Positions 1-64,000 of a stretch of DNA of 64,000 nt are shown here, in pieces. How positions within the stretch are numbered: position 1 is the first letter of the stretch; the number at the start of each line of letters is the position of its first letter. A program made the translations under genes and the position numbers. Source of the stretch: Thermoproteota archaeon (GTDB taxonomy: Archaea > Thermoproteota > Thermoprotei_A > Sulfolobales > Ignisphaeraceae); NCBI GenBank assembly GCA_030550585.1, contig JAUQPB010000004.1:99883-163882 (forward strand). Reading direction: 5' to 3'. The notes beneath the pieces were generated by a model, which was given only the letters and a program-made list of their open reading frames with translations, did not search any database and was not told the origin of the DNA.

Positions 1-282
1 TTCGCATTTGTGCCCAAGATTCTCAATGCTGGAGATTATGAAAGACTTGGATATGTTGTGCAAGAGCTTGCAGACTATCTAAACAATAAACTAGGTTTAA
101 ACATACCGACGTTCATTTTCATTTGGGAGGGGATAAAGATAACATATCGTGAAGATGTGCTTAGGATACCATGGTACATAACGGCATTAAATGTTGCAAG
201 AACTATATGGCCTCTTCTAGTCTTCTCAGCTATTATTGCAATACTGTATGTTTTAGTACTTAAAAAACGAGTTCTTAAATAA
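1..282 (+). CDS. 3' end of a membrane-anchored protein (partial, runs off the window)
   Basis: Frame is open from the window edge; C-terminal hydrophobic helix followed by KKRVLK; T-rich tract after the stop. Confidence 0.6.
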   Translation, partial: FAFVPKILNAGDYERLGYVVQELADYLNNKLGLNIPTFIFIWEGIKITYREDVLRIPWYITALNVARTIWPLLVFSAIIAILYVLVLKKRVLK

Positions 283-357
283 GAATTGTTTTTATTTTTA
301 TTGCCGCGCTGGCTTTATTGAAGCTGTGCTAGTAATTGCTTTGAAATATGGCTTTGT

Positions 358-1344
358 CTACCTGTATCCCATGGCTATAATTAGGGCTGCTGATATTAGT
401 GATGATAGCATGAATATTGTGTAAAGTGCTGCTACAAGCTCTTTTTCGCTTAGCCCGTTTCTTGCGAATCCTGTTACAAGTCTTACTAGTGTTATTGGCG
501 CTGATGGGTCTTTTGATGCGTGTATACAGCCTTTTTCATCTACATATGTTGGCCTCTTTACGCTTTCTTTTTGTAGGAATCCTCTTACAGATGCTATGTA
601 GTAGAAGCCGTTTATGAACATTGGGACCGAGGCCATTATGTAGTATAGCTCTAGTCTGTACTTCACTAGCATTAGGGGTATTGTTGCGCCTAGTATAAAT
701 GCCCCTGTGTTTCCATTGAATATCTTGGCTGGGTACACATTGAATAAGCTGTATACCAACACCGTTACTATCACTGTTAATAGGGGGAGGCAAGAAGCTA
801 TATCTGAGCCCGTCAGTAGCTTTGTTGCAAATGCGAATAGGTGTGTCGATAAAACGAATATGGGTAGGGTTCCATTATGCGTATCTATCATGTTTGCACC
901 ATTCTGATAAACCGTGAAGGCAGCTAGTAGAAGAAGTGGATAGAGAGTGGATATCCTGATGAAACCCGCCATTGGTATCCAAGGCCTCGGCTCATAGACG
1001 TGCAGCAACAGTATTGGGATGGCTGGGAGAATCCCAAGGACTATTTTCCACCTAGACTTAAGGTCTATCACATCGTCTGCTAAGCCAATTGCAAATGATA
1101 TTAGAATTGATGATAGAAAAGCCTCTAGGTATGTTAAATCAATATAGCCGTTGATGAGGAGAAGAGGAAACCCTGTTAATATGCCTGCTAGAACCCCGAA
1201 GCCACCTATGCATGGTATCTTCGGTCTGCTAATCTTGTGAACATCTGTGCATAGAATCCCAAGCTTCTTCTCAGCAACTATGGAGGCAATGGTTGCTAAA
1301 GCTGTTGCTAAACCTGTTGCAGCTAGCACATATAGCCACTCCAT
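358..1344 (-). CDS. UDP-GlcNAc:dolichyl-phosphate GlcNAc-1-P transferase (MraY/GPT family, AglH-like)
   Basis: Polytopic protein with DVHK, P..GG, GLADD, NGANMIDTHNG and FNVYPAKIFNGNTG motifs. Confidence 0.85.
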   Translation of the reverse strand: MEWLYVLAATGLATALATIASIVAEKKLGILCTDVHKISRPKIPCIGGFGVLAGILTGFPLLLINGYIDLTYLEAFLSSILISFAIGLADDVIDLKSRWKIVLGILPAIPILLLHVYEPRPWIPMAGFIRISTLYPLLLLAAFTVYQNGANMIDTHNGTLPIFVLSTHLFAFATKLLTGSDIASCLPLLTVIVTVLVYSLFNVYPAKIFNGNTGAFILGATIPLMLVKYRLELYYIMASVPMFINGFYYIASVRGFLQKESVKRPTYVDEKGCIHASKDPSAPITLVRLVTGFARNGLSEKELVAALYTIFMLSSLISAALIIAMGYR

Positions 1345-1392
1345 ACTAATCAGCCATAATATGGATATGCACCCCTGAAATAAAAGCTGCTA

Positions 1393-1971
1393 CTATGTTG
1401 AGTGTATTGTAATAGTCTCTCCCCTTGTGGTAATCCTGCCTCTTTCAAGCTCATACAAAACTATTTTTGCTATCCAGTTTCTGTATAGCTCCACCTCAAT
1501 GAATGAGGGGGTAAAAGAGCCTCCTCCACCACCCCACACACCTGTGATGGAACCAGGGTTTATGTGTATAACACCAGATTCTACAGTTATAAATGGTGAG
1601 TGGGTATGACCTGAAACAAGTATTGATACACCCATGCTCTTGGCAATCATTGTCAAAGCACCTATATTGCCTCTAGGCCTAACCTGGTCACCATGGATAA
1701 CACCAATCTTTGTACCAAAAACATCTATAACCTCCTCCTCTGGAAGATCAAGGTAATCCATGTTGCCTTGAACAACATATGCCTTCCTCCCCAACCCCCT
1801 TACATAGTCTAGAACATCCTCGTCAACAACATCACCTGCATGAACAACAATGTCATATCTTCTATTCTTAAACAATTCTGTGAATTCTTTTGGAAACCAA
1901 TCTGCTCTCTCATGGATATGGCTATCAGACATCACCAATATCAAAACCTTCTCCATTTCCATTGCCACCAC
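1393..1971 (-). CDS. YfcE/Vps29-type metallophosphoesterase
   Basis: SDSH, HAGD, GNMD, HGD, GHTH and NPGS motifs. Confidence 0.9.
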   Translation of the reverse strand: MVAMEMEKVLILVMSDSHIHERADWFPKEFTELFKNRRYDIVVHAGDVVDEDVLDYVRGLGRKAYVVQGNMDYLDLPEEEVIDVFGTKIGVIHGDQVRPRGNIGALTMIAKSMGVSILVSGHTHSPFITVESGVIHINPGSITGVWGGGGGSFTPSFIEVELYRNWIAKIVLYELERGRITTRGETITIHST

Positions 1972-2077
1972 CTCATCACAACAAGTATCTCTGATAATCT
2001 GAATCCAATATAATTGTTTTAAATGTTTAATTCGTAATTCAATGTCCTTTCAAAGCAGAAGGACTTTTAAACTCTCC

Positions 2078-2099
2078 AGATATATCTGCAGATATATCT
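2078..2099. promoter_or_regulatory. Perfect 22-bp palindrome, probable PadR operator
   Basis: AGATATATCTGCAGATATATCT lies between a TTTTAAA TATA-like box (2065-2071) and the padR start. Confidence 0.65.
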
Positions 2100-2100
2100 A

Positions 2101-2592
2101 GTGATATCCATGTTCAAGCCATCTCATAGAGAATTCGAGTTCAACACAGCTCTCATAATACTCTATACCCTTTCTAAGGGGCCTGCCCATGGCTATGAAA
2201 TTATGAGGAGGATTAGAGAGGAGTTCTATATTCATAAGAGCCCTGGTATTCTTTACCCATCGCTTAGAAGGCTTGTTTCTATGGGGTATATAGAGGTTGT
2301 TGGACAGAGTACAAGGGGTAGGAAGCTCTTTAGGGTGTATAGACTTACTGAGGAGGGTAAGAGGCTTCTCTCTAGCAACATGGACAGAGTTGAGCATATA
2401 AAGAGGTTTTCAAGGGGGATGAAAATCTTCGATGATTGTGGAGGGCATATGCTTAGAGAATCTATCTTTAGACTTGTAGAGGCTCTTCCCAATGCTACTA
2501 ACGATGATTTGGAGCTGCTAAGCAATATGATAAGTGCTTTTGTTAGGAACCTGGATGAGCTGAGAAACAGGATTCTTTCAAGAGGTGCATAG
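2101..2592 (+). CDS. PadR-family transcriptional regulator
   Basis: HGYEI, SPGILYPSLRRL and YRLTEEG winged-helix motifs. Confidence 0.9.
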   Translation: MISMFKPSHREFEFNTALIILYTLSKGPAHGYEIMRRIREEFYIHKSPGILYPSLRRLVSMGYIEVVGQSTRGRKLFRVYRLTEEGKRLLSSNMDRVEHIKRFSRGMKIFDDCGGHMLRESIFRLVEALPNATNDDLELLSNMISAFVRNLDELRNRILSRGA

Positions 2593-2594
2593 AT

Positions 2595-3587
2595 ATGGAG
2601 TTCGACATAGTTGTTGAAAACCTTGTTAAGAGGTATGGGCCTGTAGAGGCTGTTAGAGGCATAAGCTTTCAGGTTAGAAGAGGAGAGATATTCGGGTTTC
2701 TAGGACCTAACGGAGCTGGGAAAACAACAACTATACATATTCTAGCAACTTTGCTAAAACCAACATCTGGGAAAGCGCTTGTAGCTGGCTATGATGTTGT
2801 TTCAGAGCCTGACAGAGTTAGAAAGAGCATTGGCATAGTTTTCCAGGATCCATCTCTAGACGATAATCTAACTGGCTATGAGAATCTGTATATACATGGG
2901 AGGCTCTACGGCCTAAATGGACAGAGTCTAAGGGAGAGGATCGAGGAGGCTCTAAAATTTGTTGAGCTATGGGATTTCAGAGACAGGTTAGTTAGAAGCT
3001 ATTCTGGTGGCATGAGGAGGAGACTGGAGATTGCTAGAGCAATGCTACACACACCCAGGATACTATTCCTAGACGAGCCAACAATAGGCCTTGATCCACA
3101 GACAAGGGCTCATATATGGGACTATATAAAGAGGTTGAACAGGGAGTATGGCACAACAGTTTTTCTAACGACACACTACATGGATGAGGCTGAAATGCTG
3201 TGTGATAGAATAGCTATTATAGACCATGGGAAGATAATTGCCATGGGAACAGCAGAGGAGCTGAAATCAATGGTGGGGTCAGATGTGGTGTATATCAAGC
3301 TTGGTAAACCAGATGCAGATATATGCTCAAAGCTATCGATAGCAAATGTGGAGAACTGCAAGATTGTTGAGGGTGGCACAGTTGCTCTACAGGTTAGGAA
3401 GGCGACAGAGGCTATACCAGCAATTCTGCTCCATCTAGATAGGCTAGAGGTGAAGGTTACAGAGGTTAGCTATAGAAGACCATCGCTAAACGATGTATTT
3501 ATCCACCTAACTGGCAGAGAGATGAGGGATTCTGAAGGTAGTTTTGTTGAAGTTGCTAGAATGATGCATAGAGCTAGGATGAGGTGA
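2595..3587 (+). CDS. ABC exporter ATP-binding subunit (DrrA-like)
   Basis: GPNGAGKT, YSGGM, LFLDEPT and TTHY motifs. Confidence 0.95.
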   Translation: MEFDIVVENLVKRYGPVEAVRGISFQVRRGEIFGFLGPNGAGKTTTIHILATLLKPTSGKALVAGYDVVSEPDRVRKSIGIVFQDPSLDDNLTGYENLYIHGRLYGLNGQSLRERIEEALKFVELWDFRDRLVRSYSGGMRRRLEIARAMLHTPRILFLDEPTIGLDPQTRAHIWDYIKRLNREYGTTVFLTTHYMDEAEMLCDRIAIIDHGKIIAMGTAEELKSMVGSDVVYIKLGKPDADICSKLSIANVENCKIVEGGTVALQVRKATEAIPAILLHLDRLEVKVTEVSYRRPSLNDVFIHLTGREMRDSEGSFVEVARMMHRARMR

Positions 3588-4381
3588 TGGACATGATGGA
3601 ATCTATATATATAATGGTCTATAGACAGATAAAGAGGTTTGTTAGAGCAAGGTCTAGAATAGCAGGCACAATAATAAACAATGTCCTGTGGCTACTGTTC
3701 TTCGGCCTTGGCTGGGCATACACGCTAAGAGGACAGCAATTCCAAGTGCTATTCAAAGGCCTTGACTATCTAGCATTCTTGCTACCAGCAACATTTGCGA
3801 CATCGATATTCCAGGCAAGTTTCATGGGAGGGATTTCGGTGATCTGGGACAAACAATTTGGTTTCCTAAAGGAGGTTCTCGTGGCGCCAGCCCCAAGATC
3901 TCTTACAATACTTGGGAGGGCATTGGGAGACTCTGTTGTCTCGCTATTGAATGGATTGATAATGCTTGCAATGGGCTTTGCACTAACATCTAAGCTAAAT
4001 CCATTGGGGCTTCCAACAGCTCTTGCAATAGGGTTTGTAATGGCAGTTGGATTCACATCGATGGGGATAGCAATAGCCTCTTCAATGAGGAGTCCAGAGG
4101 GTTTCCAGCTAATTGTTGCAACAATTACCATGCCCATGACTCTGCTAAGCGGATCTATGTTCCCATTGAATATGACTCCACAGTGGATGCAGATACTGGC
4201 GCTAATTTCTCCACTAACATATGCTGTTGATCTATGCAGATACTACTTAACTGGGGTGTCATTTCTAGACATGGTCTATCCTTGGCTAACCCAAGAAGTT
4301 GAGATACTATTGTTAGTGACAACATCTATAATCTTGATGATCATAGCCATGAGGATGTTTGAAAAGACAACAATTGAGTAA
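3584..4381 (+). CDS. ABC-2 type permease (DrrB-like)
   Basis: About six TM helices, GFLKEVLVAP and SPLTYAVD motifs; overlaps the ATPase stop codon. Confidence 0.9.
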   Translation: MMDMMESIYIMVYRQIKRFVRARSRIAGTIINNVLWLLFFGLGWAYTLRGQQFQVLFKGLDYLAFLLPATFATSIFQASFMGGISVIWDKQFGFLKEVLVAPAPRSLTILGRALGDSVVSLLNGLIMLAMGFALTSKLNPLGLPTALAIGFVMAVGFTSMGIAIASSMRSPEGFQLIVATITMPMTLLSGSMFPLNMTPQWMQILALISPLTYAVDLCRYYLTGVSFLDMVYPWLTQEVEILLLVTTSIILMIIAMRMFEKTTIE

Positions 4382-4402
4382 ACCAAAGATCTAGAACGTT
4401 TT

Positions 4403-5002
4403 TCAGCTAAGCGACTTTATGTATTCGCTCACCCCCGACATAATCATTTCAACAGCGAATGAAGCTATGATTATCGACATGAATCTTCCTAGGCCATGTA
4501 TAAACGTTGTTCCAGCTAGCTTTGCTATCTCCTTAGATACTCTGAGAACTATATATGTTGCTACAAATGCTATGTATGAAGCTATCAATGTGTTTAGAAT
4601 TCCATAGAGCTTTGCAGATGTTATTAGAAGAGTCATTGTCCCTGGCCCAACAATGAGAGGCGTTGCTATTGGCACTATAATGTATGTTCCAACATCTATC
4701 TTCTCTGGCTTGTGCCCAGTTAGAAGAGTGTCTATAGCTGTTGCCATCAATACCACCCCTGCAGCCATTTTAAATGCTGGTATGCTTATACCGAAAAGCG
4801 AGAGTATGTATCCTCCAACCACAGCGAAAATGTTTAGCAGAATAAATATTGCTAGAGCGGCTTTGTCTATAAGCCTCTTGCTCTCCTCAGGCGATACAGT
4901 TGATATAACATCTAGAAGTGTTGGGATGGCTGCTAGAGGATCCATTATAGCGAATAGCTGAACAGATAACAAAGCTATTGTAGATGGCTCTATGGGGGGC
5001 AT
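4403..5002 (-). CDS. MarC-family membrane protein
   Basis: LFAIMDP, FGISIPAFKMAAG and VPIATPLIVGPGT motifs. Confidence 0.9.
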   Translation of the reverse strand: MPPIEPSTIALLSVQLFAIMDPLAAIPTLLDVISTVSPEESKRLIDKAALAIFILLNIFAVVGGYILSLFGISIPAFKMAAGVVLMATAIDTLLTGHKPEKIDVGTYIIVPIATPLIVGPGTMTLLITSAKLYGILNTLIASYIAFVATYIVLRVSKEIAKLAGTTFIHGLGRFMSIIIASFAVEMIMSGVSEYIKSLS

Positions 5003-5052
5003 TGCAAAAGCCTTTATATGGAGATCTTAGATAGAAAATCTAAAAAAGTTTC

Positions 5053-5225
5053 ATGGGTTTGCACATGGATAGAGCAATTCATTTGATTCTCTTTGCAGTT
5101 GCCTCTATAAGCATAGGGTCGGCATCTATATTCGTTAGAATCTCAAATGCTTCGCCAATTGCATGTGCCTTCTGGAGGCTTTCAATAGCATCTATCATAC
5201 TTGCTCTTCTACCAACAGGCAAAGA
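5053..5225 (+). pseudogene. 5' fragment of an EamA/DMT transporter, truncated
   Basis: IGSASIFVR..PIACAFWRLSIA resembles an EamA N-terminus; similarity ends after about two TM helices. Confidence 0.6.
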
Positions 5226-6488
5226 AAGATATTGGCAGGACTGGCCAACGATATTGCGTATGTGGAGGAGAGGATTCAAAGTGACACCCGTTTCAAGAAC
5301 CTCCGACCACACCTATCTGACATACTCAATGCAATTCGCCAAGCCTCACAACAAAAAGTCTTGCAACAAACAATGCATAAACCTGTTGTAAAACCAGCTA
5401 TACAGGTGGAGACTCCGTCAAATCGTCTAATACCCTATCCTATAGAAAAATGTATTTCTACGTTTGTCGATGGTGCTAAGGACTGTCGCTCTATCGACTG
5501 CGTCTTGACAAAGCTTTCAACAGCTTTTCTATCTATAAGAGATTTCGTTGAAGCGTCCTTAGAGCCTGTAAGAGAGGATGAACTTGTAAAAATGTTTCTC
5601 TCCCACCCGGATGTCATGAGGGTTTTGTCTGGTCTAGGTGAAAACCTAGAATATGTGGAGGCGAAGATTAGCGTTGACATGAGATTTGATAATCTTAGAC
5701 TGTACCGGAACGAAATTCTAGATGCAATAAAAACGGCATACCAAATTTACGTGCCAACACAGAGATATGAAACATATGAAAGGCCTCCGACATGGCAGGT
5801 AGAGCGCATGGAGTATGCACTTACAAGCCAACCGCCTCCACCTAGGGATACCTCAGAGGATTACAGACCTAGCAGAGTCAGACACATACCAATTGCCAGA
5901 AAATATGAGGAGCGGAAAGAGCCAGATACAAGCCATATCAACAAGGGCTATGGAGAACCAGTGAAAACAGGCACAAAGCGAAGAATCTCTCTACCTAAGG
6001 TGGGTTTGTCAAAACTCTCCTATGTCCTTTGTGTGTTGCTCCTGCTGGCGCTTGGTTACATATTCATGAAAGTCCCTTGGATAATTTTCTACGGCGAACG
6101 GTACTACATAGGTAGTATAAAAACTACATCAGTACAGATAGCTGCATCTGGCTGGGACATGACATGGCTCTTCATAGAGTATTGGCGTACATTTAATATG
6201 CGCCCGCCTATGTTTATTGTGTACTTCATTGGCCTGCTCCTAGCGGTTATAGCATTTGTTGCAAAATCGACTGTCCTTTCAACGATATCAGGCTTGGCAA
6301 TGCTTATTGGGTGGTACGACTTCTACACGCACGCAACTGCGTACTATAGATTCTATGTCCAGTTAGTGGCGCTTCTTGGGCTAATCAATATTAAGGATGC
6401 AGCGCTTACAACGGGAACATACCTCGCCGGAATCCTATCATTCCTATATTTAGTGCTTGGAACATATTTAATACATAAAATGCGCTGA
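5163..6488 (+). CDS. Membrane protein with 1.5 copies of a C-x4-C helical domain and a C-terminal four-TM region; probably 5'-truncated
   Basis: Internal repeat KILAGL..DTRFKNLR / RVLSGL..DMRFDNLR; homologous to the N-terminus of 8629-10410. Confidence 0.7.
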   Translation: MCLLEAFNSIYHTCSSTNRQRKILAGLANDIAYVEERIQSDTRFKNLRPHLSDILNAIRQASQQKVLQQTMHKPVVKPAIQVETPSNRLIPYPIEKCISTFVDGAKDCRSIDCVLTKLSTAFLSIRDFVEASLEPVREDELVKMFLSHPDVMRVLSGLGENLEYVEAKISVDMRFDNLRLYRNEILDAIKTAYQIYVPTQRYETYERPPTWQVERMEYALTSQPPPPRDTSEDYRPSRVRHIPIARKYEERKEPDTSHINKGYGEPVKTGTKRRISLPKVGLSKLSYVLCVLLLLALGYIFMKVPWIIFYGERYYIGSIKTTSVQIAASGWDMTWLFIEYWRTFNMRPPMFIVYFIGLLLAVIAFVAKSTVLSTISGLAMLIGWYDFYTHATAYYRFYVQLVALLGLINIKDAALTTGTYLAGILSFLYLVLGTYLIHKMR

Positions 6489-6531
6489 CAGAGTGGAATA
6501 GTGTGTGTATAGTGAGGTTTTAGTTAAGGGA

Positions 6532-7161
6532 TTAGTGCAGTAATGCTAGAGCTAGTGCTATGAGCGCCGCTATCATTGCTCCTATAGCTACCGGCTTTAG
6601 TAGCTTCCTGATTATTGACTTCTTTTCGACTCTCAGCTCTACCTCTACATTTCTATTAGCTATGACCACCTCTTCGGTGTGCCCGTCTACTGATAATCTT
6701 AGTATAGAGAACTTGGGCACCGGCATCGTTGCTGTGCCTTGCTCATCTGCTGTAAGCATTATCGTCTGTTTTCTCACTTTTTCTTCGCTTGGATATATTA
6801 TTGTGGCCTCTACCCTCGCATTTTTGTATGGTTTACCGTTTTTCAGCACCTTGATTGATGCTCTCACTGTTTCACTTGGTTTGGCTCCGAAAACTACTGA
6901 CAAGTTTTTCAGCATTTCTGCTAGCTCTTCTTCGCTAATGCCACGCTCTTTCACACTGGATTTTACCCTTAACTCAATGTTGCACCCTAGTATACTAAGG
7001 AGGTCACTTATGTCTTTGAACATCTCCGGCTTTTGATGTGCTACCACCGCTGATAAGTGTGCTAAGTAGTTCCTGAGAGTGTTTAAGTCTATTTTGTGTT
7101 CCACATAGTAATCTCTGAGGTTATAGAGCCACTCCACCATTAGTTCTTCAAAGACCTCCAC
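6532..7161 (-). CDS. Hypothetical protein with a beta-sandwich (carboxypeptidase-regulatory-like) region and C-terminal TM anchor
   Basis: NGKPYKNARV..TADEQGTA pattern and hydrophobic tail. Confidence 0.6.
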   Translation of the reverse strand: MEVFEELMVEWLYNLRDYYVEHKIDLNTLRNYLAHLSAVVAHQKPEMFKDISDLLSILGCNIELRVKSSVKERGISEEELAEMLKNLSVVFGAKPSETVRASIKVLKNGKPYKNARVEATIIYPSEEKVRKQTIMLTADEQGTATMPVPKFSILRLSVDGHTEEVVIANRNVEVELRVEKKSIIRKLLKPVAIGAMIAALIALALALLH

Positions 7162-7373
7162 ATATTTTCGTATACCACCAGAATATGTGCATTATCGTAT
7201 TCGTTTATCCATGTAACTACCCTTCTAGACAACCCAGCCCTTGGTGCTATAGAAACATACTTCCTGCTTATTTCTGTTAGCTTAGGGTTAAACCTATAGG
7301 CTAGAATATAGTGCATGTCTGTGTTAGCATCCATGTCTCTGCAAATTAGTTTAGGCTCTACTAGTATTTGCAA
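7140..7373 (-). CDS. Small hypothetical protein, or frameshifted 5' part of 6532-7161
   Basis: AGGTGG RBS directly after the upstream stop; one added A in the run near 7165-7168 would join it to the downstream ORF (YEKYVEVFEE). Confidence 0.4.
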   Translation of the reverse strand: MQILVEPKLICRDMDANTDMHYILAYRFNPKLTEISRKYVSIAPRAGLSRRVVTWINEYDNAHILVVYENMWRSLKN

Positions 7374-7379
7374 CCACCT

Positions 7380-8375
7380 CTACGAAGATTTCTTCTTTGG
7401 CTTGACCAACTCTATTCCGAGCACCAAGAATATTAGTGCACCAAGGAGCCATCCTACAAGGAACAGCACGCCCTCTGCAATATTTCCGTATGTCCAGAAG
7501 TTTGTGAAGAGCCTGACTATACCTGAAATGATTAGGAATATTGAAAGCGCTATCAGTATTGCTCCGCCAGCTCTTCGAAGAGTGCTTGGTTTAGCTTGTT
7601 TAGATTTGGTTGTGTAACTTTCTGTATAATAGCTTTCATTGGTATGACTCTCTGTGTAGTAGTTTTTAACAGGAGGTATTGAACTTATTAGACGTTGTAC
7701 CTCGTTGGCAAGCATCGGCTCGCTTAGCAACCTCCTTTCGAATTCATTTACATCTACCGGTATCCCAAACTCTCGAATCGCATTTCTTATATCGTGTATG
7801 AATGAGTTGATTACACCTTGGGCACACTCTCGGAAGAGGCACCTCTCTCGAATTGTGGTAGCCAGTCTACTGGCAAACATCTTTACACAGTTATCGAAAC
7901 GCTCGGTTAGACACTCCTTTAGCCAAGTATCAAGTTCTACCGTTCCTCGCAACTCCTTTAATCCCATGACCTCCGCAACCTTGTCGGGCTCAAAGAAAGC
8001 CGGTGTTGTTTGTTGTGCGTCTCCGAGGAAGCTCCGCTTTGCAACAGATATAGCGTTGAATACCTCATTTCCTATAACGGGCAGAACCTCACTTTTAACA
8101 GCGTTTTCACCGCGAGACTCAATTGCATAAATCCTAGACTCCGGGTTCCCGCTTCCTATGAACACATATCTATGCATATCGAGAATCTGCAAATCCTCGG
8201 TAAGCTCACGCTCTATACAATCCTCTTTATAGAGCTCGAAGAACGTATCTAGGTTGGGGACAGAACGCTGAACATGCAGAACTAGGTCTCCCAATCTCTT
8301 AAACCCCTTCACAGCCCTCCCATCATATGCTGCAAGAACAGCCAACAAAAACATACGACGTGGGAGTCTACTCAC
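7380..8375 (-). CDS. Winged-helix (YwgA-like) + C-x4-C domain + two-TM protein
   Basis: N-terminus VKGFKRLGDLV..ELTEDLQIL..YAIESRG; middle CLFREC..RLLSEP; C-terminal TM hairpin. Confidence 0.6.
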   Translation of the reverse strand: MSRLPRRMFLLAVLAAYDGRAVKGFKRLGDLVLHVQRSVPNLDTFFELYKEDCIERELTEDLQILDMHRYVFIGSGNPESRIYAIESRGENAVKSEVLPVIGNEVFNAISVAKRSFLGDAQQTTPAFFEPDKVAEVMGLKELRGTVELDTWLKECLTERFDNCVKMFASRLATTIRERCLFRECAQGVINSFIHDIRNAIREFGIPVDVNEFERRLLSEPMLANEVQRLISSIPPVKNYYTESHTNESYYTESYTTKSKQAKPSTLRRAGGAILIALSIFLIISGIVRLFTNFWTYGNIAEGVLFLVGWLLGALIFLVLGIELVKPKKKSS

Positions 8376-8628
8376 ATCGCAGCACCTATATATTCGCTCT
8401 AATTACTACCCTACCTGCGGAAATATATAAATTTTTAGTTTTCTAACCAGTTCCGATAAAACAGTTAAAGAGATACAATACAAAAATCTATAGATGCATC
8501 TTAACCAAAAACCACAAGATAATGCTAAAGTTTAAGACGGTTCGTTTAGTTATGGTATCAAAATATGGCACTCTGATAGAATAAGATTTATAATTTCTTT
8601 CATTCTATTTTTACTATAGGCAGAGTCT

Positions 8629-10410
8629 ATGGAAGGCCTAGGCGATGTTGTTCGCAGATTTCTAGATGGTGTAGAAGGTTGCGAATCTGTGGACTGTATA
8701 TTGGTTAGGCTGTCGACAGCTTTCTTCTCTATGAATGACCTCGCTAGAAGGTTTTCGCTTAGCATAGAAGAGCTTGTGAACAGGTTTCTCTCTCATCCAG
8801 ACGTCATGAAGGTTTTGGCCGGCCTAGATATACAGCTCGTGGTGAAGAAAATTTGCTGTGACGCTAGGTTTTCGAATCTTAGACAACACCAAAGCAAAAT
8901 CATAGATGCGATTAAGAGGGCATCCCAAATCTATCCGCCACACCAGACACACAGAGGAAGGGGTGTTATCATGGCCTATGCCAATAAACATATGTATGAG
9001 GGGAAAGAACCCCGCACTTGGGAATATGCAGGGGCCAAAGGCAAATGGAAGAGGCTGATACGCATGTTGCCTAGAATCAGTTTTGATTTTGCCAGAAGCG
9101 ACATAGTTGTATTGGTAGTGCTTATAGTTGTTTTCTTTGTGATACCGACTACATTAGCTATTATGAGGATGCTTTCGCCACACAGCTCTCCGCAAATTGC
9201 AGAAAACAGCTCTAGCTGGACAACAACAACAACAAGTGAAATGAGCTGGGTTAGAAGCGCAACACTCTATACCGTAACAGGTATTGAAGGTGTGTCAAAA
9301 TCACAACAGCATGTTAAGGCCACCTCAGTCAGCACCACGACAATCGCTGAAAGCATGGTAGAAGCTACAAGCACTTTTGCTATATCTAAAACCACGATAA
9401 CTACATACACAATACCATTGTCGTTTACATATACTACAGAAACAGAAACTGAGACGCTAGCGAGGTTATATCCCAAACCAGTACTAGAGATAGGGAAAAC
9501 GCGGCTTGCTGTTGAAGACGGCTATCTGGTTGTGGAGTACCATGGTAGGTGGATACCATATCTATGGATTGACATAGGAAACAGAACTATACATTTAACA
9601 CCACATGTACCTGACAATCAGAGTACTGCTGTTGGCGCAGACTATATATACATATCCTCTAACCACACCGTAGCGAAGTACAAATTAGATGAAATAGCAA
9701 AGCTGCTAGAAGCATACCGCGCAACAAATGTAAAAATAACGTTAAAACCTGAATCAGTAGTGTGCAACGCAATCCTTACTGAGAATAGGACTTTGCTGTT
9801 CTCTGAATGTAGACGTGTAATACTCCTCGTAATTCCTTCGTTGAGCGGGAGGTCAATTTTGGAGACTGTATGTTATGAAGTAAATATAACGGCAGTAGAT
9901 TATCTACACAACCATCTATTTAATGAGACATTCTTTAATAATCCGCTAGAGCTTTCGAGGTTTATATTGGATTGGCTGGACAGAAACGCTGAATATAACT
10001 ACTTTAAGGCAGCTTTTTCGCTGTTTAGTGATGTGATGGGCCCTGTCGAGTTCTTTGAACAGAGGACAGGTGTCTGTGCTGATTATGCTGTGTTCACAGC
10101 TACAGCTCTCTTGGCTGGTGGCAGCGACGAGGCGTATATACTGATATTCAACACCACAAGAGGGTGGCATGCTACCGCCGGGATAGTAGTGAACGGAACA
10201 CTATATATTTTAGACCAGCACCCACCCCTCTACGAGTGGAGCGAGTACACCGTCCATGTTTTCAAGCCTGTGGGCAACAAAATGCAGATTATGAGAATAA
10301 AGCTGGATAACAATGGGTTATCAACTATCGAGATATGGACACTGAGCTCCGATGAAGTTGAAAGCTGGCTACACAAAGTGGCGGGGTTGCAAGCAAGCCA
10401 AAGTAGTTGA
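8629..10410 (+). CDS. Membrane-anchored transglutaminase-like (Cys-His-Asp) protein with N-terminal C-x4-C domain
   Basis: GVCADYA, WHAT and ILDQ triad motifs; single TM; Thr/Ser-rich linker. Confidence 0.8.
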   Translation: MEGLGDVVRRFLDGVEGCESVDCILVRLSTAFFSMNDLARRFSLSIEELVNRFLSHPDVMKVLAGLDIQLVVKKICCDARFSNLRQHQSKIIDAIKRASQIYPPHQTHRGRGVIMAYANKHMYEGKEPRTWEYAGAKGKWKRLIRMLPRISFDFARSDIVVLVVLIVVFFVIPTTLAIMRMLSPHSSPQIAENSSSWTTTTTSEMSWVRSATLYTVTGIEGVSKSQQHVKATSVSTTTIAESMVEATSTFAISKTTITTYTIPLSFTYTTETETETLARLYPKPVLEIGKTRLAVEDGYLVVEYHGRWIPYLWIDIGNRTIHLTPHVPDNQSTAVGADYIYISSNHTVAKYKLDEIAKLLEAYRATNVKITLKPESVVCNAILTENRTLLFSECRRVILLVIPSLSGRSILETVCYEVNITAVDYLHNHLFNETFFNNPLELSRFILDWLDRNAEYNYFKAAFSLFSDVMGPVEFFEQRTGVCADYAVFTATALLAGGSDEAYILIFNTTRGWHATAGIVVNGTLYILDQHPPLYEWSEYTVHVFKPVGNKMQIMRIKLDNNGLSTIEIWTLSSDEVESWLHKVAGLQASQSS

Positions 10411-10489
10411 CAAACAAAGTCTACCTTAAGTGACTGAGATACTCAATAAAAAGAGATAGGTGGTGGTCGTTATCCCAAAGCGTTTATGA

Positions 10490-10714
10490 TTATTGTTTCT
10501 TCGGCTTGGACTTGACGAGCAGTATGCCGGGTATCAGAAATACTAGCGCCCCTAAGATACGTCCCACAGAGCGTAATATGGTTTCTTCGATGGCGCTGGA
10601 TGACATAATGTCGTTGATCAAGCCTCCGCCGAGGAGGAATACTGCGAGTGCTATTAACATAGCTCCGAAACTTTTCTCGCTACGTCTGCCATTGCAAACC
10701 ACCTGCTTTGTCAA
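10490..10714 (-). pseudogene. Isolated copy of the C-terminal two-TM domain of 7380-8375
   Basis: GAMLIALAVFLL..VGRILGALVFLIPGILLVKSKPKK aligns with GAILIALSIFLI..VGWLLGALIFLVLGIELVKPKKK. Confidence 0.65.
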
Positions 10715-10847
10715 AACAAAGCTTTGCTTGAACGAAAAATATAATTTTCTATTAGGCGATAGCTGTGGTTGATTGAATCAAATTAAGAAACTGCCAATGC
10801 AACTATCTTTGCTTGCCAAACCCTTTGAAATTACTTAGATATCTAGG

Positions 10848-11372
10848 TTAAACAACATGGAACAACATGGAAACGAGAGACCAAACTCCTATGGCGTAGA
10901 ATAGGTCAATCCATATTATCTTGGCTAGCGAGAGAACGTAGACTATTGCGGCAATAGGGAAGCCCAATATCGCTTTTTTCTCTACACGCCAGTTCTCCTT
11001 GCAGTACCTGTATAGTGACTTGGCATCCTCTGTGCTCGGTATTGCATGCATGCCGAACGAGATTGCCAGCCACACCAAAAACCACCCGAGCGGACTTCGT
11101 GTGTACGGATCTAGAAATGCCAGCACTATAGAAACTATTACCTCGGCTAATGTATTAACCACTAGCGGAAACATGGATATGGCTAGGGCCTGCCCAAACG
11201 TGTGAGGGGGCTCGTGGAGGACATAGCCAGCAGGGTTCCCCAAGCGGAAATACTTTACCTCGTATACCATTAAACCGGACTTCTCACATGCAATTTTATG
11301 GGCATATTCATGAAGAATCACACCAGGAAATGTAACCAGAGCAATCAGCCAACCAGGAATAAATACAACCAT
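10848..11372 (-). CDS. Membrane zinc metalloprotease-like protein (HExxH, DUF3267/M50-like)
   Basis: PGVILHEYAH, GYVLH and HAIPSTED motifs; GGAGGT RBS before the ATG at 11372. Confidence 0.75.
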   Translation of the reverse strand: MVVFIPGWLIALVTFPGVILHEYAHKIACEKSGLMVYEVKYFRLGNPAGYVLHEPPHTFGQALAISMFPLVVNTLAEVIVSIVLAFLDPYTRSPLGWFLVWLAISFGMHAIPSTEDAKSLYRYCKENWRVEKKAILGFPIAAIVYVLSLAKIIWIDLFYAIGVWSLVSMLFHVV

Positions 11373-11775
11373 ACTGACCTCCTTCTGTATATTATATATT
11401 GAGATATATTTAAAAATGATATAGACTATCCCTACTTCGTGGACATGCATTTAAATGTTTCTGATTATTTATCTCATAGAACTATGTTTAAATTAAACCA
11501 ATGCACAGCCATTGAGATCTCCACAACATCTGTGAAGAGGTATTTCTGCTTCTTTTAAGCAATACATGTCTTCATTGCTTAGTGTTTAACTTAGGAATAA
11601 CCAAAGAAAAGATTGTGTATGCATGCCAAGGCAAAAACAATTGGGGTGTAGCTACACGCATAAATCTATTCATTGAATATTTGGAATGGGGATGATTTTT
11701 TATTTGGATTCGGTGGTGGGGTGGATGGTTAGTGAAAAATGGTATGGGCTTGCAGAAATCCATGTTATATTTTTA

Positions 11776-12762
11776 CTATCTCAACAGCTCTCTTATCAGT
11801 TTTTGGGCTTCTATTGGGTTGTTGGAGTCTATGACTTTTCTTATTCTCTCCCATCCGATGCTCTCTAGAGCTCTGTATATGGCTCTTACGTTCTCTATGC
11901 TTTGTCTGACCATCTCGGCTGCGTCTAGGTATCTTGGGAATAGGTCTAGGCCGAACCAGCCGCTGTAGTTTGTTTCTTTTAGCCAGTATAGGAGCTCTGC
12001 AAACTCTAGTAGGTGGACGCTTGCTGGGAATAGGTCTAGGTCTACCTCTGTGAATATGTCGTTTAGGTGTAGGTGGTACAATGCGTTGTATCTGGATATG
12101 AGGACTATTGCCTCTGGCACATACTCTTTAGCTAGTTTTGCATGGGCAAACTCTACGTTTATACCAACATTCTTTATGCCCTGCATCCTAAGCTCTAGTA
12201 TTGTTGTCAGGGCTCTTGCTGCTGAGCCGTGTAGGAGGTAGCTCGATGGATCCTCTATCTTGTACTCCAACGCAACCTTTATCTCTGGCCCATACTCAGC
12301 TACCTCCTTGATCGAGGATACGTAGTTGTTCCAGAGCTTTCTATAGTCTGTTGTGAATGGAAAGTCAAACCCCTCTCTACCAGGCCATATAATCAGTATC
12401 TCTGCCCCGAGCTCCCTAGCAATATCTATTGCCTTCTTACATCTTTCAACAGCCCTCCTCCTAGTACTCTCATCGAGTGCCGATAGCGCTCCCCTAGCCC
12501 ACTGAGCCTCCTGGGAAAGCACAGGGGCTATGGCAACAGCCTTTAGATTTGCAGTTGATAGAGCGTCTTTAACCTGCTTAACGTTCTCCTCATTGACTTC
12601 TGTTGGATAGTGGAACTCCAGGCCCTGGAGACCCTCAACCCTGCCGGCCTCTTTTATCAGCTCAACAATTGGCCTAGCAGGTTTGTAGCCCGTTGGAGCA
12701 AACCTCTCTACACCAGCTCCGAAGACCCATATACCAGTTGAAAACCTTATCTCCATTTTCAT
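11776..12762 (-). CDS. Xylose-isomerase-like TIM-barrel sugar isomerase
   Basis: WPGREG, LEYK, EFAH, HLND..DLD and GLDLFP metal-ligand motifs. Confidence 0.85.
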   Translation of the reverse strand: MKMEIRFSTGIWVFGAGVERFAPTGYKPARPIVELIKEAGRVEGLQGLEFHYPTEVNEENVKQVKDALSTANLKAVAIAPVLSQEAQWARGALSALDESTRRRAVERCKKAIDIARELGAEILIIWPGREGFDFPFTTDYRKLWNNYVSSIKEVAEYGPEIKVALEYKIEDPSSYLLHGSAARALTTILELRMQGIKNVGINVEFAHAKLAKEYVPEAIVLISRYNALYHLHLNDIFTEVDLDLFPASVHLLEFAELLYWLKETNYSGWFGLDLFPRYLDAAEMVRQSIENVRAIYRALESIGWERIRKVIDSNNPIEAQKLIRELLR

Positions 12763-12922
12763 GCACCACAATCTAATAAAAGAGTTGGAAAACATTAAAA
12801 AGTTTACTGTGTTAACCTCATCCAATAGCCTAGTCTATGCGGAAACGTTTATTCACATGGAAAAACCATATAAGAATTTCCCTGCAAATTCTTATGTCCA
12901 AACATATAGTTGGGGTTGTGCC

Positions 12923-13318
12923 ATGCACCAAGACCTTAACGATGTGGTTATACCTGTGGGCATTAGATGCACAGAGTTTTATAGGGTTGGGGATGCACAT
13001 GTTGCGAATCATGTCGGTGCTCTGTCAACACCCTCTATGATACTTTTTATGGAGTTGACTGCAATGCGATGTGTTGAAAAGTATATTCCCATTGGCTACA
13101 CAACCGTCGGCTTTTCTGTTAATGTGAGGCATGTCAGTCCAGCCCCTCCAAACGCTGTTGTTAGAGTTGAGGCAGAGCTTGTCTCTAGGGAGGGTAGAAA
13201 GCTTGTTTTCAGTGTTAGGACGTTCCTTGGTGAGAGGGTTGTTGGTGAGGGTGTTCACGAGCGGTATATTGTCTCTGTCGAGAGGTTTTTAGACAAGGTG
13301 AGAAGGTCTTGGCCATAA
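12923..13318 (+). CDS. FlK-like hotdog thioesterase
   Basis: LSTPSMILFME, TVG..VNVRH and GEGVHER motifs. Confidence 0.85.
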   Translation: MHQDLNDVVIPVGIRCTEFYRVGDAHVANHVGALSTPSMILFMELTAMRCVEKYIPIGYTTVGFSVNVRHVSPAPPNAVVRVEAELVSREGRKLVFSVRTFLGERVVGEGVHERYIVSVERFLDKVRRSWP

Positions 13319-13407
13319 GACCCATATTCTCTAAAGCCGTTGTTGTGACTGGAAATAGTTAATAGGTGTTCCCGCTAGACCAATAGCCTGGCTGTGGATC
13401 CTGTCAA

Positions 13408-14274
13408 TTGGTTCTTATATGGGGGAGGGGGTTGCTAGTTGTAAACAGTAGAAGAGTCGATGAGCTGGCTGAGATGGTTAGAGCCATTGGACTGGAAAAG
13501 ATAGTGGTTTTTGAGGATATTGACCCCCAGTTCGAGGCTATAAAGAACCTGTCTAGGGTCTGCGGCTCTACAGCCTATCTCCTAGCTGTTCTCAATAGCG
13601 TTATCAGCTATAGGCTTTCCCAGCCTGGAGAGGTTTACTGGAGTCTCTTCTCAGACTATGCAAAAAGCAGGTGTAGGTCGATCGATGGACTGGAAAAAGC
13701 TGTTGGGCTTGTCAAAGAGTTTGCGAGAATGTATAACAGGGTTTCAGTTGATCAGAAGCTTAGAAGACTTGAGAAGATTGCTAAGTGTAGCCAGCTAGAG
13801 CAGGCTGTTTTGTCGACGGATCTGGAGGCTGTGAGGAGGGAGATAGCTCTGTGTCTAGATGTGGAACCAGACTCCAAGACCGTTGTTTTCTCAGCTAAAA
13901 TGGTTTACTATGTGCACAAGGCACTCAGCAAAAAGGTGTCTATACCGATGACAATCCCAATACCTGTAGACACTAGGGTTGCCGCAATAACCTATCTATC
14001 AGGAGCTATAGACGTAGTTGGCGAGGCTATTAGCGAGGGCTATCCCCTACTCAAATACAGCAAAGCAATTAGAGGCGTGTGGATGGAGATAGGCAGGAAA
14101 TCCTCTACACCACCACTAAACATAGACGCACTCATATGGTACTTCGGAAAATACCACAACGCAAAGAGCATAGACCACATATACTCCTCGGAATACAACA
14201 AACTCAGGCAGTTTCTAACACCAGATGAGATAATGCTTATAATAAGAAACCTCTTCTACAGATTAGTCAGATGA
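13408..14274 (+). CDS. Archaeal 8-oxoguanine N-glycosylase/DNA lyase (AGOG family)
   Basis: DPQF, SYRLS..GEVYW, KTVVFSAKM, IPIPVDTR and PPLNIDALIW motifs. Confidence 0.85.
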   Translation: MVLIWGRGLLVVNSRRVDELAEMVRAIGLEKIVVFEDIDPQFEAIKNLSRVCGSTAYLLAVLNSVISYRLSQPGEVYWSLFSDYAKSRCRSIDGLEKAVGLVKEFARMYNRVSVDQKLRRLEKIAKCSQLEQAVLSTDLEAVRREIALCLDVEPDSKTVVFSAKMVYYVHKALSKKVSIPMTIPIPVDTRVAAITYLSGAIDVVGEAISEGYPLLKYSKAIRGVWMEIGRKSSTPPLNIDALIWYFGKYHNAKSIDHIYSSEYNKLRQFLTPDEIMLIIRNLFYRLVR

Positions 14275-14403
14275 TTCTAAATAGTATTGAATATGGCTAT
14301 ATAGAGTTGCATTTTCAAGACTGTGCCTAGATGCTCACCATATAAAACAATAAATAAGTTTATAAAGCTCTATACACAAAATGATATATGGTATTTGTTT
14401 TCT

Positions 14404-15273
14404 ATGAAAAATGTGGAGCTTATAGCATATGTCATATCCTTTATCATCACACTAGCCATAGCTGTTCACATCTTCAACATAATTTATGGTGCTTTCCCGT
14501 GGAAAACATTTGATATTAAGGATGAGACTGTGGAGGAAGGCAGAGCCGATGTTGTGGAAGATGGTGAGGTTGGAGAAGTTCGTATTGTCGGCAATGTGGT
14601 GTATCTTCCTCTTCCTAGGAGGGTCTCTAATGTCTCTGTTGAGGAGGCCATCCTCTTGAGGAGGAGTATCAGGGAGTATCTACCCAATCCGATAACCATT
14701 GATCAGCTTTCAATGCTTTTGTGGGCAGCCTACGGAGTTACAGATACAAGGTATGGTTTTAGATCATCTCCAAGCGCTGGAGCGACATACCCACTAGAAA
14801 TATATGTTGTGGTTGGGGAGAAAGGTGTTAGGATAGGTGATGAGAAGTATCTGAGGTCAGGGGTATACAAATATGATGTCTATACACATAGTCTAAGGCT
14901 TGTTAGAGAAGGTGATTTTAGAGATGAGCTTGCTAAAGCTGCTTTGGATCAGCCTTGGGTTAGGGAGGCACCTATAAACATTGTTATTACAGCTGTTTTC
15001 GAGAGAACGACGAGGATCTATGGTGAGAGGGGTAGGGTTAGGTATGTGCCTATGGAGGTTGGGCATGTAGGGCAAAACATATATCTGATGGCAACTGCTT
15101 TGAGGCTTGGAACAGTTGTTATAGGTGCTTTCTACGATGATTGGATAGCCCAAATAATTTCAGCATCTGAAAATGAGACTCCTATGTATATAGTGCCTGT
15201 TGGTGTTCCCAAAGAGTTTAGGGAAACAACTTTTGAGGATATTCAAAGGTTTATAGAGAGTAGAAGGGGATAG
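14404..15273 (+). CDS. SagB/ThcOx-type nitroreductase with N-terminal TM
   Basis: RRSIR, PSAGATYPLE, EVGHVGQN and IGAFYD motifs. Confidence 0.9.
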   Translation: MKNVELIAYVISFIITLAIAVHIFNIIYGAFPWKTFDIKDETVEEGRADVVEDGEVGEVRIVGNVVYLPLPRRVSNVSVEEAILLRRSIREYLPNPITIDQLSMLLWAAYGVTDTRYGFRSSPSAGATYPLEIYVVVGEKGVRIGDEKYLRSGVYKYDVYTHSLRLVREGDFRDELAKAALDQPWVREAPINIVITAVFERTTRIYGERGRVRYVPMEVGHVGQNIYLMATALRLGTVVIGAFYDDWIAQIISASENETPMYIVPVGVPKEFRETTFEDIQRFIESRRG

Positions 15274-15274
15274 C

Positions 15275-15610
15275 ATGTCAAAGTCACTGCGAATTGCTTT
15301 GGCGATTGTTGAAGTAACTTCAATACCACTACTTGTGCTTACAGCAATATACATACTCTCGGGATATCAAATGCTCTACCCACAGATACGCTTGATCCCA
15401 GCTGCAAGAACATTACATACAGACAAGTTTTTGAGAATCCTATTTGTCGTCCTAGTATACCTACATGGACTTACAGGCACAATCATATTATGTGAAAGAA
15501 GGATAAGAAATGCATTAATTAGAAACATAATCGAGTATATCGCAATAATAGGACTCTCAATTCTTCTTGCAATACCACTCACCCTAGAATTTACCATAGG
15601 GCAAAGCTAA
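15275..15610 (+). CDS. Small three-TM membrane protein with two His (cytochrome-b-like)
   Basis: Coupled to the nitroreductase; LSGY, TLHT and YLHG segments. Confidence 0.6.
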   Translation: MSKSLRIALAIVEVTSIPLLVLTAIYILSGYQMLYPQIRLIPAARTLHTDKFLRILFVVLVYLHGLTGTIILCERRIRNALIRNIIEYIAIIGLSILLAIPLTLEFTIGQS

Positions 15611-15786
15611 CGCCTCGGCCATTCGGTTACATTGAATAGACGATTTATCATTTCTATCACCAACTAGACACCAAAACATTTTCTAACCCTCTGACGCATT
15701 GTCAAGTTCCTTAACATTGAAGTATCTCTGTAGATGCCCCAAGCACTATAATCGTTAGTGTCTACAATGATTGAATTAATCAAGGG

Positions 15787-16803
15787 TTATATCTCTACAA
15801 CAACCTTTAGCTGATGTCTCTCAAGAGATTTTTTCAGTGCTTCGACTGCATTGTCGATCCCCTTTACAACTTCTGTTATCTTTGGTTTTACAACACCTCT
15901 TTTCAGCAAATCTATGGCTTTTTCGAATTCTTTGAATGTTCCACATCTCGTTCCAATAATCCTAATCTCTTTGACAACAGCTACTGTTGTGTTCACGGTT
16001 GCTAATGCTCCCGGTGTCGACTTCAAGTGTATTACTCCCCTAGGTCTCGTAAGCTGTATCGCTATATCTAGTCCCTGTGGGTCTCCAGTGGCCTCAAATA
16101 CCATGTCGAATCCGAGGCCCTCCGGCGTTTTCTCGGATACATAGCTTAGAGCTGTTTTGGTGTCTAGAACCCTGATGCCCAGCTCTACAAAGTATCTAGT
16201 CTTTGGAGAATCCGGTCTTGCTATAACAACTGGTTCGAGACCCATATGAAGCAAAACCTGTGTTGCTAGGTAAGCTAGGTTGCCCGTGCCAAGAACAGCA
16301 ATATTATCGCTTGGCCTTGGCGGGTACTGAGAAAATGCATTCAGAACAGCTGCTAGCGGCTCAACCTCTGTTGCTGTGATAGAGTCTAGGCCATTCACTA
16401 TATGCAAAGCTGTTTGAGGTGCTGCAAAATATTCTGCAAAACCCCCGTCAAAATCTATCCCAAGTGTTTTCTTGTATGGACAATGTGTATAGAGACCACT
16501 TCTACAGTAGTAGCATGAACCGCAAGAGAAGTTTATTTCACTAACAACAAGCCTTCCCCTAAGGGGAGAGTCGCTAACAACTACCCCCACAACTTCGTGT
16601 CCTGGTATAAGAGGAGATTTGAAGAGTTTATATGTCCCTTTATAAAAAGCTTTGTCAGTTCCACAAACACCAACAGCAACACTTTTAACCAAAACCCAGT
16701 TTCCCTGTGGAGTGGGGATCGGGACATCCCCAATTTTCGCAATGCCAGGGCCGTATAGCACAAGTGCCTTCAATTTCAACACCATAAAACGTTCTATCAT
16801 CAA
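15787..16803 (-). CDS. Zinc-dependent medium-chain alcohol dehydrogenase
   Basis: GVCGTD, GHE, CGSCYYC..C and GTGNLA motifs. Confidence 0.92.
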   Translation of the reverse strand: MMIERFMVLKLKALVLYGPGIAKIGDVPIPTPQGNWVLVKSVAVGVCGTDKAFYKGTYKLFKSPLIPGHEVVGVVVSDSPLRGRLVVSEINFSCGSCYYCRSGLYTHCPYKKTLGIDFDGGFAEYFAAPQTALHIVNGLDSITATEVEPLAAVLNAFSQYPPRPSDNIAVLGTGNLAYLATQVLLHMGLEPVVIARPDSPKTRYFVELGIRVLDTKTALSYVSEKTPEGLGFDMVFEATGDPQGLDIAIQLTRPRGVIHLKSTPGALATVNTTVAVVKEIRIIGTRCGTFKEFEKAIDLLKRGVVKPKITEVVKGIDNAVEALKKSLERHQLKVVVEI

Positions 16804-17007
16804 AGTTTTAGATCTTATGATACAATATCAATATAAAATAATAATTAGCATATTTGCTTAAATGCGATGACCAGTAACTTAAGTTTTGTGGCTCTTCTCA
16901 TAGCTATCTATATCCAACAAATAGAGTTGAAGTTTGTTAAAAAGGGTCTAATTAGGCTAAAGCTTTTTAGAAAGGGGCTTCTCCAATGATATGTTATAAT
17001 CAGTGAA

Positions 17008-18336
17008 ATGTTTGGTGGTTGTATTTGGATTTTGTATTTGACATATCATAGCTTGGGCAGTGTTTGGAGACCTTTCATAGGCTTTGTTGTAGTTGCTATG
17101 ATTACTATCTTTCTGGTTTTTAGAAGTAGATATGCTAGGATACCTATTTGGAGTGTAATGGCATTTACATCTTTTCTTGTTGTTTTCTTTAGACTTGTAT
17201 CTGTTGATGAAATGGGCTCTCTAATTGACTTAGATGTGATCTTGTTTCTAATTGGGATGTCCACATTGGTTGGCATTGCCGAGAGCTCTGATATTTTAAA
17301 TGCTCTAGCTTTGTGGCTTATAGGCAAGTTCAGATCTGTTAAAATGCTTGTTATAGCATCTTCGCTTGTCTTTAGATTGCTAGCAGCATTTGCGATGAAT
17401 GATACCGTAGCTCTTATGGGCCCCCAATAGCCTATTTAATTCCGAGGATTATTGGTGTAGACCCTGTCTTTATGTTTCTTCTATTAGCGTATTCTCTCAC
17501 TATAGAATCTGTTATGCCACCTATAGGCAATCCACAAAATGTTTTAGTTGCTGAAAGCTCTGGAATAGAGGCTCCTTTCATAACCTTTGTATACAAACTC
17601 TCCATACCAACTATAATAAACCTTGTTATAACGCCTTTAATACTAATGCATTTAATGATTGGCAAAGCTACTCAAAAAAGAAAAATCGCTGTGCCTATTG
17701 CTGAAGAGGCTATAAAAGATCGGAGAGAGGCTATAATAGCTGCAATAGGCTTGACAACAACTATAGGTATGCTAATAGTAAATGATGTTCTTCAGCTTAT
17801 GGGATATCCACATATACAGAGAAGAGGTTTGATACCATTCACAATAGCTGCTGGTATATACATCTTCACTAAAGAGCCTGGGAAAACACTTTCGAAAGTT
17901 GATTGGGGGGACAATAATATTCTTCATATCGATGTTTATAACTATGGAGGGGGTTTGGAGAAGTGGTGTTCTAAACCCGCTTCTAAACATGTTTATGAGT
18001 AGAAGATATGGCGACTTCAGAGACATACTATCAATAGCAATATCATCTATAGCATTAAGTCAGCTAATAAGCAACGCACCCTTCACAAAGCTCTTCATAA
18101 ATTATATGCATTCCATGGGATTCACAGAAAAAGATGTTAATGCATGGCTGTCACTAGCAACATTTAGTACAATAGCAGGTAATCTAACATTTTTAGGAGC
18201 GGCATCAAATATAATAATTTTGAAGGTGCTGGAATCGAGATACTCAAGAACAATATCATTTAAAGACTTTGTCAGAGCTGGAGGCATAGTAATAGCAATA
18301 AACACATTAGTGTACATACCATTTCTTTTGTATTAA
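17008..18336 (+). pseudogene. ArsB/NhaD/SLC13-type anion transporter, frameshifted twice
   Basis: Three consecutive ORFs with NDT, PIGNPQN, DWGT, SN.P and AGNLT.LGAASN; frameshifts at C5 (17421-17425) and G6 (17905-17910). Confidence 0.85.
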
Positions 18337-18413
18337 AAACGCAATTCTTTATCACAAAACACCAAGACATTCGCAGCCAAAAGCTTTTTAATGCGGGGAG
18401 AAGGCCAAGTTGA

Positions 18414-18780
18414 TTACAGTTTATGTGATGTGTTAATTACGAATTTCCGCCTCTTTATCTGCATCAAATACTGCAATACCTTTTTCAACGCTCTAATGTA
18501 GAACTGGTTACCTGATCTAATCGCCTCCTTCAGCTCTTTTTCACTTACAATAGTTATCTCTACATCAACATCTTTTACTCTATGGATAGCAAATCTATCT
18601 TTCACTACATCCACATCCCTAACTACGACCATCACATCTATATCGCTTAAGCCCTTCACAAACTTTCCCTCTGCTATAGAACCCGTTAACAATATCTTCA
18701 AGGCTTATACCTCCTTACCAATTCCTTTATCAACAGCTCAAGATTTTCTACAAGGTCTTTAACATTGTCTTTATCGAGAA
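18414..18780 (-). pseudogene. Minimal nucleotidyltransferase (MNT) antitoxin, 5' frameshifted
   Basis: GSIAEG..SDIDV motif; directly downstream of a HEPN gene. Confidence 0.7.
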
Positions 18781-19176
18781 TCTTCCTCAAGAAGCTTTCT
18801 GACATGGTTCAGCACCTTCCTAGCTATGTTTATGGCCTCTTCTGCATTCTCTCTAGAGTAGTGCTTGTGGGGAGGTAGCAAGAGCCATGCACCAGGATAT
18901 CTAGTGGGTATATAATATCTATCTAGCTTCTCAGCAGAACTGGCTAAATCCTTTGGAAAGTACACTCTAGTTGCAACCTCATTTAAGAGCATATTCACAC
19001 TATGTGTCTGTCTATAGACGCCAAGTCTCTTCATCAATAAAGCCTTTAAGCCTTTTCACAGCTTGATGAGAAAAGAAACAAACTTTGCTCCATTTCCCAG
19101 CTTCAAATAAGATTGAGGCTAATTCTAAATCGTCAACAGCTTCATCAAATCAATTCACATATCTGTCATAACTCAT
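18771..19176 (-). pseudogene. HEPN toxin pseudogene
   Basis: THSV..LDRYYIPTRYP; upstream part carries an internal TGA and frameshifts. Confidence 0.75.
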
Positions 19177-19410
19177 TAAGAACACTGCCAATGCTAAACA
19201 CCTATGATTAAATCGTAGATTAAAGTTTTAATTTTCTAAAAATAACTAAGTTTTAATAAAATGAGAATAAAACTAGAACAGCTCGTTTTATACACGTCAA
19301 TTAATTGTAGCTTGATCTTCATAACTATGTATGTTGCATAGATAGGATTCATTAAATAGTTTAGAGATGCATCTTTTTGACTCAATCTTTATTAGCGCTA
19401 TTACTAAGAT

Positions 19411-20430
19411 TTAAACTTCTATTCCTTTGCTTTTTGCTATATCTAATATGCTATTCCAAATATCTTCATCTAGTGGTATACCGTGTGCAATTCTTTGCTC
19501 ATATACTCTATCCTCTGGCTCTCCTGGTAACAAGACCTCAGAAAAGCCTTTGGCTGGTGGACAGGACTTCACTTCTTTAACTAGCTCATCAACTAATGTT
19601 AGATACTCATTCATGTCTATGAATTTTGCTGAGTCAAGTACAAGAGATAGAAAGCCTCCCTGAGTTGAACCATGGTGTAGAATCTTTGTGCTTAATGTTT
19701 TTCCAGCTAAAATCCCCGCTATAATCTCTATCATGAGAGATAGTGCATACCCCCTTATAGCCTCCGAATGGAAGTAGAGCATATACTTTACTAGGATCTC
19801 TAGTTATTCTTCCTTCACTATCTATTGCCACACCCTCTGGTATGCTCTCCACCCTCATAGCCGCTAATCTTATTTTATATGATGCCATAGCACTTGTGGC
19901 CATGTCTATGACTATAGGTTTAGACTTTGTTGGAAAGGCAATAGTAAATGGGTTTGTGCCAAACAAAGGTTTTGAACCTCCAAAAGGAACTGCAAGAGCA
20001 GATCCATTAGCACATGCAAATCCAATAAGTTTTTCATTAGCTGCCATAATTGAGTAGTAAGCAAGCATTCCAACATGGCCAAGACTCCTAACAGCAGCAA
20101 TACCCATACCAAATCTCTTTGCCCTTTCTATTGCTATACGCATAGCTTTAGCAGCTACGGGAATACCTAAACAGTTATTGCCATCAGCAACAATAACATT
20201 GTTTTCATCTCTAACAATAGATAAAATTCCACAAGGCTTTACATAGCCTTTTTCAATACCTTCGACATAAACCCTAACTCTGATCACGCCATGGCTATCA
20301 ACCCCCTAAGATTAGCTAAAACTAGGTGATCTGCAATAATCTCAGCATCTTCAACAGAAAAGCCATAGGAAAAGAATATTCTTTTAACCAAATTCCTTAA
20401 AACATTATTACTAACAACTACGACACACAT
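19411..20430 (-). pseudogene. Ldh_2 (malate/L-lactate/sulfolactate dehydrogenase) pseudogene
   Basis: (G)VDSHG, H.GMLAYY, GTNP, DMATS, GGYKG and LPGE motifs; frameshifts in G5 runs at 20302-20306 and 19750-19754. Confidence 0.85.
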
Positions 20431-20981
20431 ATAACATCACAAACAATTAAATGGAAAACAAGCTTACTTAAGTATTTATAAAACAAATTGCTTAACGATC
20501 TTAGTCTTTAGATTCATCAATGCCTCTTCAAACCTTCTCACAAGTTATTTTAGTTTCTAGAAGACAAATTAAACCATCGTACCCCAGTCTTCTAGAAGCA
20601 GATGAGCATATATGAGACACATCTAATCAATATCTATTTACAGTACTCTTTGTCTCATGGATTTGATTATCGGAAAACTCAATGATATGTCTATTCCAAA
20701 GAGCTCTAAGCTTAGTGTATTCAAACTTCAAGTTCATTAACAACCTTTGGGGTATGTTCAAAGTCTTATGATATATCATCAGATATTATTGAGAATTTTA
20801 TGTGAAGTTATATCTGATATCAAGAATTTATCCAAGTGTCATAGCCTCAACTAAAACGTCTTATGTTAGTTGTTCTAATTTGGAGTATTTTTATGTGTTG
20901 AATGTTGAGGAAAGCATAAAAGATATATAAAATCAAATTTTGTGTTATGTATAAATGCAATGCTTGCTGAGGTGATATTCT

Positions 20982-21100
20982 ATGGCTAAAAGAATTGGTG
21001 TAGGTGTTGTTGGGCTTGGGGCTATAGGCAAGGTTCATGTGGAGGCTATTAAAGATCTTGAAAAGTCTACGGATTATATAAAGCTTGTGAGTGAGTTGAT
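20982..21100 (+). pseudogene. Gfo/Idh/MocA oxidoreductase N-terminal fragment
   Basis: IGVGVVGLGAIGKVH Rossmann start, then similarity is lost. Confidence 0.65.
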
Positions 21101-21603
21101 CGGGGGAGGAAGCATAAAGCTTAGGGCAGGCTCTGCAACAGGTCTCAAGGTAGAGGATATTTGTAGAGGATGCGCAACACTAATATTTCTCATAACACCC
21201 GATATATGCAGTAAGACATAGACATAAAAACGCTTTTGACGAACAAACAAAGGCAACAGTATTTCGCTGCAGAAACCCGGTAACCGCTATTGCATCGCCT
21301 ATTCAATTACTGGTCGTGATTGTTGAGTTCCATTCTGCATCTTTATTGGCATGTGACACGCAAAAGTCATGGAGTATAAAGAAATACAAAGGATGTAGCA
21401 GTTTATATAGCCACCTACATAGAAATAAGATGCAGGTTTTTGGATGACGCTACTGCCGAGAGCTGAAAATGTGATGATAGGAGGGGGTACCTGACAACAA
21501 ATTTTGAAATGCTATAGGGTATCGCTAAGCATTATCAATGTGTTTAATATGTTTTGGTAATGTTTAAATATCCTTTAAAATATTACTATTTTGTGTGGTT
21601 TGA

Positions 21604-22257
21604 ATGAGTTTATCTGCTGAGTATATTGTTAAGCTTTTTGAGGAGGATGCCAGGGCTAGGAAGAGGCTTGCTGAGTTACTTGTTTCTGAGCCTGACATAA
21701 GGTTGGCTGTGGTAAATGCTGTTTTGAGGGATGTCGCAACGAAGAGTGATTTGGAGAGAGTTGAGAGTAGTTTGAGGAATGAGATTAGGTCTACTGAGAA
21801 GGGTCTTGGAGAAGCTGTAGATGGTTTGAGAAGGGAGTTTATGGAGTATAGAAAAGAGTTTATGGGCCACATAGAAAACATTAACAAGTCTATCGAGAAC
21901 CTGAGATCAGAGGTGTTCAACTCTATAAATAATCTTAGATCAGAGGTGTTCAACCACATAAATGAGTTGAGAAAAGATATTTCAGAGCTGAGGGACAGGG
22001 TGTCAAGGTTAGAAGGCGCATACAACGAGTTAACAAAGAGAATAGACGACTTAGACAAGAGGATAGATGGCTTAGATAAAAGGATTGACTCATTAGATAG
22101 AAGAATAGATGCATTGGATAAGAGAATAGACGCATTAGACAAGAGGATAGATGCGTTAGACAAGAGAATGGACTACATAACCAAAATATCATGGCTATTA
22201 ACAGGCTCAGTAATAGCAACACTAATAGCAAACATAGTGATAAGAATGCTACCATAG
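21604..22257 (+). CDS. paREP-like / CCDC90-like coiled-coil protein (head, ATKxD neck, stalk, TM anchor)
   Basis: VATKSD neck, 11- and 7-residue repeats, C-terminal TM helix. Confidence 0.75.
   Translation: MSLSAEYIVKLFEEDARARKRLAELLVSEPDIRLAVVNAVLRDVATKSDLERVESSLRNEIRSTEKGLGEAVDGLRREFMEYRKEFMGHIENINKSIENLRSEVFNSINNLRSEVFNHINELRKDISELRDRVSRLEGAYNELTKRIDDLDKRIDGLDKRIDSLDRRIDALDKRIDALDKRIDALDKRMDYITKISWLLTGSVIATLIANIVIRMLP
22031..22173 (+). repeat. About seven imperfect 21-bp tandem repeats encoding (L)DKRID(A/G/S/D)
   Basis: TTAGACAAGAGGATAGATGCG-type units; two 33-bp units (LRSEVFN) precede them at about 21889-21963. Confidence 0.9.
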
Positions 22258-22752
22258 ACTAGACCTGTCACCCTCTAAAAACCCTTATAGTGTTTGCAAT
22301 AGCCTTAGCGATGGTCTATGTATCATATAAGGAGTTGGCAATACCTTTTTAAATGCGTATTTAGGTGTCCTAGCAACATGAAAGTGCCTATTTGATGTTC
22401 ATTAATGACACATTGGAATGTACTTAAACTATGCCATATAATCACATCCTTTGTCAATCATGTACCTAAAATTCTCTTGGTTTAATATTGTAAAGGTATT
22501 GTATAGAAATTGAGGTTGGTTTTGATATCCTATTATATTAGGTCGTGGAGCAGGGGTTACAAATAAGATAGTCTAATTATAGTTCTTCATAGCGTTTTAG
22601 AGAATAAGACAAATTTAGAGGTTATTTTAACATTAGCTATCGATAAGCATAGCTAAGCTGGTATGTCATAGAAATGTGGTAAATGTGATAAGAATTGAAG
22701 AAAATGAAAAATTGTTTTATTTTCTTAGTGGCCTTGGGTTTTTTAGGCTTTA

Positions 22753-23240
22753 CTACAAGCCGTCTATAGGTTTGTTCTCCACATAGTTTATTATGGCCTC
22801 TACAACAGCTTCATCCATGTTCCTAAGTGCTTCGTGTGTATATGCTGCTATGTGTGGTGTTATTATAATGTTTGGGTATTTTAATAGTCTGTGGTCTGCC
22901 CCTATAGGCTCTCCCTCAACAACATCTGCTGCATATGCTGCTACAACACCCTTTTCGATGTATTCACATAGAGCTTCTTCATCTACAAGCTCTCCTCTAG
23001 CTGTATTAACTATTATTACACCCCTCTTCATTTTACTTAAAATGTTTTTGTTTATCATATGGTATGTCTCATTTGTTAGCGGTGCGTGAAATGTTATTAT
23101 ATCGCTTTCTCTAGCCAGCTCCTCTAAACTTGTAGCGTAATTATATCCCATTGTCTCAACTCTTTCTTTGGGTATATACGGGTCGTAGACAATTATCTTA
23201 GCTCCAAAGCCTTTTGAAAGTATTTCAGTTACTCTAGATA
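22753..23240 (-). pseudogene. D-2-hydroxyacid dehydrogenase C-terminal fragment
   Basis: HAPLT, NTARG, ADV..EP and TPHIA present; N-terminal half and GxG motif missing. Confidence 0.8.
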
Positions 23241-23554
23241 CTATAGAGGTTTATGAGAGGCTGGATGGTCTGTTGATAAGAATCCAATGACTATACCATG
23301 TCTTATACATATGAGTTAGAGGGATAGCGGATTTGATAGAGAAAGAGGGTTACGAGTCAAAGAGGAGAGAGCTCATCGACTATGCATGGAAATTTACATA
23401 CCTTGTTATGGCGGTCTCAATAATTGCAGCAGTAATGAATATATTTAACTCTGGTTAGATTATTGCAGTGTCTGGGGTGTTTATGTACTCTAGTTCTGCT
23501 CCTTGGTGGAAAGAGGTTTGGGGTTGAGATAGGGTTAAAGATGTTTTAAGGACT

Positions 23555-24152
23555 TTGCCTGGCAGGCTTGGTTTTGAGAGGAATAGGTATTTAAGGTTCT
23601 TTAGGCTTAGAGTTGATCTGGAGACGGGAGAGGTTTTTGATGAGGTTTTAGAGAGGTTTCTAAGTGAGAGGGAGAGATATGGGTTGTACTATGTGCTGTA
23701 CAACTATGCGCAAACAGCTGTGGATATTGGGGGAAAGCGGAGAATACGCCACATTGACACAGATTTGCCCAGCTATTCACTGCCCAATGGTAAAGCAAAA
23801 TATAGACGCATTCAAGGTGCTTGTAGACTCTGTCTTCTCGTCCAACCCAGACCTTCTATACAAAGCCGCTGAGCCATTTAACTACGAAAAAATTGGGTTT
23901 GGAGACGCAGCTGTGAAGGTGTATACACTGCCTAGAGTCCCAATAGTTGTTGCTATATGGTTTGGCGAGGAAGGAATACCGTCATCAGTATCACTACTAT
24001 ACGATAAAAACATTTCCAACTACATCGAATGTGAAGCAGCCTCCATCATGGGCGGAATTCTGCTGGCAAGACTAATAATATCACTAAGCAGGTCAGCAGG
24101 TATAGACACAAGCAACATTAAATATAGCTATAGATACCAGTGCCCAGAATAA
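23555..24152 (+). pseudogene. DUF3786-like protein split by a +1 frameshift
   Basis: GDAA...LPRVP...W.GEE..P...LLYD pattern; removing one G from G5 at 23729-23733 joins the two ORFs. Confidence 0.6.
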
Positions 24153-24315
24153 TCATATCCCCTTCTCCCCACCTACAGGAGCTGCACCCCCCTCCGCAAA
24201 CTAAAATCATCTCTACACAAACATTTATAAAATTTTCTGAACCGACCTCCTCCCCACACTAAAGAACAAGGCCTTCAGATGTAATTGATGATCAATGAAA
24301 AACATGACCCAGACT

Positions 24316-24350
24316 CTACAGAACTGCGTAGCAGCTACAGAGGTGTGTAG
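24316..24350 (+). repeat. Tandem CTACA-N6-(T/C)GTAG boxes, inverted relative to 30300-30334
   Basis: CTACAGAGGTGTGTAG (24335-24350) is the exact reverse complement of 30300-30315. Confidence 0.7.
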
Positions 24351-24383
24351 TGGCAAAAATAAGGAAAGCATCATTTTAAGCAG

Positions 24384-26522
24384 TTAGGAAGACACAGCTA
24401 TCTTTATGGGGTAGTAGACGCAGACCCCTCCACCTAGCTGTGTGCAATACTGTAAAAGCATGAACACAGTTCCAGACCGGCCAGCTGCTGTGAAGTACCC
24501 TGAGAAGCTGATGTTGCTTCTTGTGCTTGGGGCTATCACCACCCAATCAGTTGATGTTGTTGCTGGAGCCCCGCCAACAATTCTGATTGGCTGGCTTGTA
24601 TAGGTCGAGTTGCGTATCGTGATGTTTGCTGTTAGATATGTACATTCGATACAGTCAGATAGCAGGAGCCTGGCATAGTATGGCTTGGAGTCGCTGTTGT
24701 ATATGGATGAGACTATAAAGCCTGTTACACTTGCTGAAGAGCTCGATATTGCGGCTGAGACAGCTACGCTAGTGTAGTTTGCTCCCGGAGACCATGAGAG
24801 AGTGCCTGTTGTAAGGCTATATGTGTCGCCACCGAGTATAGCATCTCCAGAGGTGTAGACGAGGCAGGGCACCCCATCGGGAAACCTCACCACAATCCTG
24901 CCATCAATACCCGTTCCCACAACAGCATCGGTAACAACATTGAGTGCAATGTGACTGGTAGTAGCTGTAGCAGAAGCCACCAGATTCCCTAGATTATCCC
25001 ACAGCCAAACACTATAGCCCACAGGAACATTCTGAACGGTTATAGTCCTGGGGTCTGATGTAGAAACTATGAAGTCGTCGAAGTAGACTGTGCTGGTTCC
25101 TATGATTCTATCGACTTCTACGCCTACATACGATGGTTGGAAGAACCTCGTGCCAGTGATTGTCGCTGATGCAGTGGCGACTCGGTTGCCTCTCACATCA
25201 TATATGTATGCTGTGATGGATATGCTATTCCCAGTTACAATATATATAATAACAACTGTGTACCATGCATCTCTACTGTAACCAGATATAGTTGCACTAG
25301 CGTGTTGGTTCCAGCTACCCACATAGCTCCAAATATACAAATAGCCGTTGTAGATAGATATCTCGTATAGTCTTTGAAGCGTAGAGTCTATGAGGACTAT
25401 CCCCCTGTATGTCTCAGCACCAGATGCAAGCCTCGTCTTAACTGATACCCAGAGAGAGCTGTAGCTTGAGACAGATGTTGCCCAGTAGTACTGCGATGCC
25501 CATCCTATACCCCCGTCGTTGTCCTGCCCTGAAAGAGTGTTTCCCTTGTATCCCGCTGCTGTAGAGCCCCATGAGCCTCCTCTACTTGTCCACCCAGGAA
25601 CTGGATATGTCTCGAAGTCTGTGTATACTACTGCCCCCCTGCTAGCCCTCGTCAACGCTATGCAGTATGTTGTTTGCGGCTGTTGGAATGTTGTCGGCGG
25701 TGCTACAGGCGCTGTGGATAGCTGCATTGGGCTGTAGGCAAACGTGCCTGCGGATGCAACTGCTAAAATCAGTATCAGAGCTACTGCTATTGGTGTCTGT
25801 GTTGTGAGCAGCTTCTTTGCACCTTTTATCTTAGTCCACACCCTTTTCTCTACTGCTATCGCCGGCTCAACATATTTTCCATACAGGTATATTGTCCAGA
25901 CTATTGCGGCTAGCGACAGTGCTACGGCTACTGTTAGGGGTATTAACAGTGTGTATGGTGCTTCGAAGACCATTCTATACGCCACTGTTTTCAGCGTCTC
26001 TATCCCCGGATACTCTATGATTCCAGCCGATGTTGCGAGCCTTATGGTGTTGCCGTTTCTGGCTATTGCGAGTATTGTTGATGCGTCTGCTGAGAATGCT
26101 TGTGTGAGATATCTTAGGACGCCGGACACTATTTCGAGTGATAGGGAGACTCCGTAGGCTAGTGCAGATGCTGTCACATACCTCCTCTTGTATACCAGTG
26201 CTGTGGATGCTGTTGACATTGCCAGAAGCACAAATGTGTATACAGCTGTTGCCAGGGAAACTGTTTTGACAGCATCTATATTAGGCATGTAGATGCCGTT
26301 CCCATTTATTGTATTGGTCATTGAGTAGCCTGTGAGCGATATGTAGCCCCTTACAAAGCCCTCGACAAATATCTGCGGGTAGAGAAGAGCCACCAGATAC
26401 AGTATAGCTGTTAATGCGTTTGCAAGCCCAGCCAATGCTATGACTGCTCTCATCCTCTTGGAGATGAACCTCCCCAGAACAGCGTCCAGGTCTATCCATA
26501 TCTCACTGCCAGCGTCTGCCAC
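24384..26522 (-). CDS. Membrane domain fused to a TasA/AbpA-like pilin with an inserted lectin-like domain
   Basis: Internal signal-like segment GTFA-YSPMQL..APP; C-terminal NSDSKPYYARL matches NTDNKAYNVWL of 27609-28238. Confidence 0.6.
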   Translation of the reverse strand: MADAGSEIWIDLDAVLGRFISKRMRAVIALAGLANALTAILYLVALLYPQIFVEGFVRGYISLTGYSMTNTINGNGIYMPNIDAVKTVSLATAVYTFVLLAMSTASTALVYKRRYVTASALAYGVSLSLEIVSGVLRYLTQAFSADASTILAIARNGNTIRLATSAGIIEYPGIETLKTVAYRMVFEAPYTLLIPLTVAVALSLAAIVWTIYLYGKYVEPAIAVEKRVWTKIKGAKKLLTTQTPIAVALILILAVASAGTFAYSPMQLSTAPVAPPTTFQQPQTTYCIALTRASRGAVVYTDFETYPVPGWTSRGGSWGSTAAGYKGNTLSGQDNDGGIGWASQYYWATSVSSYSSLWVSVKTRLASGAETYRGIVLIDSTLQRLYEISIYNGYLYIWSYVGSWNQHASATISGYSRDAWYTVVIIYIVTGNSISITAYIYDVRGNRVATASATITGTRFFQPSYVGVEVDRIIGTSTVYFDDFIVSTSDPRTITVQNVPVGYSVWLWDNLGNLVASATATTSHIALNVVTDAVVGTGIDGRIVVRFPDGVPCLVYTSGDAILGGDTYSLTTGTLSWSPGANYTSVAVSAAISSSSASVTGFIVSSIYNSDSKPYYARLLLSDCIECTYLTANITIRNSTYTSQPIRIVGGAPATTSTDWVVIAPSTRSNISFSGYFTAAGRSGTVFMLLQYCTQLGGGVCVYYPIKIAVSS

Positions 26523-27628
26523 CTCCTCTCACCCCACACAAGATACTCTACACGGGCATAGACAAACCTGCTGCCCTCTGGGGGCTCAATATAGAGTGTC
26601 TCAAAGCCGTTTACAACAGCAGATGTGTTTGCATATCTCCAGCTCTCGCCAACTCCATAGGCATACTGGAAGGATATGTTGAATCTCATCGGAAAGCAGT
26701 TTGGGTTGTATATTGCTAGAGAGCCGTTTACAGCTCTAAGAATTGGGCTGTCGCCGTATACCCTGACCCTGTAGCTTCCGTAGAGCCTGCCAACACTATT
26801 TAGCGTTGCTATAACAGATACGTTCAGGTTGCCACTTTTCTCAAAAGCCTCTTCAACCATTTTTGGAGGTGGATAGCCTATCACATGGGTCGAGTTGTAT
26901 GCTGTCTTCACCAAAACGCCGTCTACATACATAGACGCATCCGATACTGCAAAGTCTCCAGTGTACCTAATAGTTATAGTACAGCTCTTGGGGTCGGAGC
27001 CTGCGCTAGACAGGTAGAGGGCTGGCGGATAGAGCCTTGTGTAGCCTGGGGCTGGCTGTGCAAAGCCGTAGACAAGCATTATAAACAGTATTATCGTTGC
27101 GTAGGTCAGGGCAGAGCTGACCCCAACAACCCTTGTCCTAGCTATAGATGCTACTGCAAAGCCTGTTGAGAACAGGAACAGCGGCAGCCAGACAAGGCGT
27201 GGGATGGTGGCGACGACAACGCCCCTAACCTGGTTGGGGGAGACAGGCGGGTCTGCAACATGGTTGGCATCGCCCTTGGTTATAACACACCTGCTCTCGG
27301 GGCAGAAGCCTATTACCCTGTGGACAACGCAGAAGCTTGGGTTGATGCAATAGACAACGACATCGCCTTTGGAGAAGCTTCCTCGGACAGAGACGACCAA
27401 GTCCCACCTGTGTATAGAGGGCTCCATACTGCTGGAATATACTATGAAGCCTCCAAACAGGTTCAGAATGTTTGCCCTAGACAAGAAGGCGAAGAGAAAC
27501 AGGGCAAAGAAGATAACTATAACAGCATTGGATATGTGGGAGAGGGTAGGGATAACCTTTCTATAAAAAAACCTTTTGTTTTCATAGGGTTCACATCGAC
27601 CACCCGCTCTATGGCGGCATCTCGCCAC
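26492..27628 (-). CDS. SipW/SEC11-type signal peptidase I with C-terminal extension
   Basis: SSSMEP, DLVV, VVHRV and TKGDAN..DP motifs; 5' end uncertain (see findings). Confidence 0.85.
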   Translation of the reverse strand: MARCRHRAGGRCEPYENKRFFYRKVIPTLSHISNAVIVIFFALFLFAFLSRANILNLFGGFIVYSSSMEPSIHRWDLVVSVRGSFSKGDVVVYCINPSFCVVHRVIGFCPESRCVITKGDANHVADPPVSPNQVRGVVVATIPRLVWLPLFLFSTGFAVASIARTRVVGVSSALTYATIILFIMLVYGFAQPAPGYTRLYPPALYLSSAGSDPKSCTITIRYTGDFAVSDASMYVDGVLVKTAYNSTHVIGYPPPKMVEEAFEKSGNLNVSVIATLNSVGRLYGSYRVRVYGDSPILRAVNGSLAIYNPNCFPMRFNISFQYAYGVGESWRYANTSAVVNGFETLYIEPPEGSRFVYARVEYLVWGERRWQTLAVRYG

Positions 27629-28238
27629 CTGGTGTATACACTATGTGCATGCTGAAGGTAGCTGAAGCACCTCTTATGCTAGCGCCCTCCGGTATGTAGA
27701 CCAAGAAGTCAATCTCCCAGGTGCCACCGTTACCGTTTAGTTGCCCAATCTGTATTGGGCTGTTGGTATTTTGAGCTGTCAGCTCAATAACCCTTATTAC
27801 ATTTCCTCCTTCTTGTGGCGTTCCAGGCTCTGGATACCCAGTTCCAAGGTCTCTTGAAGCACCTTTGTTGTAGACCACTAGATACACTTTAGAGCCTGAG
27901 GGCAGGGTATTTGCCACTTGGTCTAGAACAAGCCAAACGTTGTATGCCTTGTTATCGGTGTTCTTTATTATTGTGACGTTCTTGTAGTATGTTGTGTGGT
28001 ATGTTGGGTGGATTGCTATGGTGGCGCTTGTGCTGTTTTGTCCAACGCTAACAGAAATGGTGTTTCCTGATCCAAGGTCTAGCTGATTAGCATTGGTGCC
28101 GGCTGCAAAGGCTACTGGTGGTGTTGTTGGCTGTACTGTTAGCTGTAGTGGGTAGTAGGCAAAAACGCTGGCCGCTATGAATGCCGCTGCCAATAGTATT
28201 GTTGTTACTAGTAGTAGGTTTTTGTTCATATGAGCCAC
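27609..28238 (-). CDS. TasA/AbpA-like fibre subunit (SipW-class signal peptide)
   Basis: Signal peptide ending SVFA-YYPL, about 180 aa beta-rich mature region, adjacent to SipW. Confidence 0.65.
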   Translation of the reverse strand: MAHMNKNLLLVTTILLAAAFIAASVFAYYPLQLTVQPTTPPVAFAAGTNANQLDLGSGNTISVSVGQNSTSATIAIHPTYHTTYYKNVTIIKNTDNKAYNVWLVLDQVANTLPSGSKVYLVVYNKGASRDLGTGYPEPGTPQEGGNVIRVIELTAQNTNSPIQIGQLNGNGGTWEIDFLVYIPEGASIRGASATFSMHIVYTPGGEMPP

Positions 28239-28429
28239 CTGTTTTCCTCAGGTTAGCTTTTTTATTCGGTTAGGGTTTATAAACTTTCCTATTGTCACAG
28301 CATTGCTTTGCAATGGATATTCTCTAAATTTCTGTATTTCAACTCTATGTTGTGTTTTGGTTTTATAGGAAATGGTCTGCTGTTTGGCGCTAGCTTTTTA
28401 AACCCTACCGCTCTATATTTTCTGCTGGT

Positions 28430-29155
28430 TTGTTTGGGTGGATTGTTTTGGGCGGTGATGCTATTTGGTTTGTCGATGTTTTGGCTGGTGTTAGGGGTGA
28501 GTTGGAGTCTCTCTGTCATGGGTTTGGCGTTGCATCTGTGTGTAGTGCTGTTTTGGAGGGTTTTGCTGAGGCTTTGCCTAGTTGGTTTAGTGGTAGGAAG
28601 AGGAGGGTTATAGCCTCTGTAATCCTCTACACATCTCTTCTTATTGCGAGGGGTGTTAGGAAGGGTCTTCTCAAGGATGTTCTAGAGGCTTTAGGTGTTT
28701 CCAAGCCCTCTTTCAGAGATGCCTTCTCCAGGGTTGCTTTTGTTGATTGGGATACTGGGCTGGTGTACCTAGAGCCAAGGCTCTTCGAGGCTCTTTCAAA
28801 GAGGGTGAGGCTGCCGGGGCATGTGAGGCGCTATAGTGTTGGGGAGGTTGTTAGGAATAGGGTTGAGAAGGTTTATCCAGGTCTCTACAGCTCTCTAGAC
28901 CTTGTATGCATGAAGAGCTGTGGCAAGAGCTATCTCAAAACACTTTTAGAGGAGCCTGAAGTGGCTAGAGACGCTGTGCTCAAGCTCAGCACGCCGGGGG
29001 TGGCCAGGTGGATTGTTGAGAAGGCTGTGGCTACAATCGCAGAGCTTCTAGACATAGATGCAGAGCCCAGTAAGGTTGCGCAGCTTCTATTCGAAGACCC
29101 AGAAGCATTCAAAACAGCGATGAGAGGCCTCATAGAGAAGGCCTCTAGCGGCTAG
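28430..29155 (+). CDS. Hypothetical protein with a TFIIB-like cyclin repeat and a DUF3227-like C-terminus
   Basis: SGRKRRVIASVILY..LKDVLEALGVSKPSF resembles GR...AAA.LY...IA...GVS. Confidence 0.5.
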   Translation: MFGWIVLGGDAIWFVDVLAGVRGELESLCHGFGVASVCSAVLEGFAEALPSWFSGRKRRVIASVILYTSLLIARGVRKGLLKDVLEALGVSKPSFRDAFSRVAFVDWDTGLVYLEPRLFEALSKRVRLPGHVRRYSVGEVVRNRVEKVYPGLYSSLDLVCMKSCGKSYLKTLLEEPEVARDAVLKLSTPGVARWIVEKAVATIAELLDIDAEPSKVAQLLFEDPEAFKTAMRGLIEKASSG

Positions 29156-29205
29156 TCCAAGCAGCATTTATGCCGTTTTCTGCCTTGGATCCATGTCAAC
29201 TGGGT

Positions 29206-30297
29206 TTAGCATTGTATGTCTCTTGCTGTGTGTCTCAGTATAGGGTCTGGTATAAAGTATGTGTCATTTGCTTTGTCTATGAAGCCGTTGTTCATAAGGT
29301 TTTTGAGTAGCCTAGCCAGCTCAGAGTCGTAGATTTTTGTGCCAAGCTTTATCTCTAAATACCTTTTTATCTGCGACCATGTTGCCCCCTCTCTGTCTAT
29401 AGCCTTTACTATCTCCACATAGCGCTTGCTGCCCATAGCCTCAACAAACTTGCAAAACTCGTTGGCAACTATTTTAGAGGCTTCTTCAACAACCTCTTCT
29501 ATAACCGCTTTGTGGACCCCTCTACCAACAGCTTTTAGCCCTAGGTATGAGAGCCACCCTATTATCCCGTCAAGCCTCTCAACAGCCTCTACAAGAAAAG
29601 ACTCCTCAACCTTTATGCCATGCTCCTCAAAGCCTTTTCTCAGAAACTCGATAGACTTTTCTTTGTCTAGTGGCCTAACCTCTATTCTCTCCATATACCT
29701 TCCATACAGTGGGGATGAGGGGTCATCAACTCTGAGAAACCTGTAGAGCAAGCCTATTTTAGAGCCTGCAAAAACAAATGATATGTTCCTCAAATTGTCG
29801 TAGGCATAGGCTATGGCCGGCAAAACATCATATCCCTTCATCTTTATGAGCTCTTGAGCCTCGTCGACTACTATAACCAGCCTCTTTCCCCTGTCCCCAG
29901 CCCACCTATCCAAAGACTCTAGAATAGATGTTAGCAAAGGTCTCGACCTATCCAATGAGAACTCTACCCCAAACTCGAATACCCTCACACCTCTGACAGT
30001 CTTGAGATAATCAATAATCTTCCTATCTAAAGATGCAAAGCTGTTTAGACTCTTCCTAAGTTCCTCCAAGAACATCCCGTATGTTATATACCTAGACTCC
30101 TCAAACTTCCTCACATCAAGATATATCCTAGGCAAATCAAATGTAGAGGCCCTCACCAGAGATGTCTTCCCAACTCTTCTAACACCAACAACAACTGTTA
30201 TAGCATGAGACACTACACTCCTCCTCAAATCCTCAAACTCCCTCTCCCTATCAAAAAGCTCCTCAGGCCTCTCAACAGGTCTCTCAAAAAAAGGCAC
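29206..30297 (-). CDS. Archaeal (MJ-type) P-loop ATPase with C-terminal winged helix
   Basis: FDRE.E, GVRRVGKT, VVDEAQ, GS, SPLYGR, DGIIGW and DPI motifs. Confidence 0.9.
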   Translation of the reverse strand: MPFFERPVERPEELFDREREFEDLRRSVVSHAITVVVGVRRVGKTSLVRASTFDLPRIYLDVRKFEESRYITYGMFLEELRKSLNSFASLDRKIIDYLKTVRGVRVFEFGVEFSLDRSRPLLTSILESLDRWAGDRGKRLVIVVDEAQELIKMKGYDVLPAIAYAYDNLRNISFVFAGSKIGLLYRFLRVDDPSSPLYGRYMERIEVRPLDKEKSIEFLRKGFEEHGIKVEESFLVEAVERLDGIIGWLSYLGLKAVGRGVHKAVIEEVVEEASKIVANEFCKFVEAMGSKRYVEIVKAIDREGATWSQIKRYLEIKLGTKIYDSELARLLKNLMNNGFIDKANDTYFIPDPILRHTARDIQC

Positions 30298-30299
30298 GG

Positions 30300-30334
30300 C
30301 TACACACCTCTGTAGTTGCTACACACCTCTACAG
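30300..30334 (-). promoter_or_regulatory. Two 16-bp imperfect palindromic boxes over the ATPase RBS, candidate autoregulatory operator
   Basis: Minus strand CTGTAGAGGTGTGTAG-CAA-CTACAGAGGTGTGTAG, ending 2 nt before the GTG start. Confidence 0.55.
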
Positions 30335-30485
30335 CTATAAAAGCTGATACAGTCTTCAAAAACAGCACATCCGAGCACCGGTAATATGAGATAAATGAGC
30401 AAGCTTTACATATCTTAAGCCACATGCTTTAGGCCGCAACAAAAACAAAGTTTTTATACTATAGTAGCACCAACTGCAGCTACGG

Positions 30486-30909
30486 TTGTCTGATACGACT
30501 CGATATGACGAGTATAGATATCTTCTTGAAAGGTCTAGGAGATTCTATGAAACAGCTGTTATGCAGATAGACAGGGGTTTCTACGACTTAGCCGTCTTCA
30601 GTTTTGAGCAGTTCCTTCAGTTGTTTCTCAAAGCATGTCTCCTCAAAACTTGGTGTCGACTATCCAAGAACCCATAGTGTGAGAAGGCTTTTAGAGGTAA
30701 TGGCGAGGGTGACAGGGTCCAAGGAGATCGAAGACTTGTTGAAGAGATATAGCCTTGAGCTAGACTCTCTAGAAGATGCATACACAACGTCTAGATGTGT
30801 TGCAAGAGACTATACAGCTGATGAAATTGCAAGAGTTAAAGGTGTTGTTGATGAGGTCATGAACATTGCTCGAAGATTTGTTGTTGAGAAGGCTAGAAGA
30901 AGGTTTTAA
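30486..30909 (+). pseudogene. HEPN toxin, frameshifted
   Basis: EQFLQLFLK and PRTHSV motifs; extra A at 30645-30648. Confidence 0.8.
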
Positions 30910-31230
30910 ATATTCAAAAACCTGCCGAAATATCTAAAAATTATTGTTGAAACTGTAGAGAGTCTTGATAGAGATGCTAGGGTGTATCTCTTTGGTAGTG
31001 TTGCTGATGGGAGATACCTGCTATCAGGTGACATAGACATACTAGTTGTCACAAAGCTGAAGCCAGAAGAGGTTATAGCAACTTTGTGGAGCAAAGGGAT
31101 TGGAGACCCGTTTGAGATACATGTAGTTAACGAAGAGATGCTTAAGGTTTACAAGAGTAGGGCAAAGCTCATAGAGCTAACCAAAACAGTAGCAACATCC
31201 CTACGAATACTGGTTAGAGCCAAGTTTTAA
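30856..31230 (+). pseudogene. MNT antitoxin with in-frame TAA at 30907
   Basis: VYLFGSVA..DIDIL..PFEIH; N-terminal EKARRR segment cut off by the stop. Confidence 0.7.
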
Positions 31231-31560
31231 GGGGGTTGGGTCTATGGTTTTAGAAAATAGCGTTGGCTTGTAGAACGTTTGCACAATGTGGGATTGCCAG
31301 ACATTTATCTATATTACCCTACTAGCGATAGAGTTTCGATAGGCTCTAGCAATATAATGTTGAAACAGGTGTAGAGGGGTTTGGATCCTTTAAGTATGCT
31401 GGTGGTGTCGGAGGGATGAGGAGGACCAAGCTTTCTTTCGCCGATTTGGCTGTATATCTAATTGGGAGAGAGGTGACCTGGCAGACGCCGATATATAGAG
31501 GCTATTAGGAAGGTGTTGAGATGCAGAAGTAGCGTAGTTGTCTCACATGGGTGTTTGCTG

Positions 31561-31980
31561 GTGAGCGGCGAGTACTATGCTTTGTTGTGGAGACGGGCCG
31601 AGAGGTTTTTGACCAGATCGATTAGGGATTTAGAGGAGGGAGACTACGATGGTGCTTGCTTCAACGCTGAGGAGGCTGTCCAGCTTGCTGTAAAGGCCTT
31701 GCTCTACAAGTACTTTGGCGAAACGCCGCGGATACACGGCTCCAAATCTCTTTTGGCTAGACTAAGAAACTTGTTTGCCGATGGTGGGAGAAACGATGTC
31801 GCCACAGTAATCGGCAGATTTGTTGCTGATTACCGCGACGCTCTCGATGTTTTAGAGGAGAGCTATACAATGGCTCGCTATGGAGCTATATCCTATGGCG
31901 AGAGGCAGGGTAGGGAGTGCGTGGAAACAGCTAAAAAGGCTTTCGAGGTGCTGAAGGATGTCGAACGGGCGGTGGGCTAG
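31561..31980 (+). CDS. HEPN toxin
   Basis: CFNAEEAVQLAVK, PRIHG and YTMARY motifs. Confidence 0.85.
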   Translation: MSGEYYALLWRRAERFLTRSIRDLEEGDYDGACFNAEEAVQLAVKALLYKYFGETPRIHGSKSLLARLRNLFADGGRNDVATVIGRFVADYRDALDVLEESYTMARYGAISYGERQGRECVETAKKAFEVLKDVERAVG

Positions 31981-32323
31981 ATACGCCTTAGAGAGATACT
32001 CGCTTCTAAAGAGGTGGAGAGAGCTCGCTGCCATCATTGTTAGAGCCTGTAGAGAGGTGCTTAGAGAGTGCAAGGTCTACGTTGTTGGCGGAGCAGCTGA
32101 GGAGAGACTAACAGTGTTGAGCGACATTGATGTAGTCGCAGTTGTGGAGAACCCATCGATGAAAACAATCGAGACAGTTATAGCTGTGAAGAGAAGGGCA
32201 GAGGAGCTCGGGCTACCACAAGACACCCCCATAGACCTGAAGATACTAACCCCACAAGAGTTCCAAGACCTAGTCAAAAGAGGTATCTATAAAAAGGTTG
32301 TGGAGATAGAACCATTGGTGTGA
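31958..32323 (+). CDS. MNT antitoxin
   Basis: GGAAE..SDIDV..IDL; overlaps the HEPN gene. Confidence 0.85.
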   Translation: MSNGRWARYALERYSLLKRWRELAAIIVRACREVLRECKVYVVGGAAEERLTVLSDIDVVAVVENPSMKTIETVIAVKRRAEELGLPQDTPIDLKILTPQEFQDLVKRGIYKKVVEIEPLV

Positions 32324-32371
32324 GGTAATGAGGTCAAAACGATTAGTAGTCTTTAAAGATGCTGATCTATT

Positions 32372-32765
32372 CTATGTAAATGGTTTAACACCGTTTCTTA
32401 TTGCAACCTCCATTTGTTTTCTATCGCTTGTCACAAGCTCTGTCCCCATCTCCTTCGCGGCTACAATGAATAGCGCATCATATATAGTGATCTTCTCATC
32501 GACTGCTAGGCTAAAGGCTTTTGTGAGAAGCCTCCACTGGTCTATGATGGGTATGGCCTTCTCCTCGACTAAGTCTCTAACTATTGTTAGTGCGGTGTTA
32601 AGGGCGATTTCGTTTCTCATAATCTTTTTCCACAAAGCATTGACAACCTCTTTGATGCCTAGATCAAGTGTTACGACACCCTCTTTCATTACCTCGGCTA
32701 CTCTATCCCACCCCCTCCTCACGCGAGAAGAATTTTATAAGGGATGAGGAGTCAATGACTCTCAC
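32372..32765 (-). pseudogene. vapC: VapC PIN toxin with a +1 frameshift
   Basis: VIDSS..E(V)VNA..YDA..LVTSD; extra G in the run at 32711-32715. Confidence 0.8.
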
Positions 32766-32919
32766 GATCCTCCCTCACAGACCTCTCCGCAAATCCTCTC
32801 TCACTAGGGGTAACCCCTTCTAAGAGCCTAACCCACTTATCAACATATCTCCTAAGCCTCACCTTCAAAGCAAGCTCCTCCAAGAACTTCCTAACCTCCT
32901 CAGCTATATCAACAGGCAT
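32752..32919 (-). CDS. VapB-type antitoxin (possibly 5'-truncated)
   Basis: VDIAEEVRKFLEE..VREDRESH; overlaps the vapC start. Confidence 0.65.
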   Translation of the reverse strand: MPVDIAEEVRKFLEELALKVRLRRYVDKWVRLLEGVTPSERGFAERSVREDRESH

Positions 32920-33097
32920 TCATTATGTGTAGACAAAAGTCTATACGATAAGGCAAAATCAGTAGATCTAATGCAGTTCAACAAATTTTCTTGGTGCTAT
33001 AGACAAAGAATCCTTCTAGCCAAAGTTGTTTGCCGGAGTTTTCTATAGGCTCTGGCAAGGTTTGTTAGTCTGGGTTTATCGTGCTGGGTGTTTGTAT

Positions 33098-33235
33098 ATG
33101 AGTAGGGTTGTTAGGTCTAGTAAGAAGAATACTATTTGCATATCTAGAGATATTGCTGAGAGGCTTGGGATTGGCGAGGGGTTTAGAGTTGAGGTTAACG
33201 ACGTTGAGAGGATCTCAAATTTGGTGAGACGGTAA
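33098..33235 (+). pseudogene. AbrB/MazE antitoxin remnant
   Basis: VRSSKKNTICISRDIAERLGIGEG pattern, truncated. Confidence 0.6.
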
Positions 33236-33500
33236 TTGAGGAGATTGAGAGTGTTGTTGGGGGATGAGCAGAGGAGGATTGTAGATGAGAATACTTCTCG
33301 ACACACCCTTTCTGTTAGCGCGAACATTGTGCAACTACATCGATTAATGGATTTGATAAAACTTGTGGTTTGTGATCTCGTAGATCAGCAGTTTGGTGGA
33401 CAATGTTGTATTGAGGAGACATTTCCTTCCTCTGGCCATGATAATATAAGATTGCTTTTTATACCCCTGCAAAGCCTAGATCTAGTAGGGGTGGTACCAG

Positions 33501-35129
33501 GTGATAAGGTTATACAAGTCTATAGCGCTCTTAATACTAGTGTTGTTAGCTATTGTAGGGCTTGGTGTTCAGGTCTATGGTGCGGGCGCAGACCGGGTTG
33601 TGGTGAGGATTAGAGGAGGCGATGGCTATATCTATGTGAGTGGTTGGGGAAGACTATCGATAGAAACGCCACCAGAATCGGGCTCTGTTAGAGGGTCTTT
33701 CACCCTGAAAACAATTTACTATAAGCCGACAAGACTCGATATGTACCTAACCTCAAGCATAGCCATATCAGCACCGCCTACAGCCACCCCATCTCCCTAC
33801 ACGCTAGATCTTATCGTAGATCTAGCTTATAGGAGTCTATATGGAAAGGATCATACTGTTGTCAACGGCTCTATAGAGACCGGCAAAGGCTTTGCAAAGT
33901 TCTATCTAGAAGCAGATTCGGTCCATAGCGATGGGTATATCAAATTCAGTTTAAATGCATCTGCAGAGATTTCTAAGAGTCTTGTTCCACAAGATATTCA
34001 GTCTGCTCTACCGCTCCTCTCCATGATGCTTAACGAAAAATATGTAAACAGCCTCTTGCAGCAATATGGCATAACTTGGATAAGCTTCGAGAAGTTCTCG
34101 CTATCTGTAACTGATCAGGGTACAAGCTATGTTATAGTCCTCAGCGCCTCTGGTCAATACGATGTTGTTGGAGGGGCTGTTGCCATGGGCGTCGATCCGA
34201 ATGTGTATCTGAGGTGTGTGTCTATGTCCACAAATGTTAGATCTGAAGTGGGTGGTAGGCTAAAGCTGAGCCTCAAAGAGCTGTCTATGTATGCAGAACT
34301 AGGTGCACAGGGGTATCTAGAGGCATCTGATATAGAGAGCTATGCGAAGAATGTGAGTAGCTGTATGTGGGCTGTGTACACGGCATATCTGAAGCAGATA
34401 ATGTCTGTAGCCACCCAACCCATGTCCACGGCCGCTAGAACTCCACAGGCTTTGCCGGAGGTGCCAGCACCTCTCAAGGAGCTTGTTATTCTGCCTAGCA
34501 ACACAACTGTAGAGCTCTACGTGGGGTCGGGGAGCATAGACATCGAATTCAATGCCACAAACCTGAGACTGGGGCACACAACGTTTGAAGGGGCAACAGC
34601 CACAAAGAGAACTGCTACAATAGTCTACGCATTATTTGATCTAGCAAAAGACTATGGGGCTCCAATAGAAATAGATTCTGATGTAGCTGTGGACAGCCAA
34701 GAGGTGGAGCTTGTCAAAGAAGAGCTCAGAAGCTTTGCAAAAGGCTTTGTACCCACCACACAAACGCCTATTGAAGTAACAACAACGCCGCTACCTACAA
34801 CAACTATGGTTACACAGCCTTGCTTCGCAGGAACCATGACTATCATACTTAGTACTATGACAAAAACTGTTTACGGAACAACAACGATCACGACCACAGA
34901 GAGATACACAACCACTGCGACAGCCGTGGCAACCATCACCACCGCCACCACAGCAACGGTCACCGCCACCGTTACCAATACTGTTACCAATACCGTAACC
35001 ACAACCACTACAACTACAACAACGACAAAAGAGACCATCAAAGAGGTTGACTATGCAACTCTAGCAGGTGTTGCCGTAGCGGCCCTGGTTGTAGGAGTAG
35101 CAATAGGATATCATCTGAAGAAGAAGTAA
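33501..35129 (+). CDS. Secreted cell-surface protein with Thr-rich stalk and C-terminal TM anchor
   Basis: Signal peptide, poly-Thr region (about 34760-35040), TM and KKK tail. Confidence 0.8.
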   Translation: MIRLYKSIALLILVLLAIVGLGVQVYGAGADRVVVRIRGGDGYIYVSGWGRLSIETPPESGSVRGSFTLKTIYYKPTRLDMYLTSSIAISAPPTATPSPYTLDLIVDLAYRSLYGKDHTVVNGSIETGKGFAKFYLEADSVHSDGYIKFSLNASAEISKSLVPQDIQSALPLLSMMLNEKYVNSLLQQYGITWISFEKFSLSVTDQGTSYVIVLSASGQYDVVGGAVAMGVDPNVYLRCVSMSTNVRSEVGGRLKLSLKELSMYAELGAQGYLEASDIESYAKNVSSCMWAVYTAYLKQIMSVATQPMSTAARTPQALPEVPAPLKELVILPSNTTVELYVGSGSIDIEFNATNLRLGHTTFEGATATKRTATIVYALFDLAKDYGAPIEIDSDVAVDSQEVELVKEELRSFAKGFVPTTQTPIEVTTTPLPTTTMVTQPCFAGTMTIILSTMTKTVYGTTTITTTERYTTTATAVATITTATTATVTATVTNTVTNTVTTTTTTTTTTKETIKEVDYATLAGVAVAALVVGVAIGYHLKKK

Positions 35130-35195
35130 GGCTACAAAACCTCAATATTTTTTCCAATAAGTAGCCTATTGTTGTTGCCTACACGAACACAAATC

Positions 35196-36956
35196 TTATG
35201 TCTCCTGGTTACCGGCTTTTCTGCAAAGTTTTCTCATGGTGTATATTGCTATGAGTGCAGATGTTGCGAATCCGATTATCCTAGATGGTGTGAGAAACAC
35301 TTCTCCTGTGCTATAGATGTTCATAGTCTCATCAATGCTTTCGTTAACTAGCTCGAATATCATGCTATAGCTCAGGAATTTGTTTATCGCTTCCACAGGT
35401 TTGATAATGCCCAGATCAACCAGCTTTTTTATTACGTTGTTGGAGCTACTATTGTACCACTCTGTATCGATCCACAGATATCTTACCCCAAGCTTCTTCG
35501 CTAGGCTGAGAACCTCCTCATAGTTGGAGCTGTACTTGACATAGTCATCAAATATGAATATCTCTCTATGGAGACAGCCCTCCATAAAGCAGCTCAGCAC
35601 TTGTTTTACCTGTGGGCTAAACACATTTATCCATGTGTTTCCCCTAAGCCTAGGCCCATACATTGCGTAGACAGCTTCACCAGGCTTAATGCTTCTAGAC
35701 AGGTATGCCGAGGCTTTGTACTCATCGCTATAAACATAGCTGTAGTCTATTGCAAGACCATTGCGGTAGCTGGGCAAATATGTGACAAGGTAGAGAACTG
35801 TTGTGATTATTAGAACAGCTGTGAGAATGTGTTTCAGCACCCTTCTCTCTAGCAGTGTTGCAGCCGAGGAGTAGGAGAGGATCATGAACAGACCTAATGT
35901 TGGTACAAGTCTGGGTCCCTGACCATAAACAATTATGAGCATTAGTAGCGCTAGCATGTATATGAGGGGTAGTCTAAACCTCTTTTTCCACAGTATCGCA
36001 ATAGAGACAACTCCTAGAAGGATATATGGTAGCTGAACGGTTAGAGCCCATGTTGGGGGTGTGAGGAGTGTTGCCCCCAAGCCTATTAACTGTATCTTTG
36101 TTTGTATGGGCGTTTCAATTCTGAGGTAGTGGCCTAGGCCAAATGGTGCTAAGGCTGGGACTATCCACCAAGCCGATATGGCTAAAGCTATTGCCATACT
36201 AGTTTTGATTTGACTTGCAAGATGCTTGAATGCCTCTACCTCTATGCCCTGGATATAGTGTTTCCACAGCCAATAAACCACTGTTGCAAGGGCCAGCACA
36301 ACAAACTCTATCAAGGCTATTAGATGGGTTAGTGCTAACACACCCACAAGAACCCCAGATTTGATTGCTTCAACCCTGTCTCCAAGCCTCATGAGTCTGT
36401 ATAGACTTGCCAAAGCGAAGAACGCTATAGACTCGCCCAAGATCCTTGGATACTCCCAGTAATCAGCTATAACACCGATGTAACCAGCTATGGTGAAAGA
36501 TGCTAGAGAGACTAGAAATGCTGCAAGCCTAGACTTGGTCACCTCCTTAGCAAAGCTATAAACTCCAAGGGCGAACATCACCAGAGAGATGTAGAACGCT
36601 ATATATGCTCCCTGCTCGAAGCCTCCGAACACCTTGCCCAAGAGGTATATTGCTGAAAGCGCTATCGGTGGGTAGAACCTCAGCAAATCAAAGCCATTGC
36701 ACCAGTTGGGTGTGTACCACCCATAGGCATCGACTTCCTTGGCCCAAGAAATGTAGTATGCTATGTTGGTGTTAACAAAACTTCCGTGGGCATAGCTTGG
36801 AAGACCTGATGAGCTTAGTAACGGCCATGAAAGAGCTGTGACAATTGCCACCAAAACTATTTTAGGTGCTAGATCCATAATCACATTGATTGTTTTTTGT
36901 CTGACCACCCCCATTTTAGTATCTGCCATATCTGAACACCCTATAGACCCAGTCAA
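35196..36956 (-). CDS. GT-C-like polytopic membrane protein (PTPS-related/YfhO-like)
   Basis: WYTPNWCNG..FYPP, GEYP-like WEYP, LALTH and WWIVP motifs; many TMs. Confidence 0.7.
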   Translation of the reverse strand: MTGSIGCSDMADTKMGVVRQKTINVIMDLAPKIVLVAIVTALSWPLLSSSGLPSYAHGSFVNTNIAYYISWAKEVDAYGWYTPNWCNGFDLLRFYPPIALSAIYLLGKVFGGFEQGAYIAFYISLVMFALGVYSFAKEVTKSRLAAFLVSLASFTIAGYIGVIADYWEYPRILGESIAFFALASLYRLMRLGDRVEAIKSGVLVGVLALTHLIALIEFVVLALATVVYWLWKHYIQGIEVEAFKHLASQIKTSMAIALAISAWWIVPALAPFGLGHYLRIETPIQTKIQLIGLGATLLTPPTWALTVQLPYILLGVVSIAILWKKRFRLPLIYMLALLMLIIVYGQGPRLVPTLGLFMILSYSSAATLLERRVLKHILTAVLIITTVLYLVTYLPSYRNGLAIDYSYVYSDEYKASAYLSRSIKPGEAVYAMYGPRLRGNTWINVFSPQVKQVLSCFMEGCLHREIFIFDDYVKYSSNYEEVLSLAKKLGVRYLWIDTEWYNSSSNNVIKKLVDLGIIKPVEAINKFLSYSMIFELVNESIDETMNIYSTGEVFLTPSRIIGFATSALIAIYTMRKLCRKAGNQET

Positions 36957-37473
36957 CCCATATAACAGTCACGAGAATTATCATTAGCCCCCCACCAACA
37001 ACATCATGGAAGAACCTGAATGCTAGGAAACCATATAGCACCCCCAGAACACCAGAGGTCATTATCCTGACGATATTTGCTAGAAAAAGCACTGAGCACC
37101 CCATAGCCAAGCCCCTCAGCTTGTTTTTTAGCGACACTGTCGGAACAATCAATACAAATAGTGCATATGCTATAATCGAGTATATCCCTATACACTCCTC
37201 AGTCAAGATTATTGTCACAACCTTTTTTCCAGGAAGCCAGATAATCATGACGTTTTGCGATGGCTCTAAAACCATTATTTTTAGGAGCTGGTATATGCGC
37301 ACCATAACCATCTTTTCCACAATTATTATCCAGTTGGCCAGCACGGCCAAGAATATGTACATGACTATGCTCGCTATGATGAGTCCAGCTAAGGTTCTTC
37401 TGAAGAAGAGCATCTTCTCAGTCTTTGTATAGCCTCTCATATCTACCCCTCTTACTCGTAACCCTCCACTCAA
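36916..37473 (-). CDS. Archaeosortase/exosortase family protein
   Basis: Cys-Arg-His triad pattern EECIG, NIVR, FHD; short polytopic protein. Confidence 0.85.
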   Translation of the reverse strand: MSGGLRVRGVDMRGYTKTEKMLFFRRTLAGLIIASIVMYIFLAVLANWIIIVEKMVMVRIYQLLKIMVLEPSQNVMIIWLPGKKVVTIILTEECIGIYSIIAYALFVLIVPTVSLKNKLRGLAMGCSVLFLANIVRIMTSGVLGVLYGFLAFRFFHDVVGGGLMIILVTVIWVDWVYRVFRYGRY

Positions 37474-38734
37474 GGTTCTTCGAAGCCAACGCCTTTAGGG
37501 TGCCATATGCATGTATAATCGATGTGTAGTATATGAATAGAAGTGCATTGCCTGCCACTACAAAGGCGTTGCCCACTCCATAACCCTCAATAACACAGCC
37601 GGCGATAACCAGCGATTCTATTCCTATGAGCCATACATAGACCCCCATAGGCCATACAAGACCTAGGCCAACGCCAAATAATGTGCTGAGTATTGGTGGA
37701 ATAAATGTGGCTATGTACACGAATATGCCTTGTGTGTAGAAAAGCCCGTGGAGTATATAGCCAAGCTTGTGTGATAGATCTATATCTCTGTCGAGCACCA
37801 CGTCGAGGAAGGTGGATAGAAATTCTCTCAGTGTGCCAAACGACCATCTGATTTGCTGTCTTATAAAGGCTTTCTGCGACTTGGGTACACTTCCATTTGC
37901 ATATAGATTGTGTGTGGCAAAGTAGTTCAGCTTTTTCCTAGTTTTTAAAAGATCTATAGTCCATCTAAGATCTTCAGCTAGGCTCCCCTCTCTAAAGAGA
38001 ACATCTTTGAATAGCTCATATCTAATGAGTGCACAGGAGCCTGTGAATATAGGGAACATTTCATCGACTTCTCTTCCAGCCATGAATATTATTGCACCTG
38101 CTTGAGCAGCTCTGTAGAGTATGCCAAACAGTGTTTCCGAGCCTTTGGAGTGTCTCTGATGCCCTTGCACAACATCTGCTCCAGTCTCGATGGCAATATC
38201 AACATACTTTTTGAGCATGTCTCTTGGGAGCTCAAAATCAGCGTCTAGAATCATTACATACTCTGGACTGTGTTTCTCTAGGGCTTGCAGAGCTGTGTTG
38301 AGTGCCCCAGCCTTGAGCCCCCTCCTCTCATATCTTTTGATGTGTATCAGCCTCCCACCCGACCTTAGCGCTAGCTTCGATATCTCTGCCGAGATTGTTG
38401 GGTCTGTAGAGTCGTCTACAACCACTATTATGTAGTTGGGGTAGTCTAGCTCGAGATTCTTTTGCAGTGTGTGGATAGCTTCATAGTCGTTGTAGACAGG
38501 TACCACTATAGCGACACGAGGATAATACTCTTTCCTGTGTGTGCCATTCCCCGTGTTGTTTGGGTTGTTGCGAAGCTTGAAGGAGAAAAAGCTTAGAATG
38601 CTTGAGTAGTACCATATTGCATAGACTGTTAGAACAGCTATGCTGATATAGTATAGGGCGATGCCCACATCTCGAAAAAGATTCGCGAGAAAGGTTTCCC
38701 ATGCCTTGAGCTCCAACTCATAGATGCTCGCCAT
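37418..38734 (-). CDS. Processive GT2 glycosyltransferase (cellulose-synthase-like)
   Basis: DDS, KAGALN, LDAD, AED and QQIRW (D,D,D,QxxRW) motifs. Confidence 0.9.
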   Translation of the reverse strand: MASIYELELKAWETFLANLFRDVGIALYYISIAVLTVYAIWYYSSILSFFSFKLRNNPNNTGNGTHRKEYYPRVAIVVPVYNDYEAIHTLQKNLELDYPNYIIVVVDDSTDPTISAEISKLALRSGGRLIHIKRYERRGLKAGALNTALQALEKHSPEYVMILDADFELPRDMLKKYVDIAIETGADVVQGHQRHSKGSETLFGILYRAAQAGAIIFMAGREVDEMFPIFTGSCALIRYELFKDVLFREGSLAEDLRWTIDLLKTRKKLNYFATHNLYANGSVPKSQKAFIRQQIRWSFGTLREFLSTFLDVVLDRDIDLSHKLGYILHGLFYTQGIFVYIATFIPPILSTLFGVGLGLVWPMGVYVWLIGIESLVIAGCVIEGYGVGNAFVVAGNALLFIYYTSIIHAYGTLKALASKNLEWRVTSKRGRYERLYKD

Positions 38735-38736
38735 GG

Positions 38737-39795
38737 CTATATCCCTTGACAGTTGATGCCGAGAATCTCCCCAGCTTTTCTAACCCCTTCACTATCTGGA
38801 ATAAAAACAACTGTTTTTCTAGGTCTTTTAGATCTGCACACCTTGACCAACCCATGTTGCTCTAAAACATATAGATGCCACGATAAAACAGCTTTAGATA
38901 TTTTCAAAGACTCCATAAGCTCGTTGAATGTTGCTGCCTTAATCTCTAAGAGTTTTTCGAATATCGCTTTTCTCACAGGATGGCTGAGCACCTCTTCGTA
39001 GCTGATGCGACTCCAGAGAGGGGCTATGACTGGTCTAGCCTTTTCACTTGGCTTCGCAGACTCTCTGAAGCTTCTAGCATTTCCTGCAAGTGTTGCTGTA
39101 AAGGCTATTGCAATAGCTGTCAACACCTTTGTGTGGTCCATACTGCCTGCTCTGTGCTTGGTATTGGCTAGGATCTCCAGCGACTTGGCTAGGAGGTCTA
39201 GATAGAAAGGGTTTTTCGTATCTGCATATACCCACACAGTGTTTAGCTTTATGCAGACCACAAACCCTTCCCCAATCTCTAATAAGCTTAGGAGCTTGTC
39301 TTGGTATAAAATCAGCGGGGACTCGATATAAGCAAACTTGTATTTAGACACGTTATAGTCGTATAAGCCACTCACATCCCCTCCTTCCACAAAGCTGGTC
39401 TCTACAATACTGCGCCACTTCGTAGATAGACTAAGAAGCGAGACACCGTTTAGTGTTGCCACAACCCTGCCACCGCTAGCAGCATAGTCTAGAATCTTAT
39501 TCGCTATATCCCCAACCTTCTCCGGGCCAAGCCAGTTAGGATCTACAAGTACAACAACATCGTATAGATCCAAATCCACGTCAGCTACATCATCTAGAGA
39601 AACAACGTCCCCCAAATAGTTGCCGTACATCTTTAAGAAGCTATTGAGATACATCTCATCATATTCGTCAGTAACAACATAGAGTATCCTTAGATTGTTA
39701 TGTACAGCCCCAGAGGAAGAAACCGATAAGAGAAGAGTTGCGATGAGCAGACATGCTAATGCAAAAAAGCCACGCCTATCTAGCAGTCCTGCCAA
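38737..39795 (-). CDS. Signal peptide + extracellular domain + TM + ArsR-like winged helix
   Basis: C-terminal HPVRKAI..FNEL..SKAVLSWHLYVLEQHGLV. Confidence 0.7.
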   Translation of the reverse strand: MAGLLDRRGFFALACLLIATLLLSVSSSGAVHNNLRILYVVTDEYDEMYLNSFLKMYGNYLGDVVSLDDVADVDLDLYDVVVLVDPNWLGPEKVGDIANKILDYAASGGRVVATLNGVSLLSLSTKWRSIVETSFVEGGDVSGLYDYNVSKYKFAYIESPLILYQDKLLSLLEIGEGFVVCIKLNTVWVYADTKNPFYLDLLAKSLEILANTKHRAGSMDHTKVLTAIAIAFTATLAGNARSFRESAKPSEKARPVIAPLWSRISYEEVLSHPVRKAIFEKLLEIKAATFNELMESLKISKAVLSWHLYVLEQHGLVKVCRSKRPRKTVVFIPDSEGVRKAGEILGINCQGI

Positions 39796-40525
39796 AGCCG
39801 CTTACCACTAGCCTCATCTTGTTAAACAGCAGTGCAATCAATGTAAACAGTGCTATGGCTAGCATGGGGAACAGCCCTATCTCCGGAACCTCACTACCGT
39901 TAACATATGCTGTCTCGGCAACCCCTTCAGCATATATCTTATTGTTGTTGCCGTCTATATTCAGAGATATGCTATTCGATGGTCTGACCCCCACAATCTT
40001 TATCTCATCCCCACTATTGCCGTTGATTATTGTGGTGTCGTTGAATGTAAACTGTGTCCAGCTGGGGTTTGATGGTGGCACATATATTGTTAGGGTGGAG
40101 TAGATGCTCGAGATATCTACAGCCGTGTTTTTGATGGACACAACCACGTTGCTGAAATCATGTACAGCTACACCATTTTCGTTCTTAACTATCAGTCTCT
40201 GGACATATAGATTGCGTATGTCTGTCCAACCATCAGATCCTATCCATATTTTGAATTCAGAGGATGTGTTATCATCTATATTTTCTAGTATGACTGTCCA
40301 CCCTTTTCCAACTGTTATAGAGGTGCTTCCCACATTCACATCCCCTCTATCGCTTGTTACAACAAAGCTTATGCTCCCACTTATCACAGCATATCTGTTG
40401 CTATTCAACACAAAGCTTTTGTATTCAACGTACTGTGCATGTACATTTGCTACCATTAGCATTAGGGCTAGCACTGTGGCAACTATACCTAGCCCTATAT
40501 ACGATCTATTCATATTGTCTACCAC
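39776..40525 (-). CDS. Secreted protein with VPEIG-TM-basic C-terminal sorting signal (archaeosortase substrate)
   Basis: Signal peptide, several N-x-S/T sequons, tail VPEIGLFPMLAIALFTLIALLFNKMR. Confidence 0.75.
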   Translation of the reverse strand: MVDNMNRSYIGLGIVATVLALMLMVANVHAQYVEYKSFVLNSNRYAVISGSISFVVTSDRGDVNVGSTSITVGKGWTVILENIDDNTSSEFKIWIGSDGWTDIRNLYVQRLIVKNENGVAVHDFSNVVVSIKNTAVDISSIYSTLTIYVPPSNPSWTQFTFNDTTIINGNSGDEIKIVGVRPSNSISLNIDGNNNKIYAEGVAETAYVNGSEVPEIGLFPMLAIALFTLIALLFNKMRLVVSGFGRTAR

Positions 40526-40729
40526 TCCATATCTACATTATCTTGTAAGAGCCTTATAATTCTTGACGCTCATGGCGCAAAACGGTTTAAAAATTTTATA
40601 GTCCACACTATAAAACAGGTATGGATATTGCAAGTAATCGCATATTTCTGCTCCTCAGCTATAGCAATGGTTTGCATTGGTGTTGTTGCTATGGTTTTGC
40701 TGGGTTTTGCCCAAGGTTTTTGCGTTGTT

Positions 40730-41506
40730 TTAGCCGGTTTCAATGCTTTGTTTGTCTAGGGCAGCGCCTTTTCTAAGGATGTTTGCTAGCCATGCTGTGT
40801 AGAGGTTTTCTAGCTGCAACTGTTTCAGTTTCTCAACAACTTTTTCCACATTGTATTTGACTCTGTGTATTGTGAATGTGTTTGTCTCTGGATCGAATAT
40901 GGCGAAAGATGCTCTTGGGTCTCCGTCTCTGGGCTGTCCACAGCTGCCTGGGTTGAGGACTAGTACCCCGTCTACCTCTGTCTTCATCGGCTTATGCGTG
41001 TGTCCAACAAGAACAGTGTGTGCATCTACCGGCCTCGCCCTTTTGCCTAGTGAGAACTTTGATTCTGTGAGCTGCTCTCTAAGAACCGTGGTCGGCAGGT
41101 TTGGCTCTAGATATCCGTAGAGAGGGTTTCTGGGGCTTCCGTGGACAAGATAAATCTTTTTTCCGGAGACCTCTCTAACAACTTTTGTTGGCAGGCTCTT
41201 CAGCCACTCGATCTGCTCTCTAGACAAGAGCCTCTTGGATATGAACTCCCTTGTATAAACACTAAGCTCGTGGATAGCCGGGCCACATCTACAGTCAACG
41301 CCATAGGCAACAGCATAGTCGTGGTTGCCCACAACAATTGCATCTGGCCTAAGATCTCTAACCATGTCGATGACCATGTGGGGCTCGGGGCCATAGTCGA
41401 CCAAATCCCCTAAAACCCATACATAGTCCCATCCACTAGCACTCTCCAAAACGGCTCTAAGCGCATCTGCATTGCCATGCACATCAGATATTACGAGAAT
41501 CCTCAA
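40730..41506 (-). CDS. Calcineurin-like metallophosphoesterase
   Basis: SDVHGN, GDLVDYG, GNHD, HGSP, GHTH and NPGSCGQPRD motifs. Confidence 0.92.
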   Translation of the reverse strand: MRILVISDVHGNADALRAVLESASGWDYVWVLGDLVDYGPEPHMVIDMVRDLRPDAIVVGNHDYAVAYGVDCRCGPAIHELSVYTREFISKRLLSREQIEWLKSLPTKVVREVSGKKIYLVHGSPRNPLYGYLEPNLPTTVLREQLTESKFSLGKRARPVDAHTVLVGHTHKPMKTEVDGVLVLNPGSCGQPRDGDPRASFAIFDPETNTFTIHRVKYNVEKVVEKLKQLQLENLYTAWLANILRKGAALDKQSIETG

Positions 41507-41704
41507 AGTCCCACCACCAAAGATATTTCCGGAGAAGCCAAATAAACAACAATTATCTAGCTACATAAATAGATGTATAATAGATGTATAGATGCGGCCA
41601 CAACACAACTGGCTACCCTAGACCCTGCCCACCACCAATGATAGGCACAGGTTTAGTGCCATCACTTCTATGCCTACAGTAGATGATGGCTACAGAGAAT
41701 CTCT

Positions 41705-41992
41705 TCACATCCTCAGCTCCGTCTTCTCCCTACCAGACTCAACCAGCCACACACCAAGCTTTCTAGCCTCCTCAACAGCATCTGGTGTTGCCCTCAAACA
41801 ATACACTACAACAACTGTTTTACCCGGGAACCTCTCTGGCTGGGCCCTCCTAGCCTCCCCAACCATCTCAACAACTCTCCTAACAGTTTTCGCCCCAACC
41901 CTCGTCCTGGCCTCCCCAACAACTGTCACAACACCGTTTGTCCCATAGACATCAAATTCTCTATTAGCTATGACGAATGTGATTTGGGGCAA
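41705..41992 (-). pseudogene. C-terminal PD-(D/E)xK fragment of a paREP-type protein
   Basis: REFDVYG..VVGEARTR..A..EARKLGVWL; N-terminus missing. Confidence 0.6.
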
Positions 41993-42044
41993 AGGTTTTG
42001 ATCTAATTAAAGAAAGTTTAAAAACTGTGTGGCTTTTAAAATGA

Positions 42045-45000
42045 TTGAGGGTGAAGCTAACGAGTCAATTATCACATATGCTTTTCTATCAAAAGCTTGT
42101 TGAAGAGCAGCTTAAAGAGATGGAGTCTTCTAAGACACAAGGATTGTTGAGGTATGTTGTTTTCTGTTTTGGGCCGTCGTGTAAAGAAAGAGTTTTTTCT
42201 CATAGTGTCATGGGCTATGAGATTCGGGTGGTTCCTAAGACTCAGGTGGATCAAAATGTTTTGGGTAGGCTTATCAGTGATGGTATGCTAGTTGAGCTTG
42301 GCAAGGTGGATGGCGCTACTATTTACACTACTTTGCATGGGGATTTGGTGTTTAGGGTTTTGAGGGGCAGAGCTTATGAGGATGATTTGAATGGGAGGTG
42401 GGTTGGAGGTTTCAACATAGATATTGAGTATGAGTATGCACCTGATTTTGGGGCTAGAAGTGTTTCTTCAGATCTGAAGAATGTTTTGGCGAGGTTCTTC
42501 ATAGATAATGGTGTGAAAAAAGACATTGCAGAGAGGTTTTGCGAAGCCATTGTAGAGGGGCTTCATAGAAGCGGGTATCAGAAACTGGCTGAGTGGCAGC
42601 TGAAGGCCATAGAAAGAATTTTGATGGCATCAAAAGAGAGGAGATACTTCGTCATATCAGCGCCAACAGCTACAGGCAAGACCTTGGTATTCCAAATTGT
42701 TGCAATAGCCCATTCACTTTTATTCAAATATCGAGGAAATCAAAATAGGGTTCTAATAGTATATCCAAGGAGGGCTCTTCAAAAGCAGCAGTTGGGGAGA
42801 CTGGTAAAACCCCTTTACTTCATAAATAATAAACTTAAAGAGCTTGGGCTCCAACGATACACGGTAACCTTGGCTGTTGACAGCGGGGTTAGATATGGAT
42901 TAGAACCTCTTTTAGAGGGGAAATATATAGACACGGGAATTCCATGCCCAGAAAACGATAAGCTAACAATACGTGCACTATATAAAAACAATTTCGCTAT
43001 AAGATATGAATGCTCGGATAATAAGCCGCTGGATTTTCTTGTAGGAATAGTGTATACCAAGGAAGATAGGGATGAGGTAGCATTTAAAAAGCCGGACATA
43101 CTAATCTCCAATCCTTGGACTGTTGAACAGCGTTTGTTGCATCCAAAAAGCGAATACCAGCAACTATATAGAGGGTGTGGAGTCGTAATATTGGATGAAG
43201 CGCATGTTTACATAAACGTGAACTACGTACCACTAACAGCAATACTTAGATTACTTATTCAATTACGTAAAATCTATGATGAAGAACCTCTTGTTATAAC
43301 ATCATCTGCCACTATCCCACTATCAGATGTTGAAGACCTTGTTAGATGGATGTTTGGTGTAAGCAAACAGTCTGTTGAAAGTCTAGACTATGAGGAGCTT
43401 GAGCCAAGGCATGAGGAGCAACGTAGACTTAAGATTATTGTTACACTGCTTCCATATAGACGAAGCATTGAAACAATGTTGCATGGGATTATACAGCTCC
43501 TACTCCTAATACAGATGGGCAGAAGGCTAAAATCCATAGTATTCATTGATAGCATAAGCGAGACAGGCACAATAATGGACTACATAACAACAACATTTAA
43601 GTATAGAAGAGGTGTTGAACTCTGTGACCACATAAACCAAGTTTCCTGTAGAAATCACGAATACGATAAGTTGACGCCCAGAGATGCTCTCACAAGAGAT
43701 AACAGTGATTACAGCTGGGCCCATCTAATCGATTTATCAAATATGCAATATGTAAAGGATTTGATTGAAAAGCTCAGCACATTGATCAACCACGTAGGTT
43801 TGCATCATGGTGGATTAAACGAAGAACAGAGGCGCGAGATTGAAAAGAATTTTGAGACCGGCTTGCTAAAAACATTGATAGCTACATCGACACTAGACCT
43901 GGGGATGGACTATGACGACGTCGCATTCATTGTACAATACAAAGATCCCATAAGCGATGAAGCGCTGGAACAAAGAGTTGGAAGAGCTGGTAGAAAGGAA
44001 AATACCTATAGAATCTCGCTAGCATTTTACATACCTACGCTAACCCCCATGACAATACAAAGGTTTTTCAGTAGACCACAACAGAAAAAGGATGTTGCGT
44101 TACCCGATGAACTCACACTTGAATTAGTCTTTCTCCAACACGTTCTAGAATATCATATTATTCAGCAACTGAAAAGCTCTATACTCAATGGCAAAATAGG
44201 TGAGGTTAGATTAGATGAAGCTAAAAACATTATGATTCAATACATCGCCGAGTCGCTGAATAGCCAAAATATACTATGGCTGAGAAGATGGGGAGTTAGA
44301 GACGAGCTACTAAGGAAACTATCGCAAGCAGACTTCCTTAAACTAATGAAAATGCTTAAAGAACAGCTAGAAGCAGTAAAACCAATAGAGACATGGAAAG
44401 AATTTAGAAAGGAGATTAAAAAGCTATTAAAAGAATATGAAGCAGCAAAAAAGAGACCCCTAAAATTCTTAAGAGAGAGCCAAGAAATCAAACTCATTTT
44501 GCAGAGATACGGTATTAATTTGAAAGATAATAAGAAGGAAATAATCAGGTGTACAAAGGATGTACTAAAAGAGATATACAATATAGTGAAAGATGTTGAG
44601 AAAGATGTAACTAGGTTTGAAAACTCAAGTGCTTCATATGTTAACATATCATCTATTCAATCATATTTGCATTCTCTAATTCAAGAATTGTATAATAAAC
44701 TTAACAAAAAACGAGATTTGGAAGGTTGCAAAACTATGTCAATGTTCCCTAGTAAAATGTCTGTTACAGACATCGACAGAGTCGATAAAATTATGGTTAA
44801 ATGTGTATTGCCAGAAATATACAATGTCGAGTTAATGAGAATACGCAAACGCTTAGAGCCATTTTTTAATCTATTAAGAAGTAGTATTGAAAAGAGCTCT
44901 GCATCATTACTTATGGCGATAAGCGAATTCATCAATTTTAGCGGGTATGATATTGAAGAGTGTAATAAAATCGATGCGATTAAACTGAGCATGTGTTGGT

Positions 45001-45101
45001 ATATGGTTCTACGTGATGAGTTCTTCAACATAATGTCTAAGATTATTCCCATAACCTTTGCCTGGGAAAGCATAGATACTGTAGGTCTTAGGCCTTTGTG
45101 A
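42045..45101 (+). CDS. SF2 DEAH helicase (DrmA/DpdJ/Hrq1-like helicase core)
   Basis: APTATGKT, YP.RAL, DEAH, SSAT, HHGGL, ATSTLDLGMD and QRVGRAGR motifs. Confidence 0.9.
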   Translation: MRVKLTSQLSHMLFYQKLVEEQLKEMESSKTQGLLRYVVFCFGPSCKERVFSHSVMGYEIRVVPKTQVDQNVLGRLISDGMLVELGKVDGATIYTTLHGDLVFRVLRGRAYEDDLNGRWVGGFNIDIEYEYAPDFGARSVSSDLKNVLARFFIDNGVKKDIAERFCEAIVEGLHRSGYQKLAEWQLKAIERILMASKERRYFVISAPTATGKTLVFQIVAIAHSLLFKYRGNQNRVLIVYPRRALQKQQLGRLVKPLYFINNKLKELGLQRYTVTLAVDSGVRYGLEPLLEGKYIDTGIPCPENDKLTIRALYKNNFAIRYECSDNKPLDFLVGIVYTKEDRDEVAFKKPDILISNPWTVEQRLLHPKSEYQQLYRGCGVVILDEAHVYINVNYVPLTAILRLLIQLRKIYDEEPLVITSSATIPLSDVEDLVRWMFGVSKQSVESLDYEELEPRHEEQRRLKIIVTLLPYRRSIETMLHGIIQLLLLIQMGRRLKSIVFIDSISETGTIMDYITTTFKYRRGVELCDHINQVSCRNHEYDKLTPRDALTRDNSDYSWAHLIDLSNMQYVKDLIEKLSTLINHVGLHHGGLNEEQRREIEKNFETGLLKTLIATSTLDLGMDYDDVAFIVQYKDPISDEALEQRVGRAGRKENTYRISLAFYIPTLTPMTIQRFFSRPQQKKDVALPDELTLELVFLQHVLEYHIIQQLKSSILNGKIGEVRLDEAKNIMIQYIAESLNSQNILWLRRWGVRDELLRKLSQADFLKLMKMLKEQLEAVKPIETWKEFRKEIKKLLKEYEAAKKRPLKFLRESQEIKLILQRYGINLKDNKKEIIRCTKDVLKEIYNIVKDVEKDVTRFENSSASYVNISSIQSYLHSLIQELYNKLNKKRDLEGCKTMSMFPSKMSVTDIDRVDKIMVKCVLPEIYNVELMRIRKRLEPFFNLLRSSIEKSSASLLMAISEFINFSGYDIEECNKIDAIKLSMCWYMVLRDEFFNIMSKIIPITFAWESIDTVGLRPL

Positions 45102-45113
45102 GGTAAGGCGCCT

Positions 45114-47354
45114 ATGCTGGATCGTAGCGGATATGAGAGGGGGTATGAGAGGAGAGGCCTCGAAGCATTGTATACATTTACCCCATTTAAGATAGTTTAT
45201 AAGCAACATGGTGGAGGGGCTGGTGAAGAGCCTAGCGATGCTTATACATTGGTTATACTACCTCCAACGCGCTTCAAAGCATTTTACTACAAAGATTTTG
45301 GGGATGTTTGCAGAAAAAATTTAATTGATCTTCTCAAAAGAGAGTATCCAAAGAAAAATGTATGGGGGTTCTGGTTTCGTAGTACACTGAGAAAGCTTCC
45401 CATATCTGTTGACAATAGATATAATGTATATGAATATGTGGATTGGCCTGCTTTTCAATTCAAAAAAGATGGGCCCTATGTTGTGGTTCTACACAGTATT
45501 TTGTATCGGGCATTAACAGAGGATATTCCTATCGAGTATCGGAGACTGAGGAACCTTTTCAATAAGCACAGTGGGCTGTTTCTGCTAGCAGAGTACAGCT
45601 ACGAGTCATTGGCACATCCACGTTTTTGTCTTCGGGGCCTTGTCTTAATATCGCATAGGGACTCGTGTCCAATCAAATATGTGTGTCCTTTTGCTATATG
45701 GGGAAGGTGCAGTGGGAATTTGTATAGCATTAGAGAGACTTACAGCGGTTTATATAAGGTTATTCCACAAATCAAAGTAAAGCTACTCGACTTAGAGACT
45801 GTGGAGGGTGATAGAAAAAGGTCTAGAGTTAGATTGTTTGTTATACCATTTGGTTTTCACCCCTTGGCATATGTGTATTTTGTTGACGAATTATCCCTGC
45901 TAGCTTTTTACGAGGGGGTGGTTTTCCAGCCAAAGAAGTGTTGGATTCCATACCACTTTGCATCCTTTAGATACACACTAGGTATAAGGATTCTGAACAC
46001 AGATGCTATTGTTCTAGAGTTTGAAACCTCTACACTTGACAAAATTGTAAACGATTTGATGGAGCATAAGTGGGTTGTCTACAAAAAGGTTTTGTTGTCT
46101 GAAAGCAAACTTTGCGATGATTCTAAATGCGATATGAAACCAGACTATTTGGCACCTTGGAAGCGTCTATACAGTACAATACAATCAAACAATGCCGAAA
46201 CATTTGATACGCTTGTCAGAGACTCGAAGAGTCTTGATGAAGCAAACAAACAGTATTACAGATTTATAGTCGTGCACACAATAGCCCACAACATAATCTC
46301 TTCGCTATGGAGTGAGCTGGGTCTCGACCAAGATTATCTGTCATATAGGGTTCTGTATGATGGTGGCAAATGGAAGATATATTTGTATGAAACCGTTTCT
46401 GGTGGGCTGGGATACCTAAAGTATTTGGCAATGCAAAAATCTAGGTTGTACGAAATAATTGTGAAGAGCATATACAACGAGTCGTTGATTGGATCTAGAA
46501 TTGTGGAAGAGTATTGTAGGGGTGGTATAGATGATAGGGATGTAGCCGAGTTGAAGAGGTTTCTAGAAAATGTTGCAAAATATGCACAAGGAGATAGGGA
46601 ACTAGCTGACACTGCAAATGAGTTGAGCAGATTCATCTCACTGCTGTACGAGGTATACCGTAGACATGGGGTTACAATCCACCCATATACAATCAGATAT
46701 ATTCTACAAACGTTGGTGCCAGGTAGGCTTCGCGAAACTTTTGGCAATACTATGGACAGGATAGTGTCCATGTTCTCAGCATTTGATGGTAACATTGGCT
46801 GTGGGTTTATCGAGGATGGATGCTCTTTGGGGCCATTTCTAGAGCCTCTTTCTATTAGCTATACTGTTGTGGAGTACTTGGCTAAGCAGCATAGCAGAGC
46901 TGGGGAGGGTCTAAGTCTAGGCACAAGCGTTAGGGACATTATATTGCCGTGGCTGAAAATGGCTAGGACAAAGCTTAGGATAATAACATCAAATATATCG
47001 ATAGACAACAATATAATCGGGATTCTTTCAGAACTCTGCAGAAATGGAGGCAGCGTCTTTGTGATGCTAAGTAAAAACGCTGTTGATGATGAGGTTTCGA
47101 GGACAGCTGTAAATGAGTTGAGAAACAGTTTGGGAGGCTGTATCAAGGTGAGGATAAGTGAGAACCTCCGTGCAAAGGCGATAATAATAGATGATATGGC
47201 CGTTATCGAGGACCCGTTCGACTTTGCAAAATCTGGACTGGTATTCAACATAGAGAATCTGAGTAAAATCATTACAGACCCTGCCAAGGTTGGTGAATAT
47301 GTTAGGAAATTCAATGAGCTGTGGAATAGCAGCAAAGAATATGATGTGATGTAG
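45114..47354 (+). CDS. DUF1998-like domain fused to a degenerate PLD (HKD) domain (DrmB-DrmC-like fusion)
   Basis: HTIAH..YETVSGGLGY; C-terminal LRAKAIIIDD..EDPFDF..IEN..F.ELW. Confidence 0.75.
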   Translation: MLDRSGYERGYERRGLEALYTFTPFKIVYKQHGGGAGEEPSDAYTLVILPPTRFKAFYYKDFGDVCRKNLIDLLKREYPKKNVWGFWFRSTLRKLPISVDNRYNVYEYVDWPAFQFKKDGPYVVVLHSILYRALTEDIPIEYRRLRNLFNKHSGLFLLAEYSYESLAHPRFCLRGLVLISHRDSCPIKYVCPFAIWGRCSGNLYSIRETYSGLYKVIPQIKVKLLDLETVEGDRKRSRVRLFVIPFGFHPLAYVYFVDELSLLAFYEGVVFQPKKCWIPYHFASFRYTLGIRILNTDAIVLEFETSTLDKIVNDLMEHKWVVYKKVLLSESKLCDDSKCDMKPDYLAPWKRLYSTIQSNNAETFDTLVRDSKSLDEANKQYYRFIVVHTIAHNIISSLWSELGLDQDYLSYRVLYDGGKWKIYLYETVSGGLGYLKYLAMQKSRLYEIIVKSIYNESLIGSRIVEEYCRGGIDDRDVAELKRFLENVAKYAQGDRELADTANELSRFISLLYEVYRRHGVTIHPYTIRYILQTLVPGRLRETFGNTMDRIVSMFSAFDGNIGCGFIEDGCSLGPFLEPLSISYTVVEYLAKQHSRAGEGLSLGTSVRDIILPWLKMARTKLRIITSNISIDNNIIGILSELCRNGGSVFVMLSKNAVDDEVSRTAVNELRNSLGGCIKVRISENLRAKAIIIDDMAVIEDPFDFAKSGLVFNIENLSKIITDPAKVGEYVRKFNELWNSSKEYDVM

Positions 47355-47502
47355 TGGACTCTCTATACACATCATATATAACGTCTAGCCCTTGGATATT
47401 CTAAACGCATGTGTCTATCATAGCTAGGTATGTAGACAAGGTAAAAGAGCCTTTTATATGTTTCTAGATGGTGTAGAGCCTACAAACACAAACGGTTTAT
47501 TG

Positions 47503-47952
47503 CTAAGCCAGAGAATCTATGATTATCTTCGCATCTTCTTCTGGTATGGGTCTTCTCAAATTAGCTGGGGTCCCCACGAGGTATGCATTTGGCCTGCTCT
47601 TGTTCTTTATGAAGCTGAGTTTTGGGGCGAGCTCGTCGAAGCTTGCCACACCGATTTTAACTGGCTCTATCCTAACCCTCAGCGGGTACTTAACTCTGTT
47701 CTCTCTAATCTCATCTGGCCACAGAGGCCTCTCCTCTCTAAACCATGTTGACGCCACTCTGTATACACCCACAAACTTTCCGCCAAGACTCCTAGACCCC
47801 CTCTTCGAGACGTAGAAGATCAGGTAGTCGCCTACAGAGACCAGCTTGTCGATTGATCTAGATCCCCCCTGCTCCGGAGCCCCATACACATTTACATTCT
47901 TGATAACATCCCAGTTCTCCTCAGACACAACAACAATCCAGTACCTAGCCAT
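47503..47952 (-). CDS. EVE-domain (PUA-like) protein
   Basis: YWI..SEENW, GDYLIFY, FVGVYRV and YPLRV motifs. Confidence 0.88.
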   Translation of the reverse strand: MARYWIVVVSEENWDVIKNVNVYGAPEQGGSRSIDKLVSVGDYLIFYVSKRGSRSLGGKFVGVYRVASTWFREERPLWPDEIRENRVKYPLRVRIEPVKIGVASFDELAPKLSFIKNKSRPNAYLVGTPANLRRPIPEEDAKIIIDSLA

Positions 47953-48212
47953 ACAAACACCCCCACACAGCAAACTTTCACAGCATACAAATAAACGTTT
48001 CTCTCACATCAGCTACTCTATACACAGAAGAACTTATAGCTGCTAACTAGGTTCCAGATACAGCACATTATTTTGTGGATTTGCTGCCTAGTATCATACT
48101 CTTAGAAATTGCGTTTAATAAAGCCTAGTTTTGATGCTAATTGAATTGCAACAGATAAGATTGGTGCCATCAATTGATGTGCTTTTTGTCTTGAGGATTG
48201 TATATTGGTGTT

Positions 48213-50405
48213 TTACAGTCTTCTTAGTATGGATGAGTCAGGTATTTTGTTGCTGACTTTTATGATTCTGTTCAGCTTTTTGCATAGTTTATCTGCTTTG
48301 TGTAGTGGCCATGGTATTGATGGTAGCCAGACAGTGGATATGGAGGCGTAGTGTGTTAGATCCTGGATGTAGTCTAAGACCCTTTTGTGATCAGCATTGC
48401 CTGCTATATTTACTATCACAGGCCTTATGGTACCCTTTTCATATTCGCCCTTTATCGAGTTTGTTGTGACCCCAAGATACCTAGAAATCCTTATGTCTTT
48501 GAGCCATGTCGGCGACAATTCTACGAATACCCCGCTTCTAGGCGGGTTAACATATCTAATTTCAGCTCCGCCTTTTATCGATGCAGAGGCCAGTATTCTG
48601 GAATATGAATGTGTCTTGCTAATACCGACTATTACATGGTTCTGAAGCTTTTCTTTCTCTAGTTCCTCTAGGAACCTTTCTATACTTGATTTGTTTACCA
48701 TGATGAGCGCTTTTTTGTATCTACTAGCAATATCCTCTACGATGGTGGTCAGAACCTCTATATCGCTTTCGTCGATGTATTTGAATTCTACACTATAGTC
48801 TTTTATGTTGTCGGCCTTCACAGTTACGACTACAACACCTAAATATATCTGATTTCTTCCTACAGAAACTGTTGTAGCATCTATCCCTACAACATAGGCG
48901 TCTTCAAGCCCGCTAGGTGGGTTTAGATCATTGGGTATAGCACCAATTCTTGTAGCAAAGTCTTTTATAATGCTTTGGATCTTGAATGGGATCCTGCGCT
49001 TAAAATCATCTTCATCTATATCTGTCTCTATTCCAAGCTCATGCGGATAGAAGCCCTGGCTAGCGGCTTTATACTCGAACCTGCCTATGATATCGTCTAT
49101 CTCCTCTTTATCCAAGCTCTTATCATATAGCAATATCGCAAACTTCTCATCATAATCTTTGTATGCTTTCAAAATGTCTTCTAGATTATCTAAAAACATG
49201 ATCTCTTGTACAAGCCTGGGAGAACTAAGCAAACGACAGCTAACCGCCAAGGATTTAATGATATCTGTTGCAATTGAACATCTTCTATCATACCTTTTCG
49301 AATTACCAGGTGAAGTAACCACAAGTAGCACTCTTTTGCTGTTACCCTCGAATTTTGGGTACCACTTCCAATACTTGCTCTTTATTTGGGTGAGGTGTAC
49401 GGAGCTGGGAGGAACCTCAATAATATTTTGAGTGTTGATAGAGACTTGCATACCTTTGACGTTGTTGACGCTTTCTAAGATGGTGTTGGTGAGGATCTCC
49501 AAGGCTTGTTTGAATCTTTCGTGAGGTGGTTTGGTGAGAATTGGAACCTTTTCGAATAGAGCGATGTTGTCTAGCGATCCCACTGGTGTTAGAATCTCCA
49601 TTGGCAGTGGTATTGCCACTCGGTTTTTGCCTATGGTTGGTAGCCCAGGTATCCTGTTTTGGAGAGTTGTCGAGAGTTTTACGCTTTTTGGCGTTACATA
49701 GACTATGTTATCTGTTTTTCTGCTAAGTGACGTGTCGATTTCTGTGCCTCTAAACATATTTATTGTTTCGATAGCCTTTTCGATGACATTGCCATATTCT
49801 ATGTTTGTTTCTGGTACCTCGCTTTTCACAGTGTAGAATGAAACTGTTGTTCCCATAATTTTAACAAAGTCTATTTTCTCTGCCTGCTGAGGATACTTCT
49901 CGTGGATGTACCTCAAACTATAGATAAACTCTATCTTTGATGTTGGGTCTATGAATAGAGCTTTAGTCTCGTTGCCTAGATCGTCAACCGCGATTCTGAC
50001 AGCAGTGTATCTTAGGGCAAGTTCTTTGGCTAGCTGCTGGGCCTCGGATTTGTCGGGGTTGTAGAGCTTTGATGATGAGCTTACCCACCCATTGTTGATG
50101 AAGGCTATTCTTATGGCCGAAGAGATAAGCCTGTTGATTATGTCTGGTGAGAGTTTTGCCTGCTTTACCTGCTTTTTCTTAGCACCACCCACTCTATTCT
50201 CTAGTTTGTCGCTTTCATCAGCTGCATATACTATTAACCCGGTTACACCATCTCTTCTCTCTACTGCATGCGGTATATTCTCTTGGTATAGCAGCGAGCG
50301 TGCAAAGCCTATGTATTCCTCGGGAACCAGATACTCGTATATGGTGCTGGGGGCTTTGCTAATGGTTATTGGAAAGGCTAGCACAAAAATCTTCTCTCCA
50401 TCCAT
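48213..50405 (-). CDS. ago: Long prokaryotic Argonaute (N-L1-PAZ-L2-MID-PIWI) with atypical catalytic tetrad
   Basis: L1 LFIDPTSKIEF, PAZ end LPMEILTP, L2 PPHERF, MID end ATRIGAIP, PIWI VVGIDAT, ISK, GTIRP and PWPLHKADKL. Confidence 0.85.
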   Translation of the reverse strand: MDGEKIFVLAFPITISKAPSTIYEYLVPEEYIGFARSLLYQENIPHAVERRDGVTGLIVYAADESDKLENRVGGAKKKQVKQAKLSPDIINRLISSAIRIAFINNGWVSSSSKLYNPDKSEAQQLAKELALRYTAVRIAVDDLGNETKALFIDPTSKIEFIYSLRYIHEKYPQQAEKIDFVKIMGTTVSFYTVKSEVPETNIEYGNVIEKAIETINMFRGTEIDTSLSRKTDNIVYVTPKSVKLSTTLQNRIPGLPTIGKNRVAIPLPMEILTPVGSLDNIALFEKVPILTKPPHERFKQALEILTNTILESVNNVKGMQVSINTQNIIEVPPSSVHLTQIKSKYWKWYPKFEGNSKRVLLVVTSPGNSKRYDRRCSIATDIIKSLAVSCRLLSSPRLVQEIMFLDNLEDILKAYKDYDEKFAILLYDKSLDKEEIDDIIGRFEYKAASQGFYPHELGIETDIDEDDFKRRIPFKIQSIIKDFATRIGAIPNDLNPPSGLEDAYVVGIDATTVSVGRNQIYLGVVVVTVKADNIKDYSVEFKYIDESDIEVLTTIVEDIASRYKKALIMVNKSSIERFLEELEKEKLQNHVIVGISKTHSYSRILASASIKGGAEIRYVNPPRSGVFVELSPTWLKDIRISRYLGVTTNSIKGEYEKGTIRPVIVNIAGNADHKRVLDYIQDLTHYASISTVWLPSIPWPLHKADKLCKKLNRIIKVSNKIPDSSILRRL

Positions 50406-50407
50406 CT

Positions 50408-51283
50408 CTAAACAACCTCGAAGAGCATGTTCCTAGAGACCTTGTCGCAATAGTCTATATACGTCTTGTTCTCTATGCCAACAACACACAAAGCATTGTG
50501 GAGAACAGTTAAAGTCCCTTTGACCAACTCATTTACATGCTTTAAACCACTTGGAACACCATATCTAGTACCAGAGGCCCTGAGCTTCTTTAGGAACTCT
50601 ATATCCTCATCACATATCGACATAGTAAACCAGTACCTCGATGGCGGCAACAGCGGTTCATACCTATGCAACACATCTTCATCCCATAGAAAACCATACA
50701 TAGCATTAGCTATGCCAATCAGTCCATCTATTAGTGTCTTAGGATCTACAGCCCCTCTAACAATCCTATTAACCAAACCACCAACATACTCTCTCCTAGT
50801 ACGAATATTTGCACCTCTCAAAACAGACAGACCCCTTACCCTCCTAACCAAATACCTGTCCAAAACCTCCTCTGAACTAGCCCTCTCCTTAAATATAAGA
50901 GAAGTTACAACCATGCCACAGAGAGGCGCCTGCGAAAACATTCTACCTACAACATTAGACACACTCGAAGACCCCACCTTAACATAATTCCCATAATGAA
51001 GAAGATAAACAGCAACCTCATCACCAGCGCCCCTCACAACATTTGCACCCCCACCATAGGCAATCCTAGCCAACACCCTCACCTCCTCAAGAAAACCCAC
51101 CCTATATAAACCAATATACGGCGTCAAAGAGAGTCCAACCCTACCACCATACAACTCCTCCAAAGCCAAAGACTCAAACCACAGCACACCCGCAAAATGG
51201 TCAGAGTCATCAAAACCCCTTCCACCGATTGTACCACCTCGAAACTTAGACCAAGCACCTCTCCTCATAAACATCTTCCCCAT
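50408..51283 (-). CDS. DUF2797-like / GIY-YIG-superfamily putative nuclease
   Basis: VYLLHYGNYVKVGSS..GRMFSQAP..EE pattern; stop lies 2 nt before the ago ATG. Confidence 0.6.
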   Translation of the reverse strand: MGKMFMRRGAWSKFRGGTIGGRGFDDSDHFAGVLWFESLALEELYGGRVGLSLTPYIGLYRVGFLEEVRVLARIAYGGGANVVRGAGDEVAVYLLHYGNYVKVGSSSVSNVVGRMFSQAPLCGMVVTSLIFKERASSEEVLDRYLVRRVRGLSVLRGANIRTRREYVGGLVNRIVRGAVDPKTLIDGLIGIANAMYGFLWDEDVLHRYEPLLPPSRYWFTMSICDEDIEFLKKLRASGTRYGVPSGLKHVNELVKGTLTVLHNALCVVGIENKTYIDYCDKVSRNMLFEVV

Positions 51284-51584
51284 TGCAATCCTTCATCAAA
51301 ATCCAACATTATAATTATATTTAGCATTAATAAACAATAATTGTAGTGAGAGATAGCCGAAAGTATTAAACGCATGCTCCTATGTAAGAGGTATTCTAGC
51401 TATACAAAACACAATTAAGAAAATGCTTAAGATCTATATGTGCACCTTGTTTATTTATCTATCTGGTAAGAGGGGTAATTCTATTGTATACTCAGTTTTT
51501 CAATGTTTTGCGTCTAAAAGTTGACGAATTTAAGGGCTTTAGAGATGCTTTTAACTAGGTATTGAGGGTGCTTACTATGTTTGT

Positions 51585-53009
51585 CTATGAATATATTCTT
51601 ATGTTGAGTCTCTCCTTGGGGAATTCTCCTGGTGCTATCTTGTGTAGCCAGTCTCTAACTCTCTGCCTGAACTCTAATGCAGCATCTGCTACCAGCTTAA
51701 GCTCGCTTTTATTAAATGATTTATGTGGGAATAGTAGCTTGATTAAAGCACTTGTAATTTTCTTAAAGCTCTTCTCGTCTCTTATCTTGAAGTTTTCTGA
51801 GAGTTCTATGTGTTTCCCTACTAGACCTACCAGAGATTCTTTTCTCATGCTATGCAACGCTTCTGCGAAGTAGTCTGAGGCTATTCCATACCCCTTAGAT
51901 AGATGATACTTGGTTTGAGAGATTTTGGGCAGTTCCCAGCCTGGTAGCAGACCATGGATTCTATCTATAAATGCCGAATCTCTCATGGGCTCAGGTAGCA
52001 CATAGGTTAAGTCTTCGATTGGTACATAACCTTCAGCACTCATTTCAACAGCTATATTGCCCATGAAGACCAACGACGCATCAGATACAACCTTCTTATC
52101 GCCTCTCTCATAGTGGCCGCTCTCCATATAGTCTTTGAGCTTGCCCATCATCTCATCCGGGTTCTGAAACCTAACCTTGCTAACCTCGTCAAAGACCACT
52201 ACGTCTTTAACAGCTAGCTCGCCAGGAACTCTAGTTCTTAAGTTGTAGAATAGAACAGCTGGTGATATGATTCCACCAGATATTATCCTAACATAGTTGC
52301 TCACATTTCTGTAGAGATACATCTTCCCAGTTTGCCTAGGGCCAAACTCAACCATATTCACATTGCCCTCAGCTAGCGGTATGAGGCGTGAGAGTAGGAG
52401 AAGCTTTTGCCTAGGGCTATAGACGGTGGGGTCTAGACCAATGGTATTTATCAAAACATCTATCCACTCATCAAGTGTGAAACACTCTCTAGCCTCCTCA
52501 AGAATCTTTGGGTCTGTATCAGGTGCTTGAAAAGGCTTGAAGTCTGCTACAACCACTGAAATAGGCCTCCCAAAAACCTCTATGGGGATATCCGACTTCT
52601 TGAGAGTTATCAGCCCCCACATCCCAGTTGTTAGTGTAGCCCTATTCCTATTAACAATGTCTACAGGCACCAGAGCCCATATATCAAGCGCCTGAATAAC
52701 ACCAACATGAGTCTCTGTCTCAATATCAACATACACTCTCAGCTCGTCGATTAACCTAACAACACCTTCCGTGACCAACTTGTGCTTAACAACCTCCTTC
52801 TCCTCAGGCTCATAATAATGATCTTTAACAAAATTTCTTAACTTACTTTCCCAATCACCACCGCCATACATGAACTCGGAGATTAGAAACTCAGCCACAT
52901 ACCTAGGAAGCTTGGCTAACTCAAGCTCATAGGCAAGCCTCTTATCAACAGCGTAATCGCCAAAACACCTCTTAACCTTATTAAACAACTCGCTCACACA
53001 ATCACCCAA
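51585..53009 (-). CDS. brxL: BrxL-like ATPase lacking the Lon protease domain
   Basis: PRYVAEFLI, LTTGMWG, FTLDEWID, GPRQTGK, FDEV, LKDYMESG, DSAFIDRIH..PGWE and RQRV motifs. Confidence 0.85.
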   Translation of the reverse strand: MGDCVSELFNKVKRCFGDYAVDKRLAYELELAKLPRYVAEFLISEFMYGGGDWESKLRNFVKDHYYEPEEKEVVKHKLVTEGVVRLIDELRVYVDIETETHVGVIQALDIWALVPVDIVNRNRATLTTGMWGLITLKKSDIPIEVFGRPISVVVADFKPFQAPDTDPKILEEARECFTLDEWIDVLINTIGLDPTVYSPRQKLLLLSRLIPLAEGNVNMVEFGPRQTGKMYLYRNVSNYVRIISGGIISPAVLFYNLRTRVPGELAVKDVVVFDEVSKVRFQNPDEMMGKLKDYMESGHYERGDKKVVSDASLVFMGNIAVEMSAEGYVPIEDLTYVLPEPMRDSAFIDRIHGLLPGWELPKISQTKYHLSKGYGIASDYFAEALHSMRKESLVGLVGKHIELSENFKIRDEKSFKKITSALIKLLFPHKSFNKSELKLVADAALEFRQRVRDWLHKIAPGEFPKERLNIRIYS

Positions 53010-56000
53010 TATCTAAGAGCGTCTTCCTCCTCTTAGGACCTGCAGACTCTACAACATCTATAACAATATCCAAAGAGTTTTCCTCACCACGCCAAACCCA
53101 CTTGAGAACACCTTTATATTTACCCGGCTTCAGAGGAGGTGTTGAAATTCTATACCTCCCCTCTACAATACTGAAAGAACCCTTACCCCAAGGCAACTCA
53201 TACGTAAACACTATCTCCTCACCCGATGGGTTAACAACATCGACCTCGATATAAGATCCCACATCAGGCTGCAGAGAAGTGTTCAAAACATTGACAATGG
53301 GTCTCTCCGGCATAACAACTTCTTCCTCCTCAGAAATCTCCTCACCAGAGAGCACCGCTAGCAACTTCTTGAGCTCTCTAAGCTCAGTCTCGTTCATGCC
53401 AAACAGTTTAGCAACAGCAACATCCAGCTCCTCCTCAACCTTTCTAAGCTCACCCTCAAGACCCCTTCTACCCTTTTCATAGATCTCTCTAGCAAGCTCG
53501 TGAGCTCTCATAGAAAGCTCAACTATTTTCTGATGATTAGGGTTACACTTATCGAATTTAGGAATGCGCATATTTTCAAGCATACCTCCTACCATGTAGA
53601 CACCATATACAGTTGCTATTGTGGAATTTAGTATTCCAGCAATATAGTATGCTTCATCTCTATCATAGAGTGGTATCAGTATCACTGTATGATCAGGTAT
53701 GACAACTTTTTTACCTAAATACCTACTCTCAACAGGCTCCACAACAGCGACATGAAATCCACCAGCTTGCATACGTGCCGATACCTCCTTCCAGACAACT
53801 TTATAAGGTGCAAAAGTATATGAGCCGATATCATAAACGGAATAAAATGGGTTTCCCTTACCCCACAGTTTATGTACCGATCTACCTTCCAGCTCCCTCT
53901 TATACATATTTAAGTAATCGTAAGTTTGTGGGAACTTTACTTTAAAGTCACTCTCACGAAGAGGTTTGCCTGTTTTAGGGTCATGCGGCACAATTATGTA
54001 TCTGTCCTCGAAGCTTACATACCATTTCTTCACGTCTCTTCCTCTTATCAACGGATATACTAGATCTGGTTCCACGGCAACCTCAACTTGCTTAACCTTT
54101 TTCTTCTGGCCTGGCTCAGGAGGATTTGTGATCCTGAGTTTTCCATCGTGAAGTTTTTCAAGTATTTTCACAAAGTATACCTGGTTTAGCGCCACATTTA
54201 CTCCTTCGTGGGCTTCATAATACTGGCTTCTACCAACCATTTTTCTGATGGCTTCAAGTGCTCGTGGAGTTACCTGCATCCAAGGACTGGTAGGATCATT
54301 TGTTATTAGAGGAGCCATTACGGCTTCAAACCGTTGTGTTGCCTTTAACACTTCCTCTAAAGGCGTGTCTGTTGGTATAGGCTTCTTTGATGTATTGGCC
54401 CATACTATGTGTTTAATCTCACTAATGTTGCTCTTGTATACCTCTCCCATCTGCGGACATCTGCCATTGTTAATGTCTGATAGGCTACACACCTTCTCGA
54501 CAACTATTGCAGCTGTTCTGTTTACTGCCCCCTCAAACGGATATAGTGTTACAAGGTCGTGGATCACGTGTATACGGGTCTTCCTAACAAGGAAATCTCT
54601 GAAGCCTGCACCTGCCTGAGTTTTAAATACTGTGAATGGCATTAAGAAGCCCAGCTTGCCTCCCTCCTTGAGGTATAGATCAAAGCATCTCGCTAGGAAG
54701 AGCATTGCCAGATCTCTCTTAACTTTGCCTAAACCTGTCTTACCTTTGATTTCGGCAAGTCCGTATCTAACCCACAAATCTTTGCTTATCTCCCTATAGT
54801 TTTCTGGTAGGTTTTCCCAGTTTACCCATGGTGGGTTGCCCACAACGTAGTCGAACTTCCCTTTAAGTATTGGTGCAAAGGCGTTTCTCAGGATTGAGAT
54901 CCATACATCGTCTTTGCCCTCTTCCTCGAGCTTGAGTAACTCCCCAAACAACTTTCCTAGCATTTCAGCATCTCTTTCGCTTACATCTTTAAACTTATAC
55001 CTAATTCTATTCTTAAAGTCCTCAACGCTATACCTATTCCTCAGAGCCTGGGATATTTCGGCCAGTATCTCGGGTAGCAAGCCCTTGTCAACAACATTTA
55101 TAGGTATCTGAAACTCTCCAACAACTGTTCTAAGTATGTACACATCGCCGGTCAGCTGCGTGCTTCTCTCAATCATTATCGAGTCGGCTAGGTACACAGG
55201 TATCTCAATTTTCCCTCTGGCATAGCTAAGCAGGTCTGCTATAGCCAACAGATAGTTTGTTCTAGCTGTGAGGACCGCCAATGGATTAAGATCGTATCCC
55301 ACAACATTCTCTAAGACATAATCTAATAATTGGTCTGTTAGGTAGTGCTCCTCGGCATATCTCCTAAGCCTGCTTATGTAGAGTACTAGGAATGTCCCTG
55401 AGCCACATGCCGGATCCAAAACCCTTATCCTAAGAGGTTTTAGCGAGTCTTCCTCACCCATCTTAAGCAGGTTATCTAGGCTCAGACCAATTTCATCTAG
55501 TAATAAGTTGGCTAGCCAGTCTGGTGTGTAGAACTCTCCGAGTCTGTGCCTCAAGTCGCTTGGAACAAGGTTCTGGTAGAGCCTCTTCAGCAAGTCCCTG
55601 GCAAACTCGGGCTCTAGCTGGGGTGTGGCCACCTCGTAGTCCGATAGTCTTCTAGCTATCTCTGCTATAACATCTGCTAGGTCTTTATCGAGTTCGTCTA
55701 GATACCACGAGAAGTAGTCGCCCTCTAGGAAATTCTCGATGTTGAGTAGCTTTCTGAATAGACCCCCACTCTCAAGATCTCTTAGAACATCTTTAACACC
55801 TTCAACGCCACCTCTAGAATATGCGTCGTCGAGTTCGGCTACATAGGATCTGTAGAACCTCCCTCCACCGTACAAGTATGCTATCTCAGCGGCTAACAGC
55901 TTCATTATTAGAGCATAATACGTGTGGATAGAGAATATCAGTGCATCGTAATCTATGCTTTCCACAAGGCCATACTCGCTCGCTAGCTTCGGCAACTCCT

Positions 56001-56661
56001 CAAGCTCTTCTGGTTTATAGCCTGTTGCCTGCTTGAAGAGCCTCATCCAGTCTTCGAATAGAGTTTTTGTTCTGGGGCTTTTGCTCTGTTTAAGCTTGTT
56101 GTAGAGCAACTTGATGGCTTTTCTCGCTATTTCAGACTGGGGCCCGAAGTCCCTGACAAGACTATTGACATCCAAATTCTTTCTTCTGAGACCTCTTAAA
56201 GCCTCAACAAGCTTTACTACAACCTCGCGCCTAATGTCGTAGGGCCCTCTCAGCACCCACGCATCGCTTCTAGGATCATATCTGACAAAAGCTATTCTAT
56301 CGCTTATTATTACACCTAGATACCTAGACCACTCAGATTTGCCTCCAGCCTCATCCCTTATGTATCTTATGACCTGCTCCTTAGCTCTTTGAATATCGTG
56401 GGCCGAGGACAGCTTGCCAGGGGCTTTATACTCTACAATTACATGCCCATATAAGGCATCAACCCTAGCACCAGAGACCAACGTATACTCATACTTACCA
56501 GCAACACTTTGAAGACCCAGAGGCTTCAAAATCTTTTCCTCTATACACGACGAAACCCTTACCCTAACATCCTCCTCTGTAGCGGCTCTAAGAACAGAAT
56601 TCTTAATACACAACATTATATCATCAATATCTAGCTGAGGAACACTAATACGCTGAGACAC
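53002..56661 (-). CDS. Type IIG restriction-modification fusion (PD-(D/E)xK nuclease + amino-MTase + TRD) with extra C-terminal beta domain
   Basis: VDAL..VEYK, GEFYTP, DPACGSGTF, GNPPW and GILNS motifs. Confidence 0.9.
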   Translation of the reverse strand: MSQRISVPQLDIDDIMLCIKNSVLRAATEEDVRVRVSSCIEEKILKPLGLQSVAGKYEYTLVSGARVDALYGHVIVEYKAPGKLSSAHDIQRAKEQVIRYIRDEAGGKSEWSRYLGVIISDRIAFVRYDPRSDAWVLRGPYDIRREVVVKLVEALRGLRRKNLDVNSLVRDFGPQSEIARKAIKLLYNKLKQSKSPRTKTLFEDWMRLFKQATGYKPEELEELPKLASEYGLVESIDYDALIFSIHTYYALIMKLLAAEIAYLYGGGRFYRSYVAELDDAYSRGGVEGVKDVLRDLESGGLFRKLLNIENFLEGDYFSWYLDELDKDLADVIAEIARRLSDYEVATPQLEPEFARDLLKRLYQNLVPSDLRHRLGEFYTPDWLANLLLDEIGLSLDNLLKMGEEDSLKPLRIRVLDPACGSGTFLVLYISRLRRYAEEHYLTDQLLDYVLENVVGYDLNPLAVLTARTNYLLAIADLLSYARGKIEIPVYLADSIMIERSTQLTGDVYILRTVVGEFQIPINVVDKGLLPEILAEISQALRNRYSVEDFKNRIRYKFKDVSERDAEMLGKLFGELLKLEEEGKDDVWISILRNAFAPILKGKFDYVVGNPPWVNWENLPENYREISKDLWVRYGLAEIKGKTGLGKVKRDLAMLFLARCFDLYLKEGGKLGFLMPFTVFKTQAGAGFRDFLVRKTRIHVIHDLVTLYPFEGAVNRTAAIVVEKVCSLSDINNGRCPQMGEVYKSNISEIKHIVWANTSKKPIPTDTPLEEVLKATQRFEAVMAPLITNDPTSPWMQVTPRALEAIRKMVGRSQYYEAHEGVNVALNQVYFVKILEKLHDGKLRITNPPEPGQKKKVKQVEVAVEPDLVYPLIRGRDVKKWYVSFEDRYIIVPHDPKTGKPLRESDFKVKFPQTYDYLNMYKRELEGRSVHKLWGKGNPFYSVYDIGSYTFAPYKVVWKEVSARMQAGGFHVAVVEPVESRYLGKKVVIPDHTVILIPLYDRDEAYYIAGILNSTIATVYGVYMVGGMLENMRIPKFDKCNPNHQKIVELSMRAHELAREIYEKGRRGLEGELRKVEEELDVAVAKLFGMNETELRELKKLLAVLSGEEISEEEEVVMPERPIVNVLNTSLQPDVGSYIEVDVVNPSGEEIVFTYELPWGKGSFSIVEGRYRISTPPLKPGKYKGVLKWVWRGEENSLDIVIDVVESAGPKRRKTLLDIG

Positions 56662-56667
56662 CCTAAT

Positions 56668-56871
56668 TCACCTCTTCCTAGGCCTAACTCTAATTACAAA
56701 TACAGAAACTTTATTTGAGCGAGGGCTCACACCATAATAGTAATTGAAAACTCCATGACACTTCGGGCACTCAATCCTCTTGACGGTGTAGAATCTAAAT
56801 TTCCACGGTTTTCTGAGAAGCTTAAACCCCTCCTCACTTGAATCATAACCACAGAACGGACATTTGACCAT
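56668..56871 (-). CDS. Small Zn-ribbon protein leading the RM-brxL operon
   Basis: CPFC..CPKC; 6 nt from the MTase start. Confidence 0.7.
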   Translation of the reverse strand: MVKCPFCGYDSSEEGFKLLRKPWKFRFYTVKRIECPKCHGVFNYYYGVSPRSNKVSVFVIRVRPRKR

Positions 56872-57493
56872 GTTCCCACACCTTTTCTTCTGTTCTATAG
56901 CATCTTCCAACACTAGTTACAGCTAATGTAGACATAGACTCTTCAGCGCCTGTTATAAAATCTGCTATGAACAGAGTAAATAAAGGTATCTATCCCGGCA
57001 ATAACGTTTTAAGATGTCGCTTTTCATATCTATTCTATGATATTTTGGATCTCCAACAAAGACTGTTAGACATAGCTGGTGAGTCATTCTTTGTTGGTCT
57101 TAGGAATTCTAAGCACTTTGATGTTTTAACTCTTTCTTCGATGAACCCTTTAATGCACTTAATACATAAGTAGCGGTATATGCCAAGCTATATTATGACT
57201 GGAAAATTGGGGTGGGATAGGCTAATGGAGGCAATGGCAACTCTTATATCCAGGTAACAACACTTATCTCACTCCCTGAGGCAATTGACAAATTTGCTAG
57301 AGCCCTACAAAACATGTCTTACTTGCTAGGACATCTCTTTTCAAAGAGCATTTGCTACTACATCAAAGTATTTTGTTTTTGTATTGCTTGCAGAATCTTG
57401 TAACAATCTAGGTGATGAAAAGCTCCTAAAGAATTGAGAGAATTAGCTATATATGTTGTTTTGCAAACCAGGTGAAAATAGAATGGCTTTGAA

Positions 57494-58532
57494 GTGGTTG
57501 TTATGTCGGGCGAGAGCTCAGAGAATGTTATTGAATTGGCTCAAAGATTTCTTGTGTATGCCAAATACGATTTAGAAATAGCTGAGATATTGTATTCGCT
57601 GGAGGCGCAGAAACAGAACCATTATTATAAGCAACAGGCTCTCTACTACTTAGAGCAGGCCTCAGAAAAGACCCTAAAGACCTATATTATTTATCTATGG
57701 GTTCTCCAGCTAAGCTTCGTTACAGAGATTGCTGAGAAGATAAATACATCAGAGAAGTTTAGAGATGTTCACAATCTGTTGAAGAGAATTAGTGGTTATG
57801 TAGACCCGAGAAAACTGGGACACGAATTCCGGGGGGTTCTTAAAAGATTTCACTAATTTATTTGAGAGCTGGTGCTCGGGAAGGCTAATCGATTACATGA
57901 ATTCTACACTAAGTCAAATACCTACTAGCCTAGCTAAGAGTAAGGAGCGGATTATAGAAGGCGGTGTTGAGGAAGGGGCTATGCCGAGAGAAGCAGCTGA
58001 GAAATTAATTGATTTGATTGTTTCATATTATTCGCAACCAGTACCCATTGTAATGGACGACACAAGGAAAAGCTTGTGTATGGATGCCCAATCCATCTTT
58101 GGCAGATATTTAGAGTCGATAAATACCGCTGAGCGTTGCCTCGAGCTAACCACACAGTTCGTTGAAAAGGTGGAGGAGCAAGCTGAAACCGTTTATAACA
58201 GAGTCCTAAGAGAATACGAAGCATCTCTACTTGTGACAATGAAAATCAAGGAACTGCTATCGGGACTAGCTGAGCTAGCCGGTTTGATACCTTTGCCCAA
58301 GGCTTTAAGCGAAAAAAGACTAGAGGAACTCTTAAAAATCATTGTGGTAGACAACCTTGATGTGTTTATGTCAATTCCACTACACATTTGCTTAAGCCGA
58401 TATTACAATGATGTAAGGTATGGAAAGGTTCAAGAAGATGAGCTAAAGACGCTACCAGATGTCATTAGACTGCTAAGGAATATCCATGAAAAAACAGAAA
58501 ACATATTCTCGTTAATCTACCATTATGCGTAA
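57494..58532 (+). pseudogene. Extended HEPN-domain protein split by a +1 frameshift
   Basis: A..DL..A, LEQASEKTLK, RKLGH and YNDVRY motifs; removing one G from G6 at 57831-57836 restores a single ORF. Confidence 0.7.
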
Positions 58533-58762
58533 ACTTCGATACATACAACAACTGATTTATGCCAAAGCATTAATTATATAGCCGGAACACATAGGGGCAA
58601 GCATTTTTTGGTAGTACCGGCAGGCTTCCATAACCCAGCATCAGTTCACCAATTATCATGCAACTCATTATAATCTAATTAATAGGAGTTGCTACAACTC
58701 TTGACCAGAGAGATGTCTAGTATACTTAAGGCTAGAATTGCTTAACTCCACGCAATAAATCC

Positions 58763-59386
58763 TTAAATACCATAGATACGTTTGTAATTCAAATCTATGA
58801 CACGAACAATCTTTAAATCCATTTCTAAATGTTTGATTATCTTATCATACTCTTTATTATCATACCATTCTTTTACTTCATTGCCATAGCCAAAAGGCTC
58901 TGGAACATCTATTCCGCTGCTTCTTGCCTTCTCAACCAGGTACTCAAGTTTTAGATCCTTGAATTTCATGTTATGGAATGGTAGAGATGTTTGGAAGTAG
59001 TCTATGGTGAAGGTGTTGTGCCATAACTCATTTAGATTTGGTAGAGTTTCCACGTTGTATTCTACTCCTTTCTGTATGAGAAGCAGGACATCGAATCTAA
59101 GTATGTTGAAGCCTATAACACTGAGAAAGTCTATTCTATTATTCTTCTGATCTTGAACGAGTCTTCTCAAATAATCGTAGAATTGAAGAACCACATTTCT
59201 CTCCCCTCCAAGCTCCCACTCAGCAAAATAATGAAACTTTACGCTATGCCCATCCCATATCTTTGAAGATTCTGGTTTGTATGGAGTCCAATCCTCTAAT
59301 ACGCCAATAACAATTATTTTCTCTCTTCTAAAGATGTCCTCGTTTCTCGGCCTATAGGTTTCTACGTCTAGATAGAAAACCCACAA
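58763..59386 (-). CDS. DEDD / RNase H-like 3'-5' exonuclease (YprB/PolB-exo-like)
   Basis: LDVETY, GFNILRFD, IDYF and HLEMDL motifs. Confidence 0.75.
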   Translation of the reverse strand: MWVFYLDVETYRPRNEDIFRREKIIVIGVLEDWTPYKPESSKIWDGHSVKFHYFAEWELGGERNVVLQFYDYLRRLVQDQKNNRIDFLSVIGFNILRFDVLLLIQKGVEYNVETLPNLNELWHNTFTIDYFQTSLPFHNMKFKDLKLEYLVEKARSSGIDVPEPFGYGNEVKEWYDNKEYDKIIKHLEMDLKIVRVIDLNYKRIYGI

Positions 59387-59646
59387 CCTCTCTCACAACA
59401 CCATAATCCACAGCAACTCTGTACATCATACCGCTCACCATATCAAAGTTCTCTCAGTGGATAATAAATGCTTTAGAGATGATATACTAAAGCGCTCTTG
59501 ATTAGCCCCAGCTCTCGAAAACAATGAGAACCCTGGTGAATATGCTGCTGCAGAAGGTTTGCAAAGGACTTTATCGAGAAGTGCTTTAGGGATTAGCCGA
59601 TCTATTCTTGTCGACACCACATATTCATCCTCATGACTGTTCTAGA

Positions 59647-60330
59647 TTATGGTATGGGCAGTCCTGCTTTGCTGAAAGCACTCTTTATTTCTTCTGCATA
59701 TTTATTGATTCTCTCTTCAGCTGTTTCTCCAAATTCATTTCTTCCTCTTCCATATACGTAGCTGTGGAATGGTATTCTCTGAATGGGGTTCTTGATCCCC
59801 AGTGCACTTCTGTGTTTTTTGAGTAGGCGTTCTGATTCGCCACCCATTGCTATTACGACAGGCTCTTTCCCAGTGATCTTCTTTACCAGCTCTAGCTCTT
59901 TCTTTAAAAACTCTAGGCATGGTTTAGGCACATCCCTGATTTTCTCTTCTGCTTTACCCTTGCACTTGATCAAATCTGTTACCAGTATTCTGCTGTCGTA
60001 GTAAACGAATGTATCTTTCTCCATCGCAAACCTCTCTTCGACAAGCCCAAGCCTCTTCAAAGCATTTGCCAAGTAGATATTTGCAGTATCTATAATCCAT
60101 GCTCCTGTCGGCCTCAAGGCAACTATAACCCCATTCAACTCCCCAGTATACCTAAACAATATGTAGTAAACATCTTTTCCACAAGGAAACTTGTTTTTGA
60201 ACCACCAACACCATTTGTTTGATAGGCTGTGCTCAGACAGCTTCTCAGAATCCCAAGAACCCCTATATGGACAGCCCACAAAATTACAGTTCATAACCTC
60301 GTTCTGCAAATCATAAAACCCCTCAATCAT
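59647..60330 (-). CDS. Divergent uracil-DNA-glycosylase-superfamily protein
   Basis: VALRP, VTDLIKC, CLEFLKKELELVK..VIAMG and PFHSY motifs. Confidence 0.65.
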   Translation of the reverse strand: MIEGFYDLQNEVMNCNFVGCPYRGSWDSEKLSEHSLSNKWCWWFKNKFPCGKDVYYILFRYTGELNGVIVALRPTGAWIIDTANIYLANALKRLGLVEERFAMEKDTFVYYDSRILVTDLIKCKGKAEEKIRDVPKPCLEFLKKELELVKKITGKEPVVIAMGGESERLLKKHRSALGIKNPIQRIPFHSYVYGRGRNEFGETAEERINKYAEEIKSAFSKAGLPIP

Positions 60331-60897
60331 AGCATATCACCAAAAGGCTCTACAAATATTAATTTCAATGCCACAATTATATGCTTTGATAAAATGTAAG
60401 ATTGTGCATTTGGTTGCCGGCTTTAGGTTATTGACGTAACATATTTTGATGATGGCTACGACCTATCATCTATAGCTTTGTGATAGCTTTGCTAGTTCTT
60501 GTGCAATTTTGCTAAGCTCCTCAGCTGTTTGGCTAGCTCTCTTAGCTATCTCTAGTAGATATGGCGGTGCTGTTCGTGAAGAGGTCAGATAGCTTCTTAT
60601 AGATAATGTTGTACATCTCTTTAGCATTGGCCTCGGCGGCCTTCCCCCAACTCAATTACGAAGAAACCATCTGTCACAGCCTCTCTCCTTGCACTATCAG
60701 TAAAGGATTGTGCTACGAGAATCCTAAAATGTGATGCTATACACACTTGCATAATTCTACCAAACTCCTCACTAGCAATACCAATGTTTAGTCATCTTTA
60801 CCACCTAAGCTTAGAGCAATGAATCTCTATGCACAGTATAGATGGCTGGGGTAAGGATAACTGAGATGCATTTATATACCTAGGACTCGGTTAGGTA

Positions 60898-61644
60898 TTG
60901 GGATGTTGTATGGGTTGTGGTGTTAAGGTGTGGCTTGTCCCTGGGTCGAGGTTTGATGAGCTGGAGAAGGGGGTGGCTATAATCCCTGTGGGGTCTGTTG
61001 AGAGGCACGGTGACCACCTTCCTTTGGGGACAGATGCTTTGGAGGCTATGTATGTTGCTGAGAAGGTGGCTGATGAGCTTTGTGCGCATCTTTTCCCACC
61101 TGTGTGGTATGGTGCAGCGAAATCGCTTGCGCGGTTTAGTGGAACGATAGATGTTGGCGATGGCCCCCTCTATGCGTATATGTGTGGGATTCTGAGGGGT
61201 GTGGCGTCAATGGGCTACAGAATTATAGTGGTGGTCAACGGCCACGGCGGCAACACCCTAGCTCTTCGGCTAGCTGCCAAGAAGGTTTCGTTTGAAACTG
61301 GCACCTCTATACTGGTTGTGAACTGGTGGAGTGATCTAGCCCAGGAGAAGAGGCGAGAACTCTTCACATACCCCGGGCATGCAGGCGAGGACGAGACCAG
61401 TGCCGTACTCCACATAGCCCCAGAAACAGTCGATATGTCAAGCGCTAGAGACCACATCACCGAGCCCATACCCAGCATAACAGTCTACTCACCCAAACTC
61501 GAAGAGAAGCTCTATCCAAGAGCAGTCCTAGGCAAACCAACCCTAGCCTCCGCAGAGAAGGGCCGTATATGGCTGGAAGAGGCCGCAAAGGACCTTGCAA
61601 CAAAGGTTAGAGAAGTGGCAAAGCTCCTAGAACTCAAAGTGTAG
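60898..61644 (+). CDS. Creatininase-family amidohydrolase
   Basis: PVGSVERHGDHLPLGTD, NGHGGN and HAGEDETS motifs. Confidence 0.92.
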   Translation: MGCCMGCGVKVWLVPGSRFDELEKGVAIIPVGSVERHGDHLPLGTDALEAMYVAEKVADELCAHLFPPVWYGAAKSLARFSGTIDVGDGPLYAYMCGILRGVASMGYRIIVVVNGHGGNTLALRLAAKKVSFETGTSILVVNWWSDLAQEKRRELFTYPGHAGEDETSAVLHIAPETVDMSSARDHITEPIPSITVYSPKLEEKLYPRAVLGKPTLASAEKGRIWLEEAAKDLATKVREVAKLLELKV

Positions 61645-62179
61645 AAGGGTCAGGGATTAACCCAAGAATTGTAGTGCCTACTACACAGAACTACCTATCA
61701 TAGCTATATATTTTCTTAACAAAGTATATAGCTAAAACGAGCAATATAAATGCAATTGATACATGAATTACAGCAGAGAATTCACGGTGAACATAGAGTC
61801 TCACACTAAAACTGTTACATTAACACAAACTATAATTCAGACAGCAACTAAAACACAGACTATAACGGAAACCACGCCTGTAACAATAATAGAAGCTAAA
61901 ACTGGGACAGAAACTTGGCAATTTATGATAAACCTGGCGGTGAGTCCCTAAGTAAGTACACAACCTCAGTTCTTCAGGCTCAACTATTTAGGCATTGTTA
62001 AGCTGATTTTTGCGTAACTGCCTTGATGGTCTGTATCTATTGCATTTACTCTAAAAACTTAACCGCCATGCTCTGCACATTCTCAGCAAAGAGAAGATGA
62101 TATTGAGGAGTAGCGTTACAGCATCTGTTGAGATGGTGAAAAAGTGTTGGGGAATCTATAGCCCCTATCCAGTTGCTGC

Positions 62180-62521
62180 CTATCTCTTCTTTTTTCTAGC
62201 ATACACCTCTATTTCCATGGTTTTTCTCTCTATAGATTTGGCGACTTCAGATGGTCTAGAGTGGTATGCGTGTAGAGCTATTCCAATGGTCCAGCCGGCC
62301 AACGGCTACACAAACCACATAACCTCTGGAGAGATCCAAAGGTTGGCGAATATCAGAAAGGAGTTGACAATAATATACACAACCAGATGTGTTATAAAGC
62401 CTCTTCTAGCATTCTCAACCTCGAGCTCTTTCCAAGCCTTGATAAACTCCCTTAACGAAACCTCGCCACCCACAACACCACCTACACATACTAGCGCTAA
62501 AATTTCTAAACCAAGTACCAT
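62180..62521 (-). pseudogene. 2TM-domain protein with an internal TAG
   Basis: FITHLVVYIIVN..WFV*PLAGWTIGIALH; frame continues 42 codons past the stop at 62306. Confidence 0.7.
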
Positions 62522-62666
62522 ACCCTCACTCTAGCTTCTTTGGCTTGGCCACTTCAAGTATGTACCTAGCTCAGACTACATGTAACCTCTGCATGTAGCC
62601 CCAATCTCGTTCCACAGCTTCTATTGATTTGTGCCAGCTGTTGGCTATAGGCTGTGCAATAGCTTG

Positions 62667-62909
62667 TCATAGAAGTTTTCTTTCTCCAATGGCCACGACA
62701 ACTATGTTGCATGGTTTTAGCAGGTATGCTACTCTGTAGGAGCCCACACGGGTTTTGCAAAGCTCTTCTAGCGGGGGCTTTAACTTCTCTTCGCATATGG
62801 GTTTTTCAGCTAGTTGCTGAAGCCTCTCGCTAACTCTATTGGTAATATCTTTTGGTGCTTTCTCAAGAAATTTTCTAGCACTTTTCTTGATGTCTAGACT
62901 ACACCCCAA
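62667..62909 (-). CDS. RelE/ParE-family toxin, C-terminus probably frameshifted
   Basis: SARKFL..KL..RVGSYRVAY..IGER; one added base at 62676-62679 gives ER(E/K)NFYDKL. Confidence 0.75.
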   Translation of the reverse strand: MGCSLDIKKSARKFLEKAPKDITNRVSERLQQLAEKPICEEKLKPPLEELCKTRVGSYRVAYLLKPCNIVVVAIGERKLL

Positions 62910-62914
62910 TTCAT

Positions 62915-63682
62915 CTACCTCTTAATATTACCTCTCTTGATAATGCCCAGCTCCAGCAGGTTGCTGTAGACCTCGTCGTCTAGAAGCAAATCGAGTGTGT
63001 CTATATACCCCTCAACCTCTTTAGCATACTCGTGGCTCCACCTAGCTAGTGCATCTATGTTGCTCTCACTATACTCTCTAACAATGTTGAGTACAGCTAC
63101 TGTTGCCGATGTCCATGCAAATGCTAGGTACATGGAGTAGGCAGCAAACTGCAAAACAGCGTCTGGGGCTCTGCTGGTCAGCCTATTGGCAAACTCCTCT
63201 AGCCCCAGCCTAGCCACCCTGTCTGCTATCCACAGATCCCTCTCCACGAGAATAGACATGGCGTAGACGAGGTCATCAGCATACTTGTACCCACTGGACT
63301 TCAGTCTCTTAGCCAAGGATTTGGCAAGCTCCTCCACAACACCTCTAAACTCAGCTAATGTTAGAGCCCCCGAGGCAAGCGAGGTGTGTATACTGTTGCT
63401 GAGATCAACCAAAGAGAACGCTATCCTAAGCCAAAACCTCTCAACAAGCGCAGGAAAACCACGCTCAAGATTATCGGTGTTGAGAGCAACACGTATCTCA
63501 TCTCTCAAAGCCTCCTCAAACACCTTATCAAGTCTCTCAAGCATCTCTTTGCCAACAAGCCTCTTAAGCCTGTCAACAAAACCATAAACCTCTGCACCAA
63601 CATCCTCACCAACAGCAAGAGCCAGCGGAATAGTTGTACCCCTAAAACATCCGCGAAAGAGAAGCACTACATCCACAGTCAT
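62915..63682 (-). CDS. All-helical hypothetical protein upstream of RelE (antitoxin position)
   Basis: 5 nt from the relE start; acidic C-terminus YIDTLDLLLDDE; start codon uncertain. Confidence 0.6.
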   Translation of the reverse strand: MTVDVVLLFRGCFRGTTIPLALAVGEDVGAEVYGFVDRLKRLVGKEMLERLDKVFEEALRDEIRVALNTDNLERGFPALVERFWLRIAFSLVDLSNSIHTSLASGALTLAEFRGVVEELAKSLAKRLKSSGYKYADDLVYAMSILVERDLWIADRVARLGLEEFANRLTSRAPDAVLQFAAYSMYLAFAWTSATVAVLNIVREYSESNIDALARWSHEYAKEVEGYIDTLDLLLDDEVYSNLLELGIIKRGNIKR

Positions 63683-64000
63683 ACAATGCTCCCAAACATT
63701 TATCCAGATATCCAGACATCTTTATATCTAGATAGGTAGGTATAAAAAGTCTTTTAAAAATCTTTATATTTGTCACACAAGCGCATATAGACCATTTTGA
63801 CATGTTCGATGTAGTGGTAAAAAGAGGTAAAGTGGTGCTCAAAGCCTCCTACAAACCTCCACAGCCCTAATCTACTCAAACTGAAGATCAAGAGGAAGAA
63901 TATAGCGAAAAACCACAGACAAACACCATCAACACAAATTCCTATCTCGACTCATAAAATTTTGACGCCCTTTAAAATTTTCGATATACCCATCCCACCT

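Follow-up and report, generated by a model that had tools for sequence, protein, structure and literature searches.

This locus raises the question of whether a ~19 kb island in a hot-spring archaeon, whose genes (Table 1) lie in a window of 64,000 nucleotides (the whole stretch of DNA that was analysed), constitutes one defence system, the cargo of one mobile element or a collection of separate units. An earlier note on the same DNA had proposed either stacked independent modules or a composite system in which restriction-modification and helicase products supply Argonaute guides. Our results suggest that the region ~41975–60848 is probably a strain-variable defence hotspot in which independently mobile units accumulated and partly decayed, and not one system. 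The ORF positions and gene order of the earlier note were reproduced, and its domain calls held at family or fold level for the helicase, PLD, EVE, Argonaute, BrxL and Type IIG genes but not for those labelled ‘nuclease’, ‘HEPN’ and ‘UDG’. Housekeeping genes are absent inside the island, as stated there, and family- or Atlas-level support for a nucleic-acid role was obtained for 7 of 12 ORFs. Note that operons within the island are predicted from gene spacing.

Table 1. Features of the island, in window coordinates
Feature	Position	Strand	Basis or remark
5′-truncated gene fragment	41705..41992	-	Corresponds to the last 95 aa of a 279-aa gene (coiled-coil + PD-(D/E)XK-like); left island border
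DrmA-like SF2 helicase (DEAH; no DUF1998 domain of its own), 1018 aa	42045..45101	+	Pfam, PADLOC
DrmB-DrmC-like fusion, 746 aa; DUF1998/MZB-like middle, C-terminal PLD	45114..47354	+	Pfam, PADLOC
Stand-alone EVE (PUA-like) domain protein, 156 aa	47503..47973	-	Pfam EVE 1.1e-13
Full-length (long) prokaryotic Argonaute, 730 aa	48213..50405	-	PADLOC pAgo 2.3e-8; AF2 model and fold comparison
291-aa Argonaute partner, no known family	50408..51283	-	Immediately upstream, ending 2 nt ahead of the ago start; same predicted operon
Short protease-less BrxL: N-terminal DNA-binding part + MCM-like AAA+ domain	51585..53009	-	TIGR02688
Single-chain Type IIG restriction-modification enzyme, 1219 aa	53002..56661	-	PADLOC REase_MTase_IIG
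81-aa Cys-rich (Zn-ribbon-like) ORF, first in the predicted Type IIG operon	56668..56913	-	Conserved beside Type IIG genes elsewhere
One gene split into ORFs 57494-57856 and 57897-58532	57494..58532	+	HEPN-like look by eye only
PolB-exonuclease/RNase H-like (DEDD-type) protein, 207 aa	58763..59386	-	Atlas lead only
227-aa protein, weak sub-threshold UDG-superfamily match	59647..60330	-	Pfam UDG E 0.0072, 16.9 bits vs cut-off 24.3

The two plus-strand genes on the left recall class 1 DISARM (DrmD, DrmMI, DrmA, DrmB, DrmC), in that the SF2 helicase has no DUF1998, which sits instead in the product of the next gene together with a PLD domain; according to the available part of one source (10.1101/2025.09.15.676423), a helicase and a DUF1998 array in separate genes, then a PLD nuclease, are the hallmark of DISARM. 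The helicase matched Pfam DEAD (1.9e-19), Helicase_C (4.9e-13) and ResIII, as well as the PADLOC profiles BrxHI (8.4e-24), SngC (4.5e-23), DrmA (8.2e-22) and DpdJ (1.2e-17), and visual inspection showed its Walker A, DEAH and motif VI to be intact. Such generic helicase similarity is all that the labels ‘Dpd-like’ and ‘base-modification’ could draw on. In the neighboring protein, the PLD domain is recognized by PLDc_2 (1.3e-7) and DrmC (4.6e-4), and the DUF1998 half of the earlier call came down to a sub-threshold MZB/DUF1998 match (residues 391–436, E 0.027), which in the 45%-identical homolog of genome G008 reaches E 0.0048 at the same place, together with DrmB (0.017) and DrmC (1.4e-9). In G008, this protein adjoins a 45% helicase homolog and the pair occurs without the other island units, being followed by an N6/N4 methyltransferase and, beyond it, by an SNF2-NOV_C helicase (DrmD 5e-56) in convergent orientation, together with an MBL hydrolase; in this relative, the class 1 likeness extends to a methyltransferase and to a DrmD-like SNF2 helicase. 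Unlike class 1 DISARM, our genome (G000) fuses DrmB and DrmC in one protein, gives weak matches to the DrmA/B/C models and holds no homolog of the G008 methyltransferase, with a generic 26% match only for the SNF2 helicase. Its PLD motif (HxK...GSxN) is also degenerate, reading R-A-K...DPFD, with R in place of H and DPFD in place of GSSN, vs H-A-K...GSSN in the closely related genome G007 and H-A-K...GSFN in G008. The pair would thus represent what is left of a class-1 DISARM-like system, its DrmA/DrmB/DrmC core, after loss of the methyltransferase and the SNF2 helicase; it is probably a decaying remnant, since the PLD active site is degenerate and the partners are lost as well.

The island as such is ordinary, and its novelty resides in two other units, for which we found no published description either of an Argonaute paired with the 291-aa partner or of a restriction enzyme and a BrxL ring ATPase as a pair. 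In the second of these, the Type IIG gene fits its PADLOC model end to end (PDLC03630, 1283.6 bits, residues 6-1106 vs positions 7-1100 of 1100), as expected for Type IIG or MmeI-like single-chain enzymes, with Pfam matches to Eco57I (7e-19) and N6_Mtase (1.1e-8) and the motifs D...EYK, DPACGSG and NPPW in its translation. Unlike the known enzymes, it carries an additional C-terminal tail of ~110 aa and is often preceded by the small Cys-rich gene, whose homologs adjoin 6 of the 11 fetched Type IIG-BrxL loci; this conservation upholds the Cys-rich ORF, for which all Zn-ribbon family matches are sub-threshold. The brxL gene, which shares 8 nt with the Type IIG gene at the stop of the latter, matched TIGR02688 at 1.6e-179 (597 bits vs cut-off 329), BrxL_ATPase at 8.6e-119 and BrxL_N at 7.2e-28; of the 680 positions in the long BrxL model of PADLOC, it matches only 7-464. 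It resembles the short BrxL of Type-4 BREX, which in the accessible text of PMC12839542 has an N-terminal DNA-binding part and an MCM-like AAA+ domain without C-terminal extension. In contrast to the system covered by that text, BrxL here shares a predicted operon with a Type IIG enzyme that carries a nuclease, and PglZ and BrxC are absent from this 99.9%-complete genome, which, with the DISARM partners lacking, agrees with the earlier statement that no canonical set is complete. The three-gene unit has many copies in the phylum, besides a second copy in the same order within our own genome (G000:C4; 64, 65 and 57% amino acid identity for Zn-ribbon, Type IIG and BrxL). Among 29 other short BrxL loci across the phylum, 15 have a Type IIG homolog as the gene immediately upstream, or 15 of the 25 testable ones, as 4 have no upstream DNA; Type IIG is full-length in 10 of the 11 fetched loci and broken in one. 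We propose that the Type IIG enzyme would methylate host sites and cut unmethylated DNA, and that the BrxL ring ATPase would act as its DNA-loading accessory, outside any BREX system.

The Argonaute, which had no Pfam match, yielded an AF2 model (pLDDT 85.2) resembling CbAgo (Foldseek E 1.7e-25; TM 0.62 to both CbAgo and TtAgo), with VIA Z values of 16-19 over 536-630 residues (full length). At the active site it has D509, D548 (where most relatives have Glu), N571 and D705, the last aligning with TtAgo D660, and both D509 and the Asn at the third catalytic position are found in 36/36 family members. Since the third catalytic Asp is always Asn, the protein is most likely unable to slice, a prediction from this one residue; the strictly kept D509 and the acidic residue at 548 could form a non-canonical active site. 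The family is very small, with 35 representative clusters among 1.84 billion proteins, and its genome-derived members come from hot-spring Thermoproteota archaea. A 291-aa homolog is located directly upstream of the Argonaute homolog in 15/16 metagenome loci and 2/2 genome loci, the sole metagenome exception having a truncated ago, so the two genes appear, from their spacing, to form a conserved two-gene operon. The ‘nuclease’ label of the partner was not confirmed, as nothing matched in Pfam, PADLOC, NCBIfam or PDB and the AF2 model reached pLDDT 41. Its family shares invariant residues (Y93, Y97, K102, G104, Q118, A119, P120 and E138), and a faint likeness to the T5orf172 profile (hhalign pairwise E 0.034, probability 1.5%; Atlas 0.79) hints that it may be a T5orf172/GIY-YIG-like nuclease. 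The Argonaute would use a bound guide to recognize invader nucleic acid and then act through this partner. Within the part of Song et al. 2023 (PMC10620215) available, the long-B pAgo systems BPAN, BPAS and BPAM similarly lie in defence islands as conserved two-gene operons that encode a full-length Argonaute with a non-canonical tetrad and a partner co-varying with it, the likeness being one of operon and tetrad features. As far as that text goes, however, their partner lies downstream of ago rather than upstream and belongs to PD-(D/E)XK, Sir2 or transmembrane families, which do not include the 291-aa protein, and only the third tetrad position is altered here (D-E/D-N-D/N/H).

This pair is also where the composite reading, in which the units depend on one another and the Argonaute takes its guides from DNA fragments made by the Type IIG enzyme, the helicase-PLD pair or both, has to be weighed. 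Physical adjacency and common minus-strand orientation would suit it, as would the full set in G007 and the restriction-type genes HsdR and Mrr beside pairs elsewhere; but the neighbors vary by locus (also DUF1156/DUF499 and SNF2-NOV_C), and this Type IIG, BrxL and PLD protein occur in 0/18 other loci, one of which (L057) has a weak helicase match. Moreover, ago is missing both from the second Type IIG-BrxL site of the genome and from 15 further Type IIG-BrxL loci, the PLD motif of this island is degenerate, and G007 is not an independent instance of the island because, beyond carrying all of it at 99% identity, it is 99–100% identical to G000 over other long tracts. The composite reading, for which no support was found, falls because the units occur independently elsewhere, the outcome by which the earlier note proposed to judge it, and we consider it very improbable. 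The other option of that note is the one that stands: each unit is found without the others elsewhere, and the island is a stack of units occurring separately, a conclusion supported by these loci.

A narrower link would be provided by the EVE gene (NF002008 135.3 bits vs cut-off 139), as a modified-base reader shared by Type IIG/BrxL or the Argonaute pair in one linked module. EVE genes (58–62% identity) do lie directly upstream of 291-aa/ago pairs in metagenome loci L056 and L064, and EVE-domain genes adjoin Type IIG-BrxL in two genomes (L094 and L097), so some cross-talk through EVE can be imagined. In addition, the accessible text of Bell et al. 2020 (PMC7641849) places stand-alone, single-domain EVE proteins near RM-like systems in archaeal defence neighborhoods, and the L064 gene adjoins an SNF2-NOV_C helicase, comparable with the SNF2-nuclease/DUF499 systems of that text. 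Such linkage is nevertheless unlikely, given that EVE is absent from 13/15 other ago pairs and 9/11 fetched Type IIG-BrxL loci, that 240 bp separate it from ago here, and that in 18/18 other loci examined in the order it stands alone, with ago, the 291-aa gene, Type IIG and BrxL all missing within 1.5 kb on each side. Its distribution is patchy (23/121 genomes of the order). EVE would then be a stand-alone reader similar to those known from the vicinity of archaeal RM-like systems, with the flanking of an Argonaute pair, here and in two metagenome loci, differing from the contexts covered in the available part of PMC7641849.

The borders and their variation among strains bear on whether the whole 19 kb arrived at once, carried by one integrative mobile element, a scenario that we regard as highly unlikely. 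Synteny breaks sharply at 41974 and 60849, between a conserved phosphoesterase gene on one side and a creatininase-family gene on the other; GC dips to 0.37–0.39 in parts of the island vs 0.44–0.45 in the flanks; and the left border holds the truncated gene that the earlier note had seen, a genuine remnant, 70% identical to the C-terminal end of a 279-aa ORF that is intact elsewhere in the genome (G000:C1:86506-87345, tblastn). These features would fit a single arrival; against it, no integrase or tRNA gene lies in the window, and no flanking direct repeats of at least 18 nt were found. A 16.2 kb metagenome contig from run X4 joins 41974 to 47500 across 4574 other letters, thus replacing the helicase pair while keeping EVE, and diverges after 48015 with no continuation into Argonaute, so content turns over piecewise. 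In the X2 and X4 contigs, matching begins only at 60849. The differences in G007 are patchy as well (~190 of 213 within 43.5–48.5 kb, zero across most of 50–60.9 kb), which points to patchwise recombination. A second, independent genome in which units separated after having been together was not found.

The three right-hand genes appear separate from the other units, with poorly supported and uncertain functions. The 227-aa protein had no PDB sequence match, and its ‘UDG-fold’ label falls below the family cut-off. For the 207-aa protein, the ‘DEDD exonuclease’ call kept an Atlas lead (cosine 0.95–0.99 to clusters carrying DNA_pol_B_exo1/2 and RNase_H_2) without any Pfam match; a 71% homolog occurs in genome G027. 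The ‘HEPN’ label found nothing in Pfam at E 0.01, the fused 345-aa form included. In our genome, one additional G within the G-run around 57826–57831 splits this gene; G007 has a single 345-aa ORF in its place, and contigs from X1 and X2 have one base fewer at 57831.

Our results show that the stretch is a hotspot in which four independently distributed units (a helicase with a DUF1998-PLD protein, an EVE gene, a 291-aa protein with an Argonaute, and a Zn-ribbon/Type IIG/BrxL cassette) are accompanied by three uncertain genes. Twelve ORFs occupy 42045-60330, in the gene order given by the earlier note, whose observation of the island largely stands; as to the two interpretations it had proposed, that of independent units stacked together agrees with our analysis, whereas that of a composite system does not. 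Considered as a defence island, the stretch is ordinary and adds nothing in principle, such islands being well known, and its interest is in two compact units, the Argonaute with its partner and the Type IIG/BrxL cassette, each a new form of a known kind of system.

Coordinates of the genes in and around the island (window positions)
Feature	Position	Strand	Remark
Metallophosphoesterase gene, left flank	40730-41506		Metallophos_2 3.1e-30
95-codon gene fragment, left border	41705-41992	minus	match to an intact 279-aa gene, confined to its C-terminal third
Helicase	42045-45101	plus	1018 aa
DUF1998-PLD	45114-47354	plus	746 aa
EVE	47503-47973	minus	156 aa
Argonaute	48213-50405	minus	730 aa
291-aa partner	50408-51283	minus	
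BrxL	51585-53009	minus	474 aa
Type IIG	53002-56661	minus	1219 aa
Cys-rich (Zn-ribbon) ORF	56668-56913	minus	
Split gene, two ORFs	57494-57856 and 57897-58532		
Creatininase-family gene, right flank	60898-61644		3e-56

The window corresponds to G000:C6:99883-163882 in the source genome G000 (1.76 Mb, 7 contigs, 99.9% (99.92%) complete), and its right end coincides with the contig end. The GC content goes down to 0.37-0.39 in parts of the island, against 0.44-0.45 in the flanks. The left edge does carry the truncated gene that had been reported there: the fragment is 5'-truncated exactly at the helicase start, and its intact relative is a 279-aa coiled-coil/PD-(D/E)XK-like gene of the same genome (G000:C1:86506-87345). 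Strain differences were read from public hot-spring metagenome contigs aligned to the stretch. A 16.2-kb contig from run X4 joins 41974 to 47500 via 4574 other letters and is unlike the stretch beyond 48015, and in contigs from X2 and X4 the match begins only at 60849; these breakpoints therefore mark approximately 41975-60848 as a variable region whose content is exchanged piecewise. We found no integrase, no tRNA gene in the window, no direct repeats of at least 18 nt flanking the island, and no Rfam match at E 0.1 in 40000-64000, and nucleotide synteny with other members of the genus is too weak for an empty site to be located. Note that G007, which is assigned to a different species of this genus, has 41000-60900 at 99% identity, but further long tracts of the two genomes are 99-100% identical as well, with differences of 4-30% elsewhere, and G007 is no independent witness of the island. 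Across the island the two genomes show 213 differences, ~190 of which fall within 43.5-48.5 kb (up to 47 per 500 bp), in a patch that runs from the 3' half of the helicase gene through the PLD gene and EVE, and the 10 kb to its right are identical bar one indel (almost no differences at 50-60.9 kb). This patch looks recombination-like and resembles an imported allele.

The Argonaute has no Pfam match, only ~2e-8 matches to the PADLOC pAgo/PIWI models, and only matches of E 0.03-0.8 in PDB sequence and profile searches, and its family is small (4 proteins including the query by word-indexed search, and 35 representative clusters among 1.84 billion by profile search). Its identification rests on the fold. 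Indeed, the AF2 model (22-sequence alignment; pLDDT 85.2, pTM 0.86) retrieved CbAgo with Foldseek (E 1.7e-25, TM 0.62), then TtAgo and SIWI (TM range 0.58-0.62), and VIA gave Z scores of 19.4-16.3 over 536-630 aligned residues, spanning 1-730, with CbAgo, TtAgo, KmAgo and others. Since the model matches full-length Argonautes throughout, the protein is, by its predicted structure, a long pAgo with the N-L1-PAZ-L2-MID-PIWI fold. Active-site positions were compared across 36 family sequences, which include a few near-duplicates: all 36 have the first Asp (D509), all have an acidic residue at 548 (10 with D, 26 with E), and all 36 have Asn (N571) at the third position, which follows the fourth PIWI strand; the last position holds D in 22 sequences, N in 11 and H in 3. 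The Asn departs from the DEDX tetrad of catalytically active Argonautes. D705, at the fourth position, aligns with TtAgo D660, and N571 was set opposite TtAgo D546 by motif and strand position, not by structural superposition. According to the title of PDB entry 3ho1, Asn at the third position is a substitution that inactivates TtAgo, which suggests that the present Argonaute does not slice; the rest of the pocket is strictly conserved, which may mean a non-canonical activity.

Only 2 nt separate the end of the 291-aa gene from the start of ago, and sequence and profile searches of Pfam, PADLOC, NCBIfam and the PDB gave no match for its product. In 2/2 genome-contig loci (Desulfurococcaceae MAGs, with 30% and 33% identity), a homolog of this gene immediately precedes, on the same strand, that of the Argonaute, and a partner was found upstream of ago in 12/16 metagenome loci with a 5-sequence HMM and in 15/16 after one further round, the sole locus without it (L057) carrying a 383-aa ago fragment. 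All 17 loci share this gene order; L050/L051 and L060/L061 seem to duplicate other loci, which brings the number of distinct metagenome contexts nearer to 13. The neighbours vary (HsdR with YgjP, Mrr-domain proteins, a DUF1156 methyltransferase with DUF499, SNF2-NOV_C with MBL, and Macro), and the pair is therefore a self-contained unit residing in defence islands. In one subclade of pairs (L058, L060, L063), Mrr_cat-domain genes precede the pair in the same orientation at all three loci, and convergent ones follow it in L060 and L063; these genes may be further components.

An excerpt of PMC10620215 describes the partners of inactive long pAgo systems as lying downstream and as coming from PD-(D/E)XK, Sir2 or membrane families. 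Unlike in these long-B pAgos (BPAN/BPAS/BPAM), the partner of the G000 Argonaute is upstream and matches no family, being neither PD-(D/E)XK, Sir2 nor transmembrane. The residues invariant among partners (Y93, Y97, K102, G104, Q118, A119, P120 and E138), together with a W-F motif further along, are reminiscent of GIY-YIG nucleases of the T5orf172 branch. Comparing a 17-sequence partner profile with a 10-sequence T5orf172 alignment, hhalign gave a score of 18.3 (pairwise E 0.034, probability 1.5%) over an alignment covering Y93, K102-G104, Q118-P120 and E138, and E 0.43 against one T5orf172 sequence; the Atlas score to T5orf172/GIY-YIG is 0.79, the GIY-YIG Arg is not conserved in the partner family, and the T5orf172 family occurs in 1/401 phylum genomes. 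A T5orf172/GIY-YIG-like partner is a weak lead. By title and abstract, no literature on an Argonaute/pAgo and GIY-YIG pair was found, and the supplementary 'other' partners of PMC10620215 may list it. The AF2 model of the partner (5 sequences, pLDDT 41.2) was too poor for a fold search, and the prediction of a complex between the Argonaute and partner residues 30-291 scored 0.84, 0.00 and 0.85, against 0.67 for the control, which counts neither for nor against a complex. As a possible mechanism, the partner would be the effector of the Argonaute, possibly a T5orf172/GIY-YIG-like nuclease, activated by guide-target recognition. Being small, tightly conserved and thermophilic, the system could reveal a further signalling way of non-slicing Argonautes and could also yield thermostable guide-directed tools.

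The second of the two compact units is built around a protein matching the PADLOC Type IIG model PDLC03630 end to end (1283.6 bits), with Eco57I and N6_Mtase matches in Pfam. Its translation shows D...EYK, the nuclease motif, and DPACGSG and NPPW, those of the methyltransferase, and the protein is predicted to combine nuclease, gamma-class N6-adenine methyltransferase and specificity in one polypeptide, as a Type IIG enzyme does. A tail of ~110 aa extends beyond the model; with a homolog from G033 that has no BrxL (1070 aa), the alignment ends at residue 1100, and this homolog therefore lacks the tail. The neighbouring BrxL reaches 597.3 bits with TIGR02688 (cut-off 329.3) and covers the first 464 of the 680 positions of the long BrxL model, and is therefore without the Lon-like domain, a short form that passages of PMC12839542 describe for Type-4 BREX. 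According to an extract of PMC10164562, PglZ and BrxC/PglY are common to all BREX types. Compared with BREX, the present genome has BrxL but neither PglZ (PF08665) nor BrxC (PF10923), with 0 matches in the 99.92%-complete G000, the same searches being positive in control genomes.

The Zn-ribbon, Type IIG and BrxL genes overlap or nearly abut, and a second copy with the same three genes in the same order is found at G000:C4 (64/65/57% identity) among unrelated neighbours. TIGR02688 was detected in 32/401 sampled phylum genomes. Among 29 other BrxL loci, a Type IIG homolog is directly upstream in 15, something else in 10, and 4 have no upstream DNA. Eleven of the 15 positive loci were fetched in full, and the Type IIG is full-length (1209-1279 aa) in 10/11 and broken into three ORFs in 1/11; at 6/11 the small Cys-rich gene also has a homolog close by. 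In the broken case, the Type IIG upstream of the short BrxL in L095 (G050:C1:1372000-1381000) consists of three ORFs (166, 830 and 197 aa) next to an intact BrxL. In two Type IIG-negative loci, L105 (G070) and L106 (G105), ~940-aa methyltransferase-like and ~1100-aa no-family proteins precede the short BrxL, an arrangement that may represent a second kind of BrxL-linked methylation system. Judged by title and abstract, no paper on the BrxL-Type IIG pairing was found (searches including TIGR02688, MmeI and archaea), and neither 'IIG' nor 'MmeI' occurs in the available text of PMC12839542. In the cassette, BrxL has one classical restriction enzyme as its neighbour, and the genomes have no other BREX gene; hence, the BREX role of BrxL being unsettled, it provides a minimal setting in which to ask for BrxL function. 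We tentatively propose, while leaning somewhat towards doubt, that the Argonaute pair represents an undescribed long pAgo class of hot-spring Thermoproteota, with a strict D-E/D-N-x pocket and a new upstream effector, and that Type IIG with short BrxL is a second undescribed, ATP-coupled restriction unit.

The leftmost unit relates to DISARM. Its first product is a DEAH helicase (DEAD and Helicase_C matches and no MZB match in Pfam) in which Walker A, DEAH and motif VI are intact by eye, and which matches several PADLOC models about equally weakly (BrxHI 8.4e-24, SngC 4.5e-23, DrmA 8.2e-22, DpdJ 1.2e-17). The second has a C-terminal PLD domain (PLDc_2 1.3e-7; DrmC 4.6e-4) and a sub-threshold MZB/DUF1998 match at residues 391-436 (E 0.027; 15.6 bits, below the 24.2-bit cut-off), and in its G008 homolog (45% identity) the corresponding position gives MZB at E 0.0048, with PADLOC DrmB at 0.017 for that protein. 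In the part of 10.1101/2025.09.15.676423 concerned with DISARM, this branch is distinguished by consistently encoding the helicase apart from the DUF1998 array, with a PLD nuclease next in order. The helicase being separate here from a PLD protein with a putative DUF1998 part, the unit would be a DISARM-type core in which a DrmB-like part is fused to DrmC; such fusions may already be listed in the supplementary tables of the same preprint.

Like class 1 DISARM, the unit encodes the SF2 helicase (as DrmA) apart from the putative DUF1998 array; unlike it, the unit has neither a DrmMI methyltransferase nor a DrmD SNF2 helicase between 42045 and 47503, and the PLD HxK motif, intact in DrmC, is degenerate, reading R-A-K...DPFD in G000 versus H-A-K...GSSN in G007 and H-A-K...GSFN in G008. 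In G008, the helicase and PLD pair is followed by a 372-aa N6/N4 methyltransferase and, beyond it, by a convergent SNF2-NOV_C helicase (DrmD 5e-56, HmaA 6e-61) with an MBL hydrolase; G000 has no homolog of this methyltransferase and only a generic 26% match to the SNF2 helicase. The unit is probably an incomplete, decaying DISARM-like remnant, and judging from the motif, the PLD nuclease activity would have been lost in the 746-aa protein of G000. A degenerate PLD motif in a DISARM-like core without methyltransferase offers a small natural example of system decay. The SNF2-NOV_C helicase/MBL-fold hydrolase pair is common to L011 (G008:C8:97000-112000) and the metagenome locus L064, adjoining DISARM-like genes in the former and EVE with a 291-aa/ago pair in the latter.

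The EVE protein is a single EVE domain (1.1e-13, Pfam) encoded in 23/121 genomes of the order (G000 included), in 4/12 other genomes of the genus and in 13/13 of one family, with stop codons in some copies, and the gene is accessory. No island gene lies within 1.5 kb at 18 other EVE loci. In the metagenome loci L056 and L064, an EVE homolog (58-62% identity) immediately precedes the 291-aa/ago pair, and EVE-domain genes flank Type IIG-BrxL in L094 and L097; stand-alone EVE proteins beside archaeal RM-like systems are already described in sections of Bell et al. 2020 (PMC7641849).

At the right end of the island, the two ORFs of the split gene are one gene interrupted by an extra G in a G-run: the G007 counterpart is a single 345-aa ORF, and X1 and X2 contigs are one base shorter at 57831. 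The HEPN label given to this gene in the earlier note is not confirmed: neither piece alone nor the joined 345-aa form of G007 has a Pfam match at E 0.01, the sole HEPN match being that of the C-terminal piece at E 0.42. The 207-aa protein has no Pfam match; it has a D-x-E start, and its Atlas neighbours carry PolB-exonuclease/RNase_H_2 domains (0.95-0.99). The 227-aa protein has a sub-threshold UDG match (E 0.0072; 16.9 bits, below the 24.3-bit cut-off) and no significant PDB sequence match.

Elsewhere in the window, 17000-23000 is a low-GC tract (0.345-0.38 versus ~0.43 around) with few long ORFs, and 29206-30297 encodes a 363-aa archaeal ATPase_2/STAND-like protein with an MCM_C winged-helix tail. 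Two genes at 31513-32323, 10 kb to the left of the island, encode a HEPN protein (Pfam 5.8e-27) and a nucleotidyltransferase (3.7e-5) and resemble a toxin-antitoxin-like pair, and just right of the island, directly after a 255-aa ORF without match, 62667-62909 encodes an 80-aa ParE-family toxin (9.2e-8).
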